Assembly: GCF_017302975.1 (NCBI RefSeq)
Contig: NZ_JAFIMT010000003.1
DNA length: 64,000 nucleotides
Reading direction: 5' to 3' (one strand)
DNA from: Corallococcus exiguus
GTDB taxonomy: Bacteria; Myxococcota; Myxococcia; Myxococcales; Myxococcaceae
Shown: in pieces, positions 1-64,000 of the stretch
How positions within the stretch are numbered: the first letter of the stretch is position 1
Layout: the number at the start of each line of letters is the position of its first letter
Program-made: the position numbers and the translations under genes
Notes under the pieces: model-generated
The model's database searches: none
What the model was told of the DNA's origin: nothing
Seen by the model: the letters and a program-made list of their open reading frames with translations, nothing else

Positions 1-864
1 CGGAGGCACCGCCTGCGCCACGACCTTCTGGGCCTCGCACAGTTGTTCGCAGAGCGCGTCCAGCGTGCTCTTGCACGCGGCATCTCCGCCCAGGTCCAGC
101 GTCTTCATCAACGACGCCAGCTTGCGAGCATCCTGCTTCGCTCGAGCCACCTGCCGTTCCTCCAGCGGGCCGTGGCGCTGCACCTCGATGCGATCCTGAA
201 GCCCCGCGACCACCGAGCCGGGCCCGAAGATGCCGCCCGTGGGAGCAGGAGCCCCTGGCTCACCCGCCTCGCCGGAAGGCGCACCGGCCCCACCACCCGT
301 TCCACCCGTCCCCGTGCCTCCACCTGTTCCCGTTCCCCCACCCGTCTCTGTCCCGGTGCCTGCTCCTGTCCCCGCGCCAACCGGAGGAGGCAGGAACGCG
401 CGCAGTTCGTTGAGCTCCGGCAGCAGGCGCAGCGACGCGAGCGTCTCGAACACGGCGGCGGTCTCTTCCCCCTCCGCCGCTGAATTCACCGCCGTCCCCG
501 GCGACAGCGTGCCGCGCACGTTCGCCTTGCAGCGGAAGTGCTGGAGCCCCACCGCCGCGGTGCCCGGGCTCGGCCGATAACCGATGTGCCCGAGCAGCTT
601 GGAGACGGAGTCCTCCAGCCGCGCGGTGGCGAGGAAGCCCTCCTCCGCCCAGGCCTGCTGATACGTCCACAGCACGTGCAGCGCGAGCGCTACGCTGTCC
701 AGCAGCCCCCGCCCCAGGTCCACCGAGGATGGCGCCGCGTACGCGAGCGGATTCCACGTGGGCGCTTCGTCCAGCCGGGTGAAGACGATGCGCGCCGACT
801 CGCCCAGCCGGGTGCGGAGCTGCTCATGCGTCAGCGCCTGGTGCGTGGAGGGAACGCGGCTCAT
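1..864 (-). CDS. Truncated Gly/Thr-rich protein, last gene of the eCIS-like operon (candidate tail fibre or unknown). The start ATG at 864..862 overlaps the baseplate stop as ATGA, and the gene runs past the window start.
   Basis: My translation of the reverse complement of 1..864 gives MSRVPSTHQALTHEQLRTRLGES...GAGTGAGTGTETGGGTGTGGGTGTGGTGGGAGAPSGEAGEPGAP...CKSTLDALCEQLCEAQ. The frame is open and has no stop. It is missing from the ORF track because it is open-ended. The 4-nt overlap with the upstream gene supports the call. Confidence 0.5.
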   Translation of the reverse strand, partial: MSRVPSTHQALTHEQLRTRLGESARIVFTRLDEAPTWNPLAYAAPSSVDLGRGLLDSVALALHVLWTYQQAWAEEGFLATARLEDSVSKLLGHIGYRPSPGTAAVGLQHFRCKANVRGTLSPGTAVNSAAEGEETAAVFETLASLRLLPELNELRAFLPPPVGAGTGAGTGTETGGGTGTGGGTGTGGTGGGAGAPSGEAGEPGAPAPTGGIFGPGSVVAGLQDRIEVQRHGPLEERQVARAKQDARKLASLMKTLDLGGDAACKSTLDALCEQLCEAQKVVAQAVPP

Positions 865-3800
865 CGCAGCCCTCCGCACACCTGCACGGTGAGGACGCCT
901 TCAGACCCCGGCCAGTAACCACCCCGAGCGGTGGCCACCTCGTCCGGTCCAATGGGAATGACGCCCGCCTCCAGCCGCTCCTGCGATTGGGGCTCCAGCC
1001 GGCGGAAGCGCTTCACCCGCACCGCCGTCACGCCCGGGACGCGCAGCACCGCCTGGTACAGGTCCGCGAGCTGCACGTCGCCGTTCAGGCCAGAGCGGTC
1101 CGGATCCAACAGGCCGCCGTCCCCCGCGATGGCGCCCACCACCGCGCCGCGCACCTGGTCGGCCTGCGCATACGGCGCGGCATCCACCTCCAGGTCCAAG
1201 TCGAGCGGCACCCATTTGGGCGGCAGCGCTTCCACGTCCACGCCCAGAAGGCGGATCTCCTCCAGGCGACTGCGCACCCCTGCCCATCGGCGCAGCAGCT
1301 CGTCGCGGTCGAGCATGTCCTCGTCACGCAGCAACACCGTCACGCGGATGACCGTGCGCAGGTCCCGGTCCACGGCGCGCGCCGAGGCTCCCGCCACCTC
1401 CGGCATCTGCTGGAGCATCCGCCCGTAGTCGTCGACCGTGACGGCGGACAGCGGCTGCGACACACCCGCCGGTGCGCGGTAGCGAATGGAGTCGAGCGAC
1501 TCCGCGTCGCGTCCCTCCACCGCGGGCAGCGGATTGTCCACGCGAACCAACGCGCGCAAGTCGTCCATCGACTGGGCCAGCAACTCACCCGCGGACGCGG
1601 AGCGCTGCGGATCCAACGGCACCTGGAGCAAACGCGTGAGCACGCCCTCCCCCACGTTGGCCACCGTCCCCAGCCCCACGCGCAGCGACAGTCCCAGCGT
1701 CGTCTCCCGGGGCGGAAGCACGGCGCCGTTGACGCCGTCGCCCCAGCGCAGGCTGGCGCCACCCGTGGGGGTCGCGCGCAGCACGAACACCTCGTCCCCT
1801 GGCCCCTGGATGGACAGGTCGTCCACCAGCGTCCAGGGGTCGTCCTCCACGCTCACCTGGAGCTGGGGCGTCCCGCGCCGCGACGTCTCCTCCGGCAGTG
1901 GATACCCGGAGGCCTGGACGCTGACCGGATGGAACGGCAGGGCGAACTCGCGCTCCTCGCTGCCGTCCACGACAGGGGACAGCAACGCGCGCCACTGCGC
2001 GAGGCTGCGCGCGAAGGGCTCCGCCGAGTCCGACTCGAAGCCCTCCGGAAGCGGCGTCACCGGCAGCCCGTGATGCGCGGGCACCACGTTGCCCAGCACC
2101 GTCGCACGAGGCCCCGGTGCGGGGTCTCCCGGCGCCAGGAACACCTCCGGCGCGAACCTGCGGGGATCCCATCCGACGAAGGTCGTATCGGTGGCGAGCG
2201 CCACGGACGTCACGCGCACCACGTGCCCGCCCTCGCCACGGCCCCGATAGAGGATCAGCCACCGGCCAGGCTCCAGCTCCGGGTACAGACCCGCGAGCGT
2301 CGCGCCCGTGTCCCCCAACTGCACGGACTCCGCGAGCGTCACGGTCTCCAGCCGGGGGAAGTACGACAGAGGCGACTCGGTGACGAACACCAGCGAGTGC
2401 TCGTCCGTGGAGACATTCGCCACCAGCGTCTCAGCGGGAATCTCCAGCACGCCGCCACCGGTGAGGAACTCCAGCGCGGTGGTGCCGGGCGGAAGCACCG
2501 ACAGGTTCAGTTCCTCCAACCGCGCCTTCACCAGCGCCGCGAGCGCCTCCGGATCCAACCGGAACCGCAGCATCACCGTGGCGGAGAGTCCCGGATCCGG
2601 CACGTAATCCAGTCCACGAGCATGGTCCTCCACGGAGCGCCGCAACCGGGCGTCTTCCAGGAAGCCCTCCACCACCGCGCGCTCCTGCTGGTACGCCAGC
2701 GAGTCCAACTGCGCGGCCACGGCCTCCAGCAACATGGTCGTGAAGTCCGCGGGCCCCCGGTCCTCCCACGGCGCCATCACCGTGCGGGCCCGCTCCAGCA
2801 TCACCGCCAGCAACGACTGCGCGTCGCGAGCCTGGTAGTCCACCAACGCGCCAGGCGCCGGACGCTCCGGGGCCGCGAGCCACGGGCGCGGCTGCGGATC
2901 CCTCACGTCACAACCCGGCACCACGTCCGGAGCCCACGCGCCAATGAATGGCGGCGGGTCGCGAGGACCATCGCCCGGAACCTGCACCGCCGCGCGAGAG
3001 ATGGCCGCATCCGGGACCAGCCGCAGGTCCACGGTCTCCGGGGGCGGCAGGCCGCCAGTGAGCAACACCGGGGGAACCTCCGGAGTCCCCGGCGTCCGGT
3101 ACGGCAGTGGCCCCACCTCCAGGAACGGAGGCGCCGCGCCCTGAGCGAACAGCGCGGGAGAGGCAGACAGCTCCGCGTCCGGCTCCAGCACGAACGGCGC
3201 GCCAACGATGCCCGTGAAGAGCGCGTCGTAGGCGCGAATCTCCCCGGGCCCCAGCCGCAGCCCATGCGCATGCCGGTGCCAGGTGAGCTGCGCCAGCAGA
3301 AGCTGCTCCGCCTGGAGCCAGCCCGCGTGCACCGACGTCCAGGCCTCGGTGCGTCGCACCAGCGCCGTGCGCAGTCCGCCCTCCAGTTGCAACGCGGTGC
3401 CGGTGATGACGAAGAGGGAGCAATCCTCGACGGCGATCTCCCCCGGCGTGCCCACGTCCAGCACCGGCTCCAGGCCGCCCAGCGGCGCGGCTACGTGCAG
3501 GCCCACGACGTCCGCATCGGTGGGAAACGCAGGCAGCGTCAGCGGCCCCACGACCGAAGCAGACAGTGCATCCAATGCGGCGATGAGCCAGTCCGACCAG
3601 GACGCCTCGGGCTGCGCGGACACCGGGACAGGCGCCGCTGACACACGGCTCACCTCCACGTCACGGACCACCACCGGATCCAGCGAAGGTCCCCCCAACA
3701 CCCGCATGCCCGTGGCGCGCGTTCCGGCGGAGACATCCTCCACCTGGCCCATGGCTACTTCGATGCTCCGCCCGCCCAGTGCGAGCACACCCATCGGGAA

Positions 3801-4628
3801 CCCGCCCTGCACCCGCTGCACGGTGAAGCCACGCACCTGGAGCGCGCCCGCCGAGGCCGCGATGAGCCCGATGCTCCACTGCACTCCGAACGCATCCACC
3901 TCGCTCACGGACACGTCCACCATGGACAGGCCCTCGCCCTCCTCCCGAGCCACCAGCACCCGCGCGCCGGTCGCGTTCGGCCCGGAGACCTGCGACACCG
4001 TGAGCCCGGACAGGTCCGCTCGGGTGAAGCCCGCGAGCTCCAGGCCCACGCCCGTCTCCATGCCCATGACGTCGCGAACCGCCACGTCCGCCCACTGCGA
4101 GCGTTGGCAGACAGCCCGCACGCCGAAGGCATCCCCCACCGTGGCCCTCACTCCGTCCACGGACAGGCCCGTGACGCGGGCCTCCGCCGCCAGCAACCGG
4201 AGCCCCGTCGCCACCTCACCCTTCGCCTGCGTCACCGTGAGCGAGTCGATGACCACCGTGCCGTCCGGCGTCTCCACGCTCATCGCCACGCAATCCCCTG
4301 ACGCCGTGGCGCTCACCGTGACGTCCGACACCTCCACCCGCGCCCCCAGGAGGACCAGCCCGGCGTCCACCGCCACCACCATCACGCGCGACAGTCCGGT
4401 GACGAGCCCCGTGACTTCGAGCGTCCCGCCGTCGAGCCGCAGCGTCACACCCGGGCCGCCCGTAAGCCGCAGCGAGTGCACGGGCGTGCCGATGACGAAG
4501 TTCGAGGTGAGCACGCCCTCGCCCACGGGCAGCACCCACTCCACCTCGCCCGGCGGCGTGGTCTCCAACGCGGCCTGGGCCTCCGCGAGCGACGCCTCCA
4601 GCGGCAATGTCAGGACCCGCGCGCTCAC
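861..4628 (-). CDS. Fused gp6/baseplate-J-like baseplate wedge protein, 1255 aa. GTG start at 4628 overlaps the gp25-like stop as GTGA.
   Basis: The C-terminus (...LYQAVLRVPGVTAVRVKRF...) is baseplate-J-like. The N-terminal third has VTGLSV/VSDVTV beta-helix-like repeats. The gene sits after the gp25-like gene as in eCIS and phage baseplate modules. The track ORF 861..5111 is over-extended. Confidence 0.7.
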   Translation of the reverse strand: MSARVLTLPLEASLAEAQAALETTPPGEVEWVLPVGEGVLTSNFVIGTPVHSLRLTGGPGVTLRLDGGTLEVTGLVTGLSRVMVVAVDAGLVLLGARVEVSDVTVSATASGDCVAMSVETPDGTVVIDSLTVTQAKGEVATGLRLLAAEARVTGLSVDGVRATVGDAFGVRAVCQRSQWADVAVRDVMGMETGVGLELAGFTRADLSGLTVSQVSGPNATGARVLVAREEGEGLSMVDVSVSEVDAFGVQWSIGLIAASAGALQVRGFTVQRVQGGFPMGVLALGGRSIEVAMGQVEDVSAGTRATGMRVLGGPSLDPVVVRDVEVSRVSAAPVPVSAQPEASWSDWLIAALDALSASVVGPLTLPAFPTDADVVGLHVAAPLGGLEPVLDVGTPGEIAVEDCSLFVITGTALQLEGGLRTALVRRTEAWTSVHAGWLQAEQLLLAQLTWHRHAHGLRLGPGEIRAYDALFTGIVGAPFVLEPDAELSASPALFAQGAAPPFLEVGPLPYRTPGTPEVPPVLLTGGLPPPETVDLRLVPDAAISRAAVQVPGDGPRDPPPFIGAWAPDVVPGCDVRDPQPRPWLAAPERPAPGALVDYQARDAQSLLAVMLERARTVMAPWEDRGPADFTTMLLEAVAAQLDSLAYQQERAVVEGFLEDARLRRSVEDHARGLDYVPDPGLSATVMLRFRLDPEALAALVKARLEELNLSVLPPGTTALEFLTGGGVLEIPAETLVANVSTDEHSLVFVTESPLSYFPRLETVTLAESVQLGDTGATLAGLYPELEPGRWLILYRGRGEGGHVVRVTSVALATDTTFVGWDPRRFAPEVFLAPGDPAPGPRATVLGNVVPAHHGLPVTPLPEGFESDSAEPFARSLAQWRALLSPVVDGSEEREFALPFHPVSVQASGYPLPEETSRRGTPQLQVSVEDDPWTLVDDLSIQGPGDEVFVLRATPTGGASLRWGDGVNGAVLPPRETTLGLSLRVGLGTVANVGEGVLTRLLQVPLDPQRSASAGELLAQSMDDLRALVRVDNPLPAVEGRDAESLDSIRYRAPAGVSQPLSAVTVDDYGRMLQQMPEVAGASARAVDRDLRTVIRVTVLLRDEDMLDRDELLRRWAGVRSRLEEIRLLGVDVEALPPKWVPLDLDLEVDAAPYAQADQVRGAVVGAIAGDGGLLDPDRSGLNGDVQLADLYQAVLRVPGVTAVRVKRFRRLEPQSQERLEAGVIPIGPDEVATARGGYWPGSEGVLTVQVCGGLR

Positions 4629-4999
4629 GGCGGCGCCTCCAGGTCCCGGCGGAACAGCTCCGCGTGTTCCTCGCCCGTCGCCAGCAGCGTGTAGAGGATG
4701 TCCACGTAGAGCGTGGCGTCCTCGGCGCTCACCTTCACCGCGTCCAGGCGCACCTGGTCGCGCATGAACTCCTGCACGTTGAGGCGGATGATGTACTCGG
4801 CCGTGGCGGCGGCCTCCGGGCTCGCGGCGCCGAACACCATCCGCTGCACGCCGCACCCGAAGCGCGGCCGGTTCACCCGCTCCCCGGGCAGCGTGAAGAG
4901 CAACTGCTCCAACTGCTGGCGGATGACCTGCGAGGGCCCCACCGTGCGCGGCGTGCCCAGGTCTCCCAGTTGGAAGGGGAAGTTCAGGCCGCGCCCCAT
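4625..4999 (-). CDS. gp25/GPW-like baseplate wedge protein, 124 aa
   Basis: MGRGLNFPFQLGDLG...VIRQQLEQLLFTLPGERVNRPRFGCGV matches the gp25/GPW lysozyme-like family signature. ATG at 4999 (cat at 4997-4999) overlaps the upstream stop as ATGA. Confidence 0.8.
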   Translation of the reverse strand: MGRGLNFPFQLGDLGTPRTVGPSQVIRQQLEQLLFTLPGERVNRPRFGCGVQRMVFGAASPEAAATAEYIIRLNVQEFMRDQVRLDAVKVSAEDATLYVDILYTLLATGEEHAELFRRDLEAPP

Positions 5000-6186
5000 C
5001 ACGCCACCCCGTTGAGCGCGTCGCGCGCCAGGTCCACGTCCACCTCGTAGCGGGCCAGCGCCTCCGCCCACACCCAGCGGTGCCGAGCGCCGCGCACGTA
5101 CCAGGTGCCATCCATCAGCTTGCCCGCCCCCACGAGCCCCACCGGACGCCGCGCGCGGAGGATGCGCTCGTAGCGCAGGCCCTGCACCGTGCCGTTCGCC
5201 TCCGCGAGCCAGTCCGCCTCGCGGTAGTCCGACCACGCCAGGTTCTCCACCTCCGGAACGTCGTGCGGCACGTCCACGTACTGCAGGCCCACCGCCTTCG
5301 TCTGGGGCCGCTTCGGCAGCACCGCCGCCATGCGCGCCTTCAGGATGTCCGCGCGGCTCGTGGGCCCCATGCGCGGGAAGCGAGGCGCCGTCACCGTGGC
5401 GGAGCGGATCCGCCGAGTACGCTCGTCGATGTGCTCGCCGTGCATTTCCGTGGGGCGGTGACTCTCCCAGCGCGCCTTGAGCTCCATGACGGTCGGCGTG
5501 GAGCGAGGAATGAGCGACAGGTCCGGCTGCTTCGGGCCACTTGGCCGGGGCAGGTGGAAGTGGCCCACGCTCTCCGGCGCCGCGTTGGCGCCCGCGCCCA
5601 CCGGCCCCTGCTTGCGCTCCACGAACACCTCGAAGCCATTGCGCCGCGCGAGCCACCGGAGGAGCGACGCATCCGTGCCGCGCTGGAGCACCACTGCCCG
5701 CGCCGGGTCGCGCACGGGCGCCGTCTCCTGCACGTCCAGCGCGAAGCCGTATTCACCGTACAGCTGCCGCACGATGCCCGCGTCGGACAGCCCGCTGAAC
5801 GAGCGCGTGCGCTCCTCCAGGTGCATCAGGCACGACGCGTCCAGCCCGTACACCTCCAGCGACGAGTCCGGCATGCGCGAGGGACCGAAGTACGGCTCCA
5901 CCGCGGTGATGTAGCCGTCGAACACCACGTCCTGCACATCCGGCGCATCACTGTCCGGAGCGCCCAGCCCGAAGCTGATGGTGACGCGCTTGAGCAGCGC
6001 GAAGCGCCCGTCCGCCAGCGCGTCCCAGTCCCCCGAGTTCGTGGGCGCCATGTCCAGGGACAGGTGGAAGGAGGACGCGTCGTCGGTGCGCTCGTCCACC
6101 TCCAGACGCGACACCCTGCCGCGGGCGTCCGTCATGGGCTGCCCGTCGATCCACAACTGGAGGAACGCCGCGCGCTGATCCGCCAT
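4999..6186 (-). CDS. Phage late-control-D / gp27-like baseplate hub (spike base) protein, about 395 aa
   Basis: Its size and its position between the gpX-like LysM gene and the gp25-like gene match a hub. The true start MADQRAAFLQLWIDGQ is at 6186, in an ATGA overlap with the LysM gene stop. Assignment to the GPD family is by recall, not by search. Confidence 0.5.
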   Translation of the reverse strand: MADQRAAFLQLWIDGQPMTDARGRVSRLEVDERTDDASSFHLSLDMAPTNSGDWDALADGRFALLKRVTISFGLGAPDSDAPDVQDVVFDGYITAVEPYFGPSRMPDSSLEVYGLDASCLMHLEERTRSFSGLSDAGIVRQLYGEYGFALDVQETAPVRDPARAVVLQRGTDASLLRWLARRNGFEVFVERKQGPVGAGANAAPESVGHFHLPRPSGPKQPDLSLIPRSTPTVMELKARWESHRPTEMHGEHIDERTRRIRSATVTAPRFPRMGPTSRADILKARMAAVLPKRPQTKAVGLQYVDVPHDVPEVENLAWSDYREADWLAEANGTVQGLRYERILRARRPVGLVGAGKLMDGTWYVRGARHRWVWAEALARYEVDVDLARDALNGVA

Positions 6187-6464
6187 CAGGGCTTCTCCGG
6201 GATGAACAGCACCGTTCCCGGATCCAGGAGCGCCTCGGGCTCGAAGGTGGGGTTGGCGTCCACGATGCGCCACGCCTGGTACGGGTCACTGAAGTAGCGC
6301 TGCGCGAGCAGGTCCAACCGGTCCCCCGCCACCACCTTGTGCAACAGGGACGTGGGCACGCGCGGCGCCACGCGGGGCACGTACAGCGACACCGTGGCGC
6401 CCTCCGGCCCCAGCGGCACCGCGTACGTCGGCAGGTCCTTGTGTCGCGAGGAAGGGTCGCTCAT
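6186..6464 (-). CDS. LysM-like phage tail protein X (gpX/gp53-like), 92 aa
   Basis: HKVVAGDRLDLLAQRYFSDPYQAWRIVDANPTFEPEALLDPGTVLFIP is a classic gpX-type LysM motif. Confidence 0.75.
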   Translation of the reverse strand: MSDPSSRHKDLPTYAVPLGPEGATVSLYVPRVAPRVPTSLLHKVVAGDRLDLLAQRYFSDPYQAWRIVDANPTFEPEALLDPGTVLFIPEKP

Positions 6465-6474
6465 GGCCGTCGCT

Positions 6475-7203
6475 TCAGCTCGCCCCGTTGAGCTTCACCT
6501 GCGGCGCCAGGGCCTGCGCGATGAGGGTGCTCGCGTCCGCGCCCTTCACCGCCGCCAGGTCCTCCATCCGCAGGCGCTGGTCGCGCAGGTTCGCGAACGC
6601 CTGCTCCACCTTGCTGTTCGCCGCGTTCTCCCCCACCTCCAGGATGCGCATGCGCAGGTCCACCTCCGCGCGCAGCGGGAACAGCGACGGGTCGAAACGC
6701 TGCTCCACGATGGTCATCCCGGTGATGACCACCGGGAAGGTGCGCGGCCCCAGCATCAGGAGCAGCTCCGTGGGGTTGAGCGAGACGAGCTTCGTCGCGG
6801 GCTTCTTCTCCTCGTCCCCCGTCTGGTCCTTGCCCAGCGCCATGCCCTCCAGCATGGCCAGCTCCGGCAGCACGCCCTGGATGCCCTCCCCCTTCGTGTC
6901 GCGCAGCAGCGCCTCCGTCACGTCGAAGACGAGCTTCAAGGCAATGGTCTCGCTCTTGGCGTGCAGGCCGCCGCCGCGCTGACCGTCGGTGAGGATCTTG
7001 GTCTGCTCGGGCGTCTTGCCGGGCTTCGTCTCCCACTGGCCCGCGCGCGTGCGCGTCACCGTCTCCGGGTTGTACTGGAAGCGCAGCGCGACCACGCTCG
7101 ACCCGGCCTTCGGGTCGGCGGACGACGGCGGCAGCGTCACCAGCATGCCCTTCTGGAGCTGCTGATCGAACGCGATGAGCGTCGGGTCCAGGTTGCGCGT
7201 CAT
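6475..7203 (-). CDS. Conserved eCIS-region protein, about 242 aa (possible tube initiator or baseplate-associated)
   Basis: The internal start MTRNLDPTLIAFDQQ lies at 7203 (cat at 7201-7203) and overlaps the upstream small gene. The protein contains LRFQYNPETVTRTRAGQW. Function is unassigned. Confidence 0.5.
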   Translation of the reverse strand: MTRNLDPTLIAFDQQLQKGMLVTLPPSSADPKAGSSVVALRFQYNPETVTRTRAGQWETKPGKTPEQTKILTDGQRGGGLHAKSETIALKLVFDVTEALLRDTKGEGIQGVLPELAMLEGMALGKDQTGDEEKKPATKLVSLNPTELLLMLGPRTFPVVITGMTIVEQRFDPSLFPLRAEVDLRMRILEVGENAANSKVEQAFANLRDQRLRMEDLAAVKGADASTLIAQALAPQVKLNGAS

Positions 7204-7412
7204 CCGTTGCCCCGAGCACCGGGCGGCTCGCGCTGGGCGAGGCTCCGGGCAATGGCTTCGTTGTTCTTGTCCATCAGCGCCACCACCGTCTGGGTGAACA
7301 GCTTCACGAACTCCTTCGGGTTGTCCGGCACGCTGCGCAGCATCCACGCGAGCTCACGCTCCATCTCGCGGCGGGTGAGTCCAACCTGTCCTTGCACCGG
7401 GGGTGGGGCCAT
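7200..7412 (-). CDS. Small eCIS-associated protein, 70 aa
   Basis: ORF MAPPPVQGQVGLTRREMERELAWMLRSVPDNPKEF... sits in the operon frame between the Zn-ribbon gene and the 242-aa gene with short overlaps. Confidence 0.45.
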   Translation of the reverse strand: MAPPPVQGQVGLTRREMERELAWMLRSVPDNPKEFVKLFTQTVVALMDKNNEAIARSLAQREPPGARGNG

Positions 7413-7430
7413 GGCGTGCGCGTCCTCTCG

Positions 7431-8306
7431 TCAGCTCCAGCCATCCACCAGCGGACGGCCTTCCAGCTCGTTGCGAAGCAGCTCCAGGTAGCGCCACCGC
7501 CGGGCTCGCGGCAGGGCCAGGATGTCCGCCTCCGACCAGTGGTAGTGGAAGGCCAGCACGTGCACCTCCGTCTCCAATCGCGCCGCCCCGCCCCGCAGCT
7601 CGCGCGCCAGGAGCGCGAACGGATCCAGCTCCAGCTCCAACCACGCGGAGCACTTCGGACAGCGCGCCAGCAGCCCCAGGTCCGGAGCGCTCGTGCCATC
7701 CGCCAACGCCAGCGCCACCGCGTGCCGTGAGCGCGCGGGCAGCGCCAACCACGCGGAAGGCGTCAGCGTCTGCCCATCCACCACCACCAGCCGCGACCAC
7801 AAGAGCGCGGACCGCTCCGCCCGCGTGCCCTGCATTTCCGCGAGCAGCGCGTCGTCCTCGCCCGTGGGCTCGCGCACCTCCGCCCGTCCCTCCGGCAGCG
7901 CCACGGCGAGCACCTCCGGCGCCGCGTCCACCCGCTCCGGCGAGAGCGCGGAGATGCGCACGTCCACGTCCGCCATCGCCTCGCATCCAGGCGCGGGGCA
8001 GCGCGCCACCAGCGACGCGCGGTCCCCGTACATCCGGGCCCGCAGGTGCAGCGCCAGGTGGTGCCGGTCTCCGCGCGTGAGGCAGGCCGCCAGCTCCGCG
8101 TCCACGCACGAGTAATCCCCCAACCGTCCCAGACACGCCGCCAGCCACCCGCTCACCGCGCGCGGGCCGGGACGCTCGCCGGCCTGGGCCAGCGCCCACT
8201 CCTCGCGGCCGGTGAGCGGGCGCAGCTCGCCCTGGCGGTGACAGCGGCCGTCCTCGTCGAAGAGGCCGTGCGGCAGCAACACCGGGATGGGAGGTTCCAG
8301 GAGCAC
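7431..8306 (-). CDS. Zn-ribbon-containing eCIS-associated protein, 291 aa (two CxxC pairs: CPAPGC ... CPKCS)
   Basis: The ORF lies directly after tube gene 2. The apparent GTG start at 8306 is 1 nt from the tube stop. It has a Cys4 motif and no obvious homolog that I can name. Confidence 0.5.
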   Translation of the reverse strand: MLLEPPIPVLLPHGLFDEDGRCHRQGELRPLTGREEWALAQAGERPGPRAVSGWLAACLGRLGDYSCVDAELAACLTRGDRHHLALHLRARMYGDRASLVARCPAPGCEAMADVDVRISALSPERVDAAPEVLAVALPEGRAEVREPTGEDDALLAEMQGTRAERSALLWSRLVVVDGQTLTPSAWLALPARSRHAVALALADGTSAPDLGLLARCPKCSAWLELELDPFALLARELRGGAARLETEVHVLAFHYHWSEADILALPRARRWRYLELLRNELEGRPLVDGWS

Positions 8307-8307
8307 G

Positions 8308-8799
8308 TCAGACCACCAGCTCCAGCGTGAAGCCTTCGTGCTGGACCTCCACGGACTCGATGAGGATCTCGTTCGCCTCCGCGGCCAGCTCCGACATCGC
8401 GGTGAACTTCGAGACCCACGCGTTGCGCAGCACGAACTTCTTCACCGCGCGGTTGAAGTCCAGGTCGAAGACGAGGATCTCCACGGTGCGCCGGAAGTCC
8501 GGCTCCGCCGAGCGGAACCCGGGCGTGGCCTCATGGCGGATGAGCTGGGTGGCCCAGTCCCGGAACGTCGTGTCCTGGGTGAGGCCCGCCTCCAGCGTGA
8601 GTGGCTCGTAGTGCACGCGGCCCGGGGACAGCTCGTCCACGGAGGACGGGCTGTTGCCGGCGCGGAACTTCACCACCTCCACGGTGCCGGTGATGCCGGA
8701 GATCTTCCGGCACGCGGCCACCTCGAGGTTGTTGAAGAGCACGCGGAAGTTGAAGTTGCGGTACGGGTCGCGCTTCGTGGATTCGACGAATCGGGGCAT
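8308..8799 (-). CDS. Phage tail tube protein, gp19/Afp5-like paralog 2, 163 aa
   Basis: NFNFRVLF...NAWVSKF motifs are typical of contractile tail tube proteins. Confidence 0.85.
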   Translation of the reverse strand: MPRFVESTKRDPYRNFNFRVLFNNLEVAACRKISGITGTVEVVKFRAGNSPSSVDELSPGRVHYEPLTLEAGLTQDTTFRDWATQLIRHEATPGFRSAEPDFRRTVEILVFDLDFNRAVKKFVLRNAWVSKFTAMSELAAEANEILIESVEVQHEGFTLELVV

Positions 8800-8823
8800 G
8801 GCTTCACTCCTCGAATGGGGACG

Positions 8824-9387
8824 TCAGGGCGTCGGGAGGCTCGTCGCGGGCATGGACAGCACGGGCCGGGGCACCGGCTCCCAGCCCTCGTGGGTGAGCT
8901 CCAGCGACAGGAGCGCCACCTCGCCCGCCATGGCGTCCAGCTTGGGCAGGGCGTGGAACTTGCTCACCCACGCGTTGTGCACGTGGAAGCTGCGGATGCG
9001 CGCCTCCATGCCTCCGGGCGGCGGCACGTCCGTGGGGTGCGCGTAGGCGTCCCACACGTCGAGGAAGAGGTCGCGCTTCACCGGCTCGCCGGGCGCCTTG
9101 CCGGTGCGCGCGAACTCCAGCACCGCGCGCGCCCAGCGCTCCAGCGTGTCGTCCAGCGCCAGCCCCTGCTCCAGCACGAGCGGCTCCCAGTTCACCTTGT
9201 GGGGCTGGGCGTACCGGTGAAGGTTGTTGCCGCCCTCCCACGTCTCATAGGCGCCCACGCTGACGGACAGGCCGGACACGGTGCGCACGCCCGCCACGTA
9301 GTCGCCGGCCGCGGACGTGCTCATCCGGAGCCGGAACTGGAAGGTCCGCAGCGGGTTGCGGGCGTTGGCGGGGACGGGCGTGGGCAT
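8824..9387 (-). CDS. Phage tail tube protein, gp19/Afp1-like paralog 1, 187 aa
   Basis: The internal start MPTPVPANARNPLRTFQFRLRM lies at 9387 (cat at 9385-9387), in an ATGA overlap with the sheath stop. It contains the NAWVSKF motif. The track ORF 8824..10002 is over-extended. Confidence 0.85.
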   Translation of the reverse strand: MPTPVPANARNPLRTFQFRLRMSTSAAGDYVAGVRTVSGLSVSVGAYETWEGGNNLHRYAQPHKVNWEPLVLEQGLALDDTLERWARAVLEFARTGKAPGEPVKRDLFLDVWDAYAHPTDVPPPGGMEARIRSFHVHNAWVSKFHALPKLDAMAGEVALLSLELTHEGWEPVPRPVLSMPATSLPTP

Positions 9388-11714
9388 CAGGCCGCCAGCA
9401 GGCTCTTCTGGCTGATTTCGATGACCACGAACTCCGCGGGCTTCAGCGGCGCGAAGGCCACCTGCGCGGTGACGATGCCCGCGTCCACGTTCTCCTGCGG
9501 GTTGGTGCTCCGGTCGCAGACGACGCTGAAGGCCTCTTCCGGCGTGCTGCCCTGGAACGCGCCCTGCCGGAACAGCCCCAGCATGAACGACTCGATGGCG
9601 ACGCGGATGCGGCCCCAGAGCTCTTCGTCGTTGGGCTCGAACACCGCCCACATCAGGCCGCGCCTCAGCGACTCCTTGAGGAAGAGCGCGGTGCGGCGCA
9701 CCGGGATGTAGCGCCACTCCGGATCCGGCGACAGCGTGCGCGAGCCCCACGACACCAGGCCCACGCCGGGGAACTGGCGCAGGCAGTTGAGGCTCGCCGG
9801 GTTGAGCTGGTCCTGCTCCGCGTCGATGACGGGGTACTGGAGGCCCAACGCATTGGCGAGGGACGCCTCGATGCCAGCGGGCGCCTTCCACACGCCGCGC
9901 GTGGTGTCCGTGCGGGCGAAGAGGCCCGCCACGTGGCCGGAGGGCGGCACCAGCCGCGTGGGATTGCGGCCCACGCCCACGGGGTCCGCCACGCGGATCC
10001 ACGGGTAGAACATGGCCGAGTTCTTCGAGCGAGAGGGCAACCCCTCCACGAACTGCTTCGCGTCGTCCGGCACCACCGCGAAGTCCTTGTCCACACCGCC
10101 GGGGCCATCCGCGAGGAAGAAGCAGTCGCCCCGGTTGTCGCAGTACGCGACGCCCGCGGCGATGAACGACACCTCGTTCTTGCCGGGCAGCGCCACGATG
10201 TTGACCTCCTCCGTGTCCAGCGCGTGCAGGCCCGTGCGCAGCTTCGCGTCGCCCGCGAAGTCGGACGTGTCCAGGAGGCCCGCGCCGTCGTCGCCGCCCA
10301 GGAGCCGCAGGTTCGTCACCGAAGACGGACGCACCACCGGGTTCGCCGGCGAGTCATCCGAGTAGCCACGTGCGCGCGGCGCGAAGCCCAGCTGCCGGAG
10401 CATGGTGGGCACCGTGGGCTGGAGCGTTTCGCTGATGGAGAGCTGGAGCCCGTCGAAGGACTCCGCGCTCGTGCCCGCCGTGCCGGCGGCGGCCGTGCCG
10501 GTGAAGCCTGTGGCGGAGAGCGACAGCGTGGAGGTCCCCGCAGCGGTGGCCAGGCCCGTGATGACGGTGTTGCCCTGCGCGTCCGTCACCACCGACGCGA
10601 CCTTGCCGGCCAGCGCCACGCTCAGCGAGTGGTTCAACTCCGCGGGCGTCACCGCACCCTTGTCCACCGCCAGGATGGGGATGGGCACCACCGTGGTGCC
10701 GCCCGGCGGGCCCACGGTGACCTTCGCGTCCTCCGGGTCCAGGTCGTACGTCGCGCCCGTGGGCTTGGGGATGGTGAGCGTGGGCCCGGTGGCCACCTTC
10801 AGCGAAATCTCCGGCGAGTCCGTGCCGCCGATGACGAAGGTGTTGGTGAGACCCGCCGAGGTGACGGCCTGGGTGAGGAAGGTCTTGAGCTCCGTGGCGG
10901 TCAGCTGCACGCGGCCGTTGACGAACGCGGCGGCCGGCACGGCGGCCACCACCAGGGCCTGGGTGATGGAGACATCCAGCGTCGTGCGGGGCAGGTCCGG
11001 CTGGGCCTCGTCCCAGGTGGAGACCTGGAGCTTGCCGCCGTCATAGAGGCTGTACTTCGTGCTGGCCAGCACCGCGGCCTTGAGCCGGGGAGGCACGCCC
11101 GCGACGAGCACCGCGCCGGGCGCCCGGGCGGCCAGCGCCACCTGGTACTCGTCGCGCACGCGGAGGTAGCGGGAGATGTCGTTGATGCGGTCGCCGACAT
11201 AGTCCTCGCTGGACGGGTCCATGCGCACGTCCTCGAACGTCTCCAGGCGGCGCGTGGCCCCGGCCTCCGTCCACATCACCTCCACGCGAAACGCCTCGCT
11301 GGGGAAGTTGAGGGAGTCGCTCACGTTGACGCGGAGGTAGTCGGACCACTCGCCCGCGCCCCGCGCCAGGAACGTGAGGGCGTTGAGGCTGCCGCCCGCT
11401 CTGGCGAGCAGGGGCGTGGACACGCCGCCCACCGCGTCGGAGGGCAGCACGCGCACGACGTAGGCGCGCCGCCCGCCCGAATCGAAGAAGGCCTCCACCG
11501 CCTGCGCGACGAGCCCCGCCTCCCCGGGCTCGTGTCCGCCAAAGGCCCGCTCGTACTCGGCGAAGCCGGTGACGAACGAGGCCAGGGCCGGGATGCCTCG
11601 CGCCGTGCGTCCGACGAACGCCGCCGTGGACGTGCCCACCCCTTCGATGGGGCGCGCACCGGCACTGATTTCCTCGACATAGACGCCCGGATGCAGTCGC
11701 TCAGCCACGTTCAT
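9387..11714 (-). CDS. Contractile tail sheath protein, 775 aa
   Basis: The N-terminus MNVAERLHPGVYVEEISAG matches the sheath-family signature. Its size is typical for eCIS or phage sheaths. AGGAGG lies immediately upstream. Confidence 0.9.
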   Translation of the reverse strand: MNVAERLHPGVYVEEISAGARPIEGVGTSTAAFVGRTARGIPALASFVTGFAEYERAFGGHEPGEAGLVAQAVEAFFDSGGRRAYVVRVLPSDAVGGVSTPLLARAGGSLNALTFLARGAGEWSDYLRVNVSDSLNFPSEAFRVEVMWTEAGATRRLETFEDVRMDPSSEDYVGDRINDISRYLRVRDEYQVALAARAPGAVLVAGVPPRLKAAVLASTKYSLYDGGKLQVSTWDEAQPDLPRTTLDVSITQALVVAAVPAAAFVNGRVQLTATELKTFLTQAVTSAGLTNTFVIGGTDSPEISLKVATGPTLTIPKPTGATYDLDPEDAKVTVGPPGGTTVVPIPILAVDKGAVTPAELNHSLSVALAGKVASVVTDAQGNTVITGLATAAGTSTLSLSATGFTGTAAAGTAGTSAESFDGLQLSISETLQPTVPTMLRQLGFAPRARGYSDDSPANPVVRPSSVTNLRLLGGDDGAGLLDTSDFAGDAKLRTGLHALDTEEVNIVALPGKNEVSFIAAGVAYCDNRGDCFFLADGPGGVDKDFAVVPDDAKQFVEGLPSRSKNSAMFYPWIRVADPVGVGRNPTRLVPPSGHVAGLFARTDTTRGVWKAPAGIEASLANALGLQYPVIDAEQDQLNPASLNCLRQFPGVGLVSWGSRTLSPDPEWRYIPVRRTALFLKESLRRGLMWAVFEPNDEELWGRIRVAIESFMLGLFRQGAFQGSTPEEAFSVVCDRSTNPQENVDAGIVTAQVAFAPLKPAEFVVIEISQKSLLAA

Positions 11715-11724
11715 CCTCCTGGTT

Positions 11725-13683
11725 TCAGATGGTCCCGCGCCTGGCGGTATCGACTTCGGTCACAGACGTTCCCGGATGGCCGCTGGCGCCTCGCGCGGCA
11801 CCGCGCGCGATGAGGTCCACGCGCGGCGTCTCGACGAGGCGTGCGGTGCTGCGCGCGTTCGGCTCGTCCATCAGCGCGGAGACCCGGTAGTCCACGCAGC
11901 AGCGGTACAGGTGGTTCAAGAGGTCGTCGCGGCGGCGCAGCTGCGTCTGGAAGAAGAAGCACTCCTCCTGGAACACGAGCGTGCGGCCCCGGGCCCAGGC
12001 GCCCTCCACGGGGCGGCTGAGCGTCACGCGGTCGCCATCCAGCCCCAGCACCAGCGCCTGGAAGCGCTGCTTGCCCACGCGGTAGCCATCGTCGCTCGAG
12101 CCCAGCACCACCACGTCGCCGGGCTTGAGGCGCGAGGCCGCGGTGACGGAGCGGCGCAGCGCCGGATCCAACGGCCCCACGGGCTCCGCCACCAGGTGCA
12201 CGTGGTCCACCGTGAAGTCCAGCGGAGTGCCCGTCTGCGCCCCCAGCGTGAGCACCATGTCGCTCGCGGCGACGGTGACACCCGGCGCGGCGACAGGCGG
12301 CGCGGGCGAGGCCTCCGCGTCCTGGAGCGGCTGTGGCACCCCGTCCGCCGACAGCCACACCACGCCCTCCCCCGCCTCCAGCCGCGCGTGCAGCACCACG
12401 CCTGCCTCCAGCCGCTCCGCCGGAATCCGCCAGCGCGTCTCCGCGACCTGCGTCCCGGTGGCCTGCGCCAGCGTCGCGGTGGCCACCACCTCGCCCAGGA
12501 GCCGGGTGTCCACCTGCTCGTAGCGGACGATGAGCCGCAGCACGGGCTGCCCCTGCGCCATCAGCACGGCCACCGGCAACGACTGCGCGGCCACGGCGCC
12601 AGCGGCGACGCGCAGCCCCACCGACAGCGCCAGTCCGTCCGGGGCCGGATTGTCGGCGTGGAAGGGGTCGGGCACGGCGGGCATCGGGTAGACGAGGACG
12701 GAGGCGGTGCCGGTGCCGGACAGGCGCAGGCCCTCGGCGGCGGGAAGGAAGGACGCGCCGGGCGTCAGGTCCACGCGTCCGCCGCGCGCTCGCTCCAGGT
12801 TCTGGTCGCTGGCCTCCAGGTGCACCAGGGACAGGGCCGTGGTGGGCTCCCCGCGCGTCAGCAGGCGGACCGTCGTGGCGCCTTCGGGCACGTCCTCGGC
12901 AAGCAGCGACGGGCGCAGCACCATCTGCCCGCGAGTGGGGATGGAGAGCGCCACCGTGTCCATGATGGACGCCAGGTCCACCTGCGAGCCCGCCCACAGG
13001 TCCACCTGCACATCGATGGCCATGGCCTTGGGCGCGCGAATCTTGCTGAGGAACACCCTGCCCTCTTGAGAGCGCTCCGGTGGCTCCAGGCCCAGAGGCC
13101 CTTCGATGCCGCCAGCGACGGGCAGCACCTCCACGCTGGAGCGGAACTCCATGGAGGGGATGCCCGCGTCGGAGCTGATCGCGAGCCGGCTCCCCTCCAC
13201 GTCCCAGCGCGCGATGACGCCAGCGAGCGCCTCCAACAGCGGCGGGTCCGTGAGCGGCACGCCCGTGGGCTCCTGGAAGAGTCCACCGGTGAGCGCATCC
13301 GCCAGCCGCGCGTTGATGGCGGCGGCGAGCGCGGGGCCTGTCGCGGTGGAAGCAAACGAGCCACCCGGCAGCCCCGAGAGGGTGACGGTGGCGCGGCCAT
13401 CCAGGCGCAGCTTGAGCGAGCCATTGGGCGGCACGCTGTCCCCGGAAGCACGAGGCCTGCCGACGAGGTGGCCCGGCACACGGAAGGTGGCGACGCCCGT
13501 GCGGCCGTTCTCTCGCTCGGGTTCGGGGAACAGGCCCAGCGGGCCGACAACGGAGAGGAATGGCACACGCGAAGGCCGGTAGCCTTCATCCACATAGCCA
13601 TGCGCGGCGAAGACGCGCACGTCGCCGCTGCGCAAGGCCACCCGGCCCTGCCATAGCAGTCCGCTGAGGATCTCGCGAATCAC
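11725..13683 (-). CDS. Operon-first hypothetical protein, 652 aa, encoded upstream of the sheath (GTG start). It has no Walker motifs. Function unknown (candidate cap or accessory protein).
   Basis: A long GC3-biased ORF in the operon frame, 10 nt upstream of the sheath start. I recognise no family. Confidence 0.5.
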   Translation of the reverse strand: MIREILSGLLWQGRVALRSGDVRVFAAHGYVDEGYRPSRVPFLSVVGPLGLFPEPERENGRTGVATFRVPGHLVGRPRASGDSVPPNGSLKLRLDGRATVTLSGLPGGSFASTATGPALAAAINARLADALTGGLFQEPTGVPLTDPPLLEALAGVIARWDVEGSRLAISSDAGIPSMEFRSSVEVLPVAGGIEGPLGLEPPERSQEGRVFLSKIRAPKAMAIDVQVDLWAGSQVDLASIMDTVALSIPTRGQMVLRPSLLAEDVPEGATTVRLLTRGEPTTALSLVHLEASDQNLERARGGRVDLTPGASFLPAAEGLRLSGTGTASVLVYPMPAVPDPFHADNPAPDGLALSVGLRVAAGAVAAQSLPVAVLMAQGQPVLRLIVRYEQVDTRLLGEVVATATLAQATGTQVAETRWRIPAERLEAGVVLHARLEAGEGVVWLSADGVPQPLQDAEASPAPPVAAPGVTVAASDMVLTLGAQTGTPLDFTVDHVHLVAEPVGPLDPALRRSVTAASRLKPGDVVVLGSSDDGYRVGKQRFQALVLGLDGDRVTLSRPVEGAWARGRTLVFQEECFFFQTQLRRRDDLLNHLYRCCVDYRVSALMDEPNARSTARLVETPRVDLIARGAARGASGHPGTSVTEVDTARRGTI

Positions 13684-13955
13684 GCGAAACGACCCTCCAG
13701 GGCAACGTCATGTCTGGTTTCAAGCTGCAGCGTCACGGCACCCCCCGGCACCCCGCAAAACCGCCCGACTCCCGCTGTGACACGCGAAGGGCGGCGACAA
13801 TGAATCAGGAGCCCGGCCGCCGTCAACACTGCACACATGTATTGCTTTGATATTTTGTGTGTCTATTCCGACGGGCTTCCCATCCCGAGGGGAGGGTGGA
13901 TCGCGGTGGCTGTCCGCTGCGTCGCAAACCACCTTTGCCGGAGGGGGAGCGGTGG
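13684..13955. promoter_or_regulatory. Divergent intergenic promoter region between the eCIS operon (minus) and the DUF1622 gene (plus). It contains an AT-rich patch carrying ACATGT.
   Basis: The only AT-rich stretch for kilobases is ...cacacatgtattgctttgatattttgtgtgtct... at about 13833-13875. Confidence 0.5.
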
Positions 13956-14330
13956 ATGCGATTCGAGGATCTGGTGGCCCTGGCCGCCCAATTGTTCGAC
14001 GCCTCGGGCGTGGGCGTGATGGTGGTGGGAACGGTGGTGTCCGTGGCGCTCGTCCTCCGGGACGCACGGGGCCCGAGGCAGGGAGAGGCGTACCGCCAGC
14101 TTCGCCACTACCTGGGCCGCGCCATCCTGCTGGGACTGGAGCTGCTGGTGGCAGCGGACATCATCCGCACGGTCGCGGGGGCGCCCACGCTGCGGCAGGT
14201 GCTCATCCTGGGCCTCATCGTCCTCATCCGGACCTTCCTCAGCTTCACCCTGGAGGTGGAGATCGACAGGCGCTGGCCCTGGCAATCCAAGCCAGCGGAC
14301 GAGGATGTGCCCGGCCCTCCGCGTGCATGA
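13956..14330 (+). CDS. DUF1622-like small membrane protein, 124 aa
   Basis: MRFEDLVALAAQLFDASGVGVMVVGT...ELLVAADIIRT. GGAGGGGGAG lies upstream of the ATG at 13956. Confidence 0.55.
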   Translation: MRFEDLVALAAQLFDASGVGVMVVGTVVSVALVLRDARGPRQGEAYRQLRHYLGRAILLGLELLVAADIIRTVAGAPTLRQVLILGLIVLIRTFLSFTLEVEIDRRWPWQSKPADEDVPGPPRA

Positions 14331-14531
14331 GCCGGCGGGAGGGCCCGGCCCGCTGCCTGTCTGTCATTGGGTGCCGACCAGGCGGCGGGCGCGCCTCCGG
14401 GCCGGTGTGGATTGCCCACCGGGGTCGGGGATGCACACTCTCCAGGTCAGGCCACTCCCATGGTGGGAAGCGGCGTCACGGGGCCCTGCCTCCAAGCTCG
14501 CCGGGAAGGGCCGGGGTCAAAGGAGGCGCGC

Positions 14532-16853
14532 GTGGAGAGCCCCAGCGCAAGCTTCGACCCGGAAGCCATCGAGCCCCTCTCCGACGCGCATTCCCGGCTG
14601 CTCCTCGAGACGCTGGTGGCGAGCACGCCGGTGGGACTCGCGGTAGTGGACATGGAGCAGCGCTTCGTCCAGGTCAACGACGCGCTCGCCGCCATGAATG
14701 GCATCCCGCGCGCCGCGCACCTGGGGCGCAAGGTGCAGGACATCGTCCCGGAGATGTGGCCCACCCTTCGGCCCCAGTATCAGCGCATCCTGGAGGGTGG
14801 GAGCGCGCAGACGGTGGAGGTGGTGGGCGCCACCTCCAAGGAGGCGGGCGTGGAGCGCCACTTCCTCGTCAGCTACTACCCGGTGCGCACCAACTCCGGC
14901 GTGTTGCTGGGCATTGGCGTCATCGTGTCGGAGGTCACCGAGCAGCGCAGGGCCCACGACGCGCTCCAGGCCAGCGAGCAGCGCTACCGCTCACTGGTGG
15001 AGGCCATGGCGCAGCCGGTGTGGTCCACCAACGCCCGGGGCGAGGTGGTGGAACCCGCGCCGCGCTGGCTGGCCTTCACGGGCCAGACGCACGCGGAGCA
15101 CCTGGGGCTGGGCTGGCTTTCCGCCATCCATCCGGACGACCGCAAGCGCGTGGTGCGCAGTTGGGTGGAGTCCCTTCGCACGAAGGCGTCCTACCGGGGC
15201 GAGTTCCGCCTGCGCTTCCACGCGGGAGGCTACCGCGACGTCGTGGGCCGGGCGGTGCCCGTGTTCGGTGACAAGGGTGTCATCCGGGAGTGGGTGTCCA
15301 CGGCGGAGGACATCACCGAGCGCAAGCAGGCGGAGGCCCAGGCGGAGAACGAGCGCGCGAGGCTGCGCTCCGTGCTGACGAGCGCCCCGGCCTCCATCGC
15401 CATCCTCTCCGGCGAGCGGCAGGTCTTCACGCTGGTGAACCCCTTCTACAAGGTGCTGTCGGGAGGCGCGGACCTGATAGGCACCTCCGTCAGGGACGTC
15501 GTGAGCGAACGGGCGACCGAATACTCACGGCTCCTGGAGAAGGCCTATCGCAAGGGAGAGTCTTTCATCGAAGAAGAGGTCCCGGTCACCACCGACTTCC
15601 AGGGCGACGGGGTCCATTCGACGCGGCAGTTCGACGTGGCGTACCAGCCGCTGCGCGACGTGCGGGGCCAGGTGGATTCCGTGCTGTCGTTCGCCGTCGA
15701 CGTGACGGATCGGGTGGAGGCCCGGAAGAAGCTGGAGGAGTCCGCCGCGTCGCTGAGGAACCAGCAGCAGTGGCTGGAGGCGATGCTGGACCAGACGCCC
15801 GTGGCCATCATCCTGGTGGAGCCGGTAACGGGCCGCATCATCTTCGCGAACCAGGCGGCCCGGCAGATGGCCGGCGGTGATTTCCCCGGGGGCCTGCGCG
15901 AGGAGAACTACATGGGCGGCGCGCACCACTTCACGGACGAAGCGGGCCGCGAGCTGACCATGGAGGAGATCCCCGGCATCCGCGCGGTGAGGGGCAATCC
16001 CGTGCACGGGGAGCCGGTCGTCTGGCACACGCCCACGGGGCATTACTCCCTGCTGGTGGAGGCGGGAACCCTGCCCGCCCAGCACGGCCACCCGGAGGCG
16101 GTCCTCCTGGCGCTCCAGGACGTCACCGAGCTGAGAAAGACACAGGCCCAGCTCCAGCACGCCGTGTCGCTCCGGGATGAATTCCTGACGGTGGCGTCGC
16201 ATGAATTGAAGACACCGCTGACACCGTTGCAGCTCAAGCTCCAATCCCTGGTCAGGGACGCGCAGACGGAACAGACGCTGGAGTCGCTGCGGGAGCGCGT
16301 GGTGAAGACGGCGGAGACCATCTCCGGACAAATCAGGAAGATGACCACGCTCATCAACGACCTGCTGGAGGTGACACAGCTCACCGGCCCCTCCGCACCG
16401 CTGCAACTGGAGGACGTGGACCTGGTGGACGTGGTGCGTGACGCGGTGGAGCGCTTCAAGTCCCAGGCGGCGAAGGCGGGCTGCGAGCTCATCGTCCATG
16501 AAACACCGGGTGTCGTGGGCCGCTGGGACCGCCACCGGCTGGAACAGGTGGCGAGCAGCCTGCTGTCCAACGCGCTGAAGTACGGCACGGGTCACCCGGT
16601 GACGATTCGCGTGGAGCAGGTCCGGGGCCGGGCGAGGCTGAGCGTGAGGGACGAAGGCATTGGCATCTCGCCGGGGAGCCTCCAGGCCATCTTCGAGAAA
16701 TTCACCCGCGCCGTGTCGACACGGCATTACGGCGGTCTGGGATTGGGCCTCTTCATCACCAGACAGATTGTCGAAGCCCACCACGGCACCCTGCGCGTGG
16801 AGAGTCAGCCCGGCCACGGCGCGACCTTCATCGTGGAACTGCCGGCCTCCTGA
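14532..16853 (+). CDS. Cytoplasmic sensor histidine kinase with three PAS/PAC regions plus HisKA and HATPase domains. It has no TM segment, no receiver domain and no adjacent response regulator.
   Basis: It carries an H-box SHELKTPLTPLQLKLQSL and a C-terminal ATPase (GGLGLGLFI...). GTG at 14532 has GGAGG 7 nt upstream. The track ORF from 14367 is over-extended. Confidence 0.85.
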   Translation: MESPSASFDPEAIEPLSDAHSRLLLETLVASTPVGLAVVDMEQRFVQVNDALAAMNGIPRAAHLGRKVQDIVPEMWPTLRPQYQRILEGGSAQTVEVVGATSKEAGVERHFLVSYYPVRTNSGVLLGIGVIVSEVTEQRRAHDALQASEQRYRSLVEAMAQPVWSTNARGEVVEPAPRWLAFTGQTHAEHLGLGWLSAIHPDDRKRVVRSWVESLRTKASYRGEFRLRFHAGGYRDVVGRAVPVFGDKGVIREWVSTAEDITERKQAEAQAENERARLRSVLTSAPASIAILSGERQVFTLVNPFYKVLSGGADLIGTSVRDVVSERATEYSRLLEKAYRKGESFIEEEVPVTTDFQGDGVHSTRQFDVAYQPLRDVRGQVDSVLSFAVDVTDRVEARKKLEESAASLRNQQQWLEAMLDQTPVAIILVEPVTGRIIFANQAARQMAGGDFPGGLREENYMGGAHHFTDEAGRELTMEEIPGIRAVRGNPVHGEPVVWHTPTGHYSLLVEAGTLPAQHGHPEAVLLALQDVTELRKTQAQLQHAVSLRDEFLTVASHELKTPLTPLQLKLQSLVRDAQTEQTLESLRERVVKTAETISGQIRKMTTLINDLLEVTQLTGPSAPLQLEDVDLVDVVRDAVERFKSQAAKAGCELIVHETPGVVGRWDRHRLEQVASSLLSNALKYGTGHPVTIRVEQVRGRARLSVRDEGIGISPGSLQAIFEKFTRAVSTRHYGGLGLGLFITRQIVEAHHGTLRVESQPGHGATFIVELPAS

Positions 16854-17043
16854 CGCCGACAAAAACATACACATATCCCACCCGGCCCCAAGCGCGCCGC
16901 CGGAACACCAGGACTTGGCAGGTCGCCAACCCCATGCATCAGGGCGGCGCCGACCCATTCCTGCTCATCTCCTCAGGGCACGCCTATGTTTCGTATCGCT
17001 GTCTGGGTATGATGCCGGCCGGGGGAGCGCGTCCCGCGCCATC

Positions 17044-18084
17044 ATGCCCATGCCCAAATTCCTGTCAGTGCACGGCGCCGCCGCCGCGGTCCTGTTGAGC
17101 GCCCTGCCCGCCTGGGCCCAGTCCGCCCTGCCCGGCTTTGAATTGGAGCACCTGGAGATCAACCCCGGCCGCGGAACCGCGGTGATGCGCAACGGCGAGC
17201 TGCTGGTGCCCGGCGGCATGAGCCTGGGGCTGGTGGGCCAGTACCAGCAACTGCCGCTCGTGCTCCTCAACGGCGAGCGCCGCCTGGAGGCCGTGCGCAA
17301 CCGCGCGTCCTCCGTCCTGGCGGGCAGCTACGGCGTGCTGCCCTGGCTGGAGGTGGGCGCGCAGGTGCCCGTGGTGTTGTGGCAGCAGGGCGAGGATCCG
17401 GCGCCCCTGGGACTGACGCCGCTGGCCACGCAGGGCCTGGGCACCCCGGAGATACAGGCGCGCCTGGGGCTCTTGTCGCGCCGTGACGACCACCCCGTGG
17501 ATCTCGCCATGGACCTGGGCGTGGGGCTGCCCATCGGCAGCGCGGCGGTGCTGGGCCGGGACCCTGGCATCCGCGTGCGCGCCCTGGCCGCCGTGGGGAC
17601 GCAGGTGGGTTTCCTCAAGCCCGCGCTGGAGGCCGGCGTGCTCCTGCGCTCGCGCATTCCGCTCTCCGCGCCGAACGCCTCCGGACAGACCCTGGAGGTC
17701 CGCCTGGGCGCCGGGTTGACGACGGCCGGAGAGGGGCTGCGCGGCGAGCTGGCGGTGAAGGCCGCCTTCGCGGCGGACATGGACCAGCCCGCGGTGGAGG
17801 TGCTGGCCGGCGGACGCATCCCGCTGTCGGAGGGACTGGAGCTGCACGCGCTCGCGGGGCCCGGCCTGGGACGCACGCCGGGCACGCCCATCGCCCGGGT
17901 GCTCCTGGGCGTGTCGTTCCGCCAGGAGCCTCCTCCCCGGATGGAGGTGCTCCCGGAGCCCGTGCCCCACCTGCGCCTGGAGGAGTTCAAGACGCGGCCG
18001 GAGTACGTCCCGGACTCGAGCGTGGAGCCGGTGCCCACCCGCGAGCTGCTCCCCCCTGAACCCGCGCCGTCACCCTCGCCATGA
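17044..18084 (+). CDS. Secreted, probably outer-membrane, protein of 346 aa. It has the signal peptide MPMPKFLSVHGAAAAVLLSALPAWAQS and a Pro-rich C-terminal tail.
   Basis: Signal peptide with an AxA-type cleavage site. ATG at 17044. Confidence 0.6.
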   Translation: MPMPKFLSVHGAAAAVLLSALPAWAQSALPGFELEHLEINPGRGTAVMRNGELLVPGGMSLGLVGQYQQLPLVLLNGERRLEAVRNRASSVLAGSYGVLPWLEVGAQVPVVLWQQGEDPAPLGLTPLATQGLGTPEIQARLGLLSRRDDHPVDLAMDLGVGLPIGSAAVLGRDPGIRVRALAAVGTQVGFLKPALEAGVLLRSRIPLSAPNASGQTLEVRLGAGLTTAGEGLRGELAVKAAFAADMDQPAVEVLAGGRIPLSEGLELHALAGPGLGRTPGTPIARVLLGVSFRQEPPPRMEVLPEPVPHLRLEEFKTRPEYVPDSSVEPVPTRELLPPEPAPSPSP

Positions 18085-26493: not shown

Positions 26494-27144
26494 TTACGAC
26501 TGGCCGCCTTCGACGTAGCCCCAGGCGAACACGTCCTTGTCCGTCGAGTTGTGCCCGTAGTGGAAGTTGCACAGGTGCGCCTTGTCCGGGATGAGCTGGA
26601 AGGACATCTGGCAGAACTTGACGTCCGTGACGCCCACGTTCTCCGGATCCCCCACGCGAATCATCACCTCGCTGCCCTTCTGGTTCAGGCGGGAGGTGAT
26701 CTCGTTGGCGGGGCCACCGGCCTCGTCACCAAGCGGGTAGCACTTCTCGTACCACTTGCCCGCGGTGCTGTCCCATTCGCAGACCCAGAACTTGAGCTGA
26801 CGGATCTCCGTATTGGTGATGCCAGAGAAGTCCGCCTTGTTCTCCGGCGAGATCAGCACCGTGAAATCAATGGGGTCGAGCTTGCCGCCCTCCCACTGGA
26901 GCTGCGTGATGAGCCCCACCGCGCGCACGGCCTTCTTCGCGCCCACGTCCGTCAACTGCACGCCGGGGTAGGCGGGGTCACCGACGAACGGGGTGTAGAA
27001 TTGGCTGCTGCTCTTGGGGAAGGCACCGTCGTCCTTGCCCATCCCCTTGATGTCCAGCAGGTATCCCACCGGCATGTTCTTCTGGGGGCGCTGCTGGATG
27101 GTCTGCTGCCAGTCACACGAAATGTTGATCGCTCCATCACCCAT
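26494..27144 (-). CDS. Unknown 216-aa protein in the canonical Hcp position, 33 nt downstream of tssC. It may be a divergent Hcp/TssD-like tube protein.
   Basis: GYLLDIKGMGKDDG loosely resembles the Hcp N-terminal F[IL]KIxGxxGES motif. A GGAGGA RBS lies upstream of the ATG at 27144. Confidence 0.45.
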   Translation of the reverse strand: MGDGAINISCDWQQTIQQRPQKNMPVGYLLDIKGMGKDDGAFPKSSSQFYTPFVGDPAYPGVQLTDVGAKKAVRAVGLITQLQWEGGKLDPIDFTVLISPENKADFSGITNTEIRQLKFWVCEWDSTAGKWYEKCYPLGDEAGGPANEITSRLNQKGSEVMIRVGDPENVGVTDVKFCQMSFQLIPDKAHLCNFHYGHNSTDKDVFAWGYVEGGQS

Positions 27145-27176
27145 GATTGCGGTCCTCCAATTTGCTGCGGGGTTTG

Positions 27177-28694
27177 TCAGCCGAGCCGCGCATCCACGCG
27201 AAGGTCCACGTTCATGCCTTCGAACTGGATGTGCGGGAGGACGGAGAGATTGCAGTGGTACCAGCCCACCTTGCCGGGCACTTCCGCCACGGTGAGGTTG
27301 TAGGCCTTGAAGGGGTAGTAGCGCAGCGTCAGGTCATCCGGGTTCACCAGCGTGGTGACGTACCGGGAGATCCACCGATCCAACTGCGCCTGCATGTACG
27401 CCGCGTTGGCCGTGCTGCCGATGTTCTCGCGCATGATGGCCTTCACGTAGTGCGCGATGCGGCTGATGGAGTACGTGTAGGCCAGGTTCGTCACCAGCTG
27501 CGAGTTCTCCGAGTCCTTCGCATCCTCGAAGACCTTGGCCTTCTTGAGGGACTGGACGCTGAAGAAGACGGCCTCCGCGCTCCCCTTCTTGTGGATGAGC
27601 GGGATGAAGCCGCCGTTGGCCAGCTCCAGCTCGCGGAAGTCCGGGATGGACATCTCCACGGGCAGCTTCATCTCCTCCTCGCCGCGCAGGTGCGTCAGGT
27701 GCACGGGCAGGCCCGCCACCAGGCCGCCGCCCTTGGGGCCTCGGATGTGCTGGCACCAGCCGCTTCCCGCGAACGAGCGCACCAGGTTGCGCGCGAACAG
27801 CATGGCCGCGTTGCCCCAGAGGTATTCCTCCTCCTTGTCGCCCTTCACCGCCTCCGTGAAGTTCATGCCGGGGGCCGGGTAGGTCTCCGGGTTGTAGGGC
27901 GGCCGGACGATGTAGCGCGGCAGCGTGAGGCCCACGTAGGCGGCCTCGTCCGTGTCACGCAGCGCGTTCCAGGCGGAGTACTTGGGCGAATCCAGCAGGC
28001 TCGCCACGTCGCGCAGCTGGGACACCTCCTTCATGGTGTCGCAGCCGAAGAAGCGCGGGGACACGGACGCCACGAACGGCGCGTGGCTGGCCGCGGCGAT
28101 CTTCCCCATCGTCTTGAGCCACAGCATGTCCTGCGGCGTGTTGGCGAACTCGAACAGGCCCACCAGCGCGCCGTAGGGGGCGCCGCCGTACTGATCGTAT
28201 TCAGCGACGTACAGCTTCTTGAAGAACTCCGAACCGGCGACGTCCGCCGCGTTCGTCTCCAGGTCGCTGTAGGCCTCCTCCTTGGAGACATCCAGCAGGC
28301 TCAGCTCGACGTTGGCCTTGAAGTTGGTGTTGCGCACCAGGTCGTTGAGCGCGGTCCACTGCGCCTCCACCTCCTGGAACTCCGGCGCGTGCAACACGGC
28401 ATTGAGCTGATCCGACACCAGCGCGTCGATGGTGCCGACCAGCTCCTGCACCGTCTGCTTGTCGAAGCGGCCCTCGTCCGTGTCCATGTTGTGGACCATG
28501 GCCGCCAGGCTGGAGACGAAGCGCTCCTCGGGGGTGGCGTCGTCGGGGATGACCAGCAGGTCCGTCTGGGTGGAGGCGTCGCGCGCGGTGGGCACGGAGC
28601 CCAGGCGCACGCTGTTGAGGAACAACGGAAGGTCCAGGGGCACATCGGCCACGGCGGTCGTCGCGGTGGTGGAAGACGCAGGAGTGGTGGGCAT
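27177..28694 (-). CDS. tssC: T6SS sheath large subunit TssC (VipB)
   Basis: 505 aa. ...FKANVELSLLDVSKEE...GGAPYGALVG...NLAYTYSISRIAHYVK. Confidence 0.9.
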   Translation of the reverse strand: MPTTPASSTTATTAVADVPLDLPLFLNSVRLGSVPTARDASTQTDLLVIPDDATPEERFVSSLAAMVHNMDTDEGRFDKQTVQELVGTIDALVSDQLNAVLHAPEFQEVEAQWTALNDLVRNTNFKANVELSLLDVSKEEAYSDLETNAADVAGSEFFKKLYVAEYDQYGGAPYGALVGLFEFANTPQDMLWLKTMGKIAAASHAPFVASVSPRFFGCDTMKEVSQLRDVASLLDSPKYSAWNALRDTDEAAYVGLTLPRYIVRPPYNPETYPAPGMNFTEAVKGDKEEEYLWGNAAMLFARNLVRSFAGSGWCQHIRGPKGGGLVAGLPVHLTHLRGEEEMKLPVEMSIPDFRELELANGGFIPLIHKKGSAEAVFFSVQSLKKAKVFEDAKDSENSQLVTNLAYTYSISRIAHYVKAIMRENIGSTANAAYMQAQLDRWISRYVTTLVNPDDLTLRYYPFKAYNLTVAEVPGKVGWYHCNLSVLPHIQFEGMNVDLRVDARLG

Positions 28695-28744
28695 GGCAGG
28701 AGGTCTCGTTCAGGAAGGTCGTGGGGAGGGGCTTGCGCCCGGCA

Positions 28745-29305
28745 TCACGTCGTCGGCGGCTGCGGGTTCGTCGCGGCCAGCTTCGGCAGGCTCATCGACT
28801 TGAACGCGGCCAGCTCCGTCTTCAGCTTCTGGACGGCCTCCGGGTTCTGCGCGAGCTGGCGCACCAGCTGGCGGAACTCCTTGCGGTTGTCCAGGTTGCC
28901 CTGCAGCTCCAGCAGCAGCTTGCGCAGCGTGAGCAGCGCGTTGATCTTCGGAACCTGACGCGCCACGTCCACCGGGCTGAAGGACTTCATCGAGTCCAGC
29001 TTGAGGCTCACCTGCAGCGGCGCCGGCGCTGAACCATCCACCGGGTCCTTCTTGTCCACGCGGTTGGGCACGCTGAAGTTCAGCGTCATGCCCATGTTCT
29101 GGATGACCTGGTTCAGGTTCTTGCCATCCAGGTTGCGGATCTCCCGCTGATCCAGGTCCTTCTTGCGGTCAATGGAGGTGCCCTTGGAGAAGTCCCCCAT
29201 CACCAGCAGCCGGAACGGAAGCGCCTTGTCCGCCCGGGTGCCATTCACCTGGGTGCGGTAGGTCAGCGTGATGCGTGATCTGGGAATTTCGTCGGTGATG
29301 GCCAT
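28745..29305 (-). CDS. tssB: T6SS sheath small subunit TssB (VipA), 186 aa
   Basis: MAITDEIPRSRITLTYRTQVNG...LPFRLLVMGDFS. ATG at 29305. The track ORF is over-extended. Confidence 0.9.
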   Translation of the reverse strand: MAITDEIPRSRITLTYRTQVNGTRADKALPFRLLVMGDFSKGTSIDRKKDLDQREIRNLDGKNLNQVIQNMGMTLNFSVPNRVDKKDPVDGSAPAPLQVSLKLDSMKSFSPVDVARQVPKINALLTLRKLLLELQGNLDNRKEFRQLVRQLAQNPEAVQKLKTELAAFKSMSLPKLAATNPQPPTT

Positions 29306-29614
29306 GAGTACCCCCAAGAACTGAACCGCCGTTTTGTGAAGGAATTGATAAACCATACCAATACACAAAAGCAATACACCCCCAACACACAACCCGACAC
29401 GATGGGGCGTTATCACCCGGGGTGACAAGAACGACCCAACCCATGGCATTTCTCGCCCTTCAGGGCATGAAACCAGACACGGTGGATCATCCAGGCTCAC
29501 TTGACGTCACAGGCTCCAGGCCGGTAGCTTTTTCTAAACACTGTCACCCAGCCCGAGCAAGCTTTTGCTCCCGGCGGTCCCCGTGACAGGAAACCCGCTC
29601 CCGCCGCCCCTGCC
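29306..29614. promoter_or_regulatory. Divergent tssB/tssK promoter region. It contains the 8-bp palindrome TGACGTCA at 29502-29509 and the inverted repeat TCACCCGGGGTGA.
   Basis: A 309-bp AT-richer intergenic region between divergent operons. The palindromes were read directly from the sequence. Confidence 0.5.
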
Positions 29615-30868
29615 ATGAACCCAGACACACTCGCACGAGTCCTGTGGCAGGAAGGGCAGACCCTGCTGCCCGAACACTTCCGGGCGCAGGAGGAATCCCT
29701 CTCCACGGAGGCCCGGCGCTACGCGGGGTTCGCCGGCCTGCCGGTGGTGGGCGTGAGCGCGTTGCGTTTCAACGATGTATTGCTCGCCAAGGGCTCGGTG
29801 GCCCTGGAGGAATTGACCGCGGTGTTACCGGGCGGTCACCTGGTGGAGGCTCCGGGCAACGCGGAGGTGACACCGCTGTCGCTCGAGGAGACGGGCCGCA
29901 TGCGGGTGACGGTGTATCTGCACCTGCTCGGGGTGCTGGAGCCCCGCGAGGACCTGGCGCCCGCGGGCGGTGAGGCCCCCAGCGTGGTGCGCGCGGGACG
30001 GCGGCTGTGCCTGTCGCTGGAGCCGGTGGTGGATGACACGGTGAGCAGCCTGTCGCTGGCCGTCTTCACCCGGAACGCGGACGGGCCCTGGCGGATGTCC
30101 GCCACGCACCTGCCGCCGCTCTTGAGCGTGGGGCCCCACCCCTTCCTGGAGCCCCTGTTCGAGCAACTGGACGGCCTGCTCCAGCAGGCGCAGGGGCAGT
30201 TGCGCACGTCGCTGCGCGAAGGCCTGGTGCGGGGCGACCGGCTGGCCAGCGCGCGGCGGGCGCTGTGCGAGGTGCGCAGCCTCCAGGTGCTGCGCCAGGA
30301 CATGCGCCAGGGCCTGCAACCGCCGCCGTACCCGCTGGTGCAGGCGATGCGGCGGCTGTACTTCGAGACGTGCTGCTACCTGGAGGCGGAGCCGGACGAC
30401 GACCTTCCCGCGTACGAGCACGACGCGCCGGGGCCGGGGATCGCGCGGTGGATGGAGCTGCTCACGCGCGGGTTCCGCCCGCAGGCCAGTCCCCTGTCCT
30501 ACCGGGTCTTCGACTTCCAGGACGGCCACTTCAAGCTGACCCCGCTGCCCAAGGAGACGCCGGCGCCGGATGACTTCTACCTGCTGGTGCGCAGGCAGGA
30601 GCGCGACCGGCCCCGCTCCATGGAGGGCGTGAAGCTGGCCAGTCCCCTCCGGCTGCCGGCGGTGCGGCGCCAGGCCTTGAAGGGCGTGCCGTACCGGCAC
30701 GTGGCCTTCCCATCGTTCCCCCACGCCTTCGACGCGGACATCGACTGGTATCAGCTGACGCCCCAGAGCGAGGAATGGCAGTCCGCGACGCGCGAGGACG
30801 GGCTCACCTTCTTCGCCACGCCCGCGCTCGAAGGGGCGCAGGTGCTCCTCTACTGGCGCAGGGCCTGA
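29615..30868 (+). CDS. tssK: T6SS baseplate protein TssK
   Basis: N-terminus MNPDTLARVLWQEGQTLLPEHFRAQEESL, 417 aa. Confidence 0.85.
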   Translation: MNPDTLARVLWQEGQTLLPEHFRAQEESLSTEARRYAGFAGLPVVGVSALRFNDVLLAKGSVALEELTAVLPGGHLVEAPGNAEVTPLSLEETGRMRVTVYLHLLGVLEPREDLAPAGGEAPSVVRAGRRLCLSLEPVVDDTVSSLSLAVFTRNADGPWRMSATHLPPLLSVGPHPFLEPLFEQLDGLLQQAQGQLRTSLREGLVRGDRLASARRALCEVRSLQVLRQDMRQGLQPPPYPLVQAMRRLYFETCCYLEAEPDDDLPAYEHDAPGPGIARWMELLTRGFRPQASPLSYRVFDFQDGHFKLTPLPKETPAPDDFYLLVRRQERDRPRSMEGVKLASPLRLPAVRRQALKGVPYRHVAFPSFPHAFDADIDWYQLTPQSEEWQSATREDGLTFFATPALEGAQVLLYWRRA

Positions 30869-30895
30869 CGGCGGACCGACGGGGGAACGGCGCGC

Positions 30896-31474
30896 ATGCC
30901 CAAGCTCATCTGCATCATCGACATGGACAAGGAGAAGGGCCTCACCCTCACCACGGAGGACAAGGACGGGAAGATCCTCCAGACGGTGAAGATGGACGGT
31001 GAGTCCATCACCCTGGAGGTGAAGGGTGACAGCGCCACCAGCACCATCGTGCAGAAGCAGGACAGCGTCACGGTGACCTGCAAGTCCTTCGTGCTGAAGG
31101 CGGAGACCATCGAGGTGACGTCCACGAAGGCTTCGTCGTGGAAGAGCGACGACACGTTCGCGCTGGAGAGCGCCAAGGCCTTCACGGTCACCACGAAGGA
31201 CGAGCTGACGCAGACGGCGACCAAGGACGCGACCCTCTCCTCGGACAAGGCCGTGACGCTGAAGGCCGCGAAGCTGTTCCGCGTGGAGGGCGCCGACGTC
31301 CAGCTGGAGGCCAAGAGCGGAGAGCTCTCCCTGAATGCCCCGTCCGTCAAGGCGGAGGGCAAGAAGGACATCGCCATGGAGGGGCCGCAGGTGAAGGTGA
31401 CCGCCAAGGCGCAGCTGGCGCTCAAGGCGGACGGCATGGCGGAAATCAAGGGCGGCATGGTGAACGTGGGTTGA
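30896..31474 (+). CDS. Lys/Thr-rich beta-helix repeat protein, gp5-C-terminal/needle-like, 192 aa. It is encoded between tssK and tssL.
   Basis: It has tandem VxVxxK-type beta-strand repeats (..KAAKLFRVEGADVQLEAKSGELSLNAPSVKAEGKKDIAMEGPQVKVTAKAQLALKADGMAEIKGGMVNVG). A GGGGGA RBS is present. Confidence 0.5.
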   Translation: MPKLICIIDMDKEKGLTLTTEDKDGKILQTVKMDGESITLEVKGDSATSTIVQKQDSVTVTCKSFVLKAETIEVTSTKASSWKSDDTFALESAKAFTVTTKDELTQTATKDATLSSDKAVTLKAAKLFRVEGADVQLEAKSGELSLNAPSVKAEGKKDIAMEGPQVKVTAKAQLALKADGMAEIKGGMVNVG

Positions 31475-31486
31475 CGGGGGGGCGCG

Positions 31487-32131
31487 ATGAAGCTCGAGCA
31501 CTGGCAGGTCGTCTTCACGCAGTACCGGCAGGCCCAGTCCGTGCTGGACGGGTGGCTGCCGCAGGCCGCGCCAGGCTCGGTCCCGGCCGCGGCCATGGGG
31601 CTCTTGGGCCGCGAGGGCCTGCGCAGGCTCCACGACGAGCTCCTGGAGGTGATTGAGCGGCTGCGCGCGGGCCTGGGCGCCCACGCCCGCGACGAGGAGG
31701 TGCAGGACGCGCTGAGGCCCTTCACGTACCTGGTGGACGAGCGCGTCCTCCTGCGGCTCGCGGACGCGGAGCAGCCGCTGTGGCCGCTCTTGCAGTACCG
31801 CCTCTTCGGCGAGGACGGCGGCGGCGAGGCCTTCTACACGCTGGCGGATCAGCGCCTGGATCAGCCGGGGTCGCCCGCGCTGCTCTTCGAGATGCTCCAC
31901 TTCTGCATCACGGCGGGCTTCGGAGGCCGCTACCTGGGACACACCGCGAAGCTGCGCGAGTACCAGGAGCGGCTGTCCGCGCGCATCGTCACGCCCCCGC
32001 CACCGCCCGCCCTCGCCGCGTCCGGCGAGACCACCGGGCCGCTGCTCTACGCCTTTCCCGCCCGCTACTACGCCATCAGCGCCGCGAGCGTGCTGGGGCT
32101 GCAGTGCCTGCTCTGGTGGGTGACCCGGTGA
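31487..32131 (+). CDS. tssL: T6SS membrane protein TssL (DotU family)
   Basis: ...LLFEMLHFCITAGFGGRY... plus a C-terminal TM segment, YYAISAASVLGLQCLLWWV. Confidence 0.8.
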   Translation: MKLEHWQVVFTQYRQAQSVLDGWLPQAAPGSVPAAAMGLLGREGLRRLHDELLEVIERLRAGLGAHARDEEVQDALRPFTYLVDERVLLRLADAEQPLWPLLQYRLFGEDGGGEAFYTLADQRLDQPGSPALLFEMLHFCITAGFGGRYLGHTAKLREYQERLSARIVTPPPPPALAASGETTGPLLYAFPARYYAISAASVLGLQCLLWWVTR

Positions 32132-32442
32132 AGCCTCAAGCCGCTCCCCAGACTCCGCCCGCGCCCCCCATCGACGCCGCGCCCGCCCTGCTCCAGGAGG
32201 TGCGGCGGCTCATCGCCGCGCGCCTGGGGGTCGGGACCTTCGGCCTGGAACCCATGCTGGACGAGCTGGGCCAGACGCTGGCCCGCCTGATGCCGGGGCC
32301 GGGGGACGCGCGGTTGTCACCGGAGGAGCAGGAGAAGGCGCGCGCGTCGTTCGCGGGCATGGTGGACACGTTGGAGGACGTCCTGGAGGCCCTGCATCGC
32401 TCGGGCCGGGCTGGGCGCGTCCTGGGCTGGGGGGAGCGCTGA
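32128..32442 (+). CDS. Small hypothetical protein, about 104 aa. GTG start in a GTGA overlap with the tssL stop. An alternative ATG lies near 32254.
   Basis: The frame stays open between tssL and tssM. The N-terminus is Pro/Ala-rich. Confidence 0.35.
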   Translation: MKPQAAPQTPPAPPIDAAPALLQEVRRLIAARLGVGTFGLEPMLDELGQTLARLMPGPGDARLSPEEQEKARASFAGMVDTLEDVLEALHRSGRAGRVLGWGER

Positions 32443-32445
32443 ACC

Positions 32446-35400
32446 ATGGATGTCCTCAAGAAACTGACGGCGTTCATTCCGCCGAAGTGGAAGCCGTACG
32501 CGCTGATCCTCCTGGCGCTGCTGGCCCTCTTCGTGCCGCTGTTCCTCGTGTGGCGCGCGAAGCGCAAGAGCGCGCCGGCCGGAGGGGCCGCCGCGCCGGA
32601 GCCCCTGGCGAAGAACCGGCTGCGCAAGGTGCGCGAGAAGTTCCTGGCCGGGCTGCCGCTGCGCCACCGCGTGGCGGTACGGGACCTGCCAGGTGTGGTG
32701 GTGCTGGGCCCCGCGGGCGCGGGCAAGTCGCGGCTCATCGAGCTGGACCTGGACTGGAAGCGGCAGGCGCGGCAGTTCCTGCCCAGCCTCCTCACGGACT
32801 CGCTGCTCCAGATCTACCTGGGCGCGGACGTGGTGGCCCAGGAGGTGTCCCCGCAGCTGCTGGAGGACGAGTCGCCCCAGGCGCGAGAGGCCCTGCGCCG
32901 GCTGTGGAAGGACAGCTTCGGCGGCGGTCAGCAGGCGCTGGCGGTGCTGGTGCTGGACGCGCGCTGGCTTCAGGACACGCCCCCGGACGAGGTGCGCCGC
33001 GCGGCGCAGCTGTTGCGAGGCAAGCTGAACCTGTTGGCGGAGGTCCGCGGAGGCGCGTTCGAGACGCGCGTATGCCTCACCCACCTGGATGAGCGCGAGG
33101 GCTACGCGGACTTCGCGAAGCTCTTGCGCGCGCACCTCGTGCCGCTGCGCTTCCCCCTCCCCCCGCCCGGCCAGGAGCCCAAGCTGGGTTCGCTGCTCAA
33201 GGCGCAGGAGCAGTACCTGGCGCTGGGCCTGACGGCGCTGCCGGTGGAGTCCTTCGAGCGGCTGGAGCGCTTCTATTCGGAAGGTCACGCGCCCTTCGAG
33301 GCGCTGTCGCGCTTCGTGACGGCGCTGATGGAGGGCCAGACGCTGGCGTACGCGCCCCGGCTGGCCACGGTGTCGCTGTCGTCCGCGGAAAAGGACGCGA
33401 GGGACCCGGACGTCCTGTCGGTGTCCGCCGAGGCGAGCACGGCGAAAGCGGTCCACGAGCGCTACATGCACACGCACCTGCGCCGGGCGGTGCTGCTGGG
33501 CCTGGCGTTCGCGCTGCCGCTGTTGGCCGCGTACGGACACTTCGCGTGGAGGCTGGGCCAGGCGCGCACGCGCGTGCAGCGCTTCGAGGACATGGTCCAG
33601 CGCATGCGCGACCAGGGGCAGGAGGTGTCCGGGGTCGCGGTGCAGGACCCGGTGCTCGCGGCGGGCCAGTCCCTGGACTCGCTGTGGAGGGCGATGAACG
33701 CGTGGCCGCTGTTGCGCTACAGCTTCACCGGCGCGCGAGAGGACCTGCGCCAGCGTCTGGCGCGCGGCATCCGCGAGGCCCACATCCGGCCCGCGTTGGA
33801 GAAGTGCCACCGCCAGCCGGACACGTGCCGTCCGGAGCAGGTCGTCTACCTGCTGGCCACGTTGCACGGCTCGCGCGAGGAGCCGCTGGGTCAGCTGGTG
33901 CTGTCCAGCCTGAAGACGCGCCCGACCTGGAGCTTCGTGTCGGAAGGCAGCGAGACGGAGTCCCCGGGCGACGTGGCCGCGCTGGAGGCGGGGCGCACCT
34001 GGGTGACGGCGGTGGGGCTGAACGAGTCCCTGGTGGCCGACTACGTCGTCATGAGCAATCCGCCGTGGTCCGCGCCGGACACCCCCGAGGCCAGCTGGGC
34101 GCGCTGGCCCTTCCCGGAGCCGCTCACGCTGGAGGCGCAGCTGATGCCGTGGCAGGCGCACCTGCGGCGGTTGCAGGACCTGCTGGCGAACCGGGCCGTG
34201 GAGCCGCGCGAACTGGAGCGGCTGGACGCGGAGCTGGAGTCCATGCAGGACGAGCGCAGGCGGCTCCAGGCGCTGCTGGATGACAGCGCGCGCTTCAGCA
34301 GCCTGCCGCGCGCGTTGGAGCTCCTGGCCGCCTCCGAGGCACGCGTGGACACCAGCCGCTTCCGGGGCATCCCCTCCACGCTCAAGACGGTGGCGTGGAT
34401 CAACGACCACCGGGACGCGCTGACGAACGTGCTGCGCATGGAGGAAGAGGCGTACCTGGGCGTGAAGGCGGTGCAGAAGATGACCGTGGCGGAGCTGCTG
34501 GTGCGCGACGGCCTGTGGCTGCCGGGCAACGGCCCCGCGGTGCTCCAGGTGCCGGTGCTCCAGAGCACCTTCGAGTTCCGTCCCAAGGACGGCTCGCGGC
34601 TGCTGCACCAGGCGCTCCTGCGCTACCACGAGAAGACAGGGCGCCTGCCCTTCGGCGTGGCGGAGGGCGAGGAGGCGGTGGCGTCGCGGGGTGGCGCGAC
34701 CCTGGCGGCGGACCGGCTGGAGTTCGACACGCGGCTGCGCCCGCTGGTGGACGAGTTCACCACGCGCATCAAGGGCGCGGGCCTTCCGGTGGAGGAGGTG
34801 TCGCAGCGCCAGGAGCACGTGCGCCGCAAGGTGAACCAGTTCGCGTTCCAGTACCGCAACCGGCTGTTCCAGCGCGTGTCCACCTACCGCTTCCAGGCGG
34901 TGATTCCCGCGCTCCTGTCGGAGGAGCTCTCGCGTCTCACGCAGCCGTCCTCGGAGCTGGTGGACATGCTGCGCGACGTGGCGCAGGGCGTGGCGCTGGA
35001 GCCGTTGGACGGCCCCTTCTACGAGTCGCTGCGCAACGCGGTGGCGCCGTTCAAGCCCATCGCCACGGTGATGAAGCCGGACGAGACCGGCAACTACACG
35101 GCGCTCAATCCGTACCGCGCGCTGGTGGCCCAGATGTCGGACGAGCTGAACGCGGTGCCCCGTCCGGGCGTGGTGCCCGCGGAAGCGACGGCGTCGCTCA
35201 ACGGAGGCCTGGCCACCGGCAGCACGCAGCTGGCGAGCGGAGCCGCGAAGCTGCCGGAGCTGCTGACGCCGCTGGGGCGGCTGGCCTTCGCGATGATGCT
35301 GGAGGACGACACGTCCTACCTGCGCAAGGTGGACGCGTGGCTGGACCAGCAGGGGCTCATCGGAGAGCTGCGGCAGCCCTTCCGTCAGCCGTTCCTCGCG

Positions 35401-36147
35401 GTGCGCGACCTGGGGCAGCGCGAGATTGAGCGGACCCTGGAGCGGCATTGGGACGACGCATCCAGTCGGTTCCTGCGTCCGCTGCTGAACCGCTATCCGT
35501 TCACGCCGGACGCGTCCCAGGAGGTGGATCCGGGAGACCTGGAGGTCCTGCGCAAGCAGGACGGAGCGTTCTGGGACTTCGTGACGCGGGTGCTGGCGCC
35601 CGTGTGCGAGGAGCGAGGCTCGGAGTGGGTGCCGCGAGGCGCGCTCCAGTCCCGGCTGTCGTTGCCGCAGGGGATGTTGCCCACGCTGGGGAGGCTGTCG
35701 CGGCTGGCCCGCATGTTGTGGGACCCGGAGGGAAGGCCCCGGCCCCTGATGCTGCAGGTGATGCCGTTGCCGCTGCCGAAGGCACCCACGCAGGGCAGCT
35801 TCGTGACGCTGGGTTCGCTCAAGTGCGGCAAGACGACGTTCCTCGCGTACAACCAGAGTCCGTCGTGGCAGGAGTTCCCGCTGGCGTGGTGGGACCAGCA
35901 GACGGCGTCGCTGATGCTGGAGGTGCGAGCGCCCGCGGACCAGTCCGTGCAGTACGCGTCGCTGGAGAAGTCACGTTCGGCGTGGAGCTGCTTCCGGCTG
36001 CTGGAGTCCTCGCAGTCCACGGAAGACCCGCAGCACCGCCGTTGGTCGTTGCGAGCGCGAGGTGCCCTGTCCACGGACGGGATGATGGACCTGCGCTTCG
36101 GGCTCAAGGGTGAGCCCTGGATCCCGTTCCGCGAGGTGCCGCGATGA
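32446..36147 (+). CDS. tssM: T6SS membrane-complex protein TssM (IcmF)
   Basis: 1233 aa with N-terminal TM helices and a Walker A motif, GPAGAGKS. Confidence 0.9.
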   Translation: MDVLKKLTAFIPPKWKPYALILLALLALFVPLFLVWRAKRKSAPAGGAAAPEPLAKNRLRKVREKFLAGLPLRHRVAVRDLPGVVVLGPAGAGKSRLIELDLDWKRQARQFLPSLLTDSLLQIYLGADVVAQEVSPQLLEDESPQAREALRRLWKDSFGGGQQALAVLVLDARWLQDTPPDEVRRAAQLLRGKLNLLAEVRGGAFETRVCLTHLDEREGYADFAKLLRAHLVPLRFPLPPPGQEPKLGSLLKAQEQYLALGLTALPVESFERLERFYSEGHAPFEALSRFVTALMEGQTLAYAPRLATVSLSSAEKDARDPDVLSVSAEASTAKAVHERYMHTHLRRAVLLGLAFALPLLAAYGHFAWRLGQARTRVQRFEDMVQRMRDQGQEVSGVAVQDPVLAAGQSLDSLWRAMNAWPLLRYSFTGAREDLRQRLARGIREAHIRPALEKCHRQPDTCRPEQVVYLLATLHGSREEPLGQLVLSSLKTRPTWSFVSEGSETESPGDVAALEAGRTWVTAVGLNESLVADYVVMSNPPWSAPDTPEASWARWPFPEPLTLEAQLMPWQAHLRRLQDLLANRAVEPRELERLDAELESMQDERRRLQALLDDSARFSSLPRALELLAASEARVDTSRFRGIPSTLKTVAWINDHRDALTNVLRMEEEAYLGVKAVQKMTVAELLVRDGLWLPGNGPAVLQVPVLQSTFEFRPKDGSRLLHQALLRYHEKTGRLPFGVAEGEEAVASRGGATLAADRLEFDTRLRPLVDEFTTRIKGAGLPVEEVSQRQEHVRRKVNQFAFQYRNRLFQRVSTYRFQAVIPALLSEELSRLTQPSSELVDMLRDVAQGVALEPLDGPFYESLRNAVAPFKPIATVMKPDETGNYTALNPYRALVAQMSDELNAVPRPGVVPAEATASLNGGLATGSTQLASGAAKLPELLTPLGRLAFAMMLEDDTSYLRKVDAWLDQQGLIGELRQPFRQPFLAVRDLGQREIERTLERHWDDASSRFLRPLLNRYPFTPDASQEVDPGDLEVLRKQDGAFWDFVTRVLAPVCEERGSEWVPRGALQSRLSLPQGMLPTLGRLSRLARMLWDPEGRPRPLMLQVMPLPLPKAPTQGSFVTLGSLKCGKTTFLAYNQSPSWQEFPLAWWDQQTASLMLEVRAPADQSVQYASLEKSRSAWSCFRLLESSQSTEDPQHRRWSLRARGALSTDGMMDLRFGLKGEPWIPFREVPR

Positions 36148-36659
36148 AACCGTGGGCGAGCTGTATCCCGTTGGCGCTGTGTTTCCTGGCCGCGTGCCAG
36201 CCGAGCACGCTGCACCTGAGCGTGAAGGCGCCGTCCGGGACGAACCAGGGTCGGCCGCTGTACATGCTGGTGCGCAAGGTGGACCCGAAGCAGTTCGCCG
36301 TGGAGTCCTACGGCGAGGTTTCCGCGCGCATCTTCCAACCGGACGCGGACGTGCTGCTGTCCGCGCTCATCTATCCGGGAACGCTGCAGCGCCTGAAGGT
36401 GCCGCTGCCGGACGCCGCCGCGCCGGTGGCGGTGTCGTTCCTGTTCACCGCGCCGGACGGCACCTGGCAGCAGTTCGTCAACACGCCCACGCCCGGCTCG
36501 CTGGACATCGAGCTGCTCGAAGGGCGCATCCGCACGGGAACGCAGCCCGCGGCGCCCAAGGAAGGCGACGACGCGGCGAAGCCGCCCGAGCCGCCCGCCG
36601 CCCCGAAGCCTCCACCCTCCTCTTCCGCCAAGGCCCCGGCCCTCCACGCCGAGAACTGA
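36144..36659 (+). CDS. tssJ: Small outer-membrane lipoprotein, probably TssJ, 171 aa
   Basis: Lipobox ...LAACQ. The size is right for TssJ. Its ATG overlaps the tssM stop as ATGA. A Pro-rich tail is present. Confidence 0.55.
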   Translation: MKPWASCIPLALCFLAACQPSTLHLSVKAPSGTNQGRPLYMLVRKVDPKQFAVESYGEVSARIFQPDADVLLSALIYPGTLQRLKVPLPDAAAPVAVSFLFTAPDGTWQQFVNTPTPGSLDIELLEGRIRTGTQPAAPKEGDDAAKPPEPPAAPKPPPSSSAKAPALHAEN

Positions 36660-36668
36660 GGTCGTCTC

Positions 36669-39600
36669 ATGCAACGCATCCTGTTCATCCTGACGGCTGC
36701 ACTGTGCGTCCTGACCGCCTGCGGTCCCGAGGCGGAGAAGGCACCGGAGTCCGGCACCGCCAAGAGCACCGTCGGCGCGGCGCTGAGACCCGAGGATCCC
36801 GCGGCGGCGCTCAGCGTGTCGGACACCCTCGTCAACTTCAACGACCAGGCCCCGTGCCAGACTCTGTCGGCGGAGAAATCCATCAAGCTGTTCAACACCA
36901 GCACCACGGAGCTCACGATTCACCGGGTGAGCGTCACCGGGGGTTTCACCTTCGAGGGCATTTTCGACACGTCGTCCAACAAATGCGACACCAACTGCCC
37001 CGTGCCGAACACGCCACTGAGCAGCACGAACGCAAAGACCTTGAAGATTGGATTCAAGCCGCTTCAGCCCGGGACCTTCCACGGCACGCTGACGCTGCAC
37101 ACGAACGATCCAGCCGCCCCGTCGATCGCCGTGACGCTGGATGGAAAGGCCCTGGGCCCACTGGTCGTCCTCGGCCAGACGTCCGTGGCGTTCGGTGCCC
37201 ATGAATTGGGTTCTTCGACACCGCGCAACGTCACGGTGATGAACCTGGGCAATACGAACTTCACGATGGAGCCTTCCGCCACCGCGCCCTTCAACGTGTC
37301 CGGCGCCACGGTGACCATCCCGCCCGCGAGTTCGACGACGCTCGCGGTGACCTTCACTCCCCTGACCGCTAACGACCTGGGCCCCGTCTCGGGCTCGCTC
37401 TTCCTGACGAGCGCGTCCGCCGTGTGCCCCGCCCCGCCAACCGCCATGCTCACCGGCGAGGGGCTGTCCCCCGCGAAGCTCTATGTGAGCAGCACCGCGC
37501 TGGCCTTCGAGGCCACGCCGGTGAACACCGACAGCGTCACCCAGGAGGTCATCGTCCGGAACGACGGCGACGGACTGCTCTCGGTGACCCAGGTGAAGCT
37601 GCCCGCCAACTCACCGTTCCGCGTCGACACCACGGGCCCCTTCAGCCTCGCGAAGGGCAGCACCCAACGTCTGGGGGTGACGTTCCGCCCGACGGTGACA
37701 GGCACCTGGAACCACACCCTCAGCCTCACCATCGCCGGAACCGACGTGCCCGCCGTCACGCTGGCTGGCGCGACTCCGGCGGTCATTCCCGCGAAGCTCG
37801 TCTTGAGCCGCACGACGATGGTCTTCCCGCAGACGCCGCTGAACACAGACAGCGTCCCCCAGGAGGTCACGCTCCGGAACGAAGGCGGCAGTGCGCTCAA
37901 CGTGACCCAACTGGCGTTGAGCCAGGGCTCCGCCTTCCGGGTGGATACATCGGCCCCCTTCAGCATCGCCCCGGGGGGGACGCAACGCCTGAATGTGACG
38001 TTCCGGCCGGGTGCGTCCGGGGCTGCCTCCGACACCCTGGTCATCAAGAGCAATGTCGCCGATCAGTCCCTGACGCTCTCAGGCACCACGCCATCCAGCC
38101 CGAAGCTCGTCTTGAGCCGCACCGCGATTGCCTTCGCGCAGACGCCCTTCAACACCGACAGCGCTCCCCAGGAGGTCACGGTCAAGAACGGCGGGGACAG
38201 CCTGCTCACGGTGACCGCCCTGACGCTGCCACAGGACTCACCCTTCCGGGTGGATACCTCGGGCCCCTTCAGCCTCGCGCCCGGAGATACCCAGCGCCTG
38301 CAGCTGATCTTCCACCCGACGCCGACGAGCGCCACGACCGGCAAGCTCACCTTCACCAGCAACGACACCGCCGCCCCCGAACTCAATCTCTCCGGCACCA
38401 CGACGCCGGGCAACGCCTGCCTGGGTATCGACCCCCTTTCGTTCGAATTCGCCGAACAGGAGGCAGGAGACGTGGGCAGTGAGCAGAAGAAGGTGACGGT
38501 GACCAACACGGGGTCGGTCCCGCTGACGGTGACGCCCACCGTGACGACGGGGAGCAGCGCCTATTCCGTGAGCCCCAGCACGGCGTTCACCCTGGCGCCA
38601 GGCCCGGCGGGACGTGAGCTCTTCATCACGTTCAACCCCGGCCCCAACGAGAGCGGTGCCGTGAATGGCGTGCTCACCTTCGGCACGTCGCCCACCACCT
38701 CCTGCGTGACCAGCGTTCCCCTCCATGGCACCGCGCGCAAGACCACGCTGGCGGTCAGCACGACCACCCTGGCCTTCGCTGTTTACACCGTCGGCGACCC
38801 GTACCCGACCCAGCAGGTGATCCTCTCGAACAGCACCAACTGGCCCATCAAGGTGTTCCCCGTGTCCCCCGGGGTCCTGACCCCGTTCACGATCTCCGGC
38901 ATTCCGGCGGAGGGCCTGACCGTCGCGAAGAACGGGGGTACCGCCGCGGTGACGGTGGCCTTCGCCGCGACCACCTCGGGTACCTATTCGAAGACGCTCC
39001 AACTCCAGACGGATGCCTCGCAGCCCGTGCCCCCCGTGGCACTCACCGGACAGGCGTTCGCCCCTGAGCTGTTCCTGGTCAACAATCCCCTGACGTTGCC
39101 CAACGTGGCGCCCGGCGGAGAGTCCACGGCCGATGCGACCTTGCGCAACACCGGCAACCAGGCCCTGTTCCTGTCGAAGGTCACCCCGGAAAGCGACGCC
39201 TTGTTCCAGGTCGTCGACTTCCTGCCCCAGACCGTGCAGCCAGGCGGAGAGACCAAGGTGAAGGTGCGCTTCCGTCCCCTGACCAGCACGGGTGACCTGG
39301 AGACGCGGCTGCGCTTCTTCACCACGAATGACCGGCAGCTGCCGCCCGTGCTCGTCGTGAAGGGCAACTCCAATGGTCCCAACGCCATCTTCACCGCGAC
39401 CGAGATCAACTTTGGTTACAAGCAGAACAAGCTCACCCACGCAGACATCAGCCTCAACGTGACCAACAGCAGCACCGCCTCCGAGCCCCTGAAGGTCACC
39501 GACATCCACATCGAGCCGTCCGGCACGGCGTTCTTCGTGGACAACGTCAACAGCTCCGAGCCCGTGCTCGAGAAGGGCGTGAAGCGCCCCCAGCCCTTCC

Positions 39601-42527
39601 GGGTGACCTTCAGTCCCATCATCGAGGACCTGAAGTACGAGGCCCGCCTGGAGATCACCTACCTGGGGACCACGAGCAATCTCAGGACGACGCGCAGCTT
39701 CCCACTCGTGGGGTTTGGCGCGGAGGCCAGATTCACCACGTCGAAGGCGGACTTGATTTTCACCGCCACGCAGCCGGGCAGCTCCAACATGCTTTCCCTG
39801 GACATCATCAACACAGGACATGTGGACGTTGATCTGGCGGAGGTGGCAGCCAACCTCGGGACGTTCAACATCGACGTCCTTGGTTGGCCCAACGCCATCG
39901 TTCCGGTGAATGGCACGCGCCAGATCGATGTCACGTTCGCTCCACAGCTCTCTGGCAACTACTCAGCCAATCTCTCACTCGCCACGAAGCCGCCTGCCAC
40001 GGCGGGCCTGGTCGTCAAGCTGTCCGGCGTTGCCGCCGTGGCACAGCTGCAGATGAACCCGACTCAGCTCGTTTTCAACGAAGTCCCCCGGCAAACCTCC
40101 AGCACCCAGACCGTCGTGCTGAAGAACATCGGCTCCGCCCCACTCGAAATCAAGAATGTGTCGACGGCGATCGGCCCCTTCAAGGCCATGCTGCAGAACA
40201 ACCCGCAGCTCCCCGTTTTCCTCCAGCGGAATGAGTCCGCCCTGCTCGACGTCACCTTCACTCCTGACGTCGCGCAGGATGTGACTGGAACCGTGCAGGT
40301 GCAGAGCAATTCGAGCGACAGCCAGATCCAGACCATCACGGTCTCGGGCCGGGGCACCATCCCCGTGTTGACGCTGCCCGGCGGCGCTCCCGAATTCGCG
40401 CCCCAGGCGCTCAATGTCGAAGGGGAATCAAAGAGGCTGGTGGTGAAGAACATCGGCAAGGCCCCGCTGGTGGTCTATGCCGTGGAGGTCCCGGACCAGT
40501 TCTGCCTGCGCGAGGACTCGCAGCAAACCACGGCTTGCCAATCCTCCCTGAGCCCCAACGTGCCCGGGCCCATCTTCACGGTGGCCCCCGGCCTCGAGCA
40601 TTACGTCTACATCTCGGCAAAGCCCACCCAACTCCTCACCATCGAGCGCAACCTGACCATCTCCAGCAACGCGGAGCCGTCAGGCACCATCGTGAAGCTG
40701 ATTGTGGATGGAGTGGGCGGCGTGAGCCTGTCGCCCTCCAATATCGACTTCGGGCGCGTGAACTTCGGCTCGTTCATGGAAAAGACGGTGACGGTGACCA
40801 ATACGGGCATCACCGACGCGAACATCTCCGTGACGCTCCCTCCGGGGAGTTCGGAGTTCTCCGTGCAGGAAACGCTGCCCAGGGTGCCCGCGAATGGCAG
40901 TGCCACCGTGAAGCTCCGGTTCACCCCCCAGGGAGCGACGGGCGGACTCAGGACGACCAAGGCCTCGGTGCGGGTGGAGGCATCCTCCCAGGCTCCGCTG
41001 GAGCTCGGCCTTCAGGGAATGGCCACGCTGGCAAGGCTCGCGGTGACGCGCAAGGACGCCCAGGCCTTCGACGGGTCCCTTGATTTTGGAGGCGTCCGGG
41101 TGAACACGACCTCGGAGGCCATCGTCCTGAGGCTGACCCATGCACTGCCGTCTGGCTCCGGGGGCGCAGGCACGGAATCGAGCACGCTCAAGGTGGAGGA
41201 CATCTCGCTGAACGCGGCGGATCCGACGTCGTTCATCCTGCAGAAGCCTTCGCTACCGCTGGTGCTGAACGCAGGAAACAGCATGGATGTGTCGGTCCAG
41301 TTCCGCCCGGGCACCCAGCAGCCCTACTCCGCGGAACTGCGCATCACCTCCGAAGACAGCCAGACGAGCACCATGCTCGTGCAGCTGAAGGGCCAGGGCC
41401 GGACGAATCAGCTCAGCCTGTCCACGCCCACCTTGGAGTTTGGCGCACGGGTGGCCGAGTCCTCCGCCTCGGCGATCCGTTCCGTGCGGCTCACCAACGA
41501 ATCGCTCCAGCCGTTGGTGGTGCGCGGGCTGGAAATCATTGGCGCGGCGGAGAACTCCGAGCCCTCGCACTTCAGCCTGGATTCGGCGCCCACGCTCCCC
41601 TTGACGCTGGCGGCCAAGGAATCGAGGGACATCTCCGTCAAGTTCGTCCCCCGTCCGGACGTCACGTCCAAGGCCAATCTCCTGGTGGTGACGAGCGACC
41701 TTGAGTCTCCGAACGCGCAGGTATCGTTGTCAGGCCGGGGGCTCTCCACGGTGTTCCGGGCGCTCAACCGCACGGTGGACTTCGGCACCGTGCGCCAGGC
41801 GGAGCCGGCGACGACCAAGGTGGTGCTCATCAACGACAGCACCCAGGAGCTGGTGGTGATGCCACCCAAGGTGGAGGGGCCCCAGGCCGCGAATTTCGTG
41901 GTGCTGTCTCCCATCCTGGGAGCGGAGGGCCGTGCCCTGCCGCAGGGTGACTCGCTGACGTTGGATTTGAAGTACGACACCACTCAGATTGGCGCGTCGA
42001 GGGCGACGCTGGTCGTGGGCACGAAGGACCAGGAGCGCGCGGCGCTGGTGGCCCTGTCGGGCATCTCGGTGGCCAGCTTCCTGACCATCGAGCCGTTCGA
42101 GTTGGATCTGGGCTGGGTGGACATTGGTGCCACCAGCACGGCGCGCACGGTGACGCTCACGAACCAGTCCGCGTCGCCGGCGAGGTTGAGCGTGGTGGAG
42201 AACACCAACCCGGCGTTCGTGATCGACGCGAGCGCCCTGGACGCGGAGCTGGCGCCGGGAGCCCAGACGACGGTGAGCGTCACCTTCCACGGAGAGGTGG
42301 GAGGCCCCGCGGAGGGAACGTTGAAGCTGCGCCTGCGAGGAGAGACGACGGCGGAGGCCTCGCTCACGCTGAAGGGCCAGGCCCGGACGCTGGGGGGCAC
42401 GGGCGGCGGCTGCGCCTGTGGAACCAGCGGAGATGGGGGCGCGGCGCTGGCCCTGTTGCTCCTGCTGGGCCTGGGGTTGGCGCGCCAGGGACGGCGGGCT
42501 CAGTCCCAGAAGGAGCGGGTGTCATGA
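36669..42527 (+). CDS. Giant cell-surface lipoprotein of 1952 aa. It has about 18 tandem Ig-like (choice-of-anchor-D/ASH-like) repeats and a C-terminal MYXO-CTERM sorting tag.
   Basis: N-terminal lipobox LTAC. Repeat units read F..V.VG....V.L.N.G...L.V..L.......F....P.....G....L.V.F.P. C-terminus is ...GGTGGGCACGTSGDGGAALALLLLLGLGLARQGRRAQ. Confidence 0.85.
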   Translation: MQRILFILTAALCVLTACGPEAEKAPESGTAKSTVGAALRPEDPAAALSVSDTLVNFNDQAPCQTLSAEKSIKLFNTSTTELTIHRVSVTGGFTFEGIFDTSSNKCDTNCPVPNTPLSSTNAKTLKIGFKPLQPGTFHGTLTLHTNDPAAPSIAVTLDGKALGPLVVLGQTSVAFGAHELGSSTPRNVTVMNLGNTNFTMEPSATAPFNVSGATVTIPPASSTTLAVTFTPLTANDLGPVSGSLFLTSASAVCPAPPTAMLTGEGLSPAKLYVSSTALAFEATPVNTDSVTQEVIVRNDGDGLLSVTQVKLPANSPFRVDTTGPFSLAKGSTQRLGVTFRPTVTGTWNHTLSLTIAGTDVPAVTLAGATPAVIPAKLVLSRTTMVFPQTPLNTDSVPQEVTLRNEGGSALNVTQLALSQGSAFRVDTSAPFSIAPGGTQRLNVTFRPGASGAASDTLVIKSNVADQSLTLSGTTPSSPKLVLSRTAIAFAQTPFNTDSAPQEVTVKNGGDSLLTVTALTLPQDSPFRVDTSGPFSLAPGDTQRLQLIFHPTPTSATTGKLTFTSNDTAAPELNLSGTTTPGNACLGIDPLSFEFAEQEAGDVGSEQKKVTVTNTGSVPLTVTPTVTTGSSAYSVSPSTAFTLAPGPAGRELFITFNPGPNESGAVNGVLTFGTSPTTSCVTSVPLHGTARKTTLAVSTTTLAFAVYTVGDPYPTQQVILSNSTNWPIKVFPVSPGVLTPFTISGIPAEGLTVAKNGGTAAVTVAFAATTSGTYSKTLQLQTDASQPVPPVALTGQAFAPELFLVNNPLTLPNVAPGGESTADATLRNTGNQALFLSKVTPESDALFQVVDFLPQTVQPGGETKVKVRFRPLTSTGDLETRLRFFTTNDRQLPPVLVVKGNSNGPNAIFTATEINFGYKQNKLTHADISLNVTNSSTASEPLKVTDIHIEPSGTAFFVDNVNSSEPVLEKGVKRPQPFRVTFSPIIEDLKYEARLEITYLGTTSNLRTTRSFPLVGFGAEARFTTSKADLIFTATQPGSSNMLSLDIINTGHVDVDLAEVAANLGTFNIDVLGWPNAIVPVNGTRQIDVTFAPQLSGNYSANLSLATKPPATAGLVVKLSGVAAVAQLQMNPTQLVFNEVPRQTSSTQTVVLKNIGSAPLEIKNVSTAIGPFKAMLQNNPQLPVFLQRNESALLDVTFTPDVAQDVTGTVQVQSNSSDSQIQTITVSGRGTIPVLTLPGGAPEFAPQALNVEGESKRLVVKNIGKAPLVVYAVEVPDQFCLREDSQQTTACQSSLSPNVPGPIFTVAPGLEHYVYISAKPTQLLTIERNLTISSNAEPSGTIVKLIVDGVGGVSLSPSNIDFGRVNFGSFMEKTVTVTNTGITDANISVTLPPGSSEFSVQETLPRVPANGSATVKLRFTPQGATGGLRTTKASVRVEASSQAPLELGLQGMATLARLAVTRKDAQAFDGSLDFGGVRVNTTSEAIVLRLTHALPSGSGGAGTESSTLKVEDISLNAADPTSFILQKPSLPLVLNAGNSMDVSVQFRPGTQQPYSAELRITSEDSQTSTMLVQLKGQGRTNQLSLSTPTLEFGARVAESSASAIRSVRLTNESLQPLVVRGLEIIGAAENSEPSHFSLDSAPTLPLTLAAKESRDISVKFVPRPDVTSKANLLVVTSDLESPNAQVSLSGRGLSTVFRALNRTVDFGTVRQAEPATTKVVLINDSTQELVVMPPKVEGPQAANFVVLSPILGAEGRALPQGDSLTLDLKYDTTQIGASRATLVVGTKDQERAALVALSGISVASFLTIEPFELDLGWVDIGATSTARTVTLTNQSASPARLSVVENTNPAFVIDASALDAELAPGAQTTVSVTFHGEVGGPAEGTLKLRLRGETTAEASLTLKGQARTLGGTGGGCACGTSGDGGAALALLLLLGLGLARQGRRAQSQKERVS
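37478..38400 (+). repeat. Three near-identical tandem DNA repeats with a period of about 305-315 bp, lying inside the giant surface-protein gene
   Basis: The units begin aagctctatgtgagcagcaccgcg (37478), aagctcgtcttgagccgcacgacg (37794) and aagctcgtcttgagccgcaccgcg (38101). Confidence 0.7.
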
Positions 42528-44284
42528 CCCAGCATGTCGTCAAGGCCGGAGAGTCGCTGTACAGCATCGCGGCGTCCTACCGGATCGCGGACTGGCGCGT
42601 CGTCTACAAAGACCCACGAAACGCCGCACTCCGGAAGACACGGCCCGATCCTGACCACATCAAACCGGGTGACAAGGTCTACATCCCGGAGTCCAACGTG
42701 TTGGCGGCGGCGTCCGGCTCGGGAGCGGCAAAGACAACCGCGTCTCCCTCCAATGCGCTTCGTATTGATTTGGACGCGCTACGTCGACAGACCCAGCACA
42801 TCCGCCAGGACAACACCCGGGTTGCCACGCGGCCCATCGTCATGCCCAAGGCTCCACCCGAGCCATGGGCCGAGGACTTCACGCCCGACCACGAGTTCTA
42901 CGAGTACCTGGCCCATGATTTCTCCTACTTGAACAACCAGGGCGGCGGCACGCAGGGTGGCGAGAGGTTCCTGTATCGCGCTGAAACGCCGGAGCTCTGG
43001 GCCATGCCCGAGCTGAAGTTCCCGGCGACCTATGCCGTCTCGACCAAACGCCCCTACTCCAAGAAGCCGGGCACACAGCCCCTGTACTACACCATCGTCC
43101 AGATGGAGGGCAGCGACCCCCATAACAAGACGCATGGCGTGTTCGCCTACTGGCTGCAGCCATCTCGTGGGAACCATCCCATCATCGCGGTCCGCGGCAC
43201 CGAGTTCGAGAAGGCACCTGATGCCGTCGCGGACATGGACCCCGCGGGGGTAGGCGCCGCTGCCTTCAAGCTGACCCGCGCGCTCTTCCAGACACTGCTG
43301 ACGCGCATTGGCAGGAAGGACATCGTTGTCGTCGGACACAGCCTGGGCGGCGCCATGGCGCAGCGGGTGGCGGTCGACTTCGGGGACTCGGTCCTCCAGG
43401 TGGTGACCTTCAACTCACCCGGCGTCGATAGAAAGACCGCGAACCGCCTCAAGGCGCCCAAGGGTCCGCAGGCGACTCACTATGTCACCCAGGGAGATGT
43501 CGTCTCACTCGCGGGCGAGACGTTGCTTGCAGGCACCGCCACCATCCTGGAGGGGGCCGCCACGGCGGAACTGCGGAGGCTTCTCAAGAATGGCTCTCTG
43601 CGCAAGGTGGATGATCTCCTCACTGACGTGCTGGGCATCCTCTTCATGATCGTCGTCAAGAAGGAGCTGTTCCCAGCGGTGATGAGGACCTCCAACATCA
43701 AGCAACTGCTCGCCGCGGTGGTAATCGCATATGCCGGAGGGAACGCCCAGGCCGCCCAAAGCGTGGGAGCGGCGCTTGGGGCTCTCCACAGCCAGCGATT
43801 GCTGGGCCCCAACGGGACCACCAAACGCACCCGGCTCACGGTAGGCCCCCAGTCATCCGCCCAGTCCAACGACAACATCCAAAGTTCCATCGTCGAGGAG
43901 ATGCGCAAGAAGCGCCTGGGGGTGCTCAACATCCCGGGACTCTACCGGTCGGTGATGAAGCAGATCGACGCGATCATGGGGGCTCCAGTCAAATCCTTCA
44001 TGAAAGAGGTTATGTCTTACGACTCTCCCCTGCCCAAACTCGCTCGCACACTCCTTCCTCCGCTTGTGACGCTGAAGGTCGCACTCGATGAAGTGGGGGG
44101 ACTGCAAGGCCTTGTCATCAAGTCGCTGCATCTTCCTCCTCCGAAGTTCGACGTGAAGATGCTCCAACCGGATCGGCTGACCATGGACCGCGACAACACC
44201 TACGTGGCGACGAGGCTCCCCCTCATCAACCAGGGGAGCCTGGGAAGAAGCTCGGCACAGCGCTCTTCACCAGGAGGTAGGTGA
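42524..44284 (+). CDS. Putative secreted effector with an N-terminal gpX-like LysM domain fused to a class-3 lipase (GHSLGG), Tle2-like, 586 aa
   Basis: The N-terminus is VVKAGESLYSIAASYRIADWRVVYKDPRNAA...IKPGDKVYIP. The lipase region is IVVVGHSLGGAMAQRVA. Its ATG overlaps the giant-protein stop as ATGA. Confidence 0.75.
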   Translation: MTQHVVKAGESLYSIAASYRIADWRVVYKDPRNAALRKTRPDPDHIKPGDKVYIPESNVLAAASGSGAAKTTASPSNALRIDLDALRRQTQHIRQDNTRVATRPIVMPKAPPEPWAEDFTPDHEFYEYLAHDFSYLNNQGGGTQGGERFLYRAETPELWAMPELKFPATYAVSTKRPYSKKPGTQPLYYTIVQMEGSDPHNKTHGVFAYWLQPSRGNHPIIAVRGTEFEKAPDAVADMDPAGVGAAAFKLTRALFQTLLTRIGRKDIVVVGHSLGGAMAQRVAVDFGDSVLQVVTFNSPGVDRKTANRLKAPKGPQATHYVTQGDVVSLAGETLLAGTATILEGAATAELRRLLKNGSLRKVDDLLTDVLGILFMIVVKKELFPAVMRTSNIKQLLAAVVIAYAGGNAQAAQSVGAALGALHSQRLLGPNGTTKRTRLTVGPQSSAQSNDNIQSSIVEEMRKKRLGVLNIPGLYRSVMKQIDAIMGAPVKSFMKEVMSYDSPLPKLARTLLPPLVTLKVALDEVGGLQGLVIKSLHLPPPKFDVKMLQPDRLTMDRDNTYVATRLPLINQGSLGRSSAQRSSPGGR

Positions 44285-45264
44285 TGGACTTCACGGAGCT
44301 CAAGATCGCCAGGGGCAGTGGCAACTTCCATGTGAATCAATTCCGGATCCACTTCAGCGTCCCCGGGCTCCAGGGCGATCCGCAGAAGCAACTCCCGGCG
44401 CTCGTGGCGGAGTTCACCAAGGACTTTCCCAAGTTCTTCAATGGGCTCGGAAAGAACATGCAGGAGAACCAGGCGAGCGTGGCCTGGTCGACCCGGCAGT
44501 TCGAGCGCACCCGGACGCTTCGCTTCCTGCTCGACGTCAAGCTCGCGGCACTGGGCATCAACCTGCCTGACTTCCACAGCGATTGGGTCCACGTCCTCTG
44601 GCAGGATCCCAACAAGGGGTTCGCCGCGCAGACGCTCAAGCGCAACTTCTCTGAGGGCATGGAGAAGCCCCTGTCGATCCTGCCGCTTTCGGCGCTCTCC
44701 GTCTTGATTCAATACAATGCGTACCACTTCCTCGCGGGCCGCCGGTCCTGGGTCTTCGGCCTCTTGCAGCCGGGGATGCCGGGATGGAACGCGGGAAGTC
44801 TCCAGGTCGGCAAGGTCGAAGGCGGCAAGTTCACGCCCTACAGTGGCGGCCCCACCCCCGTCTTCTACCTGGAGTCCTCGGCGGTCGAGCGATCCTCGCT
44901 GCTCCTGTTCAAGCTCATGGAGGTGGATCCCGGGATCTTCGTCGACATCCGCGAGACCATCATCTCCCTCTGGAGCAACCTGCTCGCGAACTACGTCCAC
45001 GCCAAGGGCTTCCGTCTGAACGTAGGCCACCCCAAGACCTACGGCACGGATGACGGTGCCTCCCTGTGGGCAACCCAACCTGAATGGCGGGGTGTGTATC
45101 GCCGGAAGGCGGAATTTGAAACGCCGCGGGAACTCAACGCGAAGAAGTGGGTCCAGTACCTGCTGGATCTCCATCCCGCATTGAAGAGCCAGCCGCTGAC
45201 GGAGACCGCGTTCAAGGGAATGGGCGGTCGTTCCGGAGGGGGTGGCGCCAGCGGCGGGTGGTGA
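44284..45264 (+). CDS. Hypothetical protein of 326 aa, translationally coupled to the lipase. It has no signal peptide.
   Basis: GGAGG lies 6 nt upstream. The 1-nt TGATG overlap suggests a partner protein, immunity protein or adaptor. Confidence 0.55.
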   Translation: MDFTELKIARGSGNFHVNQFRIHFSVPGLQGDPQKQLPALVAEFTKDFPKFFNGLGKNMQENQASVAWSTRQFERTRTLRFLLDVKLAALGINLPDFHSDWVHVLWQDPNKGFAAQTLKRNFSEGMEKPLSILPLSALSVLIQYNAYHFLAGRRSWVFGLLQPGMPGWNAGSLQVGKVEGGKFTPYSGGPTPVFYLESSAVERSSLLLFKLMEVDPGIFVDIRETIISLWSNLLANYVHAKGFRLNVGHPKTYGTDDGASLWATQPEWRGVYRRKAEFETPRELNAKKWVQYLLDLHPALKSQPLTETAFKGMGGRSGGGGASGGW

Positions 45265-45490
45265 GCCATCCGCGCTTCATCCGCGCGGACATTCGATTAC
45301 GAAGGCACTAACTCCGCACGGCAAATTGCAGATCTGTTCATCAAAAAAAGCCCCATGACCGTGCTTGCGGACATTTCAATGTCGCATCAAGTCCACGGAG
45401 CATCTGCCGTCAAATCAAAAAAACACTCACAGCCCTCACCCGCAGCAACTCAAGCCCAACCCACCAACCCCAATACTCGCAGACCACGTC

Positions 45491-46408
45491 ATGCCTGACA
45501 CTACCTACCGTGTCGTAGCTGGCGATACACTTTCCGATATAGCTATCCGCCACAACACTTCAATCGAAGCGCTCGCCAGCGCAAACTGCATTCTAAACCC
45601 CAATCGCATCCTTATCGGCCAACTTCTGCGGATACCAAGCCAACACAACAGGCCACCCATGCCCGCGAAGAGGCAAACAGAAGCACCTACGAGCGCACTC
45701 TCCACCAAGACTCCGCACGCCAAGTCGCAAAAAACCCAAGCCGATAGATCATCACCTCAATCCGGCTACAAATCTATCAATATCGACTCCTTCCTATCAG
45801 TCAATCAAGCATCAAACTCCCAGGCAGCCATCATCATCGGGAATGCCGAGGGAACTCGGACCCCTCACGGGGGAAAGACGTGGGCATTTGGAAGCCACTC
45901 CGATCCGGGAAACAATAAAACCAATAAGGGCTCTTTCTCATATCAAGACAACATCGTCAAAACGCCTGAAGAGGCAGATCGCAAGCAACTCAAGTCGCTT
46001 CGCGCAAGGATTCCTGAATACCTTCGGGCAGCCAAGAACGCAGGTCTGGATCCGAACAATGCGCTGCTGGCAGCGGCATTTTTTGACAGCCGGAACCAGT
46101 CACAGGCAGCAGGCGACCGATTCCTGCGACAGTTCTCCTATCTCACGGAGAAGGAAATCGCCCCGGGGGCTATTGTCGAAGCACGGATTCGCAGTTGGGT
46201 AGACCCCAGAACGAATCAACGCTACCTGACGAAGAAGGGGAAGCCAGTAGCAGGCGGCTTGGCCAAGATCGCGCAGCGGAGGGCAAAAAAGGAAGGTCGC
46301 GTGTTCCGAGGCGAAGAGGATGTAATCCGCGAGATACGTTTGGATCAGAAACGGCGGATCATGGCAATGATAGAGGCGCTCAAAGCACAGGGACTCACAA
46401 CCCCCTGA
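45491..46408 (+). CDS. N-terminal LysM-domain protein with an unknown C-terminal domain, 305 aa (candidate effector)
   Basis: The N-terminus is MPDTTYRVVAGDTLSDIAIRHNTSIEALASANCILNPNRILIGQLLRIP. The ORF is low-GC. Confidence 0.6.
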   Translation: MPDTTYRVVAGDTLSDIAIRHNTSIEALASANCILNPNRILIGQLLRIPSQHNRPPMPAKRQTEAPTSALSTKTPHAKSQKTQADRSSPQSGYKSINIDSFLSVNQASNSQAAIIIGNAEGTRTPHGGKTWAFGSHSDPGNNKTNKGSFSYQDNIVKTPEEADRKQLKSLRARIPEYLRAAKNAGLDPNNALLAAAFFDSRNQSQAAGDRFLRQFSYLTEKEIAPGAIVEARIRSWVDPRTNQRYLTKKGKPVAGGLAKIAQRRAKKEGRVFRGEEDVIREIRLDQKRRIMAMIEALKAQGLTTP

Positions 46409-46678
46409 GCGACTCCAGCATGAGCAAAGAATTGACCAACCAACTGCAACAATGTTGCACCCAAGAAACAGCTGACACGTCGGCGCTAGGCATCCATGAT
46501 GCACGCATCTGAAGCCAAGCGCGTGCGGGTTTCTCCAGCCAAGAGCGCCTCCCCAGACCGCAAAGACAAAGCCAAAGTCTTCGGGATTCCGTGTTGGGTG
46601 CATCAAATCCTTGCCCAGGACCACGATCGGCGTCGCCTTGCTGTGGCAAGGACCAGGACAACCGGGTAAATCTGCACA

Positions 46679-47011
46679 ATGGTGACGATGACCCAAAATC
46701 GTGACCGGCCCTCCGCGAGGAGTATCTGCGGCGGCACGTTGCTGGGGATCCTCTTGCTGGCCGCTTCTTGCAAGCAGCCGGAGACGAAGCCGGCGGAGCC
46801 CCCTTCTCCAGCGCCCCGGGAGTCCTCCGTTCTCGCGAAGCCCATCTCGATGGAGATCAACGGCTACAACTACACCGACCTCGCCATCGACAGCTTCGAG
46901 GTGAACGGCCAGGGCGGAGGTGACCTCTCGGTCAGTTCGACCACCAGTGGTGGCGGCAAGGGCACCTGCTGTCTGGGACTCTCGCCTGGCACGAAATTCC
47001 CGTGGAGCTGA
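46679..47011 (+). CDS. Small lipoprotein with lipobox LLLAASC. It may be the 5' part of a frameshifted longer gene that continues to about 47250.
   Basis: MVTMTQNRDRPSARSICGGTLLGILLLAASCKQPE... Protein-like reading continues in the other two frames, for example HLGVRFFPDGRIDAELTEGCPDLKLKLDRVDMGRRKPAGNLVQDEQSAKCRDGNVP. Confidence 0.4.
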   Translation: MVTMTQNRDRPSARSICGGTLLGILLLAASCKQPETKPAEPPSPAPRESSVLAKPISMEINGYNYTDLAIDSFEVNGQGGGDLSVSSTTSGGGKGTCCLGLSPGTKFPWS

Positions 47012-47347
47012 CCCTCCGGTGGACACGGGACCGGAAGCGATGGTGTGAGAAATCCGTCCAGCTCGCAGCCCTGTCACCGCCGACCCGCGTCACCTTGGAG
47101 TGCGCTTCTTCCCGGATGGACGCATCGACGCAGAGCTCACCGAAGGCTGCCCAGACTTGAAGTTGAAGCTCGATCGGGTGGACATGGGCAGGCGCAAGCC
47201 CGCTGGGAACTTGGTCCAGGACGAGCAGTCAGCGAAGTGCCGTGATGGCAATGTTCCCTGAGCAGGACAAGCAGCAGAATCAAGAGCACGGGCTGATCAC
47301 CCAAGGCTCTTGGGTTTCAGGTCATCTTTTCCTGGAGGTTGGACGTC

Positions 47348-48118
47348 GTGAAAAATGCCTTTATCATTCTCTCGGGTGGCCCCTCCACCTACGATCCAAA
47401 GGACCCGGAACTGCATGACCAGAGCTGGGACAACTTCGTCACCGCTCCCCTACTCCGGTCGAACGGAGGTACGCTGCACGCCCCAAAGACAGAGGACGTG
47501 CACTGGCTGATCTATGAGCCTGCCTACAAGGACCGCTGGACCAGCGATCTGGCCAGTCAGAAGTCAGCGCCGACCCAATACGGGCACACCGTCAAGATCA
47601 AGAACCGGCACAAGCTGAACTATCTGGACCACCTCAAGTCCGGCGCCAAGGACCGCGGCTGGAAGTACGAGGGTATCTCGACGGCCCAGGGATTCTGGGA
47701 CTACATCAACAAGCTCAAGGGCACCAAGGTGAGCCGGGTCTGGTTCTACGGTCATGCCAGGGATGACCTGTGGCTCTCGCTGAATCACCGTGCCAGCGAC
47801 CATGTGGCCGTCTCACCCGACTCCGATGCGATCCTGACCTCTGATGACATCAAGAAGCTCGCAGCGTTCTCCTTCGTTCCACAAAAAGCAGCGACCCATC
47901 CCCACAAGTTCTTCGGCTGCAATACGAAGGCCTTCGCAGAAAAGTGGGCCAATGCGGTTTCAGTCTTCGCGGAGGGCTCCTCGGGCAAGGTGGGCTTTGA
48001 GAAGATCCATGAGCGCGGAGGAAAGGTAAGACTCAGTGCCGGAGCCCGGTGGTATCAATATTCCAAGGCGTCGGCCCCGCGGTTGCTCCACTTGAAGGCC
48101 GGAGAAGAGGTGGATTGA
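47348..48118 (+). CDS. Hypothetical protein of about 256 aa (candidate toxin or effector). GTG start at 47348; the track gives TTG at 47339.
   Basis: GGAGG lies 9 nt upstream of GTG 47348. The ORF has lower GC and no signal peptide. Confidence 0.5.
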   Translation: MKNAFIILSGGPSTYDPKDPELHDQSWDNFVTAPLLRSNGGTLHAPKTEDVHWLIYEPAYKDRWTSDLASQKSAPTQYGHTVKIKNRHKLNYLDHLKSGAKDRGWKYEGISTAQGFWDYINKLKGTKVSRVWFYGHARDDLWLSLNHRASDHVAVSPDSDAILTSDDIKKLAAFSFVPQKAATHPHKFFGCNTKAFAEKWANAVSVFAEGSSGKVGFEKIHERGGKVRLSAGARWYQYSKASAPRLLHLKAGEEVD

Positions 48119-48831
48119 TGAGGTCGCGCGGGTACATGGCAGCCCTGGCCCTGGTCTGCGTCGGGAGTGTGAGCCTCTATTTTCACCTCACACCGTCCCC
48201 TTCCAAGCCCACCCCGCCCGATGCCCCAGAGGTCATTCCCGAGTACTTCGCGGAGCAGACCTCGGACTGCGACGTGGACCTGTTGAACCTAGCGTCTTCG
48301 GAGGCAGGCCCTTTCAAGCGGGTCCTGCCCGTGGGTGCGAACCGGCCTCGCGAGCGGTTGCGCCGCAATGTTTGGGAGCAGGGCCGGTACCTGGTCCGGG
48401 GGCGCTTCACAGGTAAGGTCCGTGAGTTTCAAGAGTGCGCCAGCTTCCCCGAGTTCGAAGTGCTCGAGTTCAAGCCTTGGGGCCCTGTGCAACGGTGCGC
48501 CTCCCCCGGTGCCCTTGATGCGGATCTGCTGACGTATACCGGCGACCTCCCCAAGGACCGCTACGCCCCCGAGGACTTCCTGGACGGGCCCTGGCCTCCG
48601 TCGATTGACGATCGCTCTTGCAGGCGTGTCGCTGCTTGCGCGTTGGACCAGCGCCGCGCCGATTCCCGTGGATCTCCCGAAGACATCATTGACGGAGAGG
48701 AGGATCCCTCGCTGGATGGCAGGTTCTGCCATCCCGTGACCTGCGAGCCTGGAGAGAAGCGGGTCGATGCCTGCTCAGGAATCATCTGGTGCTGCCGACT
48801 CTTGCCTGCGGAAGAGCCGCCCGCTCCGTAG
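48118..48831 (+). CDS. Membrane-anchored Cys-rich protein, 237 aa (candidate immunity protein). Its ATG overlaps the upstream stop.
   Basis: MRSRGYMAALALVCVGSVSLYFHL is a signal anchor. The C-terminal half is Cys-rich (CRRVAACALD...CHPVTCEPGEKRVDACSGIIWCCRLL). Confidence 0.5.
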   Translation: MRSRGYMAALALVCVGSVSLYFHLTPSPSKPTPPDAPEVIPEYFAEQTSDCDVDLLNLASSEAGPFKRVLPVGANRPRERLRRNVWEQGRYLVRGRFTGKVREFQECASFPEFEVLEFKPWGPVQRCASPGALDADLLTYTGDLPKDRYAPEDFLDGPWPPSIDDRSCRRVAACALDQRRADSRGSPEDIIDGEEDPSLDGRFCHPVTCEPGEKRVDACSGIIWCCRLLPAEEPPAP

Positions 48832-48870
48832 CCATCCCCCGTAACGAACGCATGGACGTTCGCTCCGCAC

Positions 48871-49368
48871 TCAGAGGGCCCTGCGCCGCAAGGCCTCCAC
48901 GAAGCTCGCATCCGAAGCCAGGCGCGTGCGGGTGTCCCAGTCCAGATGCCCCTGTTCGTCCGGAGGCGCGGACGCCCGCGAAGCCAGCACGGTGAAGCCC
49001 TGTGCCTGGATCTCCACGACGTCCTCGTCCCTGGTCCTCAGCACCAGATCTCCGGTCGCTCCCACGGGCAGCACCGTGGAGAACGAATAGGACAGGAGCC
49101 CCGCGCTCGTGGTTTCCAGGGGGAACTGCACGACGATCCAGCATCCCGTCGGGACCCGTGCCTCCTGGAAGGGCCAGGTCACCGCTCCCAGGTCGTGGAA
49201 GCACAGCCAGACCCTTCGGAGCTCCGTGTCGGGTGTCTCGCTGAGGGGCGAGTCCAGATCGAGCACCAGGCCCCAGGGGAGCACGTCCCACCTGATCGCG
49301 ACCACCCGCGAACCCTGCGCGACTCCGAACCGCTCGGCCCCCCGCAGCTCCACGACCGCCTCATCCAT
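48871..49368 (-). CDS. Hypothetical protein, 165 aa
   Basis: ORF with a GAGGAG RBS. The N-terminus is MDEAVVELRGAERFG. Confidence 0.45.
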   Translation of the reverse strand: MDEAVVELRGAERFGVAQGSRVVAIRWDVLPWGLVLDLDSPLSETPDTELRRVWLCFHDLGAVTWPFQEARVPTGCWIVVQFPLETTSAGLLSYSFSTVLPVGATGDLVLRTRDEDVVEIQAQGFTVLASRASAPPDEQGHLDWDTRTRLASDASFVEALRRRAL

Positions 49369-49388
49369 GGCGTTCCCGCTCCTCGTTT

Positions 49389-51395
49389 TCAGGCCGCCGC
49401 GGCCACCTGCCCATAGTAGTGCGCCGTCAGCTCGCCCTCGGTGGCGAAGCGGGGATAGCGGCCCTCGGCCAGCGTGGGCGCGTCCGGCAGGGCATTGGCG
49501 CTGGAGTGCTCCAGCAACACGGCCAGGAAGCGCGCGTAGGCCTCTCGCGGCGCGAGGCCGGGATAGCGCTCCGACAACCCGAGCCCGGCGGCCGGGATGC
49601 GCAGCACGGTCGGCCCTCGCGCCATGTCCCCCCAGGACACCACCAGGTCGGTGAGCACCGTCTGCCGGGGGGCCGCCCCTTCGGGCCCGGCGATGGGCAG
49701 CATTCCCACGGCCACCGCCATGACCTCCGTGACGGCCAGCGACCGGCGCTGTCCTCCCTGGGCCTCCACCATCAGGGCCTTGTCGGAGAGCCCCAGGATG
49801 CGACAGGGGATGATTCGAGGGGGCAGCGTGGAGCCCCTGGACGGCTCGGGCGCCAGGGCCGCGACGGCTTGAGTCCTTGGCGTGGCGGACTCCGTGTCCA
49901 AGGCGATTCCCCGGTCCTTCCTCCGCGCCTCCATCCGGACCGCCTCCTGCTCCAGTTGGCCAATCCGTTCCGCCAACGCGGCGGCATCGCCTGTCGCCAT
50001 CGGCTTTGCCCGGCTCAGGTACTCCGCCGCCTTCTCAGGCGCGTCACGGCGCGCCAGCCGCAGCTCCGCGGCGCGAATCAGGGCACGCACCGCCATGGCG
50101 CCGGTGCCCTTGCCGGCCGCGGCGTAGAGCGACTCGGCCATCCCCACGGAGTTGGAGGGAGCCCCCTCCTGGTCCATCCCCTGCGCCACGCGCCAGGCGA
50201 CACCCGGGCGCAGCCGGTCCACAGGGAACAGCTCCCCCAACTGGTCCACCGCGTGCCAGAGCGGTTCGGGGACCTCATGTCCCACCAGCAGTTGCAGTGC
50301 CTTCTCCACTCGCGCGGAGCCGGAAGGCACCCGGCCGTCCTCCAACTCCATCCGCCCCAGGGAGAGCAGCGCCTCGGTGTTGTCCGGATGGTCCGCCAGG
50401 ATGCGCTGGAAGGTCGCCCTCGCCTTCTCACGGTCGCCGCCGTCCAGCGCCGTCTGTGCCTCCAGCATGCGAGGGTCCACCACCCAGCCCCCCTCACGCG
50501 CGGCAATGGCGGGGGCGACGAAGCGCTCCTCCAGGCGTGTCACGCGCAGCGCGCTGGCCGCGCCGAAGCCGAAGACAAATCCACCGATGTGCGCCATCAC
50601 CGCGACGCCTGAGTTGTTGCCCCAGAGGAAGTCGAGCACCTGGTTGCCGAACCAGAGTCCCGCCCACAGCCAGCCCGGAACACCGAAGGTGCCGCGCCAG
50701 ATTTTCAGGAACCAGAAGAGGTAGCCCACGCGAACCTTGCGCATGGCGAAGCGCAGACAGAACGCGCCCATGCACGCCGCCACCGCTCCGGAGGCACCGA
50801 CCATCAATGTCTGGGATTGCGTGTCGAGCGCGAAGTGGGCAATCCCCGCCACCAGGCCCCCTACCCCGTAGAACGCCGCGAACAACGGCCGGCCCCAGGC
50901 GTCCTCGAGCAGCAACCCCACGACGTAGAAGAACAGCATGTTCCCCAGCAGGTGCATCCACCCGAGGTGCAGGAACATGTACGTCAGCCAGCCCCACTGC
51001 AGCAGGCCCCGCGCGGGCACGAGCCCCAGGCGGTGGAGCAGCCCCGAATCCCTCGCCTCCAGGACGCTCGCACAGTGCGCGTCGAGCCGCGCCTGGAGCG
51101 CAATCACATCCACGTCCCAGGCTGGCGTCTCCGCCTCCTTCTTCAGCTGGGCCAGCAGCGCCTTGCCGTGCTCACTGAGCAGCGCGGTGCAGCCCGGGGG
51201 CAGCTCCAGGTCGGGATGGGCGAGCGTCTCCTGGAGCAGCTCGCGAAGGTCGCCCTCGCCCACTCCGCCCGGGTTCGAGGGAACCACCCAGGTGAAGAAG
51301 AAGGCCACGGCACAGATGGCGGCGATGGAGACGGAGACCCAGGGGCGACGGTCCAACGTCGCACCATCCACTCCAAGCGGGAGCAGGAACACCAT
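49389..51395 (-). CDS. Rhomboid-family intramembrane serine protease fused to C-terminal TPR repeats
   Basis: GASGAVAACMGAF ... HIGGFVFG are the rhomboid catalytic Ser and His motifs. A TPR region follows. The start MVFLLPLG is at 51395. Confidence 0.7.
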   Translation of the reverse strand: MVFLLPLGVDGATLDRRPWVSVSIAAICAVAFFFTWVVPSNPGGVGEGDLRELLQETLAHPDLELPPGCTALLSEHGKALLAQLKKEAETPAWDVDVIALQARLDAHCASVLEARDSGLLHRLGLVPARGLLQWGWLTYMFLHLGWMHLLGNMLFFYVVGLLLEDAWGRPLFAAFYGVGGLVAGIAHFALDTQSQTLMVGASGAVAACMGAFCLRFAMRKVRVGYLFWFLKIWRGTFGVPGWLWAGLWFGNQVLDFLWGNNSGVAVMAHIGGFVFGFGAASALRVTRLEERFVAPAIAAREGGWVVDPRMLEAQTALDGGDREKARATFQRILADHPDNTEALLSLGRMELEDGRVPSGSARVEKALQLLVGHEVPEPLWHAVDQLGELFPVDRLRPGVAWRVAQGMDQEGAPSNSVGMAESLYAAAGKGTGAMAVRALIRAAELRLARRDAPEKAAEYLSRAKPMATGDAAALAERIGQLEQEAVRMEARRKDRGIALDTESATPRTQAVAALAPEPSRGSTLPPRIIPCRILGLSDKALMVEAQGGQRRSLAVTEVMAVAVGMLPIAGPEGAAPRQTVLTDLVVSWGDMARGPTVLRIPAAGLGLSERYPGLAPREAYARFLAVLLEHSSANALPDAPTLAEGRYPRFATEGELTAHYYGQVAAAA

Positions 51396-51628
51396 GACGG
51401 TAGCCTCACCTCGGCGGGCGGGGCCCCCACCCATGCAGCACCACGCGGAGCAACTCCACGCGTTGCGCACGGACATAGCACGCCAGGGTGCACGCCTTCA
51501 TCCGGCGCTCCAGCCATGAGATGTCTTCAAATCAGCCAAACCAGCCATGTCGGGCAATTCAGAAGCGACCTGGCCAACGACAGACATCGCGGCCCCCGGA
51601 CCCGCAGGGGCCGCGAATCTTCACGGTG

Positions 51629-54880
<3,252 letters not shown>

Positions 54881-55022
54881 CGGGCGCCCCCCATACCAAC
54901 GTCCGCCGCCACATGCACGCGGTGCGTTGTGGCATCCGAAGAGACCGTCCGATGCCTGCTTGCTCGGGAGACCCCGGCCCGGCGTCCTCTGCTACGCTGC
55001 CGCGCTTCCCTCCGGAGGTTTC

Positions 55023-55775
55023 ATGCGTCGCTGGCCCCTGGCCCTGCTCGTCCTTCTCTCCGCGCCCGCCCTCGCCCAGGACACCGCTCCGGCCGCCACG
55101 CCCGCCCCCGCCGAGCCCGCCCCGGCGCCGGCCCCCGCAGCGCCCACGCCGGCTCCGACGCCCGCCCCCGTGGAGGCCCAGCAGCCCCCCGCGGCACAGA
55201 CGCCAGCGGCGGCTCCCACTCCGGCCCCTCGCAAGCCCACGCCCGCCCCCACCCCGCCCCCGGGCTCCGTGCCCATGTCCCCCACGGCGCGTCCGCCCAC
55301 GCCGGCCACCCCCTCCTCCGCGGGCACCGTCACGCTGGGCCCGGGCCGTGAAGCCGCGCGTCCCACCGAGGAGGACCTGTCCCCCGAGGGCATCGCCCGT
55401 TCGGTGATCCACAACGAGGCGCGCTTCCTCTTCCAGAGCCTGCTGACGGGGGATGTGCGCAACGCGTCCACGGAGCTGATCTTCCCGTTCCAGCTGGAGG
55501 ACAAGCGCTTCAATACGCCCGACGAGCTGGTGCAGGCGTGGGTGAAGCAGCTGCGCTCGCGGCGCACGGACCTCGTCACGCTCTACGACATCGAAGTGCT
55601 GCCCATCGCGGAGATGGAGAAGAAGTACGGCAAGCCGCCCGCGCGCCTGGGGCTGGATCCGCGCGCGCTCAAGGACACCTGGGCCGCGGTGGGCAACCTC
55701 TCCGGCCACGCAGCCATCTTCCTCTTCCGCGGCAGCCCGGACCTGAGCTGGCACGCCTTCGCGTACACGGACTGA
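55023..55775 (+). CDS. Secreted Pro/Ala-rich protein of 250 aa, unknown function
   Basis: The signal peptide is MRRWPLALLVLLSAPALAQD. A GGAGG RBS is present. Confidence 0.55.
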   Translation: MRRWPLALLVLLSAPALAQDTAPAATPAPAEPAPAPAPAAPTPAPTPAPVEAQQPPAAQTPAAAPTPAPRKPTPAPTPPPGSVPMSPTARPPTPATPSSAGTVTLGPGREAARPTEEDLSPEGIARSVIHNEARFLFQSLLTGDVRNASTELIFPFQLEDKRFNTPDELVQAWVKQLRSRRTDLVTLYDIEVLPIAEMEKKYGKPPARLGLDPRALKDTWAAVGNLSGHAAIFLFRGSPDLSWHAFAYTD

Positions 55776-55824
55776 AGACGCCAAGGAGCGCCCGGCGTGA
55801 CTCCCGGGCGCCCCGCTGCCTTCG

Positions 55825-56442
55825 TCAAGGCGCCGGCTGCAGGGTGATGCTCACGGGATCCGGGTCCTGGATCACGATCAGGATGTCGGACGAGGTCTTG
55901 AAGCCATCCCGCTCGGCTTCAATCATGTAGACGCCGGACGCCAGGTCCACGGAGAACTCCCCGGACGTATTCGTGGTCGCGCGCGCCAGGACCTCGTCCG
56001 TCTCGTAGTCCAGGATGGCGATGTAGACGCCGACGAGCACCGTCCCGTCCGCCTGCTGGACCTTGCCGGACACGCGGATGAGGGTGGCCTTCAGGTTGAA
56101 GGACATGGCGAAGGTCATGCCCGCCTCCACCTCGACCTCCTGCTGCTCGATGTCGTAGCCCGGACCCGCGGCCATCAGGGTGTAGTTGCCCGGCGGGAGC
56201 GAATCGAAGCTGAACTTGCCCTGCGCGTCCGAGATGACCGTCTTGTCGGTCTCCAGGAGGGTGACCTCGAAGTCCTTGAGCGGTTCGCCTTGCTCGGACA
56301 GGACGACGCCCGTCACCCGGCCGGGCCGGGGCTCGTTGTCGCCTGGATCCTTGGGGGAACCGGCGTCGGGGTCGCAAGCGGACAACACAACAGCCATCAG
56401 GAGCGCGCAGAGCACGCTGCCTCGCGTCTTCAGGGTCATCAT
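55825..56442 (-). CDS. Lipoprotein with CarboxypepD_reg-like domains, 205 aa
   Basis: Lipobox VVLSAC. Two carboxypeptidase-regulatory-like beta-sandwich motifs are present (GVVLSEQGEPL..., SGKVQQADGTV...). Confidence 0.65.
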   Translation of the reverse strand: MMTLKTRGSVLCALLMAVVLSACDPDAGSPKDPGDNEPRPGRVTGVVLSEQGEPLKDFEVTLLETDKTVISDAQGKFSFDSLPPGNYTLMAAGPGYDIEQQEVEVEAGMTFAMSFNLKATLIRVSGKVQQADGTVLVGVYIAILDYETDEVLARATTNTSGEFSVDLASGVYMIEAERDGFKTSSDILIVIQDPDPVSITLQPAP

Positions 56443-56610
56443 GGGTGGGTTCTTCCGGGTGAGCGCGCTCCGGCCGGCGCGACGCCTTCCGCACCTGGCC
56501 CGCGTGGGGGCTCGACGGTGCGTCCGGTGGCCTTCCAGACGACGAAGCGGCCTGGGAATTCATCGTCCCAGACCGCTTCTTCCCTTCACCGCGAGGTGGA
56601 TCCGCCCGGA

Positions 56611-58263
56611 CTAGAGGGGCGGCACCGCCAGGACGAGCCCCTGGGGAGGAAGAACGCGCCCCTGGGCATTCTCGCCTCTCCAGGAGACCAGGGTGCCGTC
56701 CTGCTTGAGCACCATGCCCCAGACTCCATCCTTGATGGTCACGACCTGCGCGACCTGGGACAGGGCCTCCGTGGGCAGGTCGCACTCGCCGTAGCCACCG
56801 CCCCAGCAGTGCACCTGGCCCGACTTCGTGAGGGCATAGCTGTGCACCATGCCGCCCCCCACGGAGACGACCTTCGAGAGGTCCGTGGGGACGGAACCTT
56901 CACCGTGGAAGTTGGACCCCCAGCCCGTCACGGTGCCATCCCTCTTGAGGACCACGGTGTGGTTGCCCGCCGCCGCGACCTCCGCCACGCCCGAGAGGCC
57001 CACGGGCACCGTCGCCGCGTCTTGCTCATTGCCGCCCCAGGCATCCACGAAGCCGTCCTTCCTCACCACGACCACGTGGGTCTGGCCTCCTTCGATTCCC
57101 ACCACGTCCTTCACCCGCTGGGGAACTTCGAGTTCCGAATTCGCGGGCAAGCTCCAACGGAGGACCGTCCCATTCGCCCGGAGCACGAAGCAGGCATAGC
57201 GCGCGCAGGCCACGGCCACGCCGTCGCCCACGGGAGGAGGATTGAGGACCCCTGCTTCATTGCCCCACAGCTTCACCGAGCCGTCTGCCTTCAGCAGAGC
57301 GCTGTGGTAGGTCCCAAGCGCGACGCTGACTCCGCCCCCCACCTGCGGGGGATTCTCGATGGCCGGCCCTTGTCCCCACGTCACGAGGGTGCCGTCAGGC
57401 CGGATGCCCGCGCCCATGGAGTTCTGGACGCTCACCGTCCGGGCCCGCAGGACGCGCACCGAGCCCGTGACGGCCGGACGCCAGGACGCCTCCATCGTCA
57501 CCACCACCGGCTGATCCCCGGAAGCGACCGACGCGGCCACCCGGGCGGCGATCTTCCCGTCCGTCCAAGAGAAGTACTCCGCGACCGGAACGCCACCCAC
57601 CGTCACCGAGCTCTCGCCACGCACCATCCCGAAGGACCCGCCCGTGAGCGTGAGGACGCCGCCCTGCACGGACAACATGGGGAAGGTGACCGCCGGGGCT
57701 CCCGCGCGGGCCAGCACGAAGTCCACGGAGTGGGTCTCATCGCGCACCACCACCAGGTCCTTCGAGTCCTGCGTGTAGTGGTCCAGGTGCGCCACCACGG
57801 TCCGGGAGCCCGGGAGCACCGCGGGCAGCGTGAAGGCGCCCTGCGCGTCCGTCACCGCGCTGATTTCGGTGCCAGGGATGGAGACACGCACCCCCGCCGG
57901 AGAGCTCTTGTCCTCCATGCGGACGGTCCCCGTCACGTGCCCCACCGCGAGCATCAGCGTGAACGACACCTCCGCCGTCGCTTCGGCCTTGATCACCACC
58001 GGCTTCGAGCTGTCGGCGTAGTCCGCGTGGGACGCCACCAGCGTGTGGCCACCGGCCTTCAGGTTCGACAGGGTGAACGCGCCCTGCGCATCCGACGTGG
58101 CCACGGTGTCCGTGCCGTCCGCGCGCACCTGGACGCCCGCCAGTGCGTCGCCGCTCTCGGTCGTGACGTGTCCCCGCACCTCGCCCATTTCGTCATCGGT
58201 GCCACAGGCGGACAGCACGGCCACGAGCAGCGCACAGAGCACGGCCCTTCTCATCATCATCAT
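56611..58263 (-). CDS. Lipoprotein with CarboxypepD_reg-like domains plus RCC1-like beta-propeller repeats, about 550 aa
   Basis: Lipobox AVLSAC. The repeated GQVHCWG/VTGWGSN-type motifs are typical of RCC1. A run of four ATGs is present (catcatcatcat, 58252-58263). Confidence 0.7.
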   Translation of the reverse strand: MMMMRRAVLCALLVAVLSACGTDDEMGEVRGHVTTESGDALAGVQVRADGTDTVATSDAQGAFTLSNLKAGGHTLVASHADYADSSKPVVIKAEATAEVSFTLMLAVGHVTGTVRMEDKSSPAGVRVSIPGTEISAVTDAQGAFTLPAVLPGSRTVVAHLDHYTQDSKDLVVVRDETHSVDFVLARAGAPAVTFPMLSVQGGVLTLTGGSFGMVRGESSVTVGGVPVAEYFSWTDGKIAARVAASVASGDQPVVVTMEASWRPAVTGSVRVLRARTVSVQNSMGAGIRPDGTLVTWGQGPAIENPPQVGGGVSVALGTYHSALLKADGSVKLWGNEAGVLNPPPVGDGVAVACARYACFVLRANGTVLRWSLPANSELEVPQRVKDVVGIEGGQTHVVVVRKDGFVDAWGGNEQDAATVPVGLSGVAEVAAAGNHTVVLKRDGTVTGWGSNFHGEGSVPTDLSKVVSVGGGMVHSYALTKSGQVHCWGGGYGECDLPTEALSQVAQVVTIKDGVWGMVLKQDGTLVSWRGENAQGRVLPPQGLVLAVPPL

Positions 58264-58507
58264 GTGGATTCTTCCCGGTTGAGGGCGCAATGCGCCCGGT
58301 CAGTCTGGTGAGGCCGCTTCGGGCACGACTCCCCGGAGCGACTTCCACCGAACGCACTGCGCGTTCAAAATTGACCATTCACGCGGATACCGCCGGGAAT
58401 GTTTTTTTTGCCGGTTTCTCAAGACCTGCGCGGCCGTTCGGAAGCGGCCTGGAGCTGCATCCATCCAGGCCGCCTCTTCACTTCACCGCGACGTCATTCC
58501 CACGCTT

Positions 58508-60904
58508 CTAGCGGGGCGGCACGACCACGACGAGCCCACCGGGAGGACGATTGAAGCCGTAGGTGGTCCCCCAGCTCACCAGGGTCCCGTCCTGCTTGAG
58601 CGCGATGGATCCCGCCCCGTCCCCGATGTTGATCACCTCCGCCACGCCGGTCAGCCCCGCGGGGACGTTGCAGCGCCCGCCGTCGTTGTTGCCCCAGCAC
58701 GACACCGTGCCGTCCTTCTGGAGGGCGTAGCTGTGGAACTGGCCGGCGGCGACGGAGACGACGTTCGTGAGGTTCCCGGGGACGTTGCCCTCGCCATAGA
58801 CGTTGGAGCCCCACGCCGCCACGGTGCCGTCCTGGCGCAGCGCCACGTTGTGGAAGCCCGCGGGCGCCACCGCCACGACGTTCGTGAGGTTCGCCGGCAC
58901 CTTCGTGGCGTCGTAGCTGCCCTGCCCCCAGGCCACCGCGCGGCCATCCTTCGTGACGGCGACGACGTGGCTGAAGCCGCCGTGGATGCCCACCACGTCC
59001 TTCAGCCCGGCGGGCGGGGAGTCCTCGCCATAGACGCTGGCGCCCCACTTCGTAAGGGTGCCATCCGATCGGAGCACGAACCGGGTCAGTCCGGCCGCGG
59101 CCACGGCGACGCCGTCATCCACGTCGGGCCGGCCTTCGTTCCTCGAACCCCACGACGCCACGGAGCCGTCCTTCAGCAGCGCGACGCCCTGGAGCCAGAC
59201 CGCCCCGACGCTCACCACGCCTTTCAGGTCCCCCAGGCCCGAGGGCGTGCTGCCCCAGGCCGCGACGGTCCCATCCGTCCGGACGGCCACGCCCCAGTCG
59301 TTGGCCGCGCTCACGGTCTGGGCCCGAAGGACGCGCACCGAGCCGGAGACCGCGGGACGCCAGGGGGCAGCCATCGTCACCACCACCGGCTGCTCACCCG
59401 AGGCGAGCGACGCGGGGACCTGGGCGACAATCTTCTCCTCCGTCCAGGTGGAGTACTCCGTCACCGTGACCCCGCCCACCGTCACGGAGCTCGCGCCGCG
59501 CGTAAAGCCGAAGGGCCCGCCCTTGAGCACGAGGGCGCCGCCCTGCACCGACAGCATGGGGAAGGTGACCGCGGGAGCGCCCTCCACCCGGGCCAGCTCG
59601 AAGTCCGCCTGGCGCGACTCGTCGCGCACCACCGTCACGGCCTGCGTGGCCTGCGTGTAGTGGCTCTTGCGCGCCGTCACCGTCTGGGGGCCCGTGGGCA
59701 CCGCGAACAGCGTGTAGACGCCCTGCGCGTTCGTCACCGCGGTCTCGCTGGTGCCGGAGACGGAGATGAGCACGCCCTCCGGTGAGCTGTTGTCCGACAG
59801 GCGGACGGTGCCCTCCACGCGGCCCACCTGGTGCGTCAGCGTGAGCGACACCGTCGCCGGCAGGCCCGCGAGGACCGTCACCTCCGCCTCCCGGGTGACG
59901 TAGTCCGCCTTCGCCGCCTGGAGGCGCCAGACGCCCGTCTTCACGTAGCCCAGCACGAACGAACCGGACGCATCCGTGGTGGTGCTCGCGTCCGTGCCGA
60001 TGATGGAGACGGTGATGCCCTCGTGCGAGCTGGCCCCGTCGAGCAGCACCTTCCCCTCCACCCGGCCCGCCGCGCGCGTCAGCGTGAGCGCCACCGTCGC
60101 CGCGGCGTCCGCGTGCACCTCCACCTCCTCCTCCCGGGCGACGTAGTCCGCCTGAGACGCGACGATGCGCCAGGTGCCCGTCTTCACGTTCTCCAGCGCG
60201 AACGCGCCGGACGCATCCGTCGTCGCGGTCGCGGTCGTGCCCTGGAGCGACACGGTGATTCCCTGGTGCGACGCCGCGTCGTCGAAGCGGACCGTCCCGG
60301 CGATGCGGCTCGTCGCGCGCGTCAGGGTGAGCGCCACGGAGGCCGTCTCGTCCGTGCGCACGGTGACCGCAGCCTCCTTCGCGACGTAGTCCGCCTTCGA
60401 TACGACGATGCGCCACGCCCCCCGCCGCACGTGCTCCAACGCGAACGCACCGGACGCATCCGTCGTCGCGCTCAGGCCCGTGCCCTCGAGCGTGACGGTG
60501 ATGCCCTCATGGGAGCTCGCATCGTCGAGCTGGACGGTTCCCGCCACACGGCCCTCCGACAGAGCCAGCACGAGCGTCACCGTCGCCGTCTCGTCCGCCT
60601 TCACCTCCACCGGCTGGGTGGCGGGCAGGTAGTCCTTCCGGGACGCCACGATGGAATGCGCGCCGGGCTTCAACCCGTACAGGGTGAACGTGCCCTGGGC
60701 ATCCGTGGTGGCGCTGGCATCCGTGCCCTCGGCCTTGACCAGGACGCCCGCCAGCGTCTGCCCGTCTTCCGTCCGCGTCGTCCCCGCGACCTTGCCCGTC
60801 TGGATGACGGGGCTGCCAGGGTCCGCAGGCGCATCCTTCGGATCGCAGGCGCACACAAACGCCAGGAGCAGCGCACAGAGCGCGCTCCGTCGATTCATCT
60901 TCAT
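58508..60904 (-). CDS. Paralogous lipoprotein of 798 aa with about six CarboxypepD_reg-like domains plus RCC1-like repeats
   Basis: Lipobox AFVCAC. The internal repeats are ...ADYVAKEAAVTVRTDETASVALTL... The C-terminal RCC1-like region resembles the 56611 gene. Confidence 0.7.
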   Translation of the reverse strand: MKMNRRSALCALLLAFVCACDPKDAPADPGSPVIQTGKVAGTTRTEDGQTLAGVLVKAEGTDASATTDAQGTFTLYGLKPGAHSIVASRKDYLPATQPVEVKADETATVTLVLALSEGRVAGTVQLDDASSHEGITVTLEGTGLSATTDASGAFALEHVRRGAWRIVVSKADYVAKEAAVTVRTDETASVALTLTRATSRIAGTVRFDDAASHQGITVSLQGTTATATTDASGAFALENVKTGTWRIVASQADYVAREEEVEVHADAAATVALTLTRAAGRVEGKVLLDGASSHEGITVSIIGTDASTTTDASGSFVLGYVKTGVWRLQAAKADYVTREAEVTVLAGLPATVSLTLTHQVGRVEGTVRLSDNSSPEGVLISVSGTSETAVTNAQGVYTLFAVPTGPQTVTARKSHYTQATQAVTVVRDESRQADFELARVEGAPAVTFPMLSVQGGALVLKGGPFGFTRGASSVTVGGVTVTEYSTWTEEKIVAQVPASLASGEQPVVVTMAAPWRPAVSGSVRVLRAQTVSAANDWGVAVRTDGTVAAWGSTPSGLGDLKGVVSVGAVWLQGVALLKDGSVASWGSRNEGRPDVDDGVAVAAAGLTRFVLRSDGTLTKWGASVYGEDSPPAGLKDVVGIHGGFSHVVAVTKDGRAVAWGQGSYDATKVPANLTNVVAVAPAGFHNVALRQDGTVAAWGSNVYGEGNVPGNLTNVVSVAAGQFHSYALQKDGTVSCWGNNDGGRCNVPAGLTGVAEVINIGDGAGSIALKQDGTLVSWGTTYGFNRPPGGLVVVVPPR

Positions 60905-61072
60905 GTCTGAGCTCTTCCGGGTGGGGGACGGGGCCGCGTCCGGCTATTCACTGATGGCGCTGGGTCACGGGAAACCGGCCCGCGTGTCCTATGCCACCCA
61001 TCCGACGTACCGTGTGAGCATCAATTCACTCCAGCTCCGGAAAGTTGCCGGGCGCAACGACCGTCCCCGCCG

Positions 61073-62266
61073 TCAGCCCAGCGCCGCGACAAAATCCCGC
61101 AAGCGCGTCAGGCCCTTCTGCAGCACCTCGCGCGAGGTGACGAAGCTCATGCGGAGGTAGCCCGGCGCGCCGAACGGATCTCCCGGCACGGCCGCCACGA
61201 GGAAGTCGTTGAGCAGCGCCTCGGAGAGCTGGAGCGAGTCCGTCAGCGGCTTGCCCTTGTACGGCCTGCCCAGCAGGCCCCGCACATCCGCCATCGCGTA
61301 GAAGGCGCCTTCCGGCAGCCGGCAGCGGACGCCGGGGATGGCGTTGAGCCCCGCGACGAACAAGTCCCGGCGCTCGCGGTACTCGTTCACCATCGCGGTG
61401 ATGGTGTCCGTGGGGCCGTTGAGCGCCGCCAGCGCCGCCTTCTGGGTGATGGAGGAGGCGTTGGACGTGGACTGGTCCTGCACCAGCTGCATGCCGGAGA
61501 TGAGCGCTTTGGGCCCCGCCGCGTAGCCCAGCCGCCAGCCCGTCATCGCGTGGGACTTGGACAGGCCGTTGGACACCAGCAGCCGCGGCACCAGGTCCGG
61601 CGCCACGTTGCCCAGGTTGAGGAACGGCTCCCCCGTGTAGAGGAGCTTCTCGTACATGTCGTCGGTGACGATGATGCAGTCATGGCCGCGCACCGCGTCG
61701 GCGATGCCCTCCAGCGTGGCGCGCGAGTACACCGCGCCCGTGGGGTTGGCCGGGCTGTTGAGCACGATGGCGCGCGTGCGCGGGGTGAGCGCCTTCTTGA
61801 TGGCGGCGGGGTCCGGCGCGTATCCGTCCTCCTCGCGCGTGGGGACGATGACCGGCGTGCCGCCCGCCAGGTGCACCATGTCCGGGTAGCTCACCCAGTA
61901 CGGCGCGAAGATGATGACCTCGTCGCCTTCGTCCAGCAGCGCCTGGAAGCAGTTGTAGAGCGACTGCTTGCCGCCCGCCGTCACCACCACCTGATCCACC
62001 GCGTACTTCAGGCCGTTGTCCTTCTCCAGCTTGCGGCAGACGGCCTCGCGCAGCTCCGGCATGCCCGCGGTGGCGGTGTACTTGGTGAAGCCCGTGCGGA
62101 GCGCGTCGATGGCCGCCTGCTTCACGAACTCCGGCGTGTCGAAGTCCGGCTCACCGGCGGCGAGCACCACCACGTCCTTGCCACCGGCGGCGAGCGCCTT
62201 GGCGCGGGCGTTGAGGGCCAGGGTGGCGGAGGGCTTGATGGCTTGCAGCCGGCGGGCGAGTTTCAT
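61073..62266 (-). CDS. Aspartate/aromatic aminotransferase (class I/II)
   Basis: MKLARRLQAIKPSATLALNARAKALAAGGKDVVVLAAGEPDFDTP... ATG at 62266. Confidence 0.85.
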   Translation of the reverse strand: MKLARRLQAIKPSATLALNARAKALAAGGKDVVVLAAGEPDFDTPEFVKQAAIDALRTGFTKYTATAGMPELREAVCRKLEKDNGLKYAVDQVVVTAGGKQSLYNCFQALLDEGDEVIIFAPYWVSYPDMVHLAGGTPVIVPTREEDGYAPDPAAIKKALTPRTRAIVLNSPANPTGAVYSRATLEGIADAVRGHDCIIVTDDMYEKLLYTGEPFLNLGNVAPDLVPRLLVSNGLSKSHAMTGWRLGYAAGPKALISGMQLVQDQSTSNASSITQKAALAALNGPTDTITAMVNEYRERRDLFVAGLNAIPGVRCRLPEGAFYAMADVRGLLGRPYKGKPLTDSLQLSEALLNDFLVAAVPGDPFGAPGYLRMSFVTSREVLQKGLTRLRDFVAALG

Positions 62267-62347
62267 GCGCCCTGCGTAGCGCGGAACTCCCGAGCCGGAC
62301 AAGCCCGCTCGCGCGCCGCGGGGGCCGGCTGCCCCTCCGGAACGATC

Positions 62348-62830
62348 CTAGGGTTTCGGGCCGAACTTCTTCTTCAGCCCCGCGTTGACGTTCGGGGGAA
62401 CGAGCCCATCCACGTTCCCCCCGAAGGTCGCGACCTCCCGGACCAGCTGCGAGGAGATGTAGAAGTAGTCCTCACCCGTCATCATGAAGACGGTGTCGAT
62501 GTCCGGCGCCAGCTTGCGGTTCATGTTCGCCAGCTGGAACTCGTATTCGAAGTCCGACACCGCGCGCAGTCCGCGGATGACGACGCTCACGTTGCGCTGG
62601 TGCACGTAGTCCACGAGCAGCCCGTGGAAGGCGTCCACCTCCACGCGGGGGTCGTTCACCGCTTCACGGATGAGCTCGATGCGCTCCTCCTGGCTGAAGA
62701 GGGGCGTCTTCTTCGGGTTCACCGCGATGGCGACGATGAGCCGGTCGAACATCTTCAGGCTGCGCTGGATGAGGCTCAGGTGCCCGTTGGTGAGCGGATC
62801 GAACGAACCAGGATAGATGGCGACCGGCAT
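62348..62830 (-). CDS. coaD: Phosphopantetheine adenylyltransferase
   Basis: [24 protein letters not shown]..., 160 aa. Confidence 0.9.
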
Positions 62831-62877
62831 GGGTGCGTTGAAGTCTCGGCGGGCCCACGGGGCCGGTCAAGCGCACG

Positions 62878-63435
62878 TCACGGGGCCCGGTAGAAGCTCA
62901 CCAGGGTGTCCCCGAAGCGGCGCTGGTCCTCCAGGGCGAGCCCCAAGTGGGCCTCCGGGGCCGCTTCCCGCTTGTCGTGCTCCACCATCACCGTGCCGCC
63001 CGGCGTCACCACGCCCGCGGCCACCACCGCCTCCAGCACCGTCTCCACCACGCGCGCCGCGTAGGGTGGATCCGCGAAGACGAGCTCGAACTTCTCGCCC
63101 TTCTTGCCCAGCGTCTCCAGCGCGCGGACCACGGGCTGCGCCAGGATGGACACCTGGGCGGCGAAGCCCAGCGCGTCGGTGTTCTTGCGGCACAGGGCCA
63201 GGGCCTCGCGGTCCTGGTCCACCAGCACCAGCCTCCCTGCGCCCCGCGACAGGGCCTCCAGCCCCAGGGCGCCAGTGCCCGCGTACAGGTCCAGCACGGC
63301 CTGGCCGTCCAGGAACTGGCCCAGCATGTTGAAGATGGTTTCCCGGACCCGGTCCGCCGTGGGGCGGATATGTGCGGACGACGGCTTGGGCCCCGTCAGG
63401 GCCCGACCCTTCGCGCTGCCTGCAACGATGCGCAT
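62878..63435 (-). CDS. rsmD: 16S rRNA (guanine966-N2)-methyltransferase RsmD, 185 aa
   Basis: MRIVAGSAKGRALTGPKPSSAHIRPTADRVRETIFNML...DLYAGTGALGLEALSRGA...FADPPY. ATG at 63435. The track ORF is over-extended. Confidence 0.85.
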   Translation of the reverse strand: MRIVAGSAKGRALTGPKPSSAHIRPTADRVRETIFNMLGQFLDGQAVLDLYAGTGALGLEALSRGAGRLVLVDQDREALALCRKNTDALGFAAQVSILAQPVVRALETLGKKGEKFELVFADPPYAARVVETVLEAVVAAGVVTPGGTVMVEHDKREAAPEAHLGLALEDQRRFGDTLVSFYRAP

Positions 63436-63445
63436 GCGCGCCCTT

Positions 63446-64000
63446 CTAGCCCAGGTCCCCGCCCGGCTTCGCGAGGAACGCCATGGCCACCGACGAGGAC
63501 CGGTGCGCCCCCAACGCCACCAGCGCCTCCGTGGCCTCCGCGAAGGACAGCGCCTCCAGCGTCTCCCGGGCAGCGGACGACAGGGGCGGCAGCCCCTCCT
63601 CCAGCACGGACAGCAGCTCCCCGGCCGGCATGCCCGCCGCCTGGGCCCGCGCCACCACCGGCTCGCGCACCTCTGGAGGCCAGGCGCGCAGGGCCAGCGG
63701 ACCGAAGGGCCCTCCCCGGTCCACCTTGCGCACGCCCACGGCCACGTAGCTGGACAGCCCCCGCGCGGGCCCGGTGGAGGACTCCGCCACCGCCACCGCC
63801 ACGCCCTTCCCCGCGGCCGTCTCCACCACCTGCCGCAAGAGCTCCACGTCCAGCTCGCCCTCACCCAGCTGGGCGTCCGACACGCGCAGGAAGCGCAGCG
63901 GGACCTGCCACTGCGCCAGCCCCTCCAGCAGCGTCGCGCACGCGTCCACCAGCCCGCCGGAGGACAGCTGGGGCGGGGACACCTCCAGCGACAGCTCGCG
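63446..64000 (-). CDS. Hypothetical protein, truncated at the window end
   Basis: The frame stays open on the minus strand to position 64000. I recognise no family. Confidence 0.35.
   Translation of the reverse strand, partial: RELSLEVSPPQLSSGGLVDACATLLEGLAQWQVPLRFLRVSDAQLGEGELDVELLRQVVETAAGKGVAVAVAESSTGPARGLSSYVAVGVRKVDRGGPFGPLALRAWPPEVREPVVARAQAAGMPAGELLSVLEEGLPPLSSAARETLEALSFAEATEALVALGAHRSSSVAMAFLAKPGGDLG

What the first reader, a model, noticed from the sequence alone, without database searches (positions are those of the whole stretch)
1..13683. Phage-tail-like contractile injection system (eCIS/tailocin-like) operon with no head or packaging genes in view
The minus strand carries twelve collinear genes. 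Nearly every junction is a 4-nt ATGA or GTGA overlap, which suggests tight translational coupling. The genes, in order, are:
- an unknown 652-aa protein
- a sheath
- two gp19-like tube proteins
- a Zn-ribbon protein
- a 70-aa protein
- a 242-aa protein
- a gpX-like LysM protein
- a gpD/gp27-like hub
- a gp25-like protein
- a 1255-aa gp6/J fusion
- a Gly/Thr-rich gene

I see no capsid, portal, terminase, integrase or lysis genes. This locus therefore reads as a standalone contractile nanomachine rather than a prophage.

There is no in-operon PAAR, no recognisable tape-measure protein, no AAA+ ATPase and no canonical cap in the 13.7 kb. Those functions may lie beyond the window start, or may be supplied by the atypical proteins at 11725-13683 and 7431-8306.

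The operon sits only about 6 kb from a separate T6SS-like cluster, and an orphan DUF4280 tip gene lies between them.
Basis: partly seen in the sequence, partly recalled or inferred. Interest (0 to 1): 0.8.

Follow-up and report, generated by a model that had tools for sequence, protein, structure and literature searches.

The report
Headless phage-tail-like injection system operon
The region is the first half of a roughly 36-kb gene cassette in the soil predator Corallococcus that builds a headless, phage-tail-like contractile injection device; this type of locus is already catalogued, but none has been studied experimentally.

Summary
The call holds. Window 1-13683 (minus strand) carries 12 tightly packed genes of a contractile injection system (CIS):
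- a lineage-specific 652-aa protein
- a 775-aa sheath
- two gp19 tube paralogs
- a Cys4 tail-assembly-chaperone-like protein
- a 70-aa protein
- a CIS_tube initiator
- a LysM/gpX protein
- a gpD-like hub
- gp25
- two gp6/J-like wedge proteins

The window is Corallococcus exiguus. In C. coralloides the operon continues for about 22 kb. That stretch has a Tail_P2_I/Kelch adaptor, a 2537-aa DUF6519 fibre, a gp5/V-type spike, a weak tape-measure candidate and more. It has no capsid, portal, terminase or integrase. The same gene order occurs in Micromonospora and Mycolicibacterium, and its downstream half also in Mesorhizobium.

Corrections:
- Only 4 of 11 junctions are 4-nt overlaps.
- The "Zn-ribbon" protein is homologous to the chaperone-position gene of myophage BCD7.
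- The Gly/Thr-rich gene is a second J-like wedge.
- The DUF4280 gene abuts TssF of the neighbouring T6SS.

No AAA+ ATPase and no DUF4255 cap were found anywhere in the cassette. The 652-aa protein has a lectin-like β-sandwich and no detectable cap similarity.

A 2026 catalogue already lists the C. coralloides and C. exiguus loci as eBAP5-fibre eCIS clusters. The system is known and uncharacterised; whether it acts outside the cell is inferred.

The parts
11725..13683 (-). G1: first gene of the operon, 652 aa, specific to this CIS lineage. It has a central concanavalin-A-like lectin/glucanase-fold β-sandwich and an invariant C-terminal motif. Its role is unknown; candidates are a decoration or adhesin, or a non-canonical terminator.
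9387..11714 (-). Contractile sheath (Cis2/Afp2-like), 775 aa, with a lineage-specific insert of about 320 aa (residues about 150-470).
   Evidence: Phage_sheath_1 and Phage_sheath_1C. Best solved relatives are Halogeometricum Cis2 9ezm (4e-90) and Streptomyces CIS sheaths 8bky/8bl4 (about 1e-80), against about 1e-40 for Afp/PVC. Equally similar to the myophage BCD7 sheath.
8824..9387 (-). Tube paralog 1, 187 aa (gp19/Hcp fold family). Whether it is the main tube or an adaptor is unresolved.
   Evidence: Phage_T4_gp19 1.2e-19. TIGR02241 9e-17, just below its cut-off (61.2 against 62.4 bits), and a weak CIS5_fam match. 32% identical to tube paralog 2.
8308..8799 (-). Tube paralog 2, 163 aa.
   Evidence: Phage_T4_gp19 4.8e-29. 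PDB matches to the CIS inner tubes 9r9h_B, 7b5h_AN and 7adz_1a.
7431..8306 (-). Protein with two tandem tail-assembly-chaperone-like modules, a Cys4 site (C103, C108, C216, C219) and a C-terminal DUF6760-like helical domain.
7200..7412 (-). 70-aa protein of unknown role, conserved in position.
   Evidence: No family hit. Orthologs of 66-67 aa sit at the same position in Micromonospora and Mycolicibacterium.
6475..7203 (-). Tube initiator / baseplate hub adaptor (CIS_tube family, Cis7/Afp7-like but without the LysM domain), 242 aa.
   Evidence: PF19266 CIS_tube 8e-07, 29.4 bits against a 27 cut-off. The family is also recorded for the orthologs in L013 and L014.
6186..6464 (-). LysM / gpX-like small hub protein, 92 aa.
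   Evidence: Phage_tail_X 9e-04 and LysM 4e-03, both below cut-off. PHROG 46 'baseplate hub' 3.7e-07.
4999..6186 (-). gpD/gp27-like baseplate hub, 395 aa, with no gp5-type needle. The needle is a separate gene downstream of the window.
   Evidence: Phage_GPD 1e-04, 22 bits against a 30.1 cut-off. PHROG 52 'tail protein' 3e-05. The Mycolicibacterium ortholog carries a weak Phage_GPD hit. No PDB sequence hit.
4625..5002 (-). gp25/gpW-like wedge protein (sheath initiator), 125 aa.
   Evidence: GPW_gp25 4e-14.
861..4628 (-). J1: gp6/gpJ-like baseplate wedge protein, 1255 aa, with an N-terminal extension of about 650 aa. The extension varies in length between orthologs, and its fold was not determined.
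   Evidence: TIGR02243 2e-37. PHROG 6 and 219 'baseplate wedge'. Baseplate_J 20.8 bits against a 21.1 cut-off. Orthologs are 1156-1502 aa.
1..864 (-). J2: N-terminal 288 aa of a second gp6/J-like wedge paralog (837-846 aa in relatives), with a Gly/Thr-rich linker at 232-390. The gene is cut by the window edge.
   Evidence: The full-length orthologs L011:13768-16308 and L012:3035-5548 match TIGR02243 at 8e-45 and PHROG 219 at 2e-14. 18-nt repeat at 301-346.

Best explanation
Window 1-13683 is the promoter-proximal 12 genes of a chromosomal contractile injection system cassette of about 21 genes and 36 kb in Corallococcus exiguus. It is a headless phage-tail-like particle of the Tail_P2_I-adaptor / DUF6519 (eBAP5) fibre subtype.

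Shown by sequence:
- The window encodes the trunk: one long sheath and two tube paralogs.
- It encodes a tail-assembly-chaperone-like protein.
- It encodes the inner baseplate (tube initiator, LysM/gpX, gpD-like hub) and the wedge (gp25 and two gp6/J paralogs).
- In orthologous loci the operon goes on to a Tail_P2_I/Kelch adaptor, a fibre of about 2,540 aa with a β-helix, a gp5/V-type spike, a protein of about 540 aa that weakly resembles tape measures, and conserved unknowns.

Inferred from established CIS and myophage mechanics:
- The hub and spike nucleate the baseplate.
- The tube grows on the initiator, with chaperone and tape-measure help.
- The sheath polymerises around the tube in a high-energy extended state.
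- Fibre engagement of a target surface rearranges the wedges.
- The sheath contracts and drives the tube and spike through the target envelope.

The giant fibre and adaptor make action on the outside of another cell the most likely mode, at about 55%. That would mean released particles or particles exposed after lysis, plausibly serving predation or competition.

The cassette has no recognisable AAA+ ATPase or DUF4255 cap. Termination and any cargo loading must therefore work differently or be supplied in trans.
For: - Gene identities.
- Operon packing.
- Organism and synteny in 11 Corallococcus loci. G1 is 100% identical to a C. exiguus protein.
- Downstream content in C. exercitus, C. carmarthensis and C. 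coralloides: Tail_P2_I + Kelch, DUF6519 + Beta_helix, Phage_base_V 6e-24 + Gp5_trimer_C.
- All 12 window genes have full-length orthologs in the same order in Micromonospora and Mycolicibacterium, at 35-55% identity.
- The downstream 9-gene module is also conserved in Micromonospora and Mesorhizobium.
- Tape-measure PHROG hits recur in three orthologs of the protein of about 540 aa: 3.7e-4, 4.5e-6 and 0.024.
- Chaperone homology.
- No head or packaging genes in the window or in 27 kb of the C. coralloides locus. Phage BCD7, by contrast, has them within 8.5 kb of its sheath.
- DUF6519 is described as the eCIS fibre anchor eBAP5, lying downstream of Tail_P2_I (PMC12923769).
- C. coralloides DSM 2259 and C. 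exiguus are listed as eBAP5 eCIS clusters in that paper's Supplementary Data 7.
Against: - Everything beyond position 1 comes from orthologous loci, not from the window's own genome.
- The hub, LysM and Pfam Baseplate_J hits are below curated cut-offs.
- Two of the eight 'core backbone' eCIS components of Chen et al. 2019 (Afp15 ATPase, Afp16/DUF4255 cap) were not found in the window, in the C. coralloides or Micromonospora cassette as sampled end to end, or in the halves seen in Mycolicibacterium and Mesorhizobium.
- No lysis or release genes were seen.
- The closest solved sheaths belong to systems that are not extracellular: Halogeometricum (membrane-bound, T6SS-like) and Streptomyces (cytoplasmic).
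- The tape-measure assignment rests on weak hits to compositionally biased families.
- No particle, expression or target data exist.
Confidence: 0.8

Rival explanations
1. The same cassette builds a CIS that stays with the cell. It would be free in the cytoplasm or anchored to the inner membrane, firing from inside like the Streptomyces CIS (stress or developmental cell death) or the Halogeometricum 'archaeal T6SS' (contact-dependent killing), and would not be released.
For: - The closest solved sheaths are exactly these two systems: 4e-90 and about 1e-80, against about 1e-40 for Afp/PVC.
- The in-window position where myophage BCD7 has its tape measure holds only a 70-aa gene.
- No cap, no ATPase and no lysis genes were found.
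- Myxobacteria undergo developmental lysis (my own knowledge).
Against: - The conserved fibre of about 2,540 aa (DUF6519/eBAP5) and the Tail_P2_I/Kelch adaptor have no obvious use inside the producer. The Streptomyces clusters lack a conventional fibre.
- No hydrophobicity-predicted transmembrane protein in the 12 window genes.
- No homolog of the membrane adaptors was looked for successfully.
- The DUF1622 membrane protein next door is not conserved with the cassette outside Corallococcus.
- The sheath is equally close to a real phage sheath, so sheath similarity does not predict the mode of action.
Confidence: 0.25
2. It is a decaying prophage tail module, or a P2/R-pyocin-type tailocin (a bacteriocin that kills by depolarisation without cargo), and not a dedicated injection system.
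For: - The sheath is 39-40% identical to that of myophage BCD7.
- The chaperone-like gene is homologous to BCD7 gp090.
- The order tube initiator, X, D, W, J, I, fibre, V recalls P2 (my own knowledge).
- No ATPase or cap is present, as in R-type pyocins (my own knowledge).
Against: - No head, packaging, integrase or lysis genes in 64 kb of the window or in 27 kb of the ortholog.
- All ORFs are intact. The cassette is syntenic in 11 Corallococcus loci from at least 9 species and occurs in the same order in two other phyla.
- Similarity to the pyocin sheath is only 1e-12.
- In Mesorhizobium a 2057-aa eCIS_core (DUF4157) protein follows the cassette. DUF4157 is an eCIS-associated domain often carried by eCIS toxins.
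Confidence: 0.06
3. The operon is an accessory part of the neighbouring T6SS (20151-36659) and shares the DUF4280 tip.
For: The two clusters are 6.5 kb apart, and a DUF4280 PAAR-like gene lies between them.
Against: - The T6SS cluster has its own VipA/VipB sheath and its own TssF, TssG, TssK and membrane parts.
- The CIS cassette occurs without that neighbour in Micromonospora and Mycolicibacterium.
- Unrelated + strand genes separate the two clusters.
- The DUF4280 gene is 2 nt from the TssF stop, on the other strand from the CIS operon.
Confidence: 0.02

Closest known systems
eCIS of the Tail_P2_I-adaptor / eBAP5 (DUF6519) fibre subtype, catalogued in Nat Commun 2026 (PMC12923769)
   Same: The orthologous loci have a DUF6519 N-terminal domain on a very large β-helix ('mega pectin lyase'-like) fibre, directly downstream of a Tail_P2_I gene, which follows Baseplate_J-type genes. 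C. coralloides DSM 2259 and C. exiguus are listed in that paper's eBAP5 table.
   Different: The catalogue is computational and centres on the fibres. In the passages I searched it does not discuss the 652-aa first gene, the chaperone-like Cys4 protein, the separate spike, or the absence of ATPase and cap. No member has been purified or imaged, as far as the held literature shows.
Halogeometricum borinquense CIS ('archaeal T6SS', dbeCIS clade IIa; PDB 9EZM; PMC11566945)
   Same: It is the best solved sheath match (4e-90). It has two 'putative baseplate assembly' (TIGR02243-type) paralogs, two tube genes, and a DUF6760 gene plus a 178-aa gene that together correspond to the Cys4 protein.
   Different: It has a DUF4255 cap, an AAA ATPase and DUF4157 proteins next to the trunk genes, and a 6-TM anchor candidate. 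Its sheath is 574 aa, without the 320-aa insert. It is bound to the cytoplasmic membrane.
Streptomyces cytoplasmic CIS (CIS-Sc, dbeCIS IId; PDB 8BKY/8BL4; PMC10066040)
   Same: It is the second-best solved sheath match (about 1e-80). It has two tube paralogs and no typical tape measure.
   Different: It lacks a conventional fibre and acts inside the producer. The only Streptomyces cluster annotated here, on an S. clavuligerus plasmid, carries DUF4255 upstream of the sheath.
Afp / PVC (Serratia, Photorhabdus; eCIS lineage I)
   Same: Both are headless sheath-tube-baseplate particles with gp25, gp6-like wedges and fibres.
   Different: Their sheaths are much more distant (about 1e-40). Afp/PVC have three sheath paralogs, a fused VgrG-type spike, PAAR, Afp14 tape measure, Afp15 ATPase and Afp16 cap. 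None of these is recognisable in this arrangement here.
Tail module of Bacillus myophage BCD7
   Same: The sheath is 39-40% identical. The order sheath, tube, tube, chaperone-like gene is the same, and the chaperone-like gene is homologous (E 8e-13).
   Different: BCD7 has terminase, portal and major head genes just upstream, and a 1736-aa tape measure directly after the chaperone-like gene. Here a 70-aa gene sits at that position and there are no head genes.

Membership tests
Contractile injection system / contractile phage-tail superfamily | Single-chain phage-type sheath (Phage_sheath_1 + 1C) | tested here: met
   47.3 and 42 bits, above the cut-offs; 21 solved sheaths matched.
Contractile injection system / contractile phage-tail superfamily | gp19/Hcp-type inner tube | tested here: met
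   two paralogs, 70.9 and 101.3 bits; matches to solved CIS tubes.
Contractile injection system / contractile phage-tail superfamily | Baseplate core: gp25, gp6/J, gp27/gpD hub, gp5/V spike | tested here: met
   gp25 is above cut-off. J1 and J2 match TIGR02243 at 2e-37 and 8e-45, just under the equivalog cut-off. The hub is weak, at 22 against 30.1 bits. The spike (Phage_base_V, 6e-24) is seen only in orthologous loci beyond the window.
Headless CIS as opposed to prophage | No capsid, portal, terminase or integrase contiguous with the tail genes | tested here: met
   None among the roughly 45 window proteins scanned. None in 27 kb of the C. coralloides locus. Positive control: BCD7. The window's own genome beyond position 1 was not seen.
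eCIS sensu dbeCIS (Chen et al. 2019 eight-component core) | Afp15-type AAA+ ATPase in the locus | tested here: not met
   No AAA hit in the 12 window proteins, nor in the downstream or upstream genes of L012, L013, L014, L017 or L018. No conserved Walker A motif in the conserved unknowns; the single match, in the Mesorhizobium 547-aa protein, is absent from its two orthologs. A copy elsewhere in the genome, for example in the second eCIS cluster of C. coralloides, was not testable.
eCIS sensu dbeCIS (Chen et al. 2019 eight-component core) | Afp16 / DUF4255 (Pvc16_N) tail terminator cap | tested here: not met
   No Pfam hit. hhalign of G1, the 243-aa family and the 720-aa family against two DUF4255 proteins gives probability below 1% in every case. 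The fold searches of G1 listed only lectin-like folds among their top 50-60 hits.
eCIS sensu dbeCIS (Chen et al. 2019 eight-component core) | Afp7-like LysM tube initiator, Afp8 hub/spike, Afp9, Afp11 | tested here: met
   All are present, but split differently. CIS_tube and LysM are separate genes, and hub and spike are separate genes.
eBAP5 / Tail_P2_I eCIS subtype (PMC12923769) | DUF6519-anchored fibre immediately downstream of a Tail_P2_I adaptor gene | tested here: met
   Tail_P2_I 5e-07 and DUF6519 1e-10, in L011 and L009; same in C. coralloides. Both genes lie outside the window. Catalogue listing.
Extracellular mode of action (defining for 'eCIS' and 'tailocin') | Particles released from the producer and active from outside | not testable with these tools
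   Only indirect evidence: the presence of a fibre (for), the absence of lysis genes and the nearest sheath relatives being cell-bound (against).
R-type tailocin (pyocin R2 / P2-like) | P2-type short sheath, in-line tape measure, dedicated lysis cassette | tested here: not met
   Pyocin sheath match only 1e-12. No tape measure between the chaperone-like gene and the initiator. No holin or endolysin hit in the scanned genes.
Type VI secretion system | VipA/VipB two-chain sheath, TssJLM membrane complex, ClpV | tested here: not met
   The operon has none of these. They (except ClpV, which was not seen) belong to the separate cluster at 20151-36659.

The most novel reading that the evidence does not exclude
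This cassette would represent a distinct, horizontally spread CIS lineage (Myxococcota, Actinomycetota, Alphaproteobacteria). The lineage would assemble and terminate its tail without the AAA+ ATPase and DUF4255 cap, which are treated as near-universal eCIS core. In their place it would use a lineage-specific 650-aa lectin-domain protein encoded ahead of the sheath, and a tape-measure-like protein moved to the 3' end next to a separate spike. In a predatory myxobacterium it could be a fibre-targeted predation weapon sitting beside a T6SS.
Probability: 0.3. Interest if true: 0.6.

Novelty: already known. Interest (0 to 1): 0.35.

Why it matters
As an identification it adds little. Corallococcus loci of this type are already listed as eCIS clusters with an eBAP5 fibre, and CIS biology is well established.

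Its value is as a lead. The subtype has no purified particle, structure, target or phenotype. It lacks two components regarded as eCIS core, the ATPase and the cap. It carries a rare, strictly co-occurring 650-aa protein with a lectin fold.

It also sits in a genetically tractable group of predatory bacteria, 6.5 kb from a T6SS. One survey found that eCIS and T6SS rarely share a genome.

A myxobacterial model could show how such particles terminate, load cargo and choose prey, and whether fibre-bearing relatives of the cytoplasmic Streptomyces system really act outside the cell.

Tried and rejected
- Exact-sequence look-ups of J1 and tube 2 found no record. The window's own flanks could therefore not be fetched, and orthologous loci were used instead.
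- PDB sequence or profile searches of G1, the Cys4 protein, J1 and the hub gave nothing usable.
Pfam, NCBIfam and PHROGs are negative. hhalign against two DUF4255 proteins gives probability below 1%. The only region ever paired is G1's invariant C-terminal 'LYxCxVDYRVSAL' motif with the C-terminal strand of DUF4255, and it is not significant. The fold searches returned only ConA-like lectin, PL7 and botulinum-toxin binding-domain jelly rolls among their top 50-60 hits.
- G1 against the CarboxypepD_reg-like gene that precedes the sheath in S. clavuligerus showed no similarity.
- The 243-aa and 720-825-aa conserved downstream proteins were tested as cap candidates, with no similarity. They were tested as ATPase candidates: no conserved Walker A motif, the one match (Mesorhizobium 547-aa protein) being absent from its orthologs.
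- G1 has no tblastn match in 50,697 phage records.
- The 118-aa minus-strand ORF at 19729-20085 was rejected as the DUF4280 gene. The real gene is the + strand ORF at 19661-20149.
- A promoter and terminator scan upstream of G1 found nothing, which was expected for a 72% GC myxobacterium.
- Literature searches for a myxobacterial CIS study found none.

Full report
**What is there.** The window is 70-72% GC. I called genes by third-position GC and checked every frame. Twelve genes on the minus strand fill 1-13683:
- G1, 11725-13683
- sheath, 9387-11714
- tube paralogs, 8824-9387 and 8308-8799
- a 291-aa Cys4 protein, 7431-8306
- a 70-aa gene, 7200-7412
- a 242-aa gene, 6475-7203
- a 92-aa gene, 6186-6464
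- a 395-aa hub, 4999-6186
- gp25, 4625-5002
- a 1255-aa J-type protein, 861-4628
- the first 288 codons of a further gene, 1-864

Four are 4-nt overlaps, two are 1-nt overlaps, one is a 1-nt gap, and four are gaps of 10-24 nt with Shine-Dalgarno-like sequences.

**Identity of the parts.** Pfam supports several calls above its own cut-offs: sheath (Phage_sheath_1 and 1C), both tubes (Phage_T4_gp19), the 242-aa protein (CIS_tube, the tube-initiator family) and gp25.

The J-type protein misses the Pfam Baseplate_J cut-off by 0.3 bits. It does match NCBIfam TIGR02243 'putative baseplate assembly protein' at 2e-37 and PHROG baseplate-wedge families at 8e-15. The truncated last gene, read full-length in relatives, matches the same families at 8e-45 and 2e-14. 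The 'Gly/Thr-rich gene' is therefore a second gp6/J-like wedge paralog with a low-complexity linker.

The hub (Phage_GPD, 22 bits) and the LysM/gpX protein are sub-threshold calls. Position, PHROG hits and orthologs support them.

**The two 'atypical' proteins.**

The stronger evidence is profile-profile homology to gp090 of Bacillus myophage BCD7: 97.8% probability, E 8e-13, 224 columns, covering both Cys pairs. gp090 lies between the second tube gene and the tape measure, which is the classical chaperone slot. The N-terminal module and the C-terminal helices also match two separate genes of the Halogeometricum CIS cluster, a 178-aa hypothetical and a DUF6760 protein.

I therefore read it as a tail-assembly-chaperone-like factor, not as a cap, ATPase or tape measure.

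*G1 (652 aa).* It has no hit in Pfam, NCBIfam, PHROGs, the PDB by sequence, or 50,697 phage genomes. Its family is tiny: 66 clusters among 1.84 billion representatives. Homologs occupy the same first position in the two actinobacterial loci examined here.

**Where it comes from and what lies beyond the window.** G1 is 100% identical to a Corallococcus exiguus protein. J1 is 83-94% identical to syntenic loci in 11 Corallococcus genomes. Exact look-ups of window proteins failed, so I read the continuation in close relatives.

In C. exercitus, C. carmarthensis and C. coralloides DSM 2259 the operon continues as follows:
- the full J2 gene
- an ~815-bp spacer with 153-bp tandem repeats
- a 1213-aa Tail_P2_I + Kelch protein
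- a 2537-aa DUF6519 + β-helix protein
- genes of 113 aa and 69 aa
- a 395-aa spike (Phage_base_V 6e-24, Gp5_trimer_C)
- a 64-aa gene
- a 536-aa helical protein
- a 720-aa protein

The protein of about 540 aa gives weak tape-measure PHROG hits in three orthologs from three phyla: 3.7e-4, 4.5e-6 and 0.024. This makes it a candidate, not an assignment. No capsid, portal, terminase, integrase or lysis gene appears.

Upstream of G1 lie divergently transcribed host genes: DUF1622, a PAS histidine kinase and an AMP-binding enzyme.

**Conservation.** All twelve window genes have full-length orthologs, in the same order, in Micromonospora pattaloongensis and Mycolicibacterium mageritense, at 35-55% identity. 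The nine-gene downstream module is conserved in Micromonospora and Mesorhizobium. In Mesorhizobium a 2057-aa eCIS_core (DUF4157) protein follows it. This is a horizontally mobile, intact cassette of about 21 genes, not prophage debris.

**What is missing.** No AAA+ ATPase and no DUF4255 cap was found in the window, or in the parts of the cassette seen in four other genomes (end to end in C. coralloides and Micromonospora, one half each in Mycolicibacterium and Mesorhizobium). This covers the conserved unknowns that I tested directly against DUF4255.

Chen et al. 2019 count both among the eight 'core backbone' eCIS components. The characterised Halogeometricum cluster has both next to its trunk genes. 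No PAAR gene is in the operon. The DUF4280 gene exists (19661-20149, 1.8e-34). It is on the + strand, 2 nt from the stop of TssF, so it most likely serves the neighbouring T6SS.

**Relation to known systems.** The sheath is closest to Halogeometricum Cis2 (PDB 9EZM, 4e-90) and the Streptomyces CIS sheaths (about 1e-80). It is far from Afp/PVC (about 1e-40) and pyocin (1e-12). The first two are a membrane-bound 'archaeal T6SS' and a cytoplasmic CIS.

The sheath is just as similar to the sheath of a genuine myophage, BCD7. Sheath affinity therefore says little about mode of action.

The fibre end is more telling. DUF6519 has been defined as the eCIS fibre anchor domain eBAP5. It typically lies downstream of a Tail_P2_I adaptor and often carries pectin-lyase-type β-helices. 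[quoted passage not shown]

Its Supplementary Data 7 lists C. coralloides DSM 2259 (cluster 244) and C. exiguus GCA_003668935.1 (cluster 3057) among eBAP5 clusters. C. coralloides also has a second eCIS cluster with two eBAP3 fibres. I could not verify gene-for-gene that cluster 244 is COCOR_03262-03275. However, COCOR_03275 is the DUF6519 giant found in that genome.

**Mechanism.**

*Shown.* The gene set covers a complete contractile tail: sheath, tube, initiator, hub, spike, wedges, adaptor and fibre. It also includes a chaperone homolog.

*Inferred.* From the established mechanics of contractile tails I infer baseplate-nucleated tube and sheath assembly, fibre-triggered baseplate opening, sheath contraction and spike-first penetration. 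Because a huge fibre and adaptor are conserved with the cassette, I favour action on other cells from outside, at about 55%. A cell-bound mode like Streptomyces or Halogeometricum remains a serious rival, at about 25%.

*Unknown.* How the tail is terminated, whether cargo is carried, and how particles would leave the cell.

**Verdict.** The locus belongs to a kind that is already catalogued for this very species, so novelty is low. The residual interest lies in three things: the cap-less and ATPase-less architecture, the rare lectin-fold first gene, and the chance of a tractable myxobacterial model.

Noticed in passing
window 20151-36659 (both strands), plus 36669-44284: This is a genuine T6SS cluster: TssF, TssG, VipA/VipB, TssK/VasE, a DUF2345-like protein, DotU, IcmF and IglE_N. 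No Hcp, VgrG or ClpV was recognised among the ORFs scanned. It is followed by a 1952-aa HYDIN/ASH Ig-repeat protein and a LysM + Lipase_3 protein that could be effectors. The IglE_N lipoprotein hints at a non-canonical T6SS subtype (my own knowledge).
   Followed up: partly
window 19661-20149 (+): A DUF4280 PAAR-like gene (1.8e-34). The longest ORF overlaps the end of the AMP-binding gene, and the gene ends 2 nt from the TssF stop, convergent with it. It is on the opposite strand to the CIS operon, so it more likely caps the T6SS spike.
   Followed up: partly
window 44000-48000: GC drops from about 0.70 to 0.58-0.59. The ORFs scanned there (44281-45264 and others) have no Pfam hit. This may be foreign DNA.
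   Followed up: no
window 232-390 (J2 linker; 18-nt repeat at 301-346): A Gly/Thr-rich low-complexity linker encoded by a short tandem repeat. Several Corallococcus draft contigs end 200-800 nt after the J1 stop (L001-L004), so assemblies seem to break at this repeat.
   Followed up: partly
L012 5577-6153 (C. coralloides); also L011 about 16308-17117: A non-coding spacer of about 815 bp sits inside the operon, between J2 and the Tail_P2_I gene, and holds 153-bp tandem repeats (3.8 copies, 71% matches). Its function is unknown. It lies outside the window.
   Followed up: no
window 9387-11714, sheath residues about 150-470: An insert of about 320 aa relative to Halogeometricum Cis2 and the BCD7 sheath. 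The 782-791-aa actinobacterial orthologs share it. It is presumably an extra surface domain.
   Followed up: partly
L012 17646-23317; L017 and L018, same positions: The conserved tail end of the cassette contains, after the fibre, genes of about 110 aa and 70 aa, the spike, a gene of about 65 aa, a tape-measure-like protein of about 540 aa with a hydrophobic segment, and a 720-825-aa protein with no family hit. A 243-aa protein is also conserved in Corallococcus and Mesorhizobium, with a shorter (165-aa) homolog in Micromonospora.
   Followed up: partly
C. coralloides DSM 2259 genome (not in the window): The 2026 fibre catalogue lists a second eCIS cluster (cluster 245, two eBAP3 fibres) in the same genome, about 960 gene numbers away. 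It could supply the ATPase and cap in trans.
   Followed up: no
window 56611-60904 (-): Two adjacent paralogous proteins combine CarboxypepD_reg repeats with RCC1 repeats. A carboxypeptidase-regulatory-like protein also precedes the sheath in the S. clavuligerus CIS locus (L016). This is probably a coincidence.
   Followed up: no

What the first reader, a model, noticed from the sequence alone, without database searches (positions are those of the whole stretch)
36669..42527. Giant lipoprotein with about 18 Ig-like repeats and a MYXO-CTERM tag, translationally coupled to a lipase effector, directly downstream of tssJ
This 5.9-kb gene encodes a surface-anchored protein. It has an N-terminal lipobox and a C-terminal GGTGGGCACG...LLLLLGLGLARQGRR MYXO-CTERM sorting signal. 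The body is made of repeated roughly 100-aa beta-sandwich units. Three adjacent units are nearly identical at the DNA level (37478-38400), which suggests recent duplication or recombination. Its stop overlaps the ATG of the LysM-lipase as ATGA. Possible roles are a cell-surface adhesin or receptor that brings target cells into contact for T6SS firing, or a factor in effector handling.
Basis: partly seen in the sequence, partly recalled or inferred. Interest (0 to 1): 0.6.

Follow-up and report, generated by a model that had tools for sequence, protein, structure and literature searches.

The report
Giant hypervariable T6SS-linked surface lipoprotein
A 1,952-residue lipid-anchored chain of 17 Ig-like domains is encoded directly after the outer-membrane lipoprotein gene of a Francisella-like type VI secretion system in Corallococcus and at least four other myxobacterial genera; 14 of its 17 domains differ sharply between strains, which makes it a good candidate for the part of this weapon that contacts and selects target cells.

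Summary
The gene is real (36669-42527, +, 1952 aa; Corallococcus exiguus). It has a lipobox (LTAC), 17 contiguous ASH/PapD-type Ig-like units (NCBIfam choice-of-anchor D, 429 bits) and a MYXO-CTERM tag. Its stop overlaps the next ATG (ATGA). One claim fails: the three units at 37478-38400 are only 65-70% identical in DNA, not nearly identical.

New results:
- The "tssJ" is an IglE-type lipoprotein. The cluster is Francisella-like: IglI, IglG and small-VgrG hits, and a sheath closest to IglB.
- A gene with the same architecture follows the IglE-like gene in 11 of 11 loci of one T6SS clade (five named genera plus MAGs), 9-173 nt downstream on the same strand. It is absent from 22 loci of the sister clade.
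- The lipase is not a conserved partner.
- Within Corallococcus, repeats R15-R17 and the tag are conserved (75-95%). R1-R14 are mosaic (27-98%), with dS up to ten times that of flanking genes. Repeat number ranges from 15 to 21.

Best reading: a surface fibre, possibly 60-75 nm long, co-expressed with the T6SS membrane complex, that mediates or filters target-cell contact. It would be a non-homologous analogue of Vibrio TasL. The function is inferred, not shown. Novelty: new variant of a known kind.

The parts
36144..36659 (+). IglE-type outer-membrane lipoprotein (TssJ equivalent), immediately upstream. Its start overlaps the tssM stop (ATGA).
   Evidence: Pfam IglE_N 104.8 bits. NCBIfam T6SS_IglE 39 bits, below cutoff. 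Only weak PDB hits, all to TssJ/VasD. Lipobox LAAC.
36669..42527 (+). Giant lipoprotein gene, 1952 aa. NCBI annotates it as 'choice-of-anchor D domain-containing protein' of Corallococcus exiguus.
   Evidence: P0001 is 100% identical. Starts 9 nt after the iglE-like stop, with GAGG 7 nt upstream of the ATG.
36669..36722 (+). Type II (lipoprotein) signal peptide with lipobox L-T-A-C; Cys18 followed by Gly.
   Evidence: Sequence. A lipobox (LTAC, LASC or LAAC) is conserved in 12 orthologous loci.
36810..41393 (+). Variable array, repeats R1-R14 (aa 48-1575). Mosaic between alleles.
   Evidence: Self-HMM. Per-repeat identity of 30-97% between Corallococcus alleles. Block-wise switches in a sliding window. 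Against L001, R1-R14 have dS 0.58-2.0 and dN 0.28-0.72, while flanking genes have dS 0.07-0.37.
37479..38396 (+). R3-R5 (aa 271-576): the three most similar units. They lie in the R1-R5 block where repeat number varies between strains.
   Evidence: 65-70% DNA and 51-57% protein identity. Gain, loss and duplication of R1-R5-type units in P0004-P0018.
41412..42377 (+). Conserved C-terminal module, repeats R15-R17 (aa 1582-1903).
   Evidence: 75-95% identical in all 18 Corallococcus orthologues. dN/dS 0.14-0.38. The AF2 model shows three all-beta domains, mean pLDDT 70.6. Best Foldseek matches are HYDIN/CFAP/CEP192 ASH arrays.
42402..42497 (+). MYXO-CTERM sorting tag: Cys motif GGGCACG, hydrophobic helix LALLLLLGLGLA, then RQGRR. 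Nine further residues follow before the stop.
   Evidence: TIGR03901 at 21.4 bits and 28.6 bits on the tail alone. Helix in the AF2 model at residues 341-370 of the fragment. Tripartite definition from PMC11980579.
42524..44284 (+). Putative T6SS phospholipase effector with an N-terminal LysM-like segment. Its start overlaps the giant's stop (ATGA). Not a conserved partner of the giant.
   Evidence: Lipase_3 at 4.9e-7 and a partial LysM match. Single GHSLG at residue 271, no signal peptide. Orthologues carry PF26363 Phospholipase-like. Absent next to the giant in other genera.
44281..45264 (+). 327-aa protein of unknown function. No signal peptide. Coupled to the lipase stop (TGATG).
   Evidence: no family hit; sequence and junction.
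29615..36147 (+). Upstream genes on the same strand, tightly spaced: tssK, small vgrG, dotU/tssL, a 104-aa ORF, tssM.
   Evidence: No promoter or terminator signal above the shuffle expectation between 29.3 and 45.3 kb.

Best explanation
The gene encodes a cell-surface, lipid-anchored fibre made of 17 ASH/PapD-type Ig-like domains. It is a conserved accessory component of one clade of Francisella-like T6SS in the Myxococcaceae and Archangiaceae.

Proposed pathway:
1. Export by Sec through a lipoprotein signal peptide, with acylation at Cys18 (inferred from the lipobox).
2. The C-terminal MYXO-CTERM helix holds the protein in the inner membrane. The tag cysteine is lipidated, myxosortase MrtX removes the helix, and the type II secretion system moves the folded protein to the cell surface. 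This route is established for TraA and inferred here.
3. The gene is co-transcribed with tssK-vgrG-dotU-tssM-iglE, so the fibre is made together with the T6SS membrane complex.
4. The conserved C-terminal module (R15-R17 plus tag) serves sorting and/or docking near the machine. The hypervariable, recombining R1-R14 array is exposed and binds ligands on neighbouring cells.
5. The fibre thereby promotes or filters the cell-cell contact needed for T6SS delivery. This makes it a 'target recognition factor' that works like Vibrio TasL.

Shown here: the architecture, the conserved synteny and the polymorphism pattern. Inferred: surface exposure, processing and the role in contact.
For: ARCHITECTURE: lipobox, 17 repeats, MYXO-CTERM. 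Ig-like beta domains followed by a terminal helix in the AF2 model, with ASH-array fold matches.

OPERON POSITION: 9 nt after the iglE-like stop, with a GAGG ribosome-binding site, and overlapping the next gene. No terminator or promoter signal above chance.

CONSERVED LINKAGE:
- The same architecture follows the IglE-like gene in 11 of 11 clade-A loci: Corallococcus x4, two MAGs, Vitiosangium, Archangium lansingense, A. violaceum, Pyxidicoccus and Cystobacter.
- This holds although TssM has diverged to 65-69% identity, the giant's repeats to 26-46%, and the genes downstream of the giant differ.
- All three Corallococcus orthologues looked up from the giant side are in the same T6SS context.
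- Generic choice-of-anchor-D relatives P0019 and P0021 are not near a T6SS.

EXPOSURE-TYPE EVOLUTION:
- R1-R14 are mosaic, 27-98% identical in 60-aa windows, while flanking T6SS proteins are 84-99% identical.
- Against L001, dS in R1-R14 is 0.58-2.0, compared with 0.07-0.21 for the T6SS genes and lipase.
- dN/dS is 0.35-1.0 in variable repeats, compared with 0.10-0.31 for TssC, TssK, TssM and IglE.
- Repeat number varies from 15 to 21 in Corallococcus. The Cystobacter orthologue has a four-repeat block in three tandem copies.

PRECEDENT: TasL, a large predicted outer-membrane lipoprotein in the V. fischeri T6SS2 cluster, is required for contact-dependent, target-selective killing (PMC9040878). 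A 2026 review classes it as a T6SS target recognition factor (PMC13584744).
Against: - There are no expression, localisation or phenotype data.
- Synteny within one bacterial suborder could partly reflect vertical inheritance.
- The sister clade of the same T6SS type (22 loci) lacks the gene, so it is not needed for the machine itself.
- Having lipid-anchor signals at both ends is atypical for the MYXO-CTERM model, which assumes an ordinary signal peptide. The topology is therefore unclear. A hairpin would halve the reach.
- R1, next to the N-terminal anchor, is among the most variable units. There is no simple gradient from proximal-conserved to distal-variable.
- No repeat reaches dN/dS clearly above 1, so relaxed constraint plus recombination could explain the variability without ligand-driven selection.
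- Conservation of R15-R17 may reflect only T2SS or myxosortase recognition, not T6SS docking.
- The MYXO-CTERM score falls below cutoff in Vitiosangium and A. lansingense.
Confidence: 0.45

Rival explanations
1. General-purpose surface adhesin, matrix or coat protein. On this reading it is one of the dozens of MYXO-CTERM proteins in a myxobacterial genome. It sits beside the T6SS genes by inheritance and is read through from the operon, but has no role in secretion.
For: Choice-of-anchor-D arrays are widespread, and most are unrelated to T6SS. The sister T6SS clade works without the gene. Hypervariability and repeat-number change are typical of many surface adhesins. No T6SS-specific domain was found.
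Against: The position directly after the iglE-like gene, on the same strand with a 9-173 nt gap, is kept in 11 of 11 loci across five named genera. Meanwhile everything downstream of the giant changes. In Corallococcus it lies between structural genes and the effector module and overlaps the next gene.
Confidence: 0.25
2. Homotypic kin-recognition receptor, like TraA. Cells carrying matching variable arrays would recognise each other, and the T6SS and its effector/immunity genes would then act on non-matching neighbours.
For: It shares with TraA the MYXO-CTERM surface anchor and strong within-species polymorphism with mosaic alleles. Proteins labelled C. exiguus are 100, 83, 75 and 66% identical. 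In M. xanthus the T6SS acts mainly in kin discrimination (PMC10433427).
Against: No PA14-type variable domain and no TraB-like partner gene. Variation is spread over 14 domains rather than one specificity domain. TasL, the closest functional precedent, acts heterotypically. Nothing tested here bears on homotypic binding.
Confidence: 0.15
3. Structural extension of the T6SS membrane complex. The protein would be a periplasm-spanning or outer-membrane cap or tether, anchored in the outer membrane by its N-terminal lipid and in the inner membrane by an uncleaved C-terminal helix. It would stabilise the divergent TssM-IglE complex.
For: The gene order tssM-iglE-giant is conserved. The module next to the C-terminal helix is conserved. 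It carries two membrane-anchor signals. Accessory proteins such as TslA, TsmK and TagV do stabilise non-canonical membrane complexes (PMC13584744).
Against: Seventeen Ig-like domains would be expected to give a contour of about 60-75 nm, well beyond the width of a periplasm (inference from typical domain size). Hypervariability with mosaic alleles is unexpected for an internal structural part. The sister clade lacks the gene. In the studied case TraA, MYXO-CTERM directs export to the surface.
Confidence: 0.1
4. Effector-handling factor dedicated to the downstream lipase.
For: ATGA overlap with the lipase gene in the window and in L003.
Against: L001 and L002 have gaps of about 96 nt. The lipase is missing next to the giant in L004, L008, L012, L013, L037 and L038. 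The giant is Sec-exported, whereas the lipase has no signal peptide, so the two would be in different compartments.
Confidence: 0.03

Closest known systems
TasL (type VI secretion associated lipoprotein) of Vibrio fischeri T6SS2 (PMC9040878)
   Same: A very large predicted outer-membrane lipoprotein encoded in a T6SS gene cluster. It has repeated beta-sandwich adhesion-type domains and a predicted reach of tens of nm. TasL is shown to mediate target-selective cell-cell contact for T6SS killing. The TasL paper already lists large lipoproteins near T6SS clusters in other bacteria, including MXAN_4798 of M. xanthus.
   Different: No detectable sequence relationship: no Vibrio protein appears among the 93 hits at E <= 1e-20. 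The repeats are ASH/PapD-like (choice-of-anchor D), not FN3-like. The protein has an added C-terminal MYXO-CTERM tag. It is operonic with the membrane-complex genes, whereas tasL is a separate transcription unit. It belongs to a Francisella-like T6SS in Myxococcota. Its function is untested.
TraA, the polymorphic MYXO-CTERM cell-surface receptor of myxobacteria (PMC3820747, PMC11980579)
   Same: MYXO-CTERM anchoring, with myxosortase and T2SS-dependent surface display expected. Strong allelic polymorphism within species. A role in cell-cell recognition is plausible.
   Different: No PA14 variable domain, no TraB partner gene and an unrelated domain type. It has a lipoprotein signal peptide rather than an ordinary one. 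It is linked to the T6SS, not to outer-membrane exchange.
Extracellular 'antennae' of the Myxococcus xanthus T6SS seen by cryo-tomography (Chang et al. 2017; bioRxiv 10.1101/108233)
   Same: Myxobacterial T6SS. The antennae are thin fibres about 60 nm long arising from the outer membrane around the machine, 1-6 per T6SS, of unknown protein identity. They were proposed to be a variable accessory component that confers target specificity. A 17-domain Ig array would be expected to be of similar length (inference from typical domain size).
   Different: The antennae were seen on the canonical M. xanthus T6SS cluster, which is a different subtype. No IglE-like protein labelled M. xanthus appears among the 120 hits listed. 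The link rests on analogy of size and location only.
VesB and other GlyGly-CTERM/rhombosortase substrates of Vibrio cholerae, and the pullulanase PulA lipoprotein
   Same: T2SS-exported proteins that stay lipid-anchored on the cell surface. The Pfam family that best matches the repeats (HYDIN/CFA65/VesB-like Ig) is named in part after the Ig-like domain of VesB. PMC11980579 draws the same parallels for the MYXO-CTERM route.
   Different: Those are enzymes with one anchor each. This protein is a pure Ig array with anchor signals at both ends.
TslA / TagM1 T6SS target-recognition lipoproteins (Acinetobacter, Burkholderia; PMC13584744)
   Same: Accessory lipoproteins encoded in T6SS clusters that tie assembly to cell-cell contact sites.
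   Different: Those are small periplasmic proteins acting on TssM. This one is a 190-kDa repeat array with a surface-sorting tag.

Membership tests
MYXO-CTERM sorting-signal proteins (TIGR03901) | HMM score at or above the curated cutoff (20 bits) | tested here: met
   21.4 bits in the whole protein and 28.6 bits on the tail alone. Orthologue tails: L001 27.7, L008 22.9, L038 20.1 (pass); L012 17.8, L013 15.0, L037 17.5 (below). L037 passes the sibling model TIGR03382. MYXO-CTERM is the top hit for all seven tails.
MYXO-CTERM sorting-signal proteins (TIGR03901) | Tripartite tail: Cys-containing signature, transmembrane helix, Arg-rich cluster at the C-terminus (PMC11980579) | tested here: met
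   GGGCACG, then LALLLLLGLGLA, then RQGRR. The AF2 model shows a helix. Nine extra residues follow the Arg cluster.
MYXO-CTERM sorting-signal proteins (TIGR03901) | Host belongs to Myxococcota; N-terminal Sec signal present | tested here: met
   Corallococcus exiguus. A signal peptide is present, but of the lipoprotein type, which the published model does not assume.
MYXO-CTERM sorting-signal proteins (TIGR03901) | Cys lipidation, cleavage by myxosortase MrtX and T2SS-dependent surface display | not testable with these tools
   Needs biochemistry. mrtX and the T2SS genes are not in the window.
Choice-of-anchor D domain proteins (NF012200) / ASH-PapD-like Ig arrays | HMM match above cutoff; beta-sandwich fold of the ASH/MSP class | tested here: met
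   429 bits against a cutoff of 45, in 15 stretches. Pfam HYDIN_VesB_CFA65-like_Ig 304 bits and ASH 224 bits. The only PDB sequence hit is HYDIN. The AF2 model plus Foldseek gives HYDIN/CFAP/CEP192 at E = 1e-17 to 1e-10.
Bacterial lipoproteins | Signal peptide ending in a lipobox [LVI][ASTVI][GAS]C | tested here: met
   MQR + hydrophobic stretch + L-T-A-C. Conserved as LTAC, LASC or LAAC in 12 loci. Acylation itself is not testable.
TasL family (T6SS-associated large lipoprotein) | Sequence homology to V. fischeri TasL | tested here: inconclusive
   No TasL sequence was available to compare directly. No Vibrio or Moritella protein appears among the 93 hits at E <= 1e-20. TasL is described as having FN3-like repeats, whereas these are ASH-type.
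TasL family (T6SS-associated large lipoprotein) | Large predicted outer-membrane lipoprotein encoded in a T6SS cluster | tested here: met
   1952 aa, lipobox, 9 nt downstream of the iglE-like gene. Conserved in 11 of 11 clade-A loci.
TasL family (T6SS-associated large lipoprotein) | Required for cell-cell contact and target-selective T6SS killing | not testable with these tools
   Needs a mutant, plus co-incubation assays in liquid or hydrogel compared with agar.
TraA kin-recognition receptors | PA14-type variable domain, Cys-rich repeats and an adjacent traB (OmpA-domain) partner gene | tested here: not met
   No PA14 hit in Pfam or NCBIfam. The neighbours are T6SS genes and a lipase.
TssJ / IglE outer-membrane lipoprotein (the upstream neighbour) | IglE_N domain, lipobox, gene next to tssM | tested here: met
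   PF22361 at 104.8 bits against a cutoff of 26. Lipobox LAAC and an ATGA overlap with tssM. The NCBIfam IglE equivalog scores only 39 bits against a cutoff of 75, so it is not a strict IglE equivalog.
Francisella-type T6SS (T6SSii), as context for the cluster | FPI-specific parts (IglE, IglI, IglG, short VgrG, IglC tube), sheath of the IglA/IglB lineage, no ClpV in the cluster | tested here: inconclusive
   For: IglI family at 232 bits against a cutoff of 100. IglG at 49 bits, below cutoff. Short 192-aa VgrG with a weak Francisella TssI hit. TssC is closest to IglB 3j9o (423 bits, against 355 for VipB). No ClpV or Pfam Hcp hit among the ORFs scanned.

Against, or open: TssB, TssC and TssK also pass the canonical equivalogs. 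The identity of the 216-aa ORF at the iglC position could not be tested, because the AF2 model came out at pLDDT 34 and there is no PDB hit.

The most novel reading that the evidence does not exclude
The protein is the molecular identity of a T6SS 'antenna'. It would be a tail-fibre-like extracellular filament, perhaps about 60 nm long, that stands around the T6SS outer-membrane exit. It would be anchored by its conserved C-terminal module and would use a hypervariable, recombining Ig array as a strain-specific receptor-binding fibre that decides which neighbours the T6SS engages. That would make it a functional equivalent of phage tail fibres, encoded inside a T6SS operon. It would also suggest a candidate class of protein for the unidentified antennae seen on the M. 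xanthus T6SS in 2017.
Probability: 0.2. Interest if true: 0.85.

Novelty: new variant of a known kind. Interest (0 to 1): 0.6.

Why it matters
How a T6SS finds and selects its targets is poorly understood. Few target-recognition accessory factors are known (TasL, TslA/TagM1, TagQRST). The extracellular antennae seen on the myxobacterial T6SS have had no assigned protein since 2017.

This gene offers a concrete, genetically tractable candidate:
- It is conserved in the operon of a whole T6SS clade.
- It carries a surface-sorting tag.
- It has the size expected of such fibres.
- It shows the kind of allelic mosaicism expected of a specificity determinant.

The gene also ties the myxosortase/T2SS surface-display pathway to a T6SS. 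In addition, it draws attention to a Francisella-like T6SS lineage in soil myxobacteria, whereas the review read here (PMC5924787) lists only Francisella under T6SSii.

Tried and rejected
- An exact-sequence look-up of the giant protein found no contig on record. I obtained context through orthologues instead.
- Tandem Repeats Finder found no array in the gene, which rules out 'nearly identical' units.
- The effector-chaperone idea was rejected because the lipase is not a conserved neighbour.
- The 216-aa ORF at the iglC position could not be classified. It has no family hit, no PDB hit and an unusable single-sequence AF2 model at pLDDT 34.
- The supplementary table of M. xanthus MYXO-CTERM proteins is held only as an image. 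I therefore could not measure how common a lipobox is among MYXO-CTERM proteins. The Haft preprint has no relevant text.
- The promoter and terminator scan gave nothing above the shuffle expectation.
- The rhomboid+TPR gene at 49389-51476 was considered as a possible sorting enzyme. It scores only 37.6 bits against the rhombosortase cutoff of 84, and MYXO-CTERM is processed by a CPBP-type myxosortase, so no link is claimed.
- I searched the sister-clade loci for a substitute surface protein. Only a coiled-coil (apolipoprotein-like) protein and proteins with no family hit turned up.
- I did not find the Chang et al. EMBO Rep paper under its PMC id and used the bioRxiv version.
Full report
OBSERVATION

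The ORF at 36669-42527 (+) exists, starts with ATG and encodes 1952 residues. Its third-position GC is 0.88, so it has coding character in a 70% GC genome. It is 100% identical to an NCBI protein of Corallococcus exiguus annotated only as 'choice-of-anchor D domain-containing protein'.

The N-terminus MQRILFILTAALCVLTAC|G is a lipoprotein signal with lipobox L-T-A-C. The C-terminus GGTGGGCACGTSGDGGAALALLLLLGLGLARQGRR matches TIGR03901 MYXO-CTERM at 21.4 bits in the whole protein (cutoff 20) and at 28.6 bits when the tail is scored alone. It has the three parts that define the tag: a Cys signature, a transmembrane helix and an Arg cluster (PMC11980579).

A profile built from the protein's own repeats finds 17 contiguous units covering residues 48-1903. 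NCBIfam choice_anch_D scores 429 bits. Pfam HYDIN/VesB-like Ig, ASH, Cep192 and DUF1573 all hit. The only sequence relative in the PDB is HYDIN. An AlphaFold model of R15-R17 plus the tail (mean pLDDT 70.6) shows three all-beta domains, a disordered Cys linker and a terminal helix. Its best structural matches are ASH-domain arrays of ciliary proteins and CEP192.

The stop overlaps the next ATG as ATGA. The gene starts 9 nt after the upstream lipoprotein gene, with GAGG in ribosome-binding position.

The three units at 37474-38370 are 65-72% identical in DNA and 51-57% in protein, not nearly identical, and Tandem Repeats Finder sees no array. They are nevertheless the most similar units. Nearly all other unit pairs are 11-35% identical.

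CONTEXT

The window holds a complete-looking T6SS cluster from about 19.7 to 45.3 kb:
- Minus strand: tssB, tssC, a 216-aa ORF, an IglI-family gene (232 bits, cutoff 100), a TssG-like gene, a 543-aa ORF and tssF.
- Plus strand: an IglG-like PAAR-type gene at 19661-20149, which lies next to tssF at the far end of the cluster, oriented convergently with it.
- Plus strand, tightly spaced or overlapping: tssK, a 192-aa VgrG, dotU, a 104-aa ORF, tssM, the IglE-type lipoprotein, the giant, the lipase and a 327-aa ORF.

Its only weak PDB hits are TssJ/VasD. The sheath protein is closer to Francisella IglB (423 bits) than to V. cholerae VipB (355 bits) or the 5urw TssC entry (342 bits). So the system is Francisella-like in several parts, although TssB, TssC and TssK also pass the canonical equivalog models. 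In the papers I could search, T6SSii is treated as Francisella-specific.

IS THE GIANT GENE TIED TO THE T6SS?

From the giant side: clear orthologues found by sequence are confined to Corallococcus (P0001-P0018, 50-100% identity, 1670-2420 aa). After them the scores drop to generic choice-of-anchor-D proteins. The three Corallococcus orthologues I looked up all sit in the same place, after tssM and the iglE-like gene. Two generic relatives, P0019 and P0021, are not near any T6SS gene.

From the T6SS side: an alignment of IglE-like lipoproteins retrieved 33 genome loci, and two more came from look-ups. They fall into two clades.
- Clade A has TssM 65-96% identical to the window. It covers Corallococcus, two Myxococcaceae MAGs, Vitiosangium, Archangium lansingense, A. 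violaceum, Pyxidicoccus fallax and Cystobacter ferrugineus. All 11 loci with sequence downstream of the iglE-like gene carry a gene of the same architecture: lipobox, 13-22 choice-of-anchor-D units, and a Cys/helix/Arg tail. It lies on the same strand, 9-173 nt after the iglE-like stop, with a GAGG motif upstream.
- Clade B has TssM 43-56% identical. It covers 22 loci, 15 of them with about 10 kb downstream. None has such a gene. Where I read the ORF lists, genes on the opposite strand follow the iglE-like gene, including a coiled-coil protein in the two loci I scanned.

What lies after the giant differs between genera. I found a lipase plus the 327-aa ORF, the 327-aa ORF alone, a polyketide-cyclase-like protein, an eCIS-core protein, a CBM9/DUF5916 protein and a TonB-dependent receptor. 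The conserved block therefore ends with the giant. This argues that the giant belongs to the T6SS module and that the lipase does not belong to the giant. The ATGA overlap with the lipase is shared only with L003, and L001 and L002 have gaps of about 96 nt.

EVOLUTIONARY PATTERN

Within Corallococcus the flanking proteins are 84-99% identical to the window, but the giant is 51-86% identical.

Mapping each repeat of each orthologue onto the window's repeats shows three things:
- R15-R17 and the tag are conserved at 75-95%.
- R1-R14 vary from 30 to 97%.
- All repeat-number changes (15-21 units) lie in the R1-R5 block, including duplication of an R1-R2-R5-R5-type module.

Sixty-residue windows show abrupt switches. 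For example, P0011 is 80-87% identical over residues 541-900, 27-53% over 901-1560 and 73-95% over 1561-1920. The closest allele also changes along the gene. That is a mosaic of diverged segments.

Nei-Gojobori estimates for window against L001:
- T6SS genes and the lipase: dS 0.07-0.21.
- The 327-aa ORF: dS 0.37.
- Giant R1-R14: dS 0.58-2.0 and dN 0.28-0.72.
- Giant R16 and R17: dS 0.16 and 0.28.

dN/dS is 0.35-1.0 in the variable repeats, compared with 0.10-0.31 for TssC, TssK, TssM and IglE. The variability is therefore old allelic divergence shuffled by recombination under weak or diversifying constraint, not simply fast drift.

Proteins labelled C. exiguus are 100, 83, 75 and 66% identical. 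Across genera the repeats are only 26-46% identical, while TssM stays at 65-69%. The Cystobacter orthologue carries a 1296-nt block of four repeats in three tandem copies at 76-90% DNA identity. Some orthologues have a long acidic low-complexity linker after the lipobox.

MECHANISM

Established knowledge of the MYXO-CTERM route comes from TraA: Sec export, retention in the inner membrane by the tag helix, Cys lipidation, cleavage by myxosortase MrtX and T2SS-dependent display on the cell surface (PMC11980579).

From that, together with the lipobox, I infer a surface-displayed, lipid-anchored fibre. At a typical 3.5-4.5 nm per Ig-like domain, 17 domains would give about 60-75 nm. That figure rests on my general knowledge of domain size, not on a measurement. 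Its position in the operon implies it is made together with the membrane complex.

The conserved C-terminal module probably serves sorting and/or docking. The variable array is probably exposed and binds ligands. The closest functional precedent is TasL of V. fischeri. TasL is a >10-kb lipoprotein gene in the T6SS2 island that is required for target-selective cell-cell contact and for killing in hydrogel and in the host, but not on agar (PMC9040878). It is classed as a target recognition factor (PMC13584744). The TasL paper already notes large lipoproteins near T6SS clusters in other bacteria, including MXAN_4798. The kind is therefore known.

What is new here:
- a non-homologous ASH-type array;
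- anchor signals at both ends, including MYXO-CTERM;
- strict operonic placement after the iglE-like gene across a whole T6SS clade;
- the conserved-base, hypervariable-body allele structure;
- the Francisella-like host system.

I found no paper linking choice-of-anchor-D or MYXO-CTERM proteins to a T6SS.

RIVALS AND CAVEATS

All functional statements are inferences. The rivals are:
- a passenger adhesin;
- a TraA-like homotypic receptor;
- a structural tether of the membrane complex.

The open issues are the two-anchor topology, the absence of the gene from the sister clade, the lack of any repeat with dN/dS clearly above 1, and the marginal tag scores in Vitiosangium and A. lansingense.

NOVEL READING

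Cryo-tomography of M. xanthus showed tail-fibre-like extracellular 'antennae' about 60 nm long, 1-6 per T6SS. Their protein identity is unknown, and they were proposed to be a variable accessory specificity factor (bioRxiv 10.1101/108233). The giant protein has the expected length, location signal and variability for such a fibre. However, it belongs to a different T6SS subtype from the M. xanthus cluster, so this is an analogy only. I put the probability at about 0.2.

VERDICT

The adhesin or target-contact interpretation is plausible and is now backed by comparative evidence. The effector-handling idea is not supported. Novelty: new variant of a known kind. Interest: 0.6.

Noticed in passing
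window 19661-36659 (whole T6SS cluster): The T6SS is Francisella-pathogenicity-island-like. It has an IglI-family protein (24809-25780, minus strand; 232 bits against a cutoff of 100), an IglG-like PAAR-type protein (19661-20149; 49 bits), an IglE_N lipoprotein and a 192-aa VgrG. TssC is closest to Francisella IglB (3j9o, 423 bits, against 355 for VipB). No ClpV or Pfam Hcp hit was found among the ORFs scanned. The papers I could search treat T6SSii as Francisella-only. IglE-like homologues are widespread in Myxococcaceae and Archangiaceae and split into two clades.
   Followed up: partly
window 861-13683 (minus strand): A second contractile injection system lies upstream of the T6SS. It includes a phage-type tail sheath (9387-11714), a CIS tube protein (6475-7347) and a GPD baseplate hub (4999-6273). 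This is probably an eCIS or phage-tail-like element.
   Followed up: no
window 30896-31474: The short VgrG evolves unusually. It is 84-89% identical in protein between Corallococcus strains, with dS of only 0.075-0.15, giving dN/dS 0.6-0.8. TssK and TssC give 0.11-0.14. This may reflect diversifying or relaxed selection on the spike.
   Followed up: partly
window 45300-48900: This is a low-GC (0.58-0.59) variable island downstream of the effector module. It holds a LysM-domain protein (45365-46408) and a DUF3304 remnant (46679-47011). At the same position other strains carry Tle1-like phospholipase + DUF3304 pairs and a DDE transposase. It looks like an effector-swapping hotspot.
   Followed up: partly
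window 44281-45264: The 327-aa protein after the lipase has no signal peptide and no family hit. It is therefore not a typical periplasmic Tli-type immunity protein. In the MAG locus L008 a 68%-identical homologue directly follows the giant, with no lipase detected.
   Followed up: partly
window 49389-51476 (minus strand): A 695-aa rhomboid + TPR protein is a conserved neighbour in Corallococcus. It gives only a weak rhombosortase hit (37.6 bits against a cutoff of 84). No link to the MYXO-CTERM tag is claimed.
   Followed up: no
L005, L006, L007, L009, L010 (Corallococcus draft assemblies): Five draft contigs end inside the iglE-like gene or within about 300 nt after it, just before the giant gene. 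This suggests short-read assemblies break at this locus, so the giant gene is probably under-represented or truncated in draft genomes.
   Followed up: no
L002 9350-15013; L008 10530-16181; L011 4094-7484; L038 11104-11463: Some orthologues carry a long low-complexity tether between the lipobox and the first Ig unit. It is about 150 aa and acidic (DAGS-type) in L002 and L008, and shorter in L011. The Cystobacter gene has a 30-nt tandem repeat there.
   Followed up: no
L015-L036 (clade-B loci), e.g. L028 10482-15099: In the sister T6SS clade, the loci whose ORF lists I read have convergent genes after the iglE-like gene. In L028 and L033 these are a 700-810-aa coiled-coil (apolipoprotein-like) protein and a roughly 640-aa protein with no family hit. 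L028 also has a run of roughly 370-aa paralogous lipoproteins nearby.
   Followed up: partly
L013 16062-19625 (minus strand): In Archangium lansingense an 1187-aa protein with an eCIS core domain (97 bits) lies convergent to the giant gene.
   Followed up: no

Follow-up and report, generated by a model that had tools for sequence, protein, structure and literature searches.

The open reading frame at 42524–44284 of the window (the whole stretch of 64,000 nucleotides that was analyzed) encodes an N-terminal LysM domain followed by a GHSLGG class-3 lipase domain, both above their Pfam cut-offs, as a sequence-only reading of this DNA had proposed. On balance, we favor the view that this protein is a polymorphic T6SS cargo effector built of exchangeable modules. 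Its N-terminal LysM seems to be a module that loads cargo onto a contractile injection machine, not a classical cell-wall anchor, because the family to which it belongs sits at residue 1, lacks signal peptides, carries swappable toxin C-termini, and occurs directly downstream of VgrG genes. The core of the earlier proposal, a LysM that serves to load a contractile machine, is supported; the machine indicated, however, is a T6SS and not an eCIS, because the effector gene is coupled to a T6SS cluster and no eCIS components were found near family members. The protein is probably a spike-loaded T6SS effector of a kind already described rather than an imitation of a part of the phage-tail-like particle encoded nearby.

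The frame, from a Corallococcus genome, is coding-like in its codon-position GC content (GC1/2/3 = 0.63/0.45/0.80). An AGGAG lies 8 nt 5′ of its start, and the same start Met is used by four Corallococcus orthologs of 84–93% identity. From N- to C-terminus, the protein comprises a LysM-like domain, a linker, a hydrolase resembling class-3 lipases, and a region of helices.

42524–44284, plus strand: whole effector ORF, 586 aa, without a signal peptide.
42524–42697, plus strand: N-terminal LysM-like module, residues 1–58 (family HMM, Pfam LysM, AF2).
42698–42865, plus strand: low-complexity Ala/Ser-rich linker, residues 59–114 (pLDDT <50 and alignment).
42866–43843, plus strand: toxin body, residues ~115–440 (Pfam Lipase_3, homolog alignment, AF2, Foldseek).
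43334–43351, plus strand: GHSLGG nucleophile elbow with Ser273 (43340–43342), which is invariant in 20/20 homologs.
43496–43498, plus strand: Asp325 in a GDVVS motif, putative catalytic acid, invariant in 20/20 homologs.
43787–43789, plus strand: His422 in an LHSQRLL motif, putative (inferred) catalytic base, kept in the eight closest homologs.
43844–44281, plus strand: C-terminal helical region, residues 441–586 (homolog alignment, AF2 model).

The linker is predicted to be disordered except for a single helix. As the full-length AF2 model (mean pLDDT 57) was of low quality except in the hydrolase core and fell below 40 in the N-domain, the N-domain was modeled separately, with 35 short fragments from a homolog search used only as the alignment. 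The resulting model (pLDDT 86.9) has a beta-alpha-alpha-alpha-beta fold.

Pfam LysM (PF01476) matches the full protein with 22.1 bits and residues 1–64 with 29.4 bits, relative to a gathering cut-off of 20.9; the match runs from residues 4–21 on, and only the first ~18 profile positions are well aligned. A profile of the family, here called N-LysM, covers the whole 58-residue domain with 96.4 bits (E = 2.5e-29). The family signature is HxVKxGExLSSIAxxYGFxDWRxIYxHPxNAxxRxxRPxPxxIxPGDxVxIP, and 1710 representatives were obtained at E ≤ 1e-3, the best being 45–60% identical to the effector N-domain. The domain begins at residue 1–4 in the effector and within the first 12 residues in 118 of the 143 top matches. 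A signal-peptide-like hydrophobic stretch was seen in none of 100 members checked, all of at least 150 aa. The C-termini of these proteins vary: PG_binding_1 is present in 54/100, and Tle3, Amidase_2, Peptidase_C70 (a protease), DUF3289, and lipases also occur.

The N-domain had been described as a gpX-type domain that closely mirrors the LysM protein of a neighboring eCIS. The quoted protein does exist, within an eCIS whose baseplate is encoded at 861–13683.

6186–6464, minus strand: stand-alone LysM protein of the eCIS (92 aa), flanked by a tube-initiator-like gene and a gpD hub gene.

It matches both Phage_tail_X and LysM below threshold and falls outside the N-LysM family. We rejected a programmed frameshift that would join this ORF to that of the tube initiator, as the LysM gene has its own ATG 11 nt past the upstream stop. 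The likeness to the effector N-domain proved generic: in a pairwise BLASTP, 58 columns align at 31% identity and 24% gaps (E = 0.001, for a single comparison), and the N-LysM profile gives this protein 11.3 bits, no better than the 11.4 bits for the canonical LysM encoded at 45365–46408. Nor is the eCIS a close neighbor. The effector gene lies ~29 kb and ~20 genes from the last eCIS gene and 36 kb from the eCIS LysM, with a complete T6SS cluster between. No Phage_tail_X (PF05489) match was listed on the effector at E ≤ 10, HMMER filters dropping most matches above ~0.1, and none was found at E ≤ 0.001 among 165 family members. Moreover, the N-domain is not a small stand-alone baseplate protein but heads a 586-aa enzyme whose gene stands after a T6SS cluster. 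The gpX assignment was not confirmed.

The genomic surroundings of the N-LysM family were surveyed in 80 loci, retrieved with 12 closer N-domain sequences and the pattern RP[DN]P[DNG]xI[YF]PG. This pattern excludes the variant in the effector itself, and no Corallococcus loci were therefore recovered. Among 58 proteins encoded one or two genes upstream of N-LysM genes, Phage_GPD was matched in 13, Phage_base_V in 11, and Gp5_trimer_C in 10. The Phage_GPD matches are VgrG (best E about 1e-103), and PAAR, Hcp, ClpV, and DUF4123 likewise occur upstream. VgrG was found in 0/47 downstream proteins; downstream neighbors include VasX_N, Tle1-like, and Tlde1 proteins, and further contexts hold a DUF2169 adaptor and TsiV. 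VgrG adjoins only about one-quarter of the scorable loci, a point against spike loading, although many loci are short MAG contigs and the gene calling was crude. These are Pfam counts; a single-linkage cluster of neighbor proteins (38 proteins, 34 loci) was rejected as a count of VgrG because its members (96–825 aa) were apparently chained through a shared domain. No eCIS sheath, tube, or eCIS_core was found among the neighbors in the 80 loci. One protein that matches the sheath of the eCIS in the window belongs to a T6SS locus (L063, with TssC, VipA, ClpV, and PAAR). Across many phyla, the N-LysM module directly follows vgrG, sometimes as a separate protein of ~215 aa and sometimes as an N-terminal fusion to toxins.

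LysM domains, free-standing or at the N-terminus of T6SS toxins, mediate VgrG–effector binding in co-immunoprecipitations (Wang et al. 2023, Commun Biol, PMC10673891), as exemplified by BRPE67_05220 of Burkholderia sp. RPE67 (LysM-NlpC/P60) and Kalk_10460 of Ketobacter (free LysM). The N-LysM family is probably this T6SS LysM class. Like the effectors of Wang et al., the protein studied here has an N-terminal LysM and no signal peptide, its family occurs free or fused beside vgrG, and the proposed role, recruitment of the toxin to VgrG, is the same. Unlike them, it is a lipase by domain content, and its gene follows a Francisella-type T6SS cluster and not vgrG. Because LysM-mediated VgrG–effector binding was already published in 2023, the recruitment mechanism, which had been called unusual, is not new. 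By analogy with the published co-immunoprecipitations, residues 1–58 most likely tether the toxin to a VgrG/PAAR spike, with which it would be fired out; we infer this binding, as we do the choice among the T6SSs of the cell.

The toxin body begins at a conserved AEDFxPDHxFYExLAH motif and is a class-3-lipase-like alpha/beta hydrolase, with a Pfam Lipase_3 (PF01764) score of 30.2 bits relative to a cut-off of 22; homologs carry the prior annotation PF26363 “Phospholipase-like.” Between the putative catalytic Asp and His lies a ~80-residue helical, partly hydrophobic insertion (~345–420). An insertion breaks the alignment of distant homologs, and His422 is seen as conserved only among the eight closest ones. 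Fungal class-3 lipases are the top matches in both Foldseek and PDB profile searches. The toxin body also matches the T6SS lipase effector of E. cloacae, by Foldseek (9cys_A, E = 4.5e-3) and by its family profile (7ubz_B, E = 2.1e-6), and no solved Tle2 structure was among the PDB search matches. Residues ~115 to 440 would thus form a Ser-Asp-His class-3-type lipase/phospholipase, predicted to attack target-cell membranes.

In common with Tle2 (V. cholerae TseL/VC1418, P. aeruginosa PAK Tle2) and the E. cloacae Tle, the effector has a GxSxG class-3 lipase domain, for which a Ser-Asp-His triad is predicted with His422 as the putative base. For Tle2, the link to VgrG is a DUF4123 adaptor, and immunity comes from periplasmic Tli2 proteins (PMC9846239); the E. 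cloacae Tle, a proposed “Tle6” (PDB 7ubz/9cys), has ankyrin-repeat immunity proteins (PMC11470151). The effector is accompanied by neither the adaptor and immunity proteins of Tle2 nor the ankyrin-repeat immunity of Tle6, and no DUF4123 match was found among the window ORFs scanned. Relative to both enzymes, the ~80-residue insertion and the C-terminal helical domain are its own. The label “Tle2-like” applies only at the level of a class-3 lipase domain.

Homologs of the toxin body indicate that its N-terminal module is swappable, because the same body stands elsewhere behind eCIS_core beside an eCIS. Three homologs (P0005, P0007, and P0020) have eCIS_core where the effector has LysM. P0005 and P0007 share the whole toxin body (31–38% identity over 47–74% of the query) and the C-terminal domain; the latter is otherwise common only to P0006, which is apparently truncated at its N-terminus. 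eCIS-associated toxins (Geller 2021, Danov 2024) are recognized by eCIS_core/DUF4157 or by a position within about 10 genes of an eCIS operon (PMC11297309). P0005, which adjoins eCIS genes for CIS_tube, Phage_base_V, and gp25, has both marks, and the effector has neither. The modular N-terminal “address” domain of such toxins is seen in P0005 and P0007; the effector differs in having a LysM-like module in place of eCIS_core and in lying more than 10 genes from the eCIS. N-LysM would here play the part that eCIS_core presumably plays for this toxin body in organisms with an eCIS.

The immediate neighborhood of the effector gene is composed of the following features.

19661–36659: Francisella-type T6SS cluster.
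36669–42527, plus strand: 1952-aa lipoprotein with Ig/ASH repeats and a MYXO-CTERM-like tail, the last conserved gene of the T6SS cluster, directly 5′ of the effector.
44281–45264, plus strand: 327-aa partner gene, whose start overlaps the effector stop.

The cluster encodes a DUF4280 PAAR-like protein, TssF, TssG, an IglI-family protein, VipB, VipA, TssK, a small VgrG-like protein (30896–31474), DotU, TssM, and IglE_N. No vgrG or spike gene directly precedes the effector gene; the giant Ig-repeat gene does, and its TGA overlaps the effector ATG. Translational coupling ties the effector gene to the end of the T6SS cluster, and a strain-variable effector island begins with it. Corallococcus sp. 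M7 has the same arrangement of cluster and effector, followed by an island with DUF3304 and a Tle1-like effector, and the island at L090 carries a PG_binding_1-AHH toxin. The VgrG-like protein, the only VgrG candidate of the adjacent T6SS, has 192 aa, lacks a gp27-type hub, and is encoded 11 kb upstream of the effector. Elsewhere, the vgrG partners of the N-LysM family are canonical long VgrGs; phmmer with all proteins of the 80 N-LysM loci found no canonical VgrG in the window, and this contrast weighs against spike loading.

An immunity or accessory role is possible for the 327-aa partner, which matches nothing in Pfam or NCBIfam. It also lacks a signal peptide, whereas the Tli proteins that confer immunity to antibacterial Tle lipases are periplasmic. 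The partner is kept beside the lipase in Corallococcus sp. M7, a homolog follows the T6SS cluster at L090 without any lipase, and a distant homolog sits amid housekeeping genes. The missing signal peptide and the occurrence without the lipase both weigh against the favored reading. A single UniRef name, DUF3396, points toward the TsiV family for this protein, a link that our scans did not reproduce.

We consider it unlikely that the LysM is an ordinary peptidoglycan binder with no loading role, which would hold the enzyme on the wall of the target cell (or of the lysed producer) near its membranes. The Pfam LysM match is consistent with such a binder, as are the PG_binding_1 domains in 54–69% of N-LysM members and the fusion of some members to peptidoglycan amidases. 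However, with no signal peptide in the effector or the members checked, access to peptidoglycan would need a non-Sec route anyway, and strict N-terminal placement with vgrG adjacency is typical of delivery modules. In addition, peptidoglycan is not what a lipase acts on, canonical LysM domains cover only the first ~20 residues of the N-LysM profile, and the published co-immunoprecipitations show LysM-dependent VgrG binding (PMC10673891). As over half of the family also has PG_binding_1, true binding to peptidoglycan is plausible; it is compatible with spike loading as a second function, and the module may serve both.

Baseplate LysMs are the structural glue of tube initiator, sheath initiator, and wedge and are not toxin carriers (PMC12546770). 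Such contractile-tail LysMs occur in P2 gpX, T4 gp53, the pyocin R2 glue PA0627, the tube initiators Pvc7, Afp7, and that of AlgoCIS, and phiCD508 gp61; those of gpX, pyocin, PVC, and AlgoCIS are no closer to the effector N-domain than cell-wall LysMs are. It is quite unlikely that N-LysM truly descends from a baseplate “glue” or tube-initiator LysM, a part otherwise absent from T6SSs, and docks at the baseplate–tube interface and not at the VgrG hub, making the toxin a pseudo-structural subunit. Because the VgrG of the adjacent T6SS is a stub without the hub, docking might then occur at the position held by the LysM of Pvc7 or phiCD508 gp61.

It is highly unlikely that the enzyme is not secreted or is exported otherwise, for example as a lipase that a predatory myxobacterium keeps in its cytoplasm or in vesicles, so that the location behind the T6SS cluster would be incidental. 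The partner is not obviously an immunity protein and is found also without the lipase, and the region is a low-GC, horizontally acquired island, both of which would suit such an enzyme; against it stand the coupled translation with the T6SS cluster, seen in two genomes, a polymorphic-toxin architecture with eCIS_core, RTX, and LysM as N-terminal alternatives, and the effector genes that sister strains carry in the same island. Least probable of all is an eCIS cargo whose LysM mimics the gpX-like subunit, which would make the toxin part of the eCIS baseplate or fix it to that structure: although the toxin body is eCIS-linked in P0005, the window holds an eCIS with a stand-alone LysM protein, and LysM and DUF4157 occur together in some predicted eCIS toxins (PMC11297309), the N-LysM profile scores the eCIS LysM no better than a canonical LysM, no eCIS_core was found in the effector by Pfam scan, the gene lies beyond the whole T6SS when 88% of known eCIS toxins are within 10 genes of the operon (PMC11297309), and the neighbors of the family include VgrG, PAAR, Hcp, and ClpV but no eCIS sheath, tube, or eCIS_core.

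If confirmed, the spike-loaded T6SS effector would extend the LysM-addressed T6SS effectors to a lipase payload and to a Francisella-type T6SS of a myxobacterium; it opens no new mechanism, as the LysM concept dates from 2023. One toxin cassette occurs with two N-terminal modules, N-LysM, from a family that accompanies T6SS spike genes, and eCIS_core, an accepted marker of eCIS, and this pair is useful for re-targeting the payloads of contractile injection systems. Were the toxin indeed a pseudo-structural subunit, one payload would be re-addressed between eCIS and T6SS by swapping an N-terminal module of ~60 to 100 residues. The MIX, FIX, and DUF4123 markers have been characterized mainly in Proteobacteria. 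The N-LysM profile, with about 1700 representatives and a strong link to vgrG, could help to find orphan effectors of T6SSs in Myxococcota, Planctomycetota, Acidobacteriota, and Bacteroidota.

The ORF at 42524–44284 (+) encodes a protein of 586 aa and is a real gene, since its GC content by codon position (0.63/0.45/0.80) follows the coding pattern of a ~70% GC genome, an AGGAG lies 8 nt 5′ of an ATG start codon that overlaps the previous gene's TGA stop (ATGA), and the start MTQHVVKAGE is common to this protein and four Corallococcus proteins (84–93% identity); these matches place the window in a Corallococcus (Myxococcota). Pfam profiles placed a LysM domain at its extreme N-terminus (22 bits in the full protein, 29 bits for residues 1–64), with no hydrophobic signal peptide ahead of it, and a Lipase_3 match around GHSLGG (43334–43351; 30.2 bits, cut-off 22), confirming the class-3 lipase proposed by the sequence-only reading. 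In an alignment of 20 homologues of the toxin body, Ser273 (GHSLGG) and Asp325 are invariant and His422 is kept in the eight closest; an insertion of ~80 residues, helical and partly hydrophobic, separates the Asp from the His. The toxin-body profile matched a Fusarium lipase (E = 1.9e-6) and the E. cloacae T6SS lipase 7ubz/9cys (E = 2.1e-6), and the core of the AF2 model (pLDDT 70–90) matches fungal class-3 lipases and 9cys. The group name Tle6 was proposed by the authors of the 7ubz/9cys structure. Tle2 is also defined by a class-3 lipase domain, but neither the DUF4123 adaptor nor the periplasmic Tli2 immunity protein typical of Tle2 was found at this gene.

Features of the window
861–13683 (−): eCIS, cut by the window edge; baseplate-J fusion, gpD hub (4999–6273), LysM, CIS_tube initiator-like protein (6475–7347), gp19 tube, sheath (9387–11714)
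6186–6464 (−), within the eCIS: stand-alone LysM protein, 92 aa
19661–36659: complete Francisella-type T6SS; DUF4280 PAAR-like protein (19661–20149), TssF, TssG, VipA/B (sheath 27177–29500), TssK, DotU, TssM
36669–42527 (+): Ig/ASH-repeat lipoprotein, 1952 aa
42524 onward (+): LysM-lipase gene, then a 327-aa partner ORF overlapping its stop
about 44–48 kb: low-GC stretch
from 49.4 kb: housekeeping genes

The T6SS also encodes a member of the IglI family (232 bits against a cut-off of 100), IglE_N and, after VipB where iglC would stand, an ORF of 216 aa; its only VgrG-like protein is a stub of 192 aa (30896–31474) with a weak TssI_Fran match. The cluster belongs to the Francisella (FPI, T6SS-ii) type, for which a search of the literature turned up no description from Myxococcota. 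The LysM gene of the eCIS, a system previously called neighboring, lies 36 kb from the lipase gene with the T6SS in between. No eCIS_core toxin was found within the visible part of the eCIS locus. One product of this locus has 1416 aa and carries a Baseplate_J domain at its C-terminus; another, of 652 aa and without a Pfam match, is encoded next to the sheath gene. Between a PAS histidine kinase and the T6SS (16660–19763) are two ORFs, one of 474 aa with a faint TraB-like match and one of 560 aa with a short N-terminal AMP-binding fragment only; the 560-aa product may be an adenylating enzyme that is atypical or has decayed. A second protein starting directly with LysM and without a signal peptide is encoded at 45365–46408 (probable start 45491); it has a canonical LysM (E = 9e-12) followed by an unassigned C-terminal domain of ~200 aa, sits in a low-GC3 (0.58) stretch, falls outside the family described below (11 bits), and may be another horizontally acquired effector.

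The sequence-only reading held that the N-terminal domain closely mirrors the eCIS LysM and is a gpX/gp53-type module. By BLASTP, the N-terminal 67 aa share 31% identity with the eCIS LysM in an alignment of 58 columns, 14 of them gaps (E = 0.001, a single-comparison value), mainly through ‘W-R-[IV]-V’, where the second helix begins, and the terminal ‘PG..v.IP’; the same 67 aa gave no match to the canonical LysM of 45365–46408. A phmmer search of 1.84 billion representatives with the 64-aa N-terminus returned 1710 proteins at E ≤ 1e-3, the closest nonorthologous ones at 45–60% identity, and 118 N-terminal domains from these matches were made into a profile of the family, here N-LysM.

Scores against the N-LysM profile
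N-domain of the lipase: 96.4 bits, whole domain aligned
eCIS LysM of the window: 11.3 bits, whole domain, low-scoring
canonical LysM of 45365–46408: 11.4 bits, first 19 residues only
LysM of phiCD508 gp61 (contractile-phage tube initiator): 31 bits, whole domain

No Phage_tail_X match to the lipase was listed at E ≤ 10, a range in which the HMMER filters drop most matches above about 0.1, and none of 165 N-LysM family members matched at E ≤ 0.001. The AF2 model of the N-domain (pLDDT 86.9) shows a LysM plus one additional helix; Foldseek ranked the phiCD508 and Streptomyces CIS baseplate LysM domains highest, with every hit at E ~1e-2. Together, the profile scores, the absence of Phage_tail_X and the structural matches indicate a variant LysM somewhat akin to one kind of phage-tail LysM, neither of gpX/gp53 type nor a copy of the eCIS protein. 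The likeness to the latter exists, but judged by sequence comparison it is weak and points to no special relationship.

Of the 143 top representatives, 118 have the N-LysM domain starting at residue 12 or earlier, and among members of 150 aa or more, the 100 checked showed no signal-peptide-like hydrophobic stretch. About half of the members are ~215-aa proteins with PG_binding_1; other C-termini are Tle3, Amidase_2, Peptidase_C70, DUF3289, thioesterase- or lipase-type hydrolases and hydrophobic domains. We sampled 80 loci from Sorangium, Phycisphaerae, Acidobacteriota, Bacteroidota, Gammaproteobacteria and others. Among 58 same-strand proteins encoded one or two genes before N-LysM genes, VgrG (Phage_GPD) was found in 13 (best E about 1e-103), Phage_base_V in 11 and Gp5_trimer_C in 10, and PAAR, Hcp, ClpV and DUF4123 were also present; none of 47 downstream proteins was a VgrG, and these include VasX_N, Tle1-like, Tlde1, M23 peptidase and OmpA proteins. 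A DUF2169 adaptor and TsiV occur in further contexts. DUF6484 is carried by ten of the upstream proteins. A trio of VgrG (~800 aa), a ~215-aa N-LysM/PG_binding_1 protein and a large, mostly unannotated protein (700–1400 aa) recurs in Acidobacteriota, Planctomycetota, Myxococcota and Gammaproteobacteria (e.g., L087 7556–10654 and L071 7568–10639, two of the compared loci).

The N-terminal position, lack of a signal peptide, varied C-termini and upstream VgrG together mark N-LysM as a module for T6SS delivery or as an adaptor. The family fits, in its vgrG linkage and its free and fused forms, the LysM domains that Wang et al. (2023, PMC10673891) described in vgrG loci, free-standing or on toxin N-termini; they showed by co-immunoprecipitation that VgrG–effector binding is LysM-dependent, so the cargo-recruitment mechanism considered unusual in the sequence-only reading is already in the literature. 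We therefore regard the protein as probably a T6SS cargo effector, whose LysM-like module would recruit its lipase or phospholipase body to a spike complex. Peptidoglycan binding by this LysM may be an additional or alternative function, but is less likely.

Corallococcus sp. M7 has the orthologue at the same place, behind TssM, IglE_N and the giant Ig protein; next to it come a 328-aa partner orthologue, DUF3304 and a Tle1-like effector. The metagenomic relative L090 has no lipase; a 331-aa partner homologue (L090 10001–10996) directly follows the giant protein, with a PG_binding_1-AHH toxin downstream. Because M7 and L090 differ in the genes after the T6SS cluster, the region 3′ of it is a strain-variable effector island, and because the partner is kept there in lipase-less L090, its presence does not strictly follow that of the toxin. 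The partner in the window (44281–45264, 327 aa) lacks a signal peptide and matches no family; its tail is Gly-rich (GGRSGGGGASGGW). UniRef names one 68%-identical homologue DUF3396 (Pfam TsiV family), a name that profile scans did not reproduce. The partner may have an immunity, accessory or orphan role. The giant lipoproteins (1670–2420 aa) combine HYDIN/ASH/Cep192-type Ig repeats with a MYXO-CTERM-like tail, stand behind TssM and IglE_N in every one of these clusters (window 36669–42527; L002, another compared locus, 4892–9904; L090 2693–9955), and may be a surface component of the Francisella-type T6SS.

Loading onto the eCIS by LysM mimicry is tempting because the toxin body swaps N-terminal modules, including eCIS_core, but unlikely: the eCIS LysM barely scores against the family profile, and no eCIS sheath, tube, gp25 or eCIS_core domain was seen near the N-LysM genes of the sampled loci. 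The single locus with a protein resembling the eCIS sheath of the window is a T6SS, with TssC, VipA, ClpV and PAAR.

Three homologues of the toxin body (P0005, P0007 and P0020) start with eCIS_core (DUF4157), not LysM, and two of them (P0005 and P0007) also share the C-terminal domain. P0005 (L001 1240–3420; eCIS_core and a phospholipase-like toxin body) is encoded directly beside eCIS genes (CIS_tube, Phage_base_V and gp25) and is the clear eCIS-linked counterpart. Directly downstream of it are a second eCIS_core protein and the eCIS operon. Other homologues carry RTX repeats. Since the same body thus occurs behind eCIS_core, LysM or RTX repeats, the payload is a polymorphic-toxin cassette whose N-terminal module differs with the machine encoded nearby.
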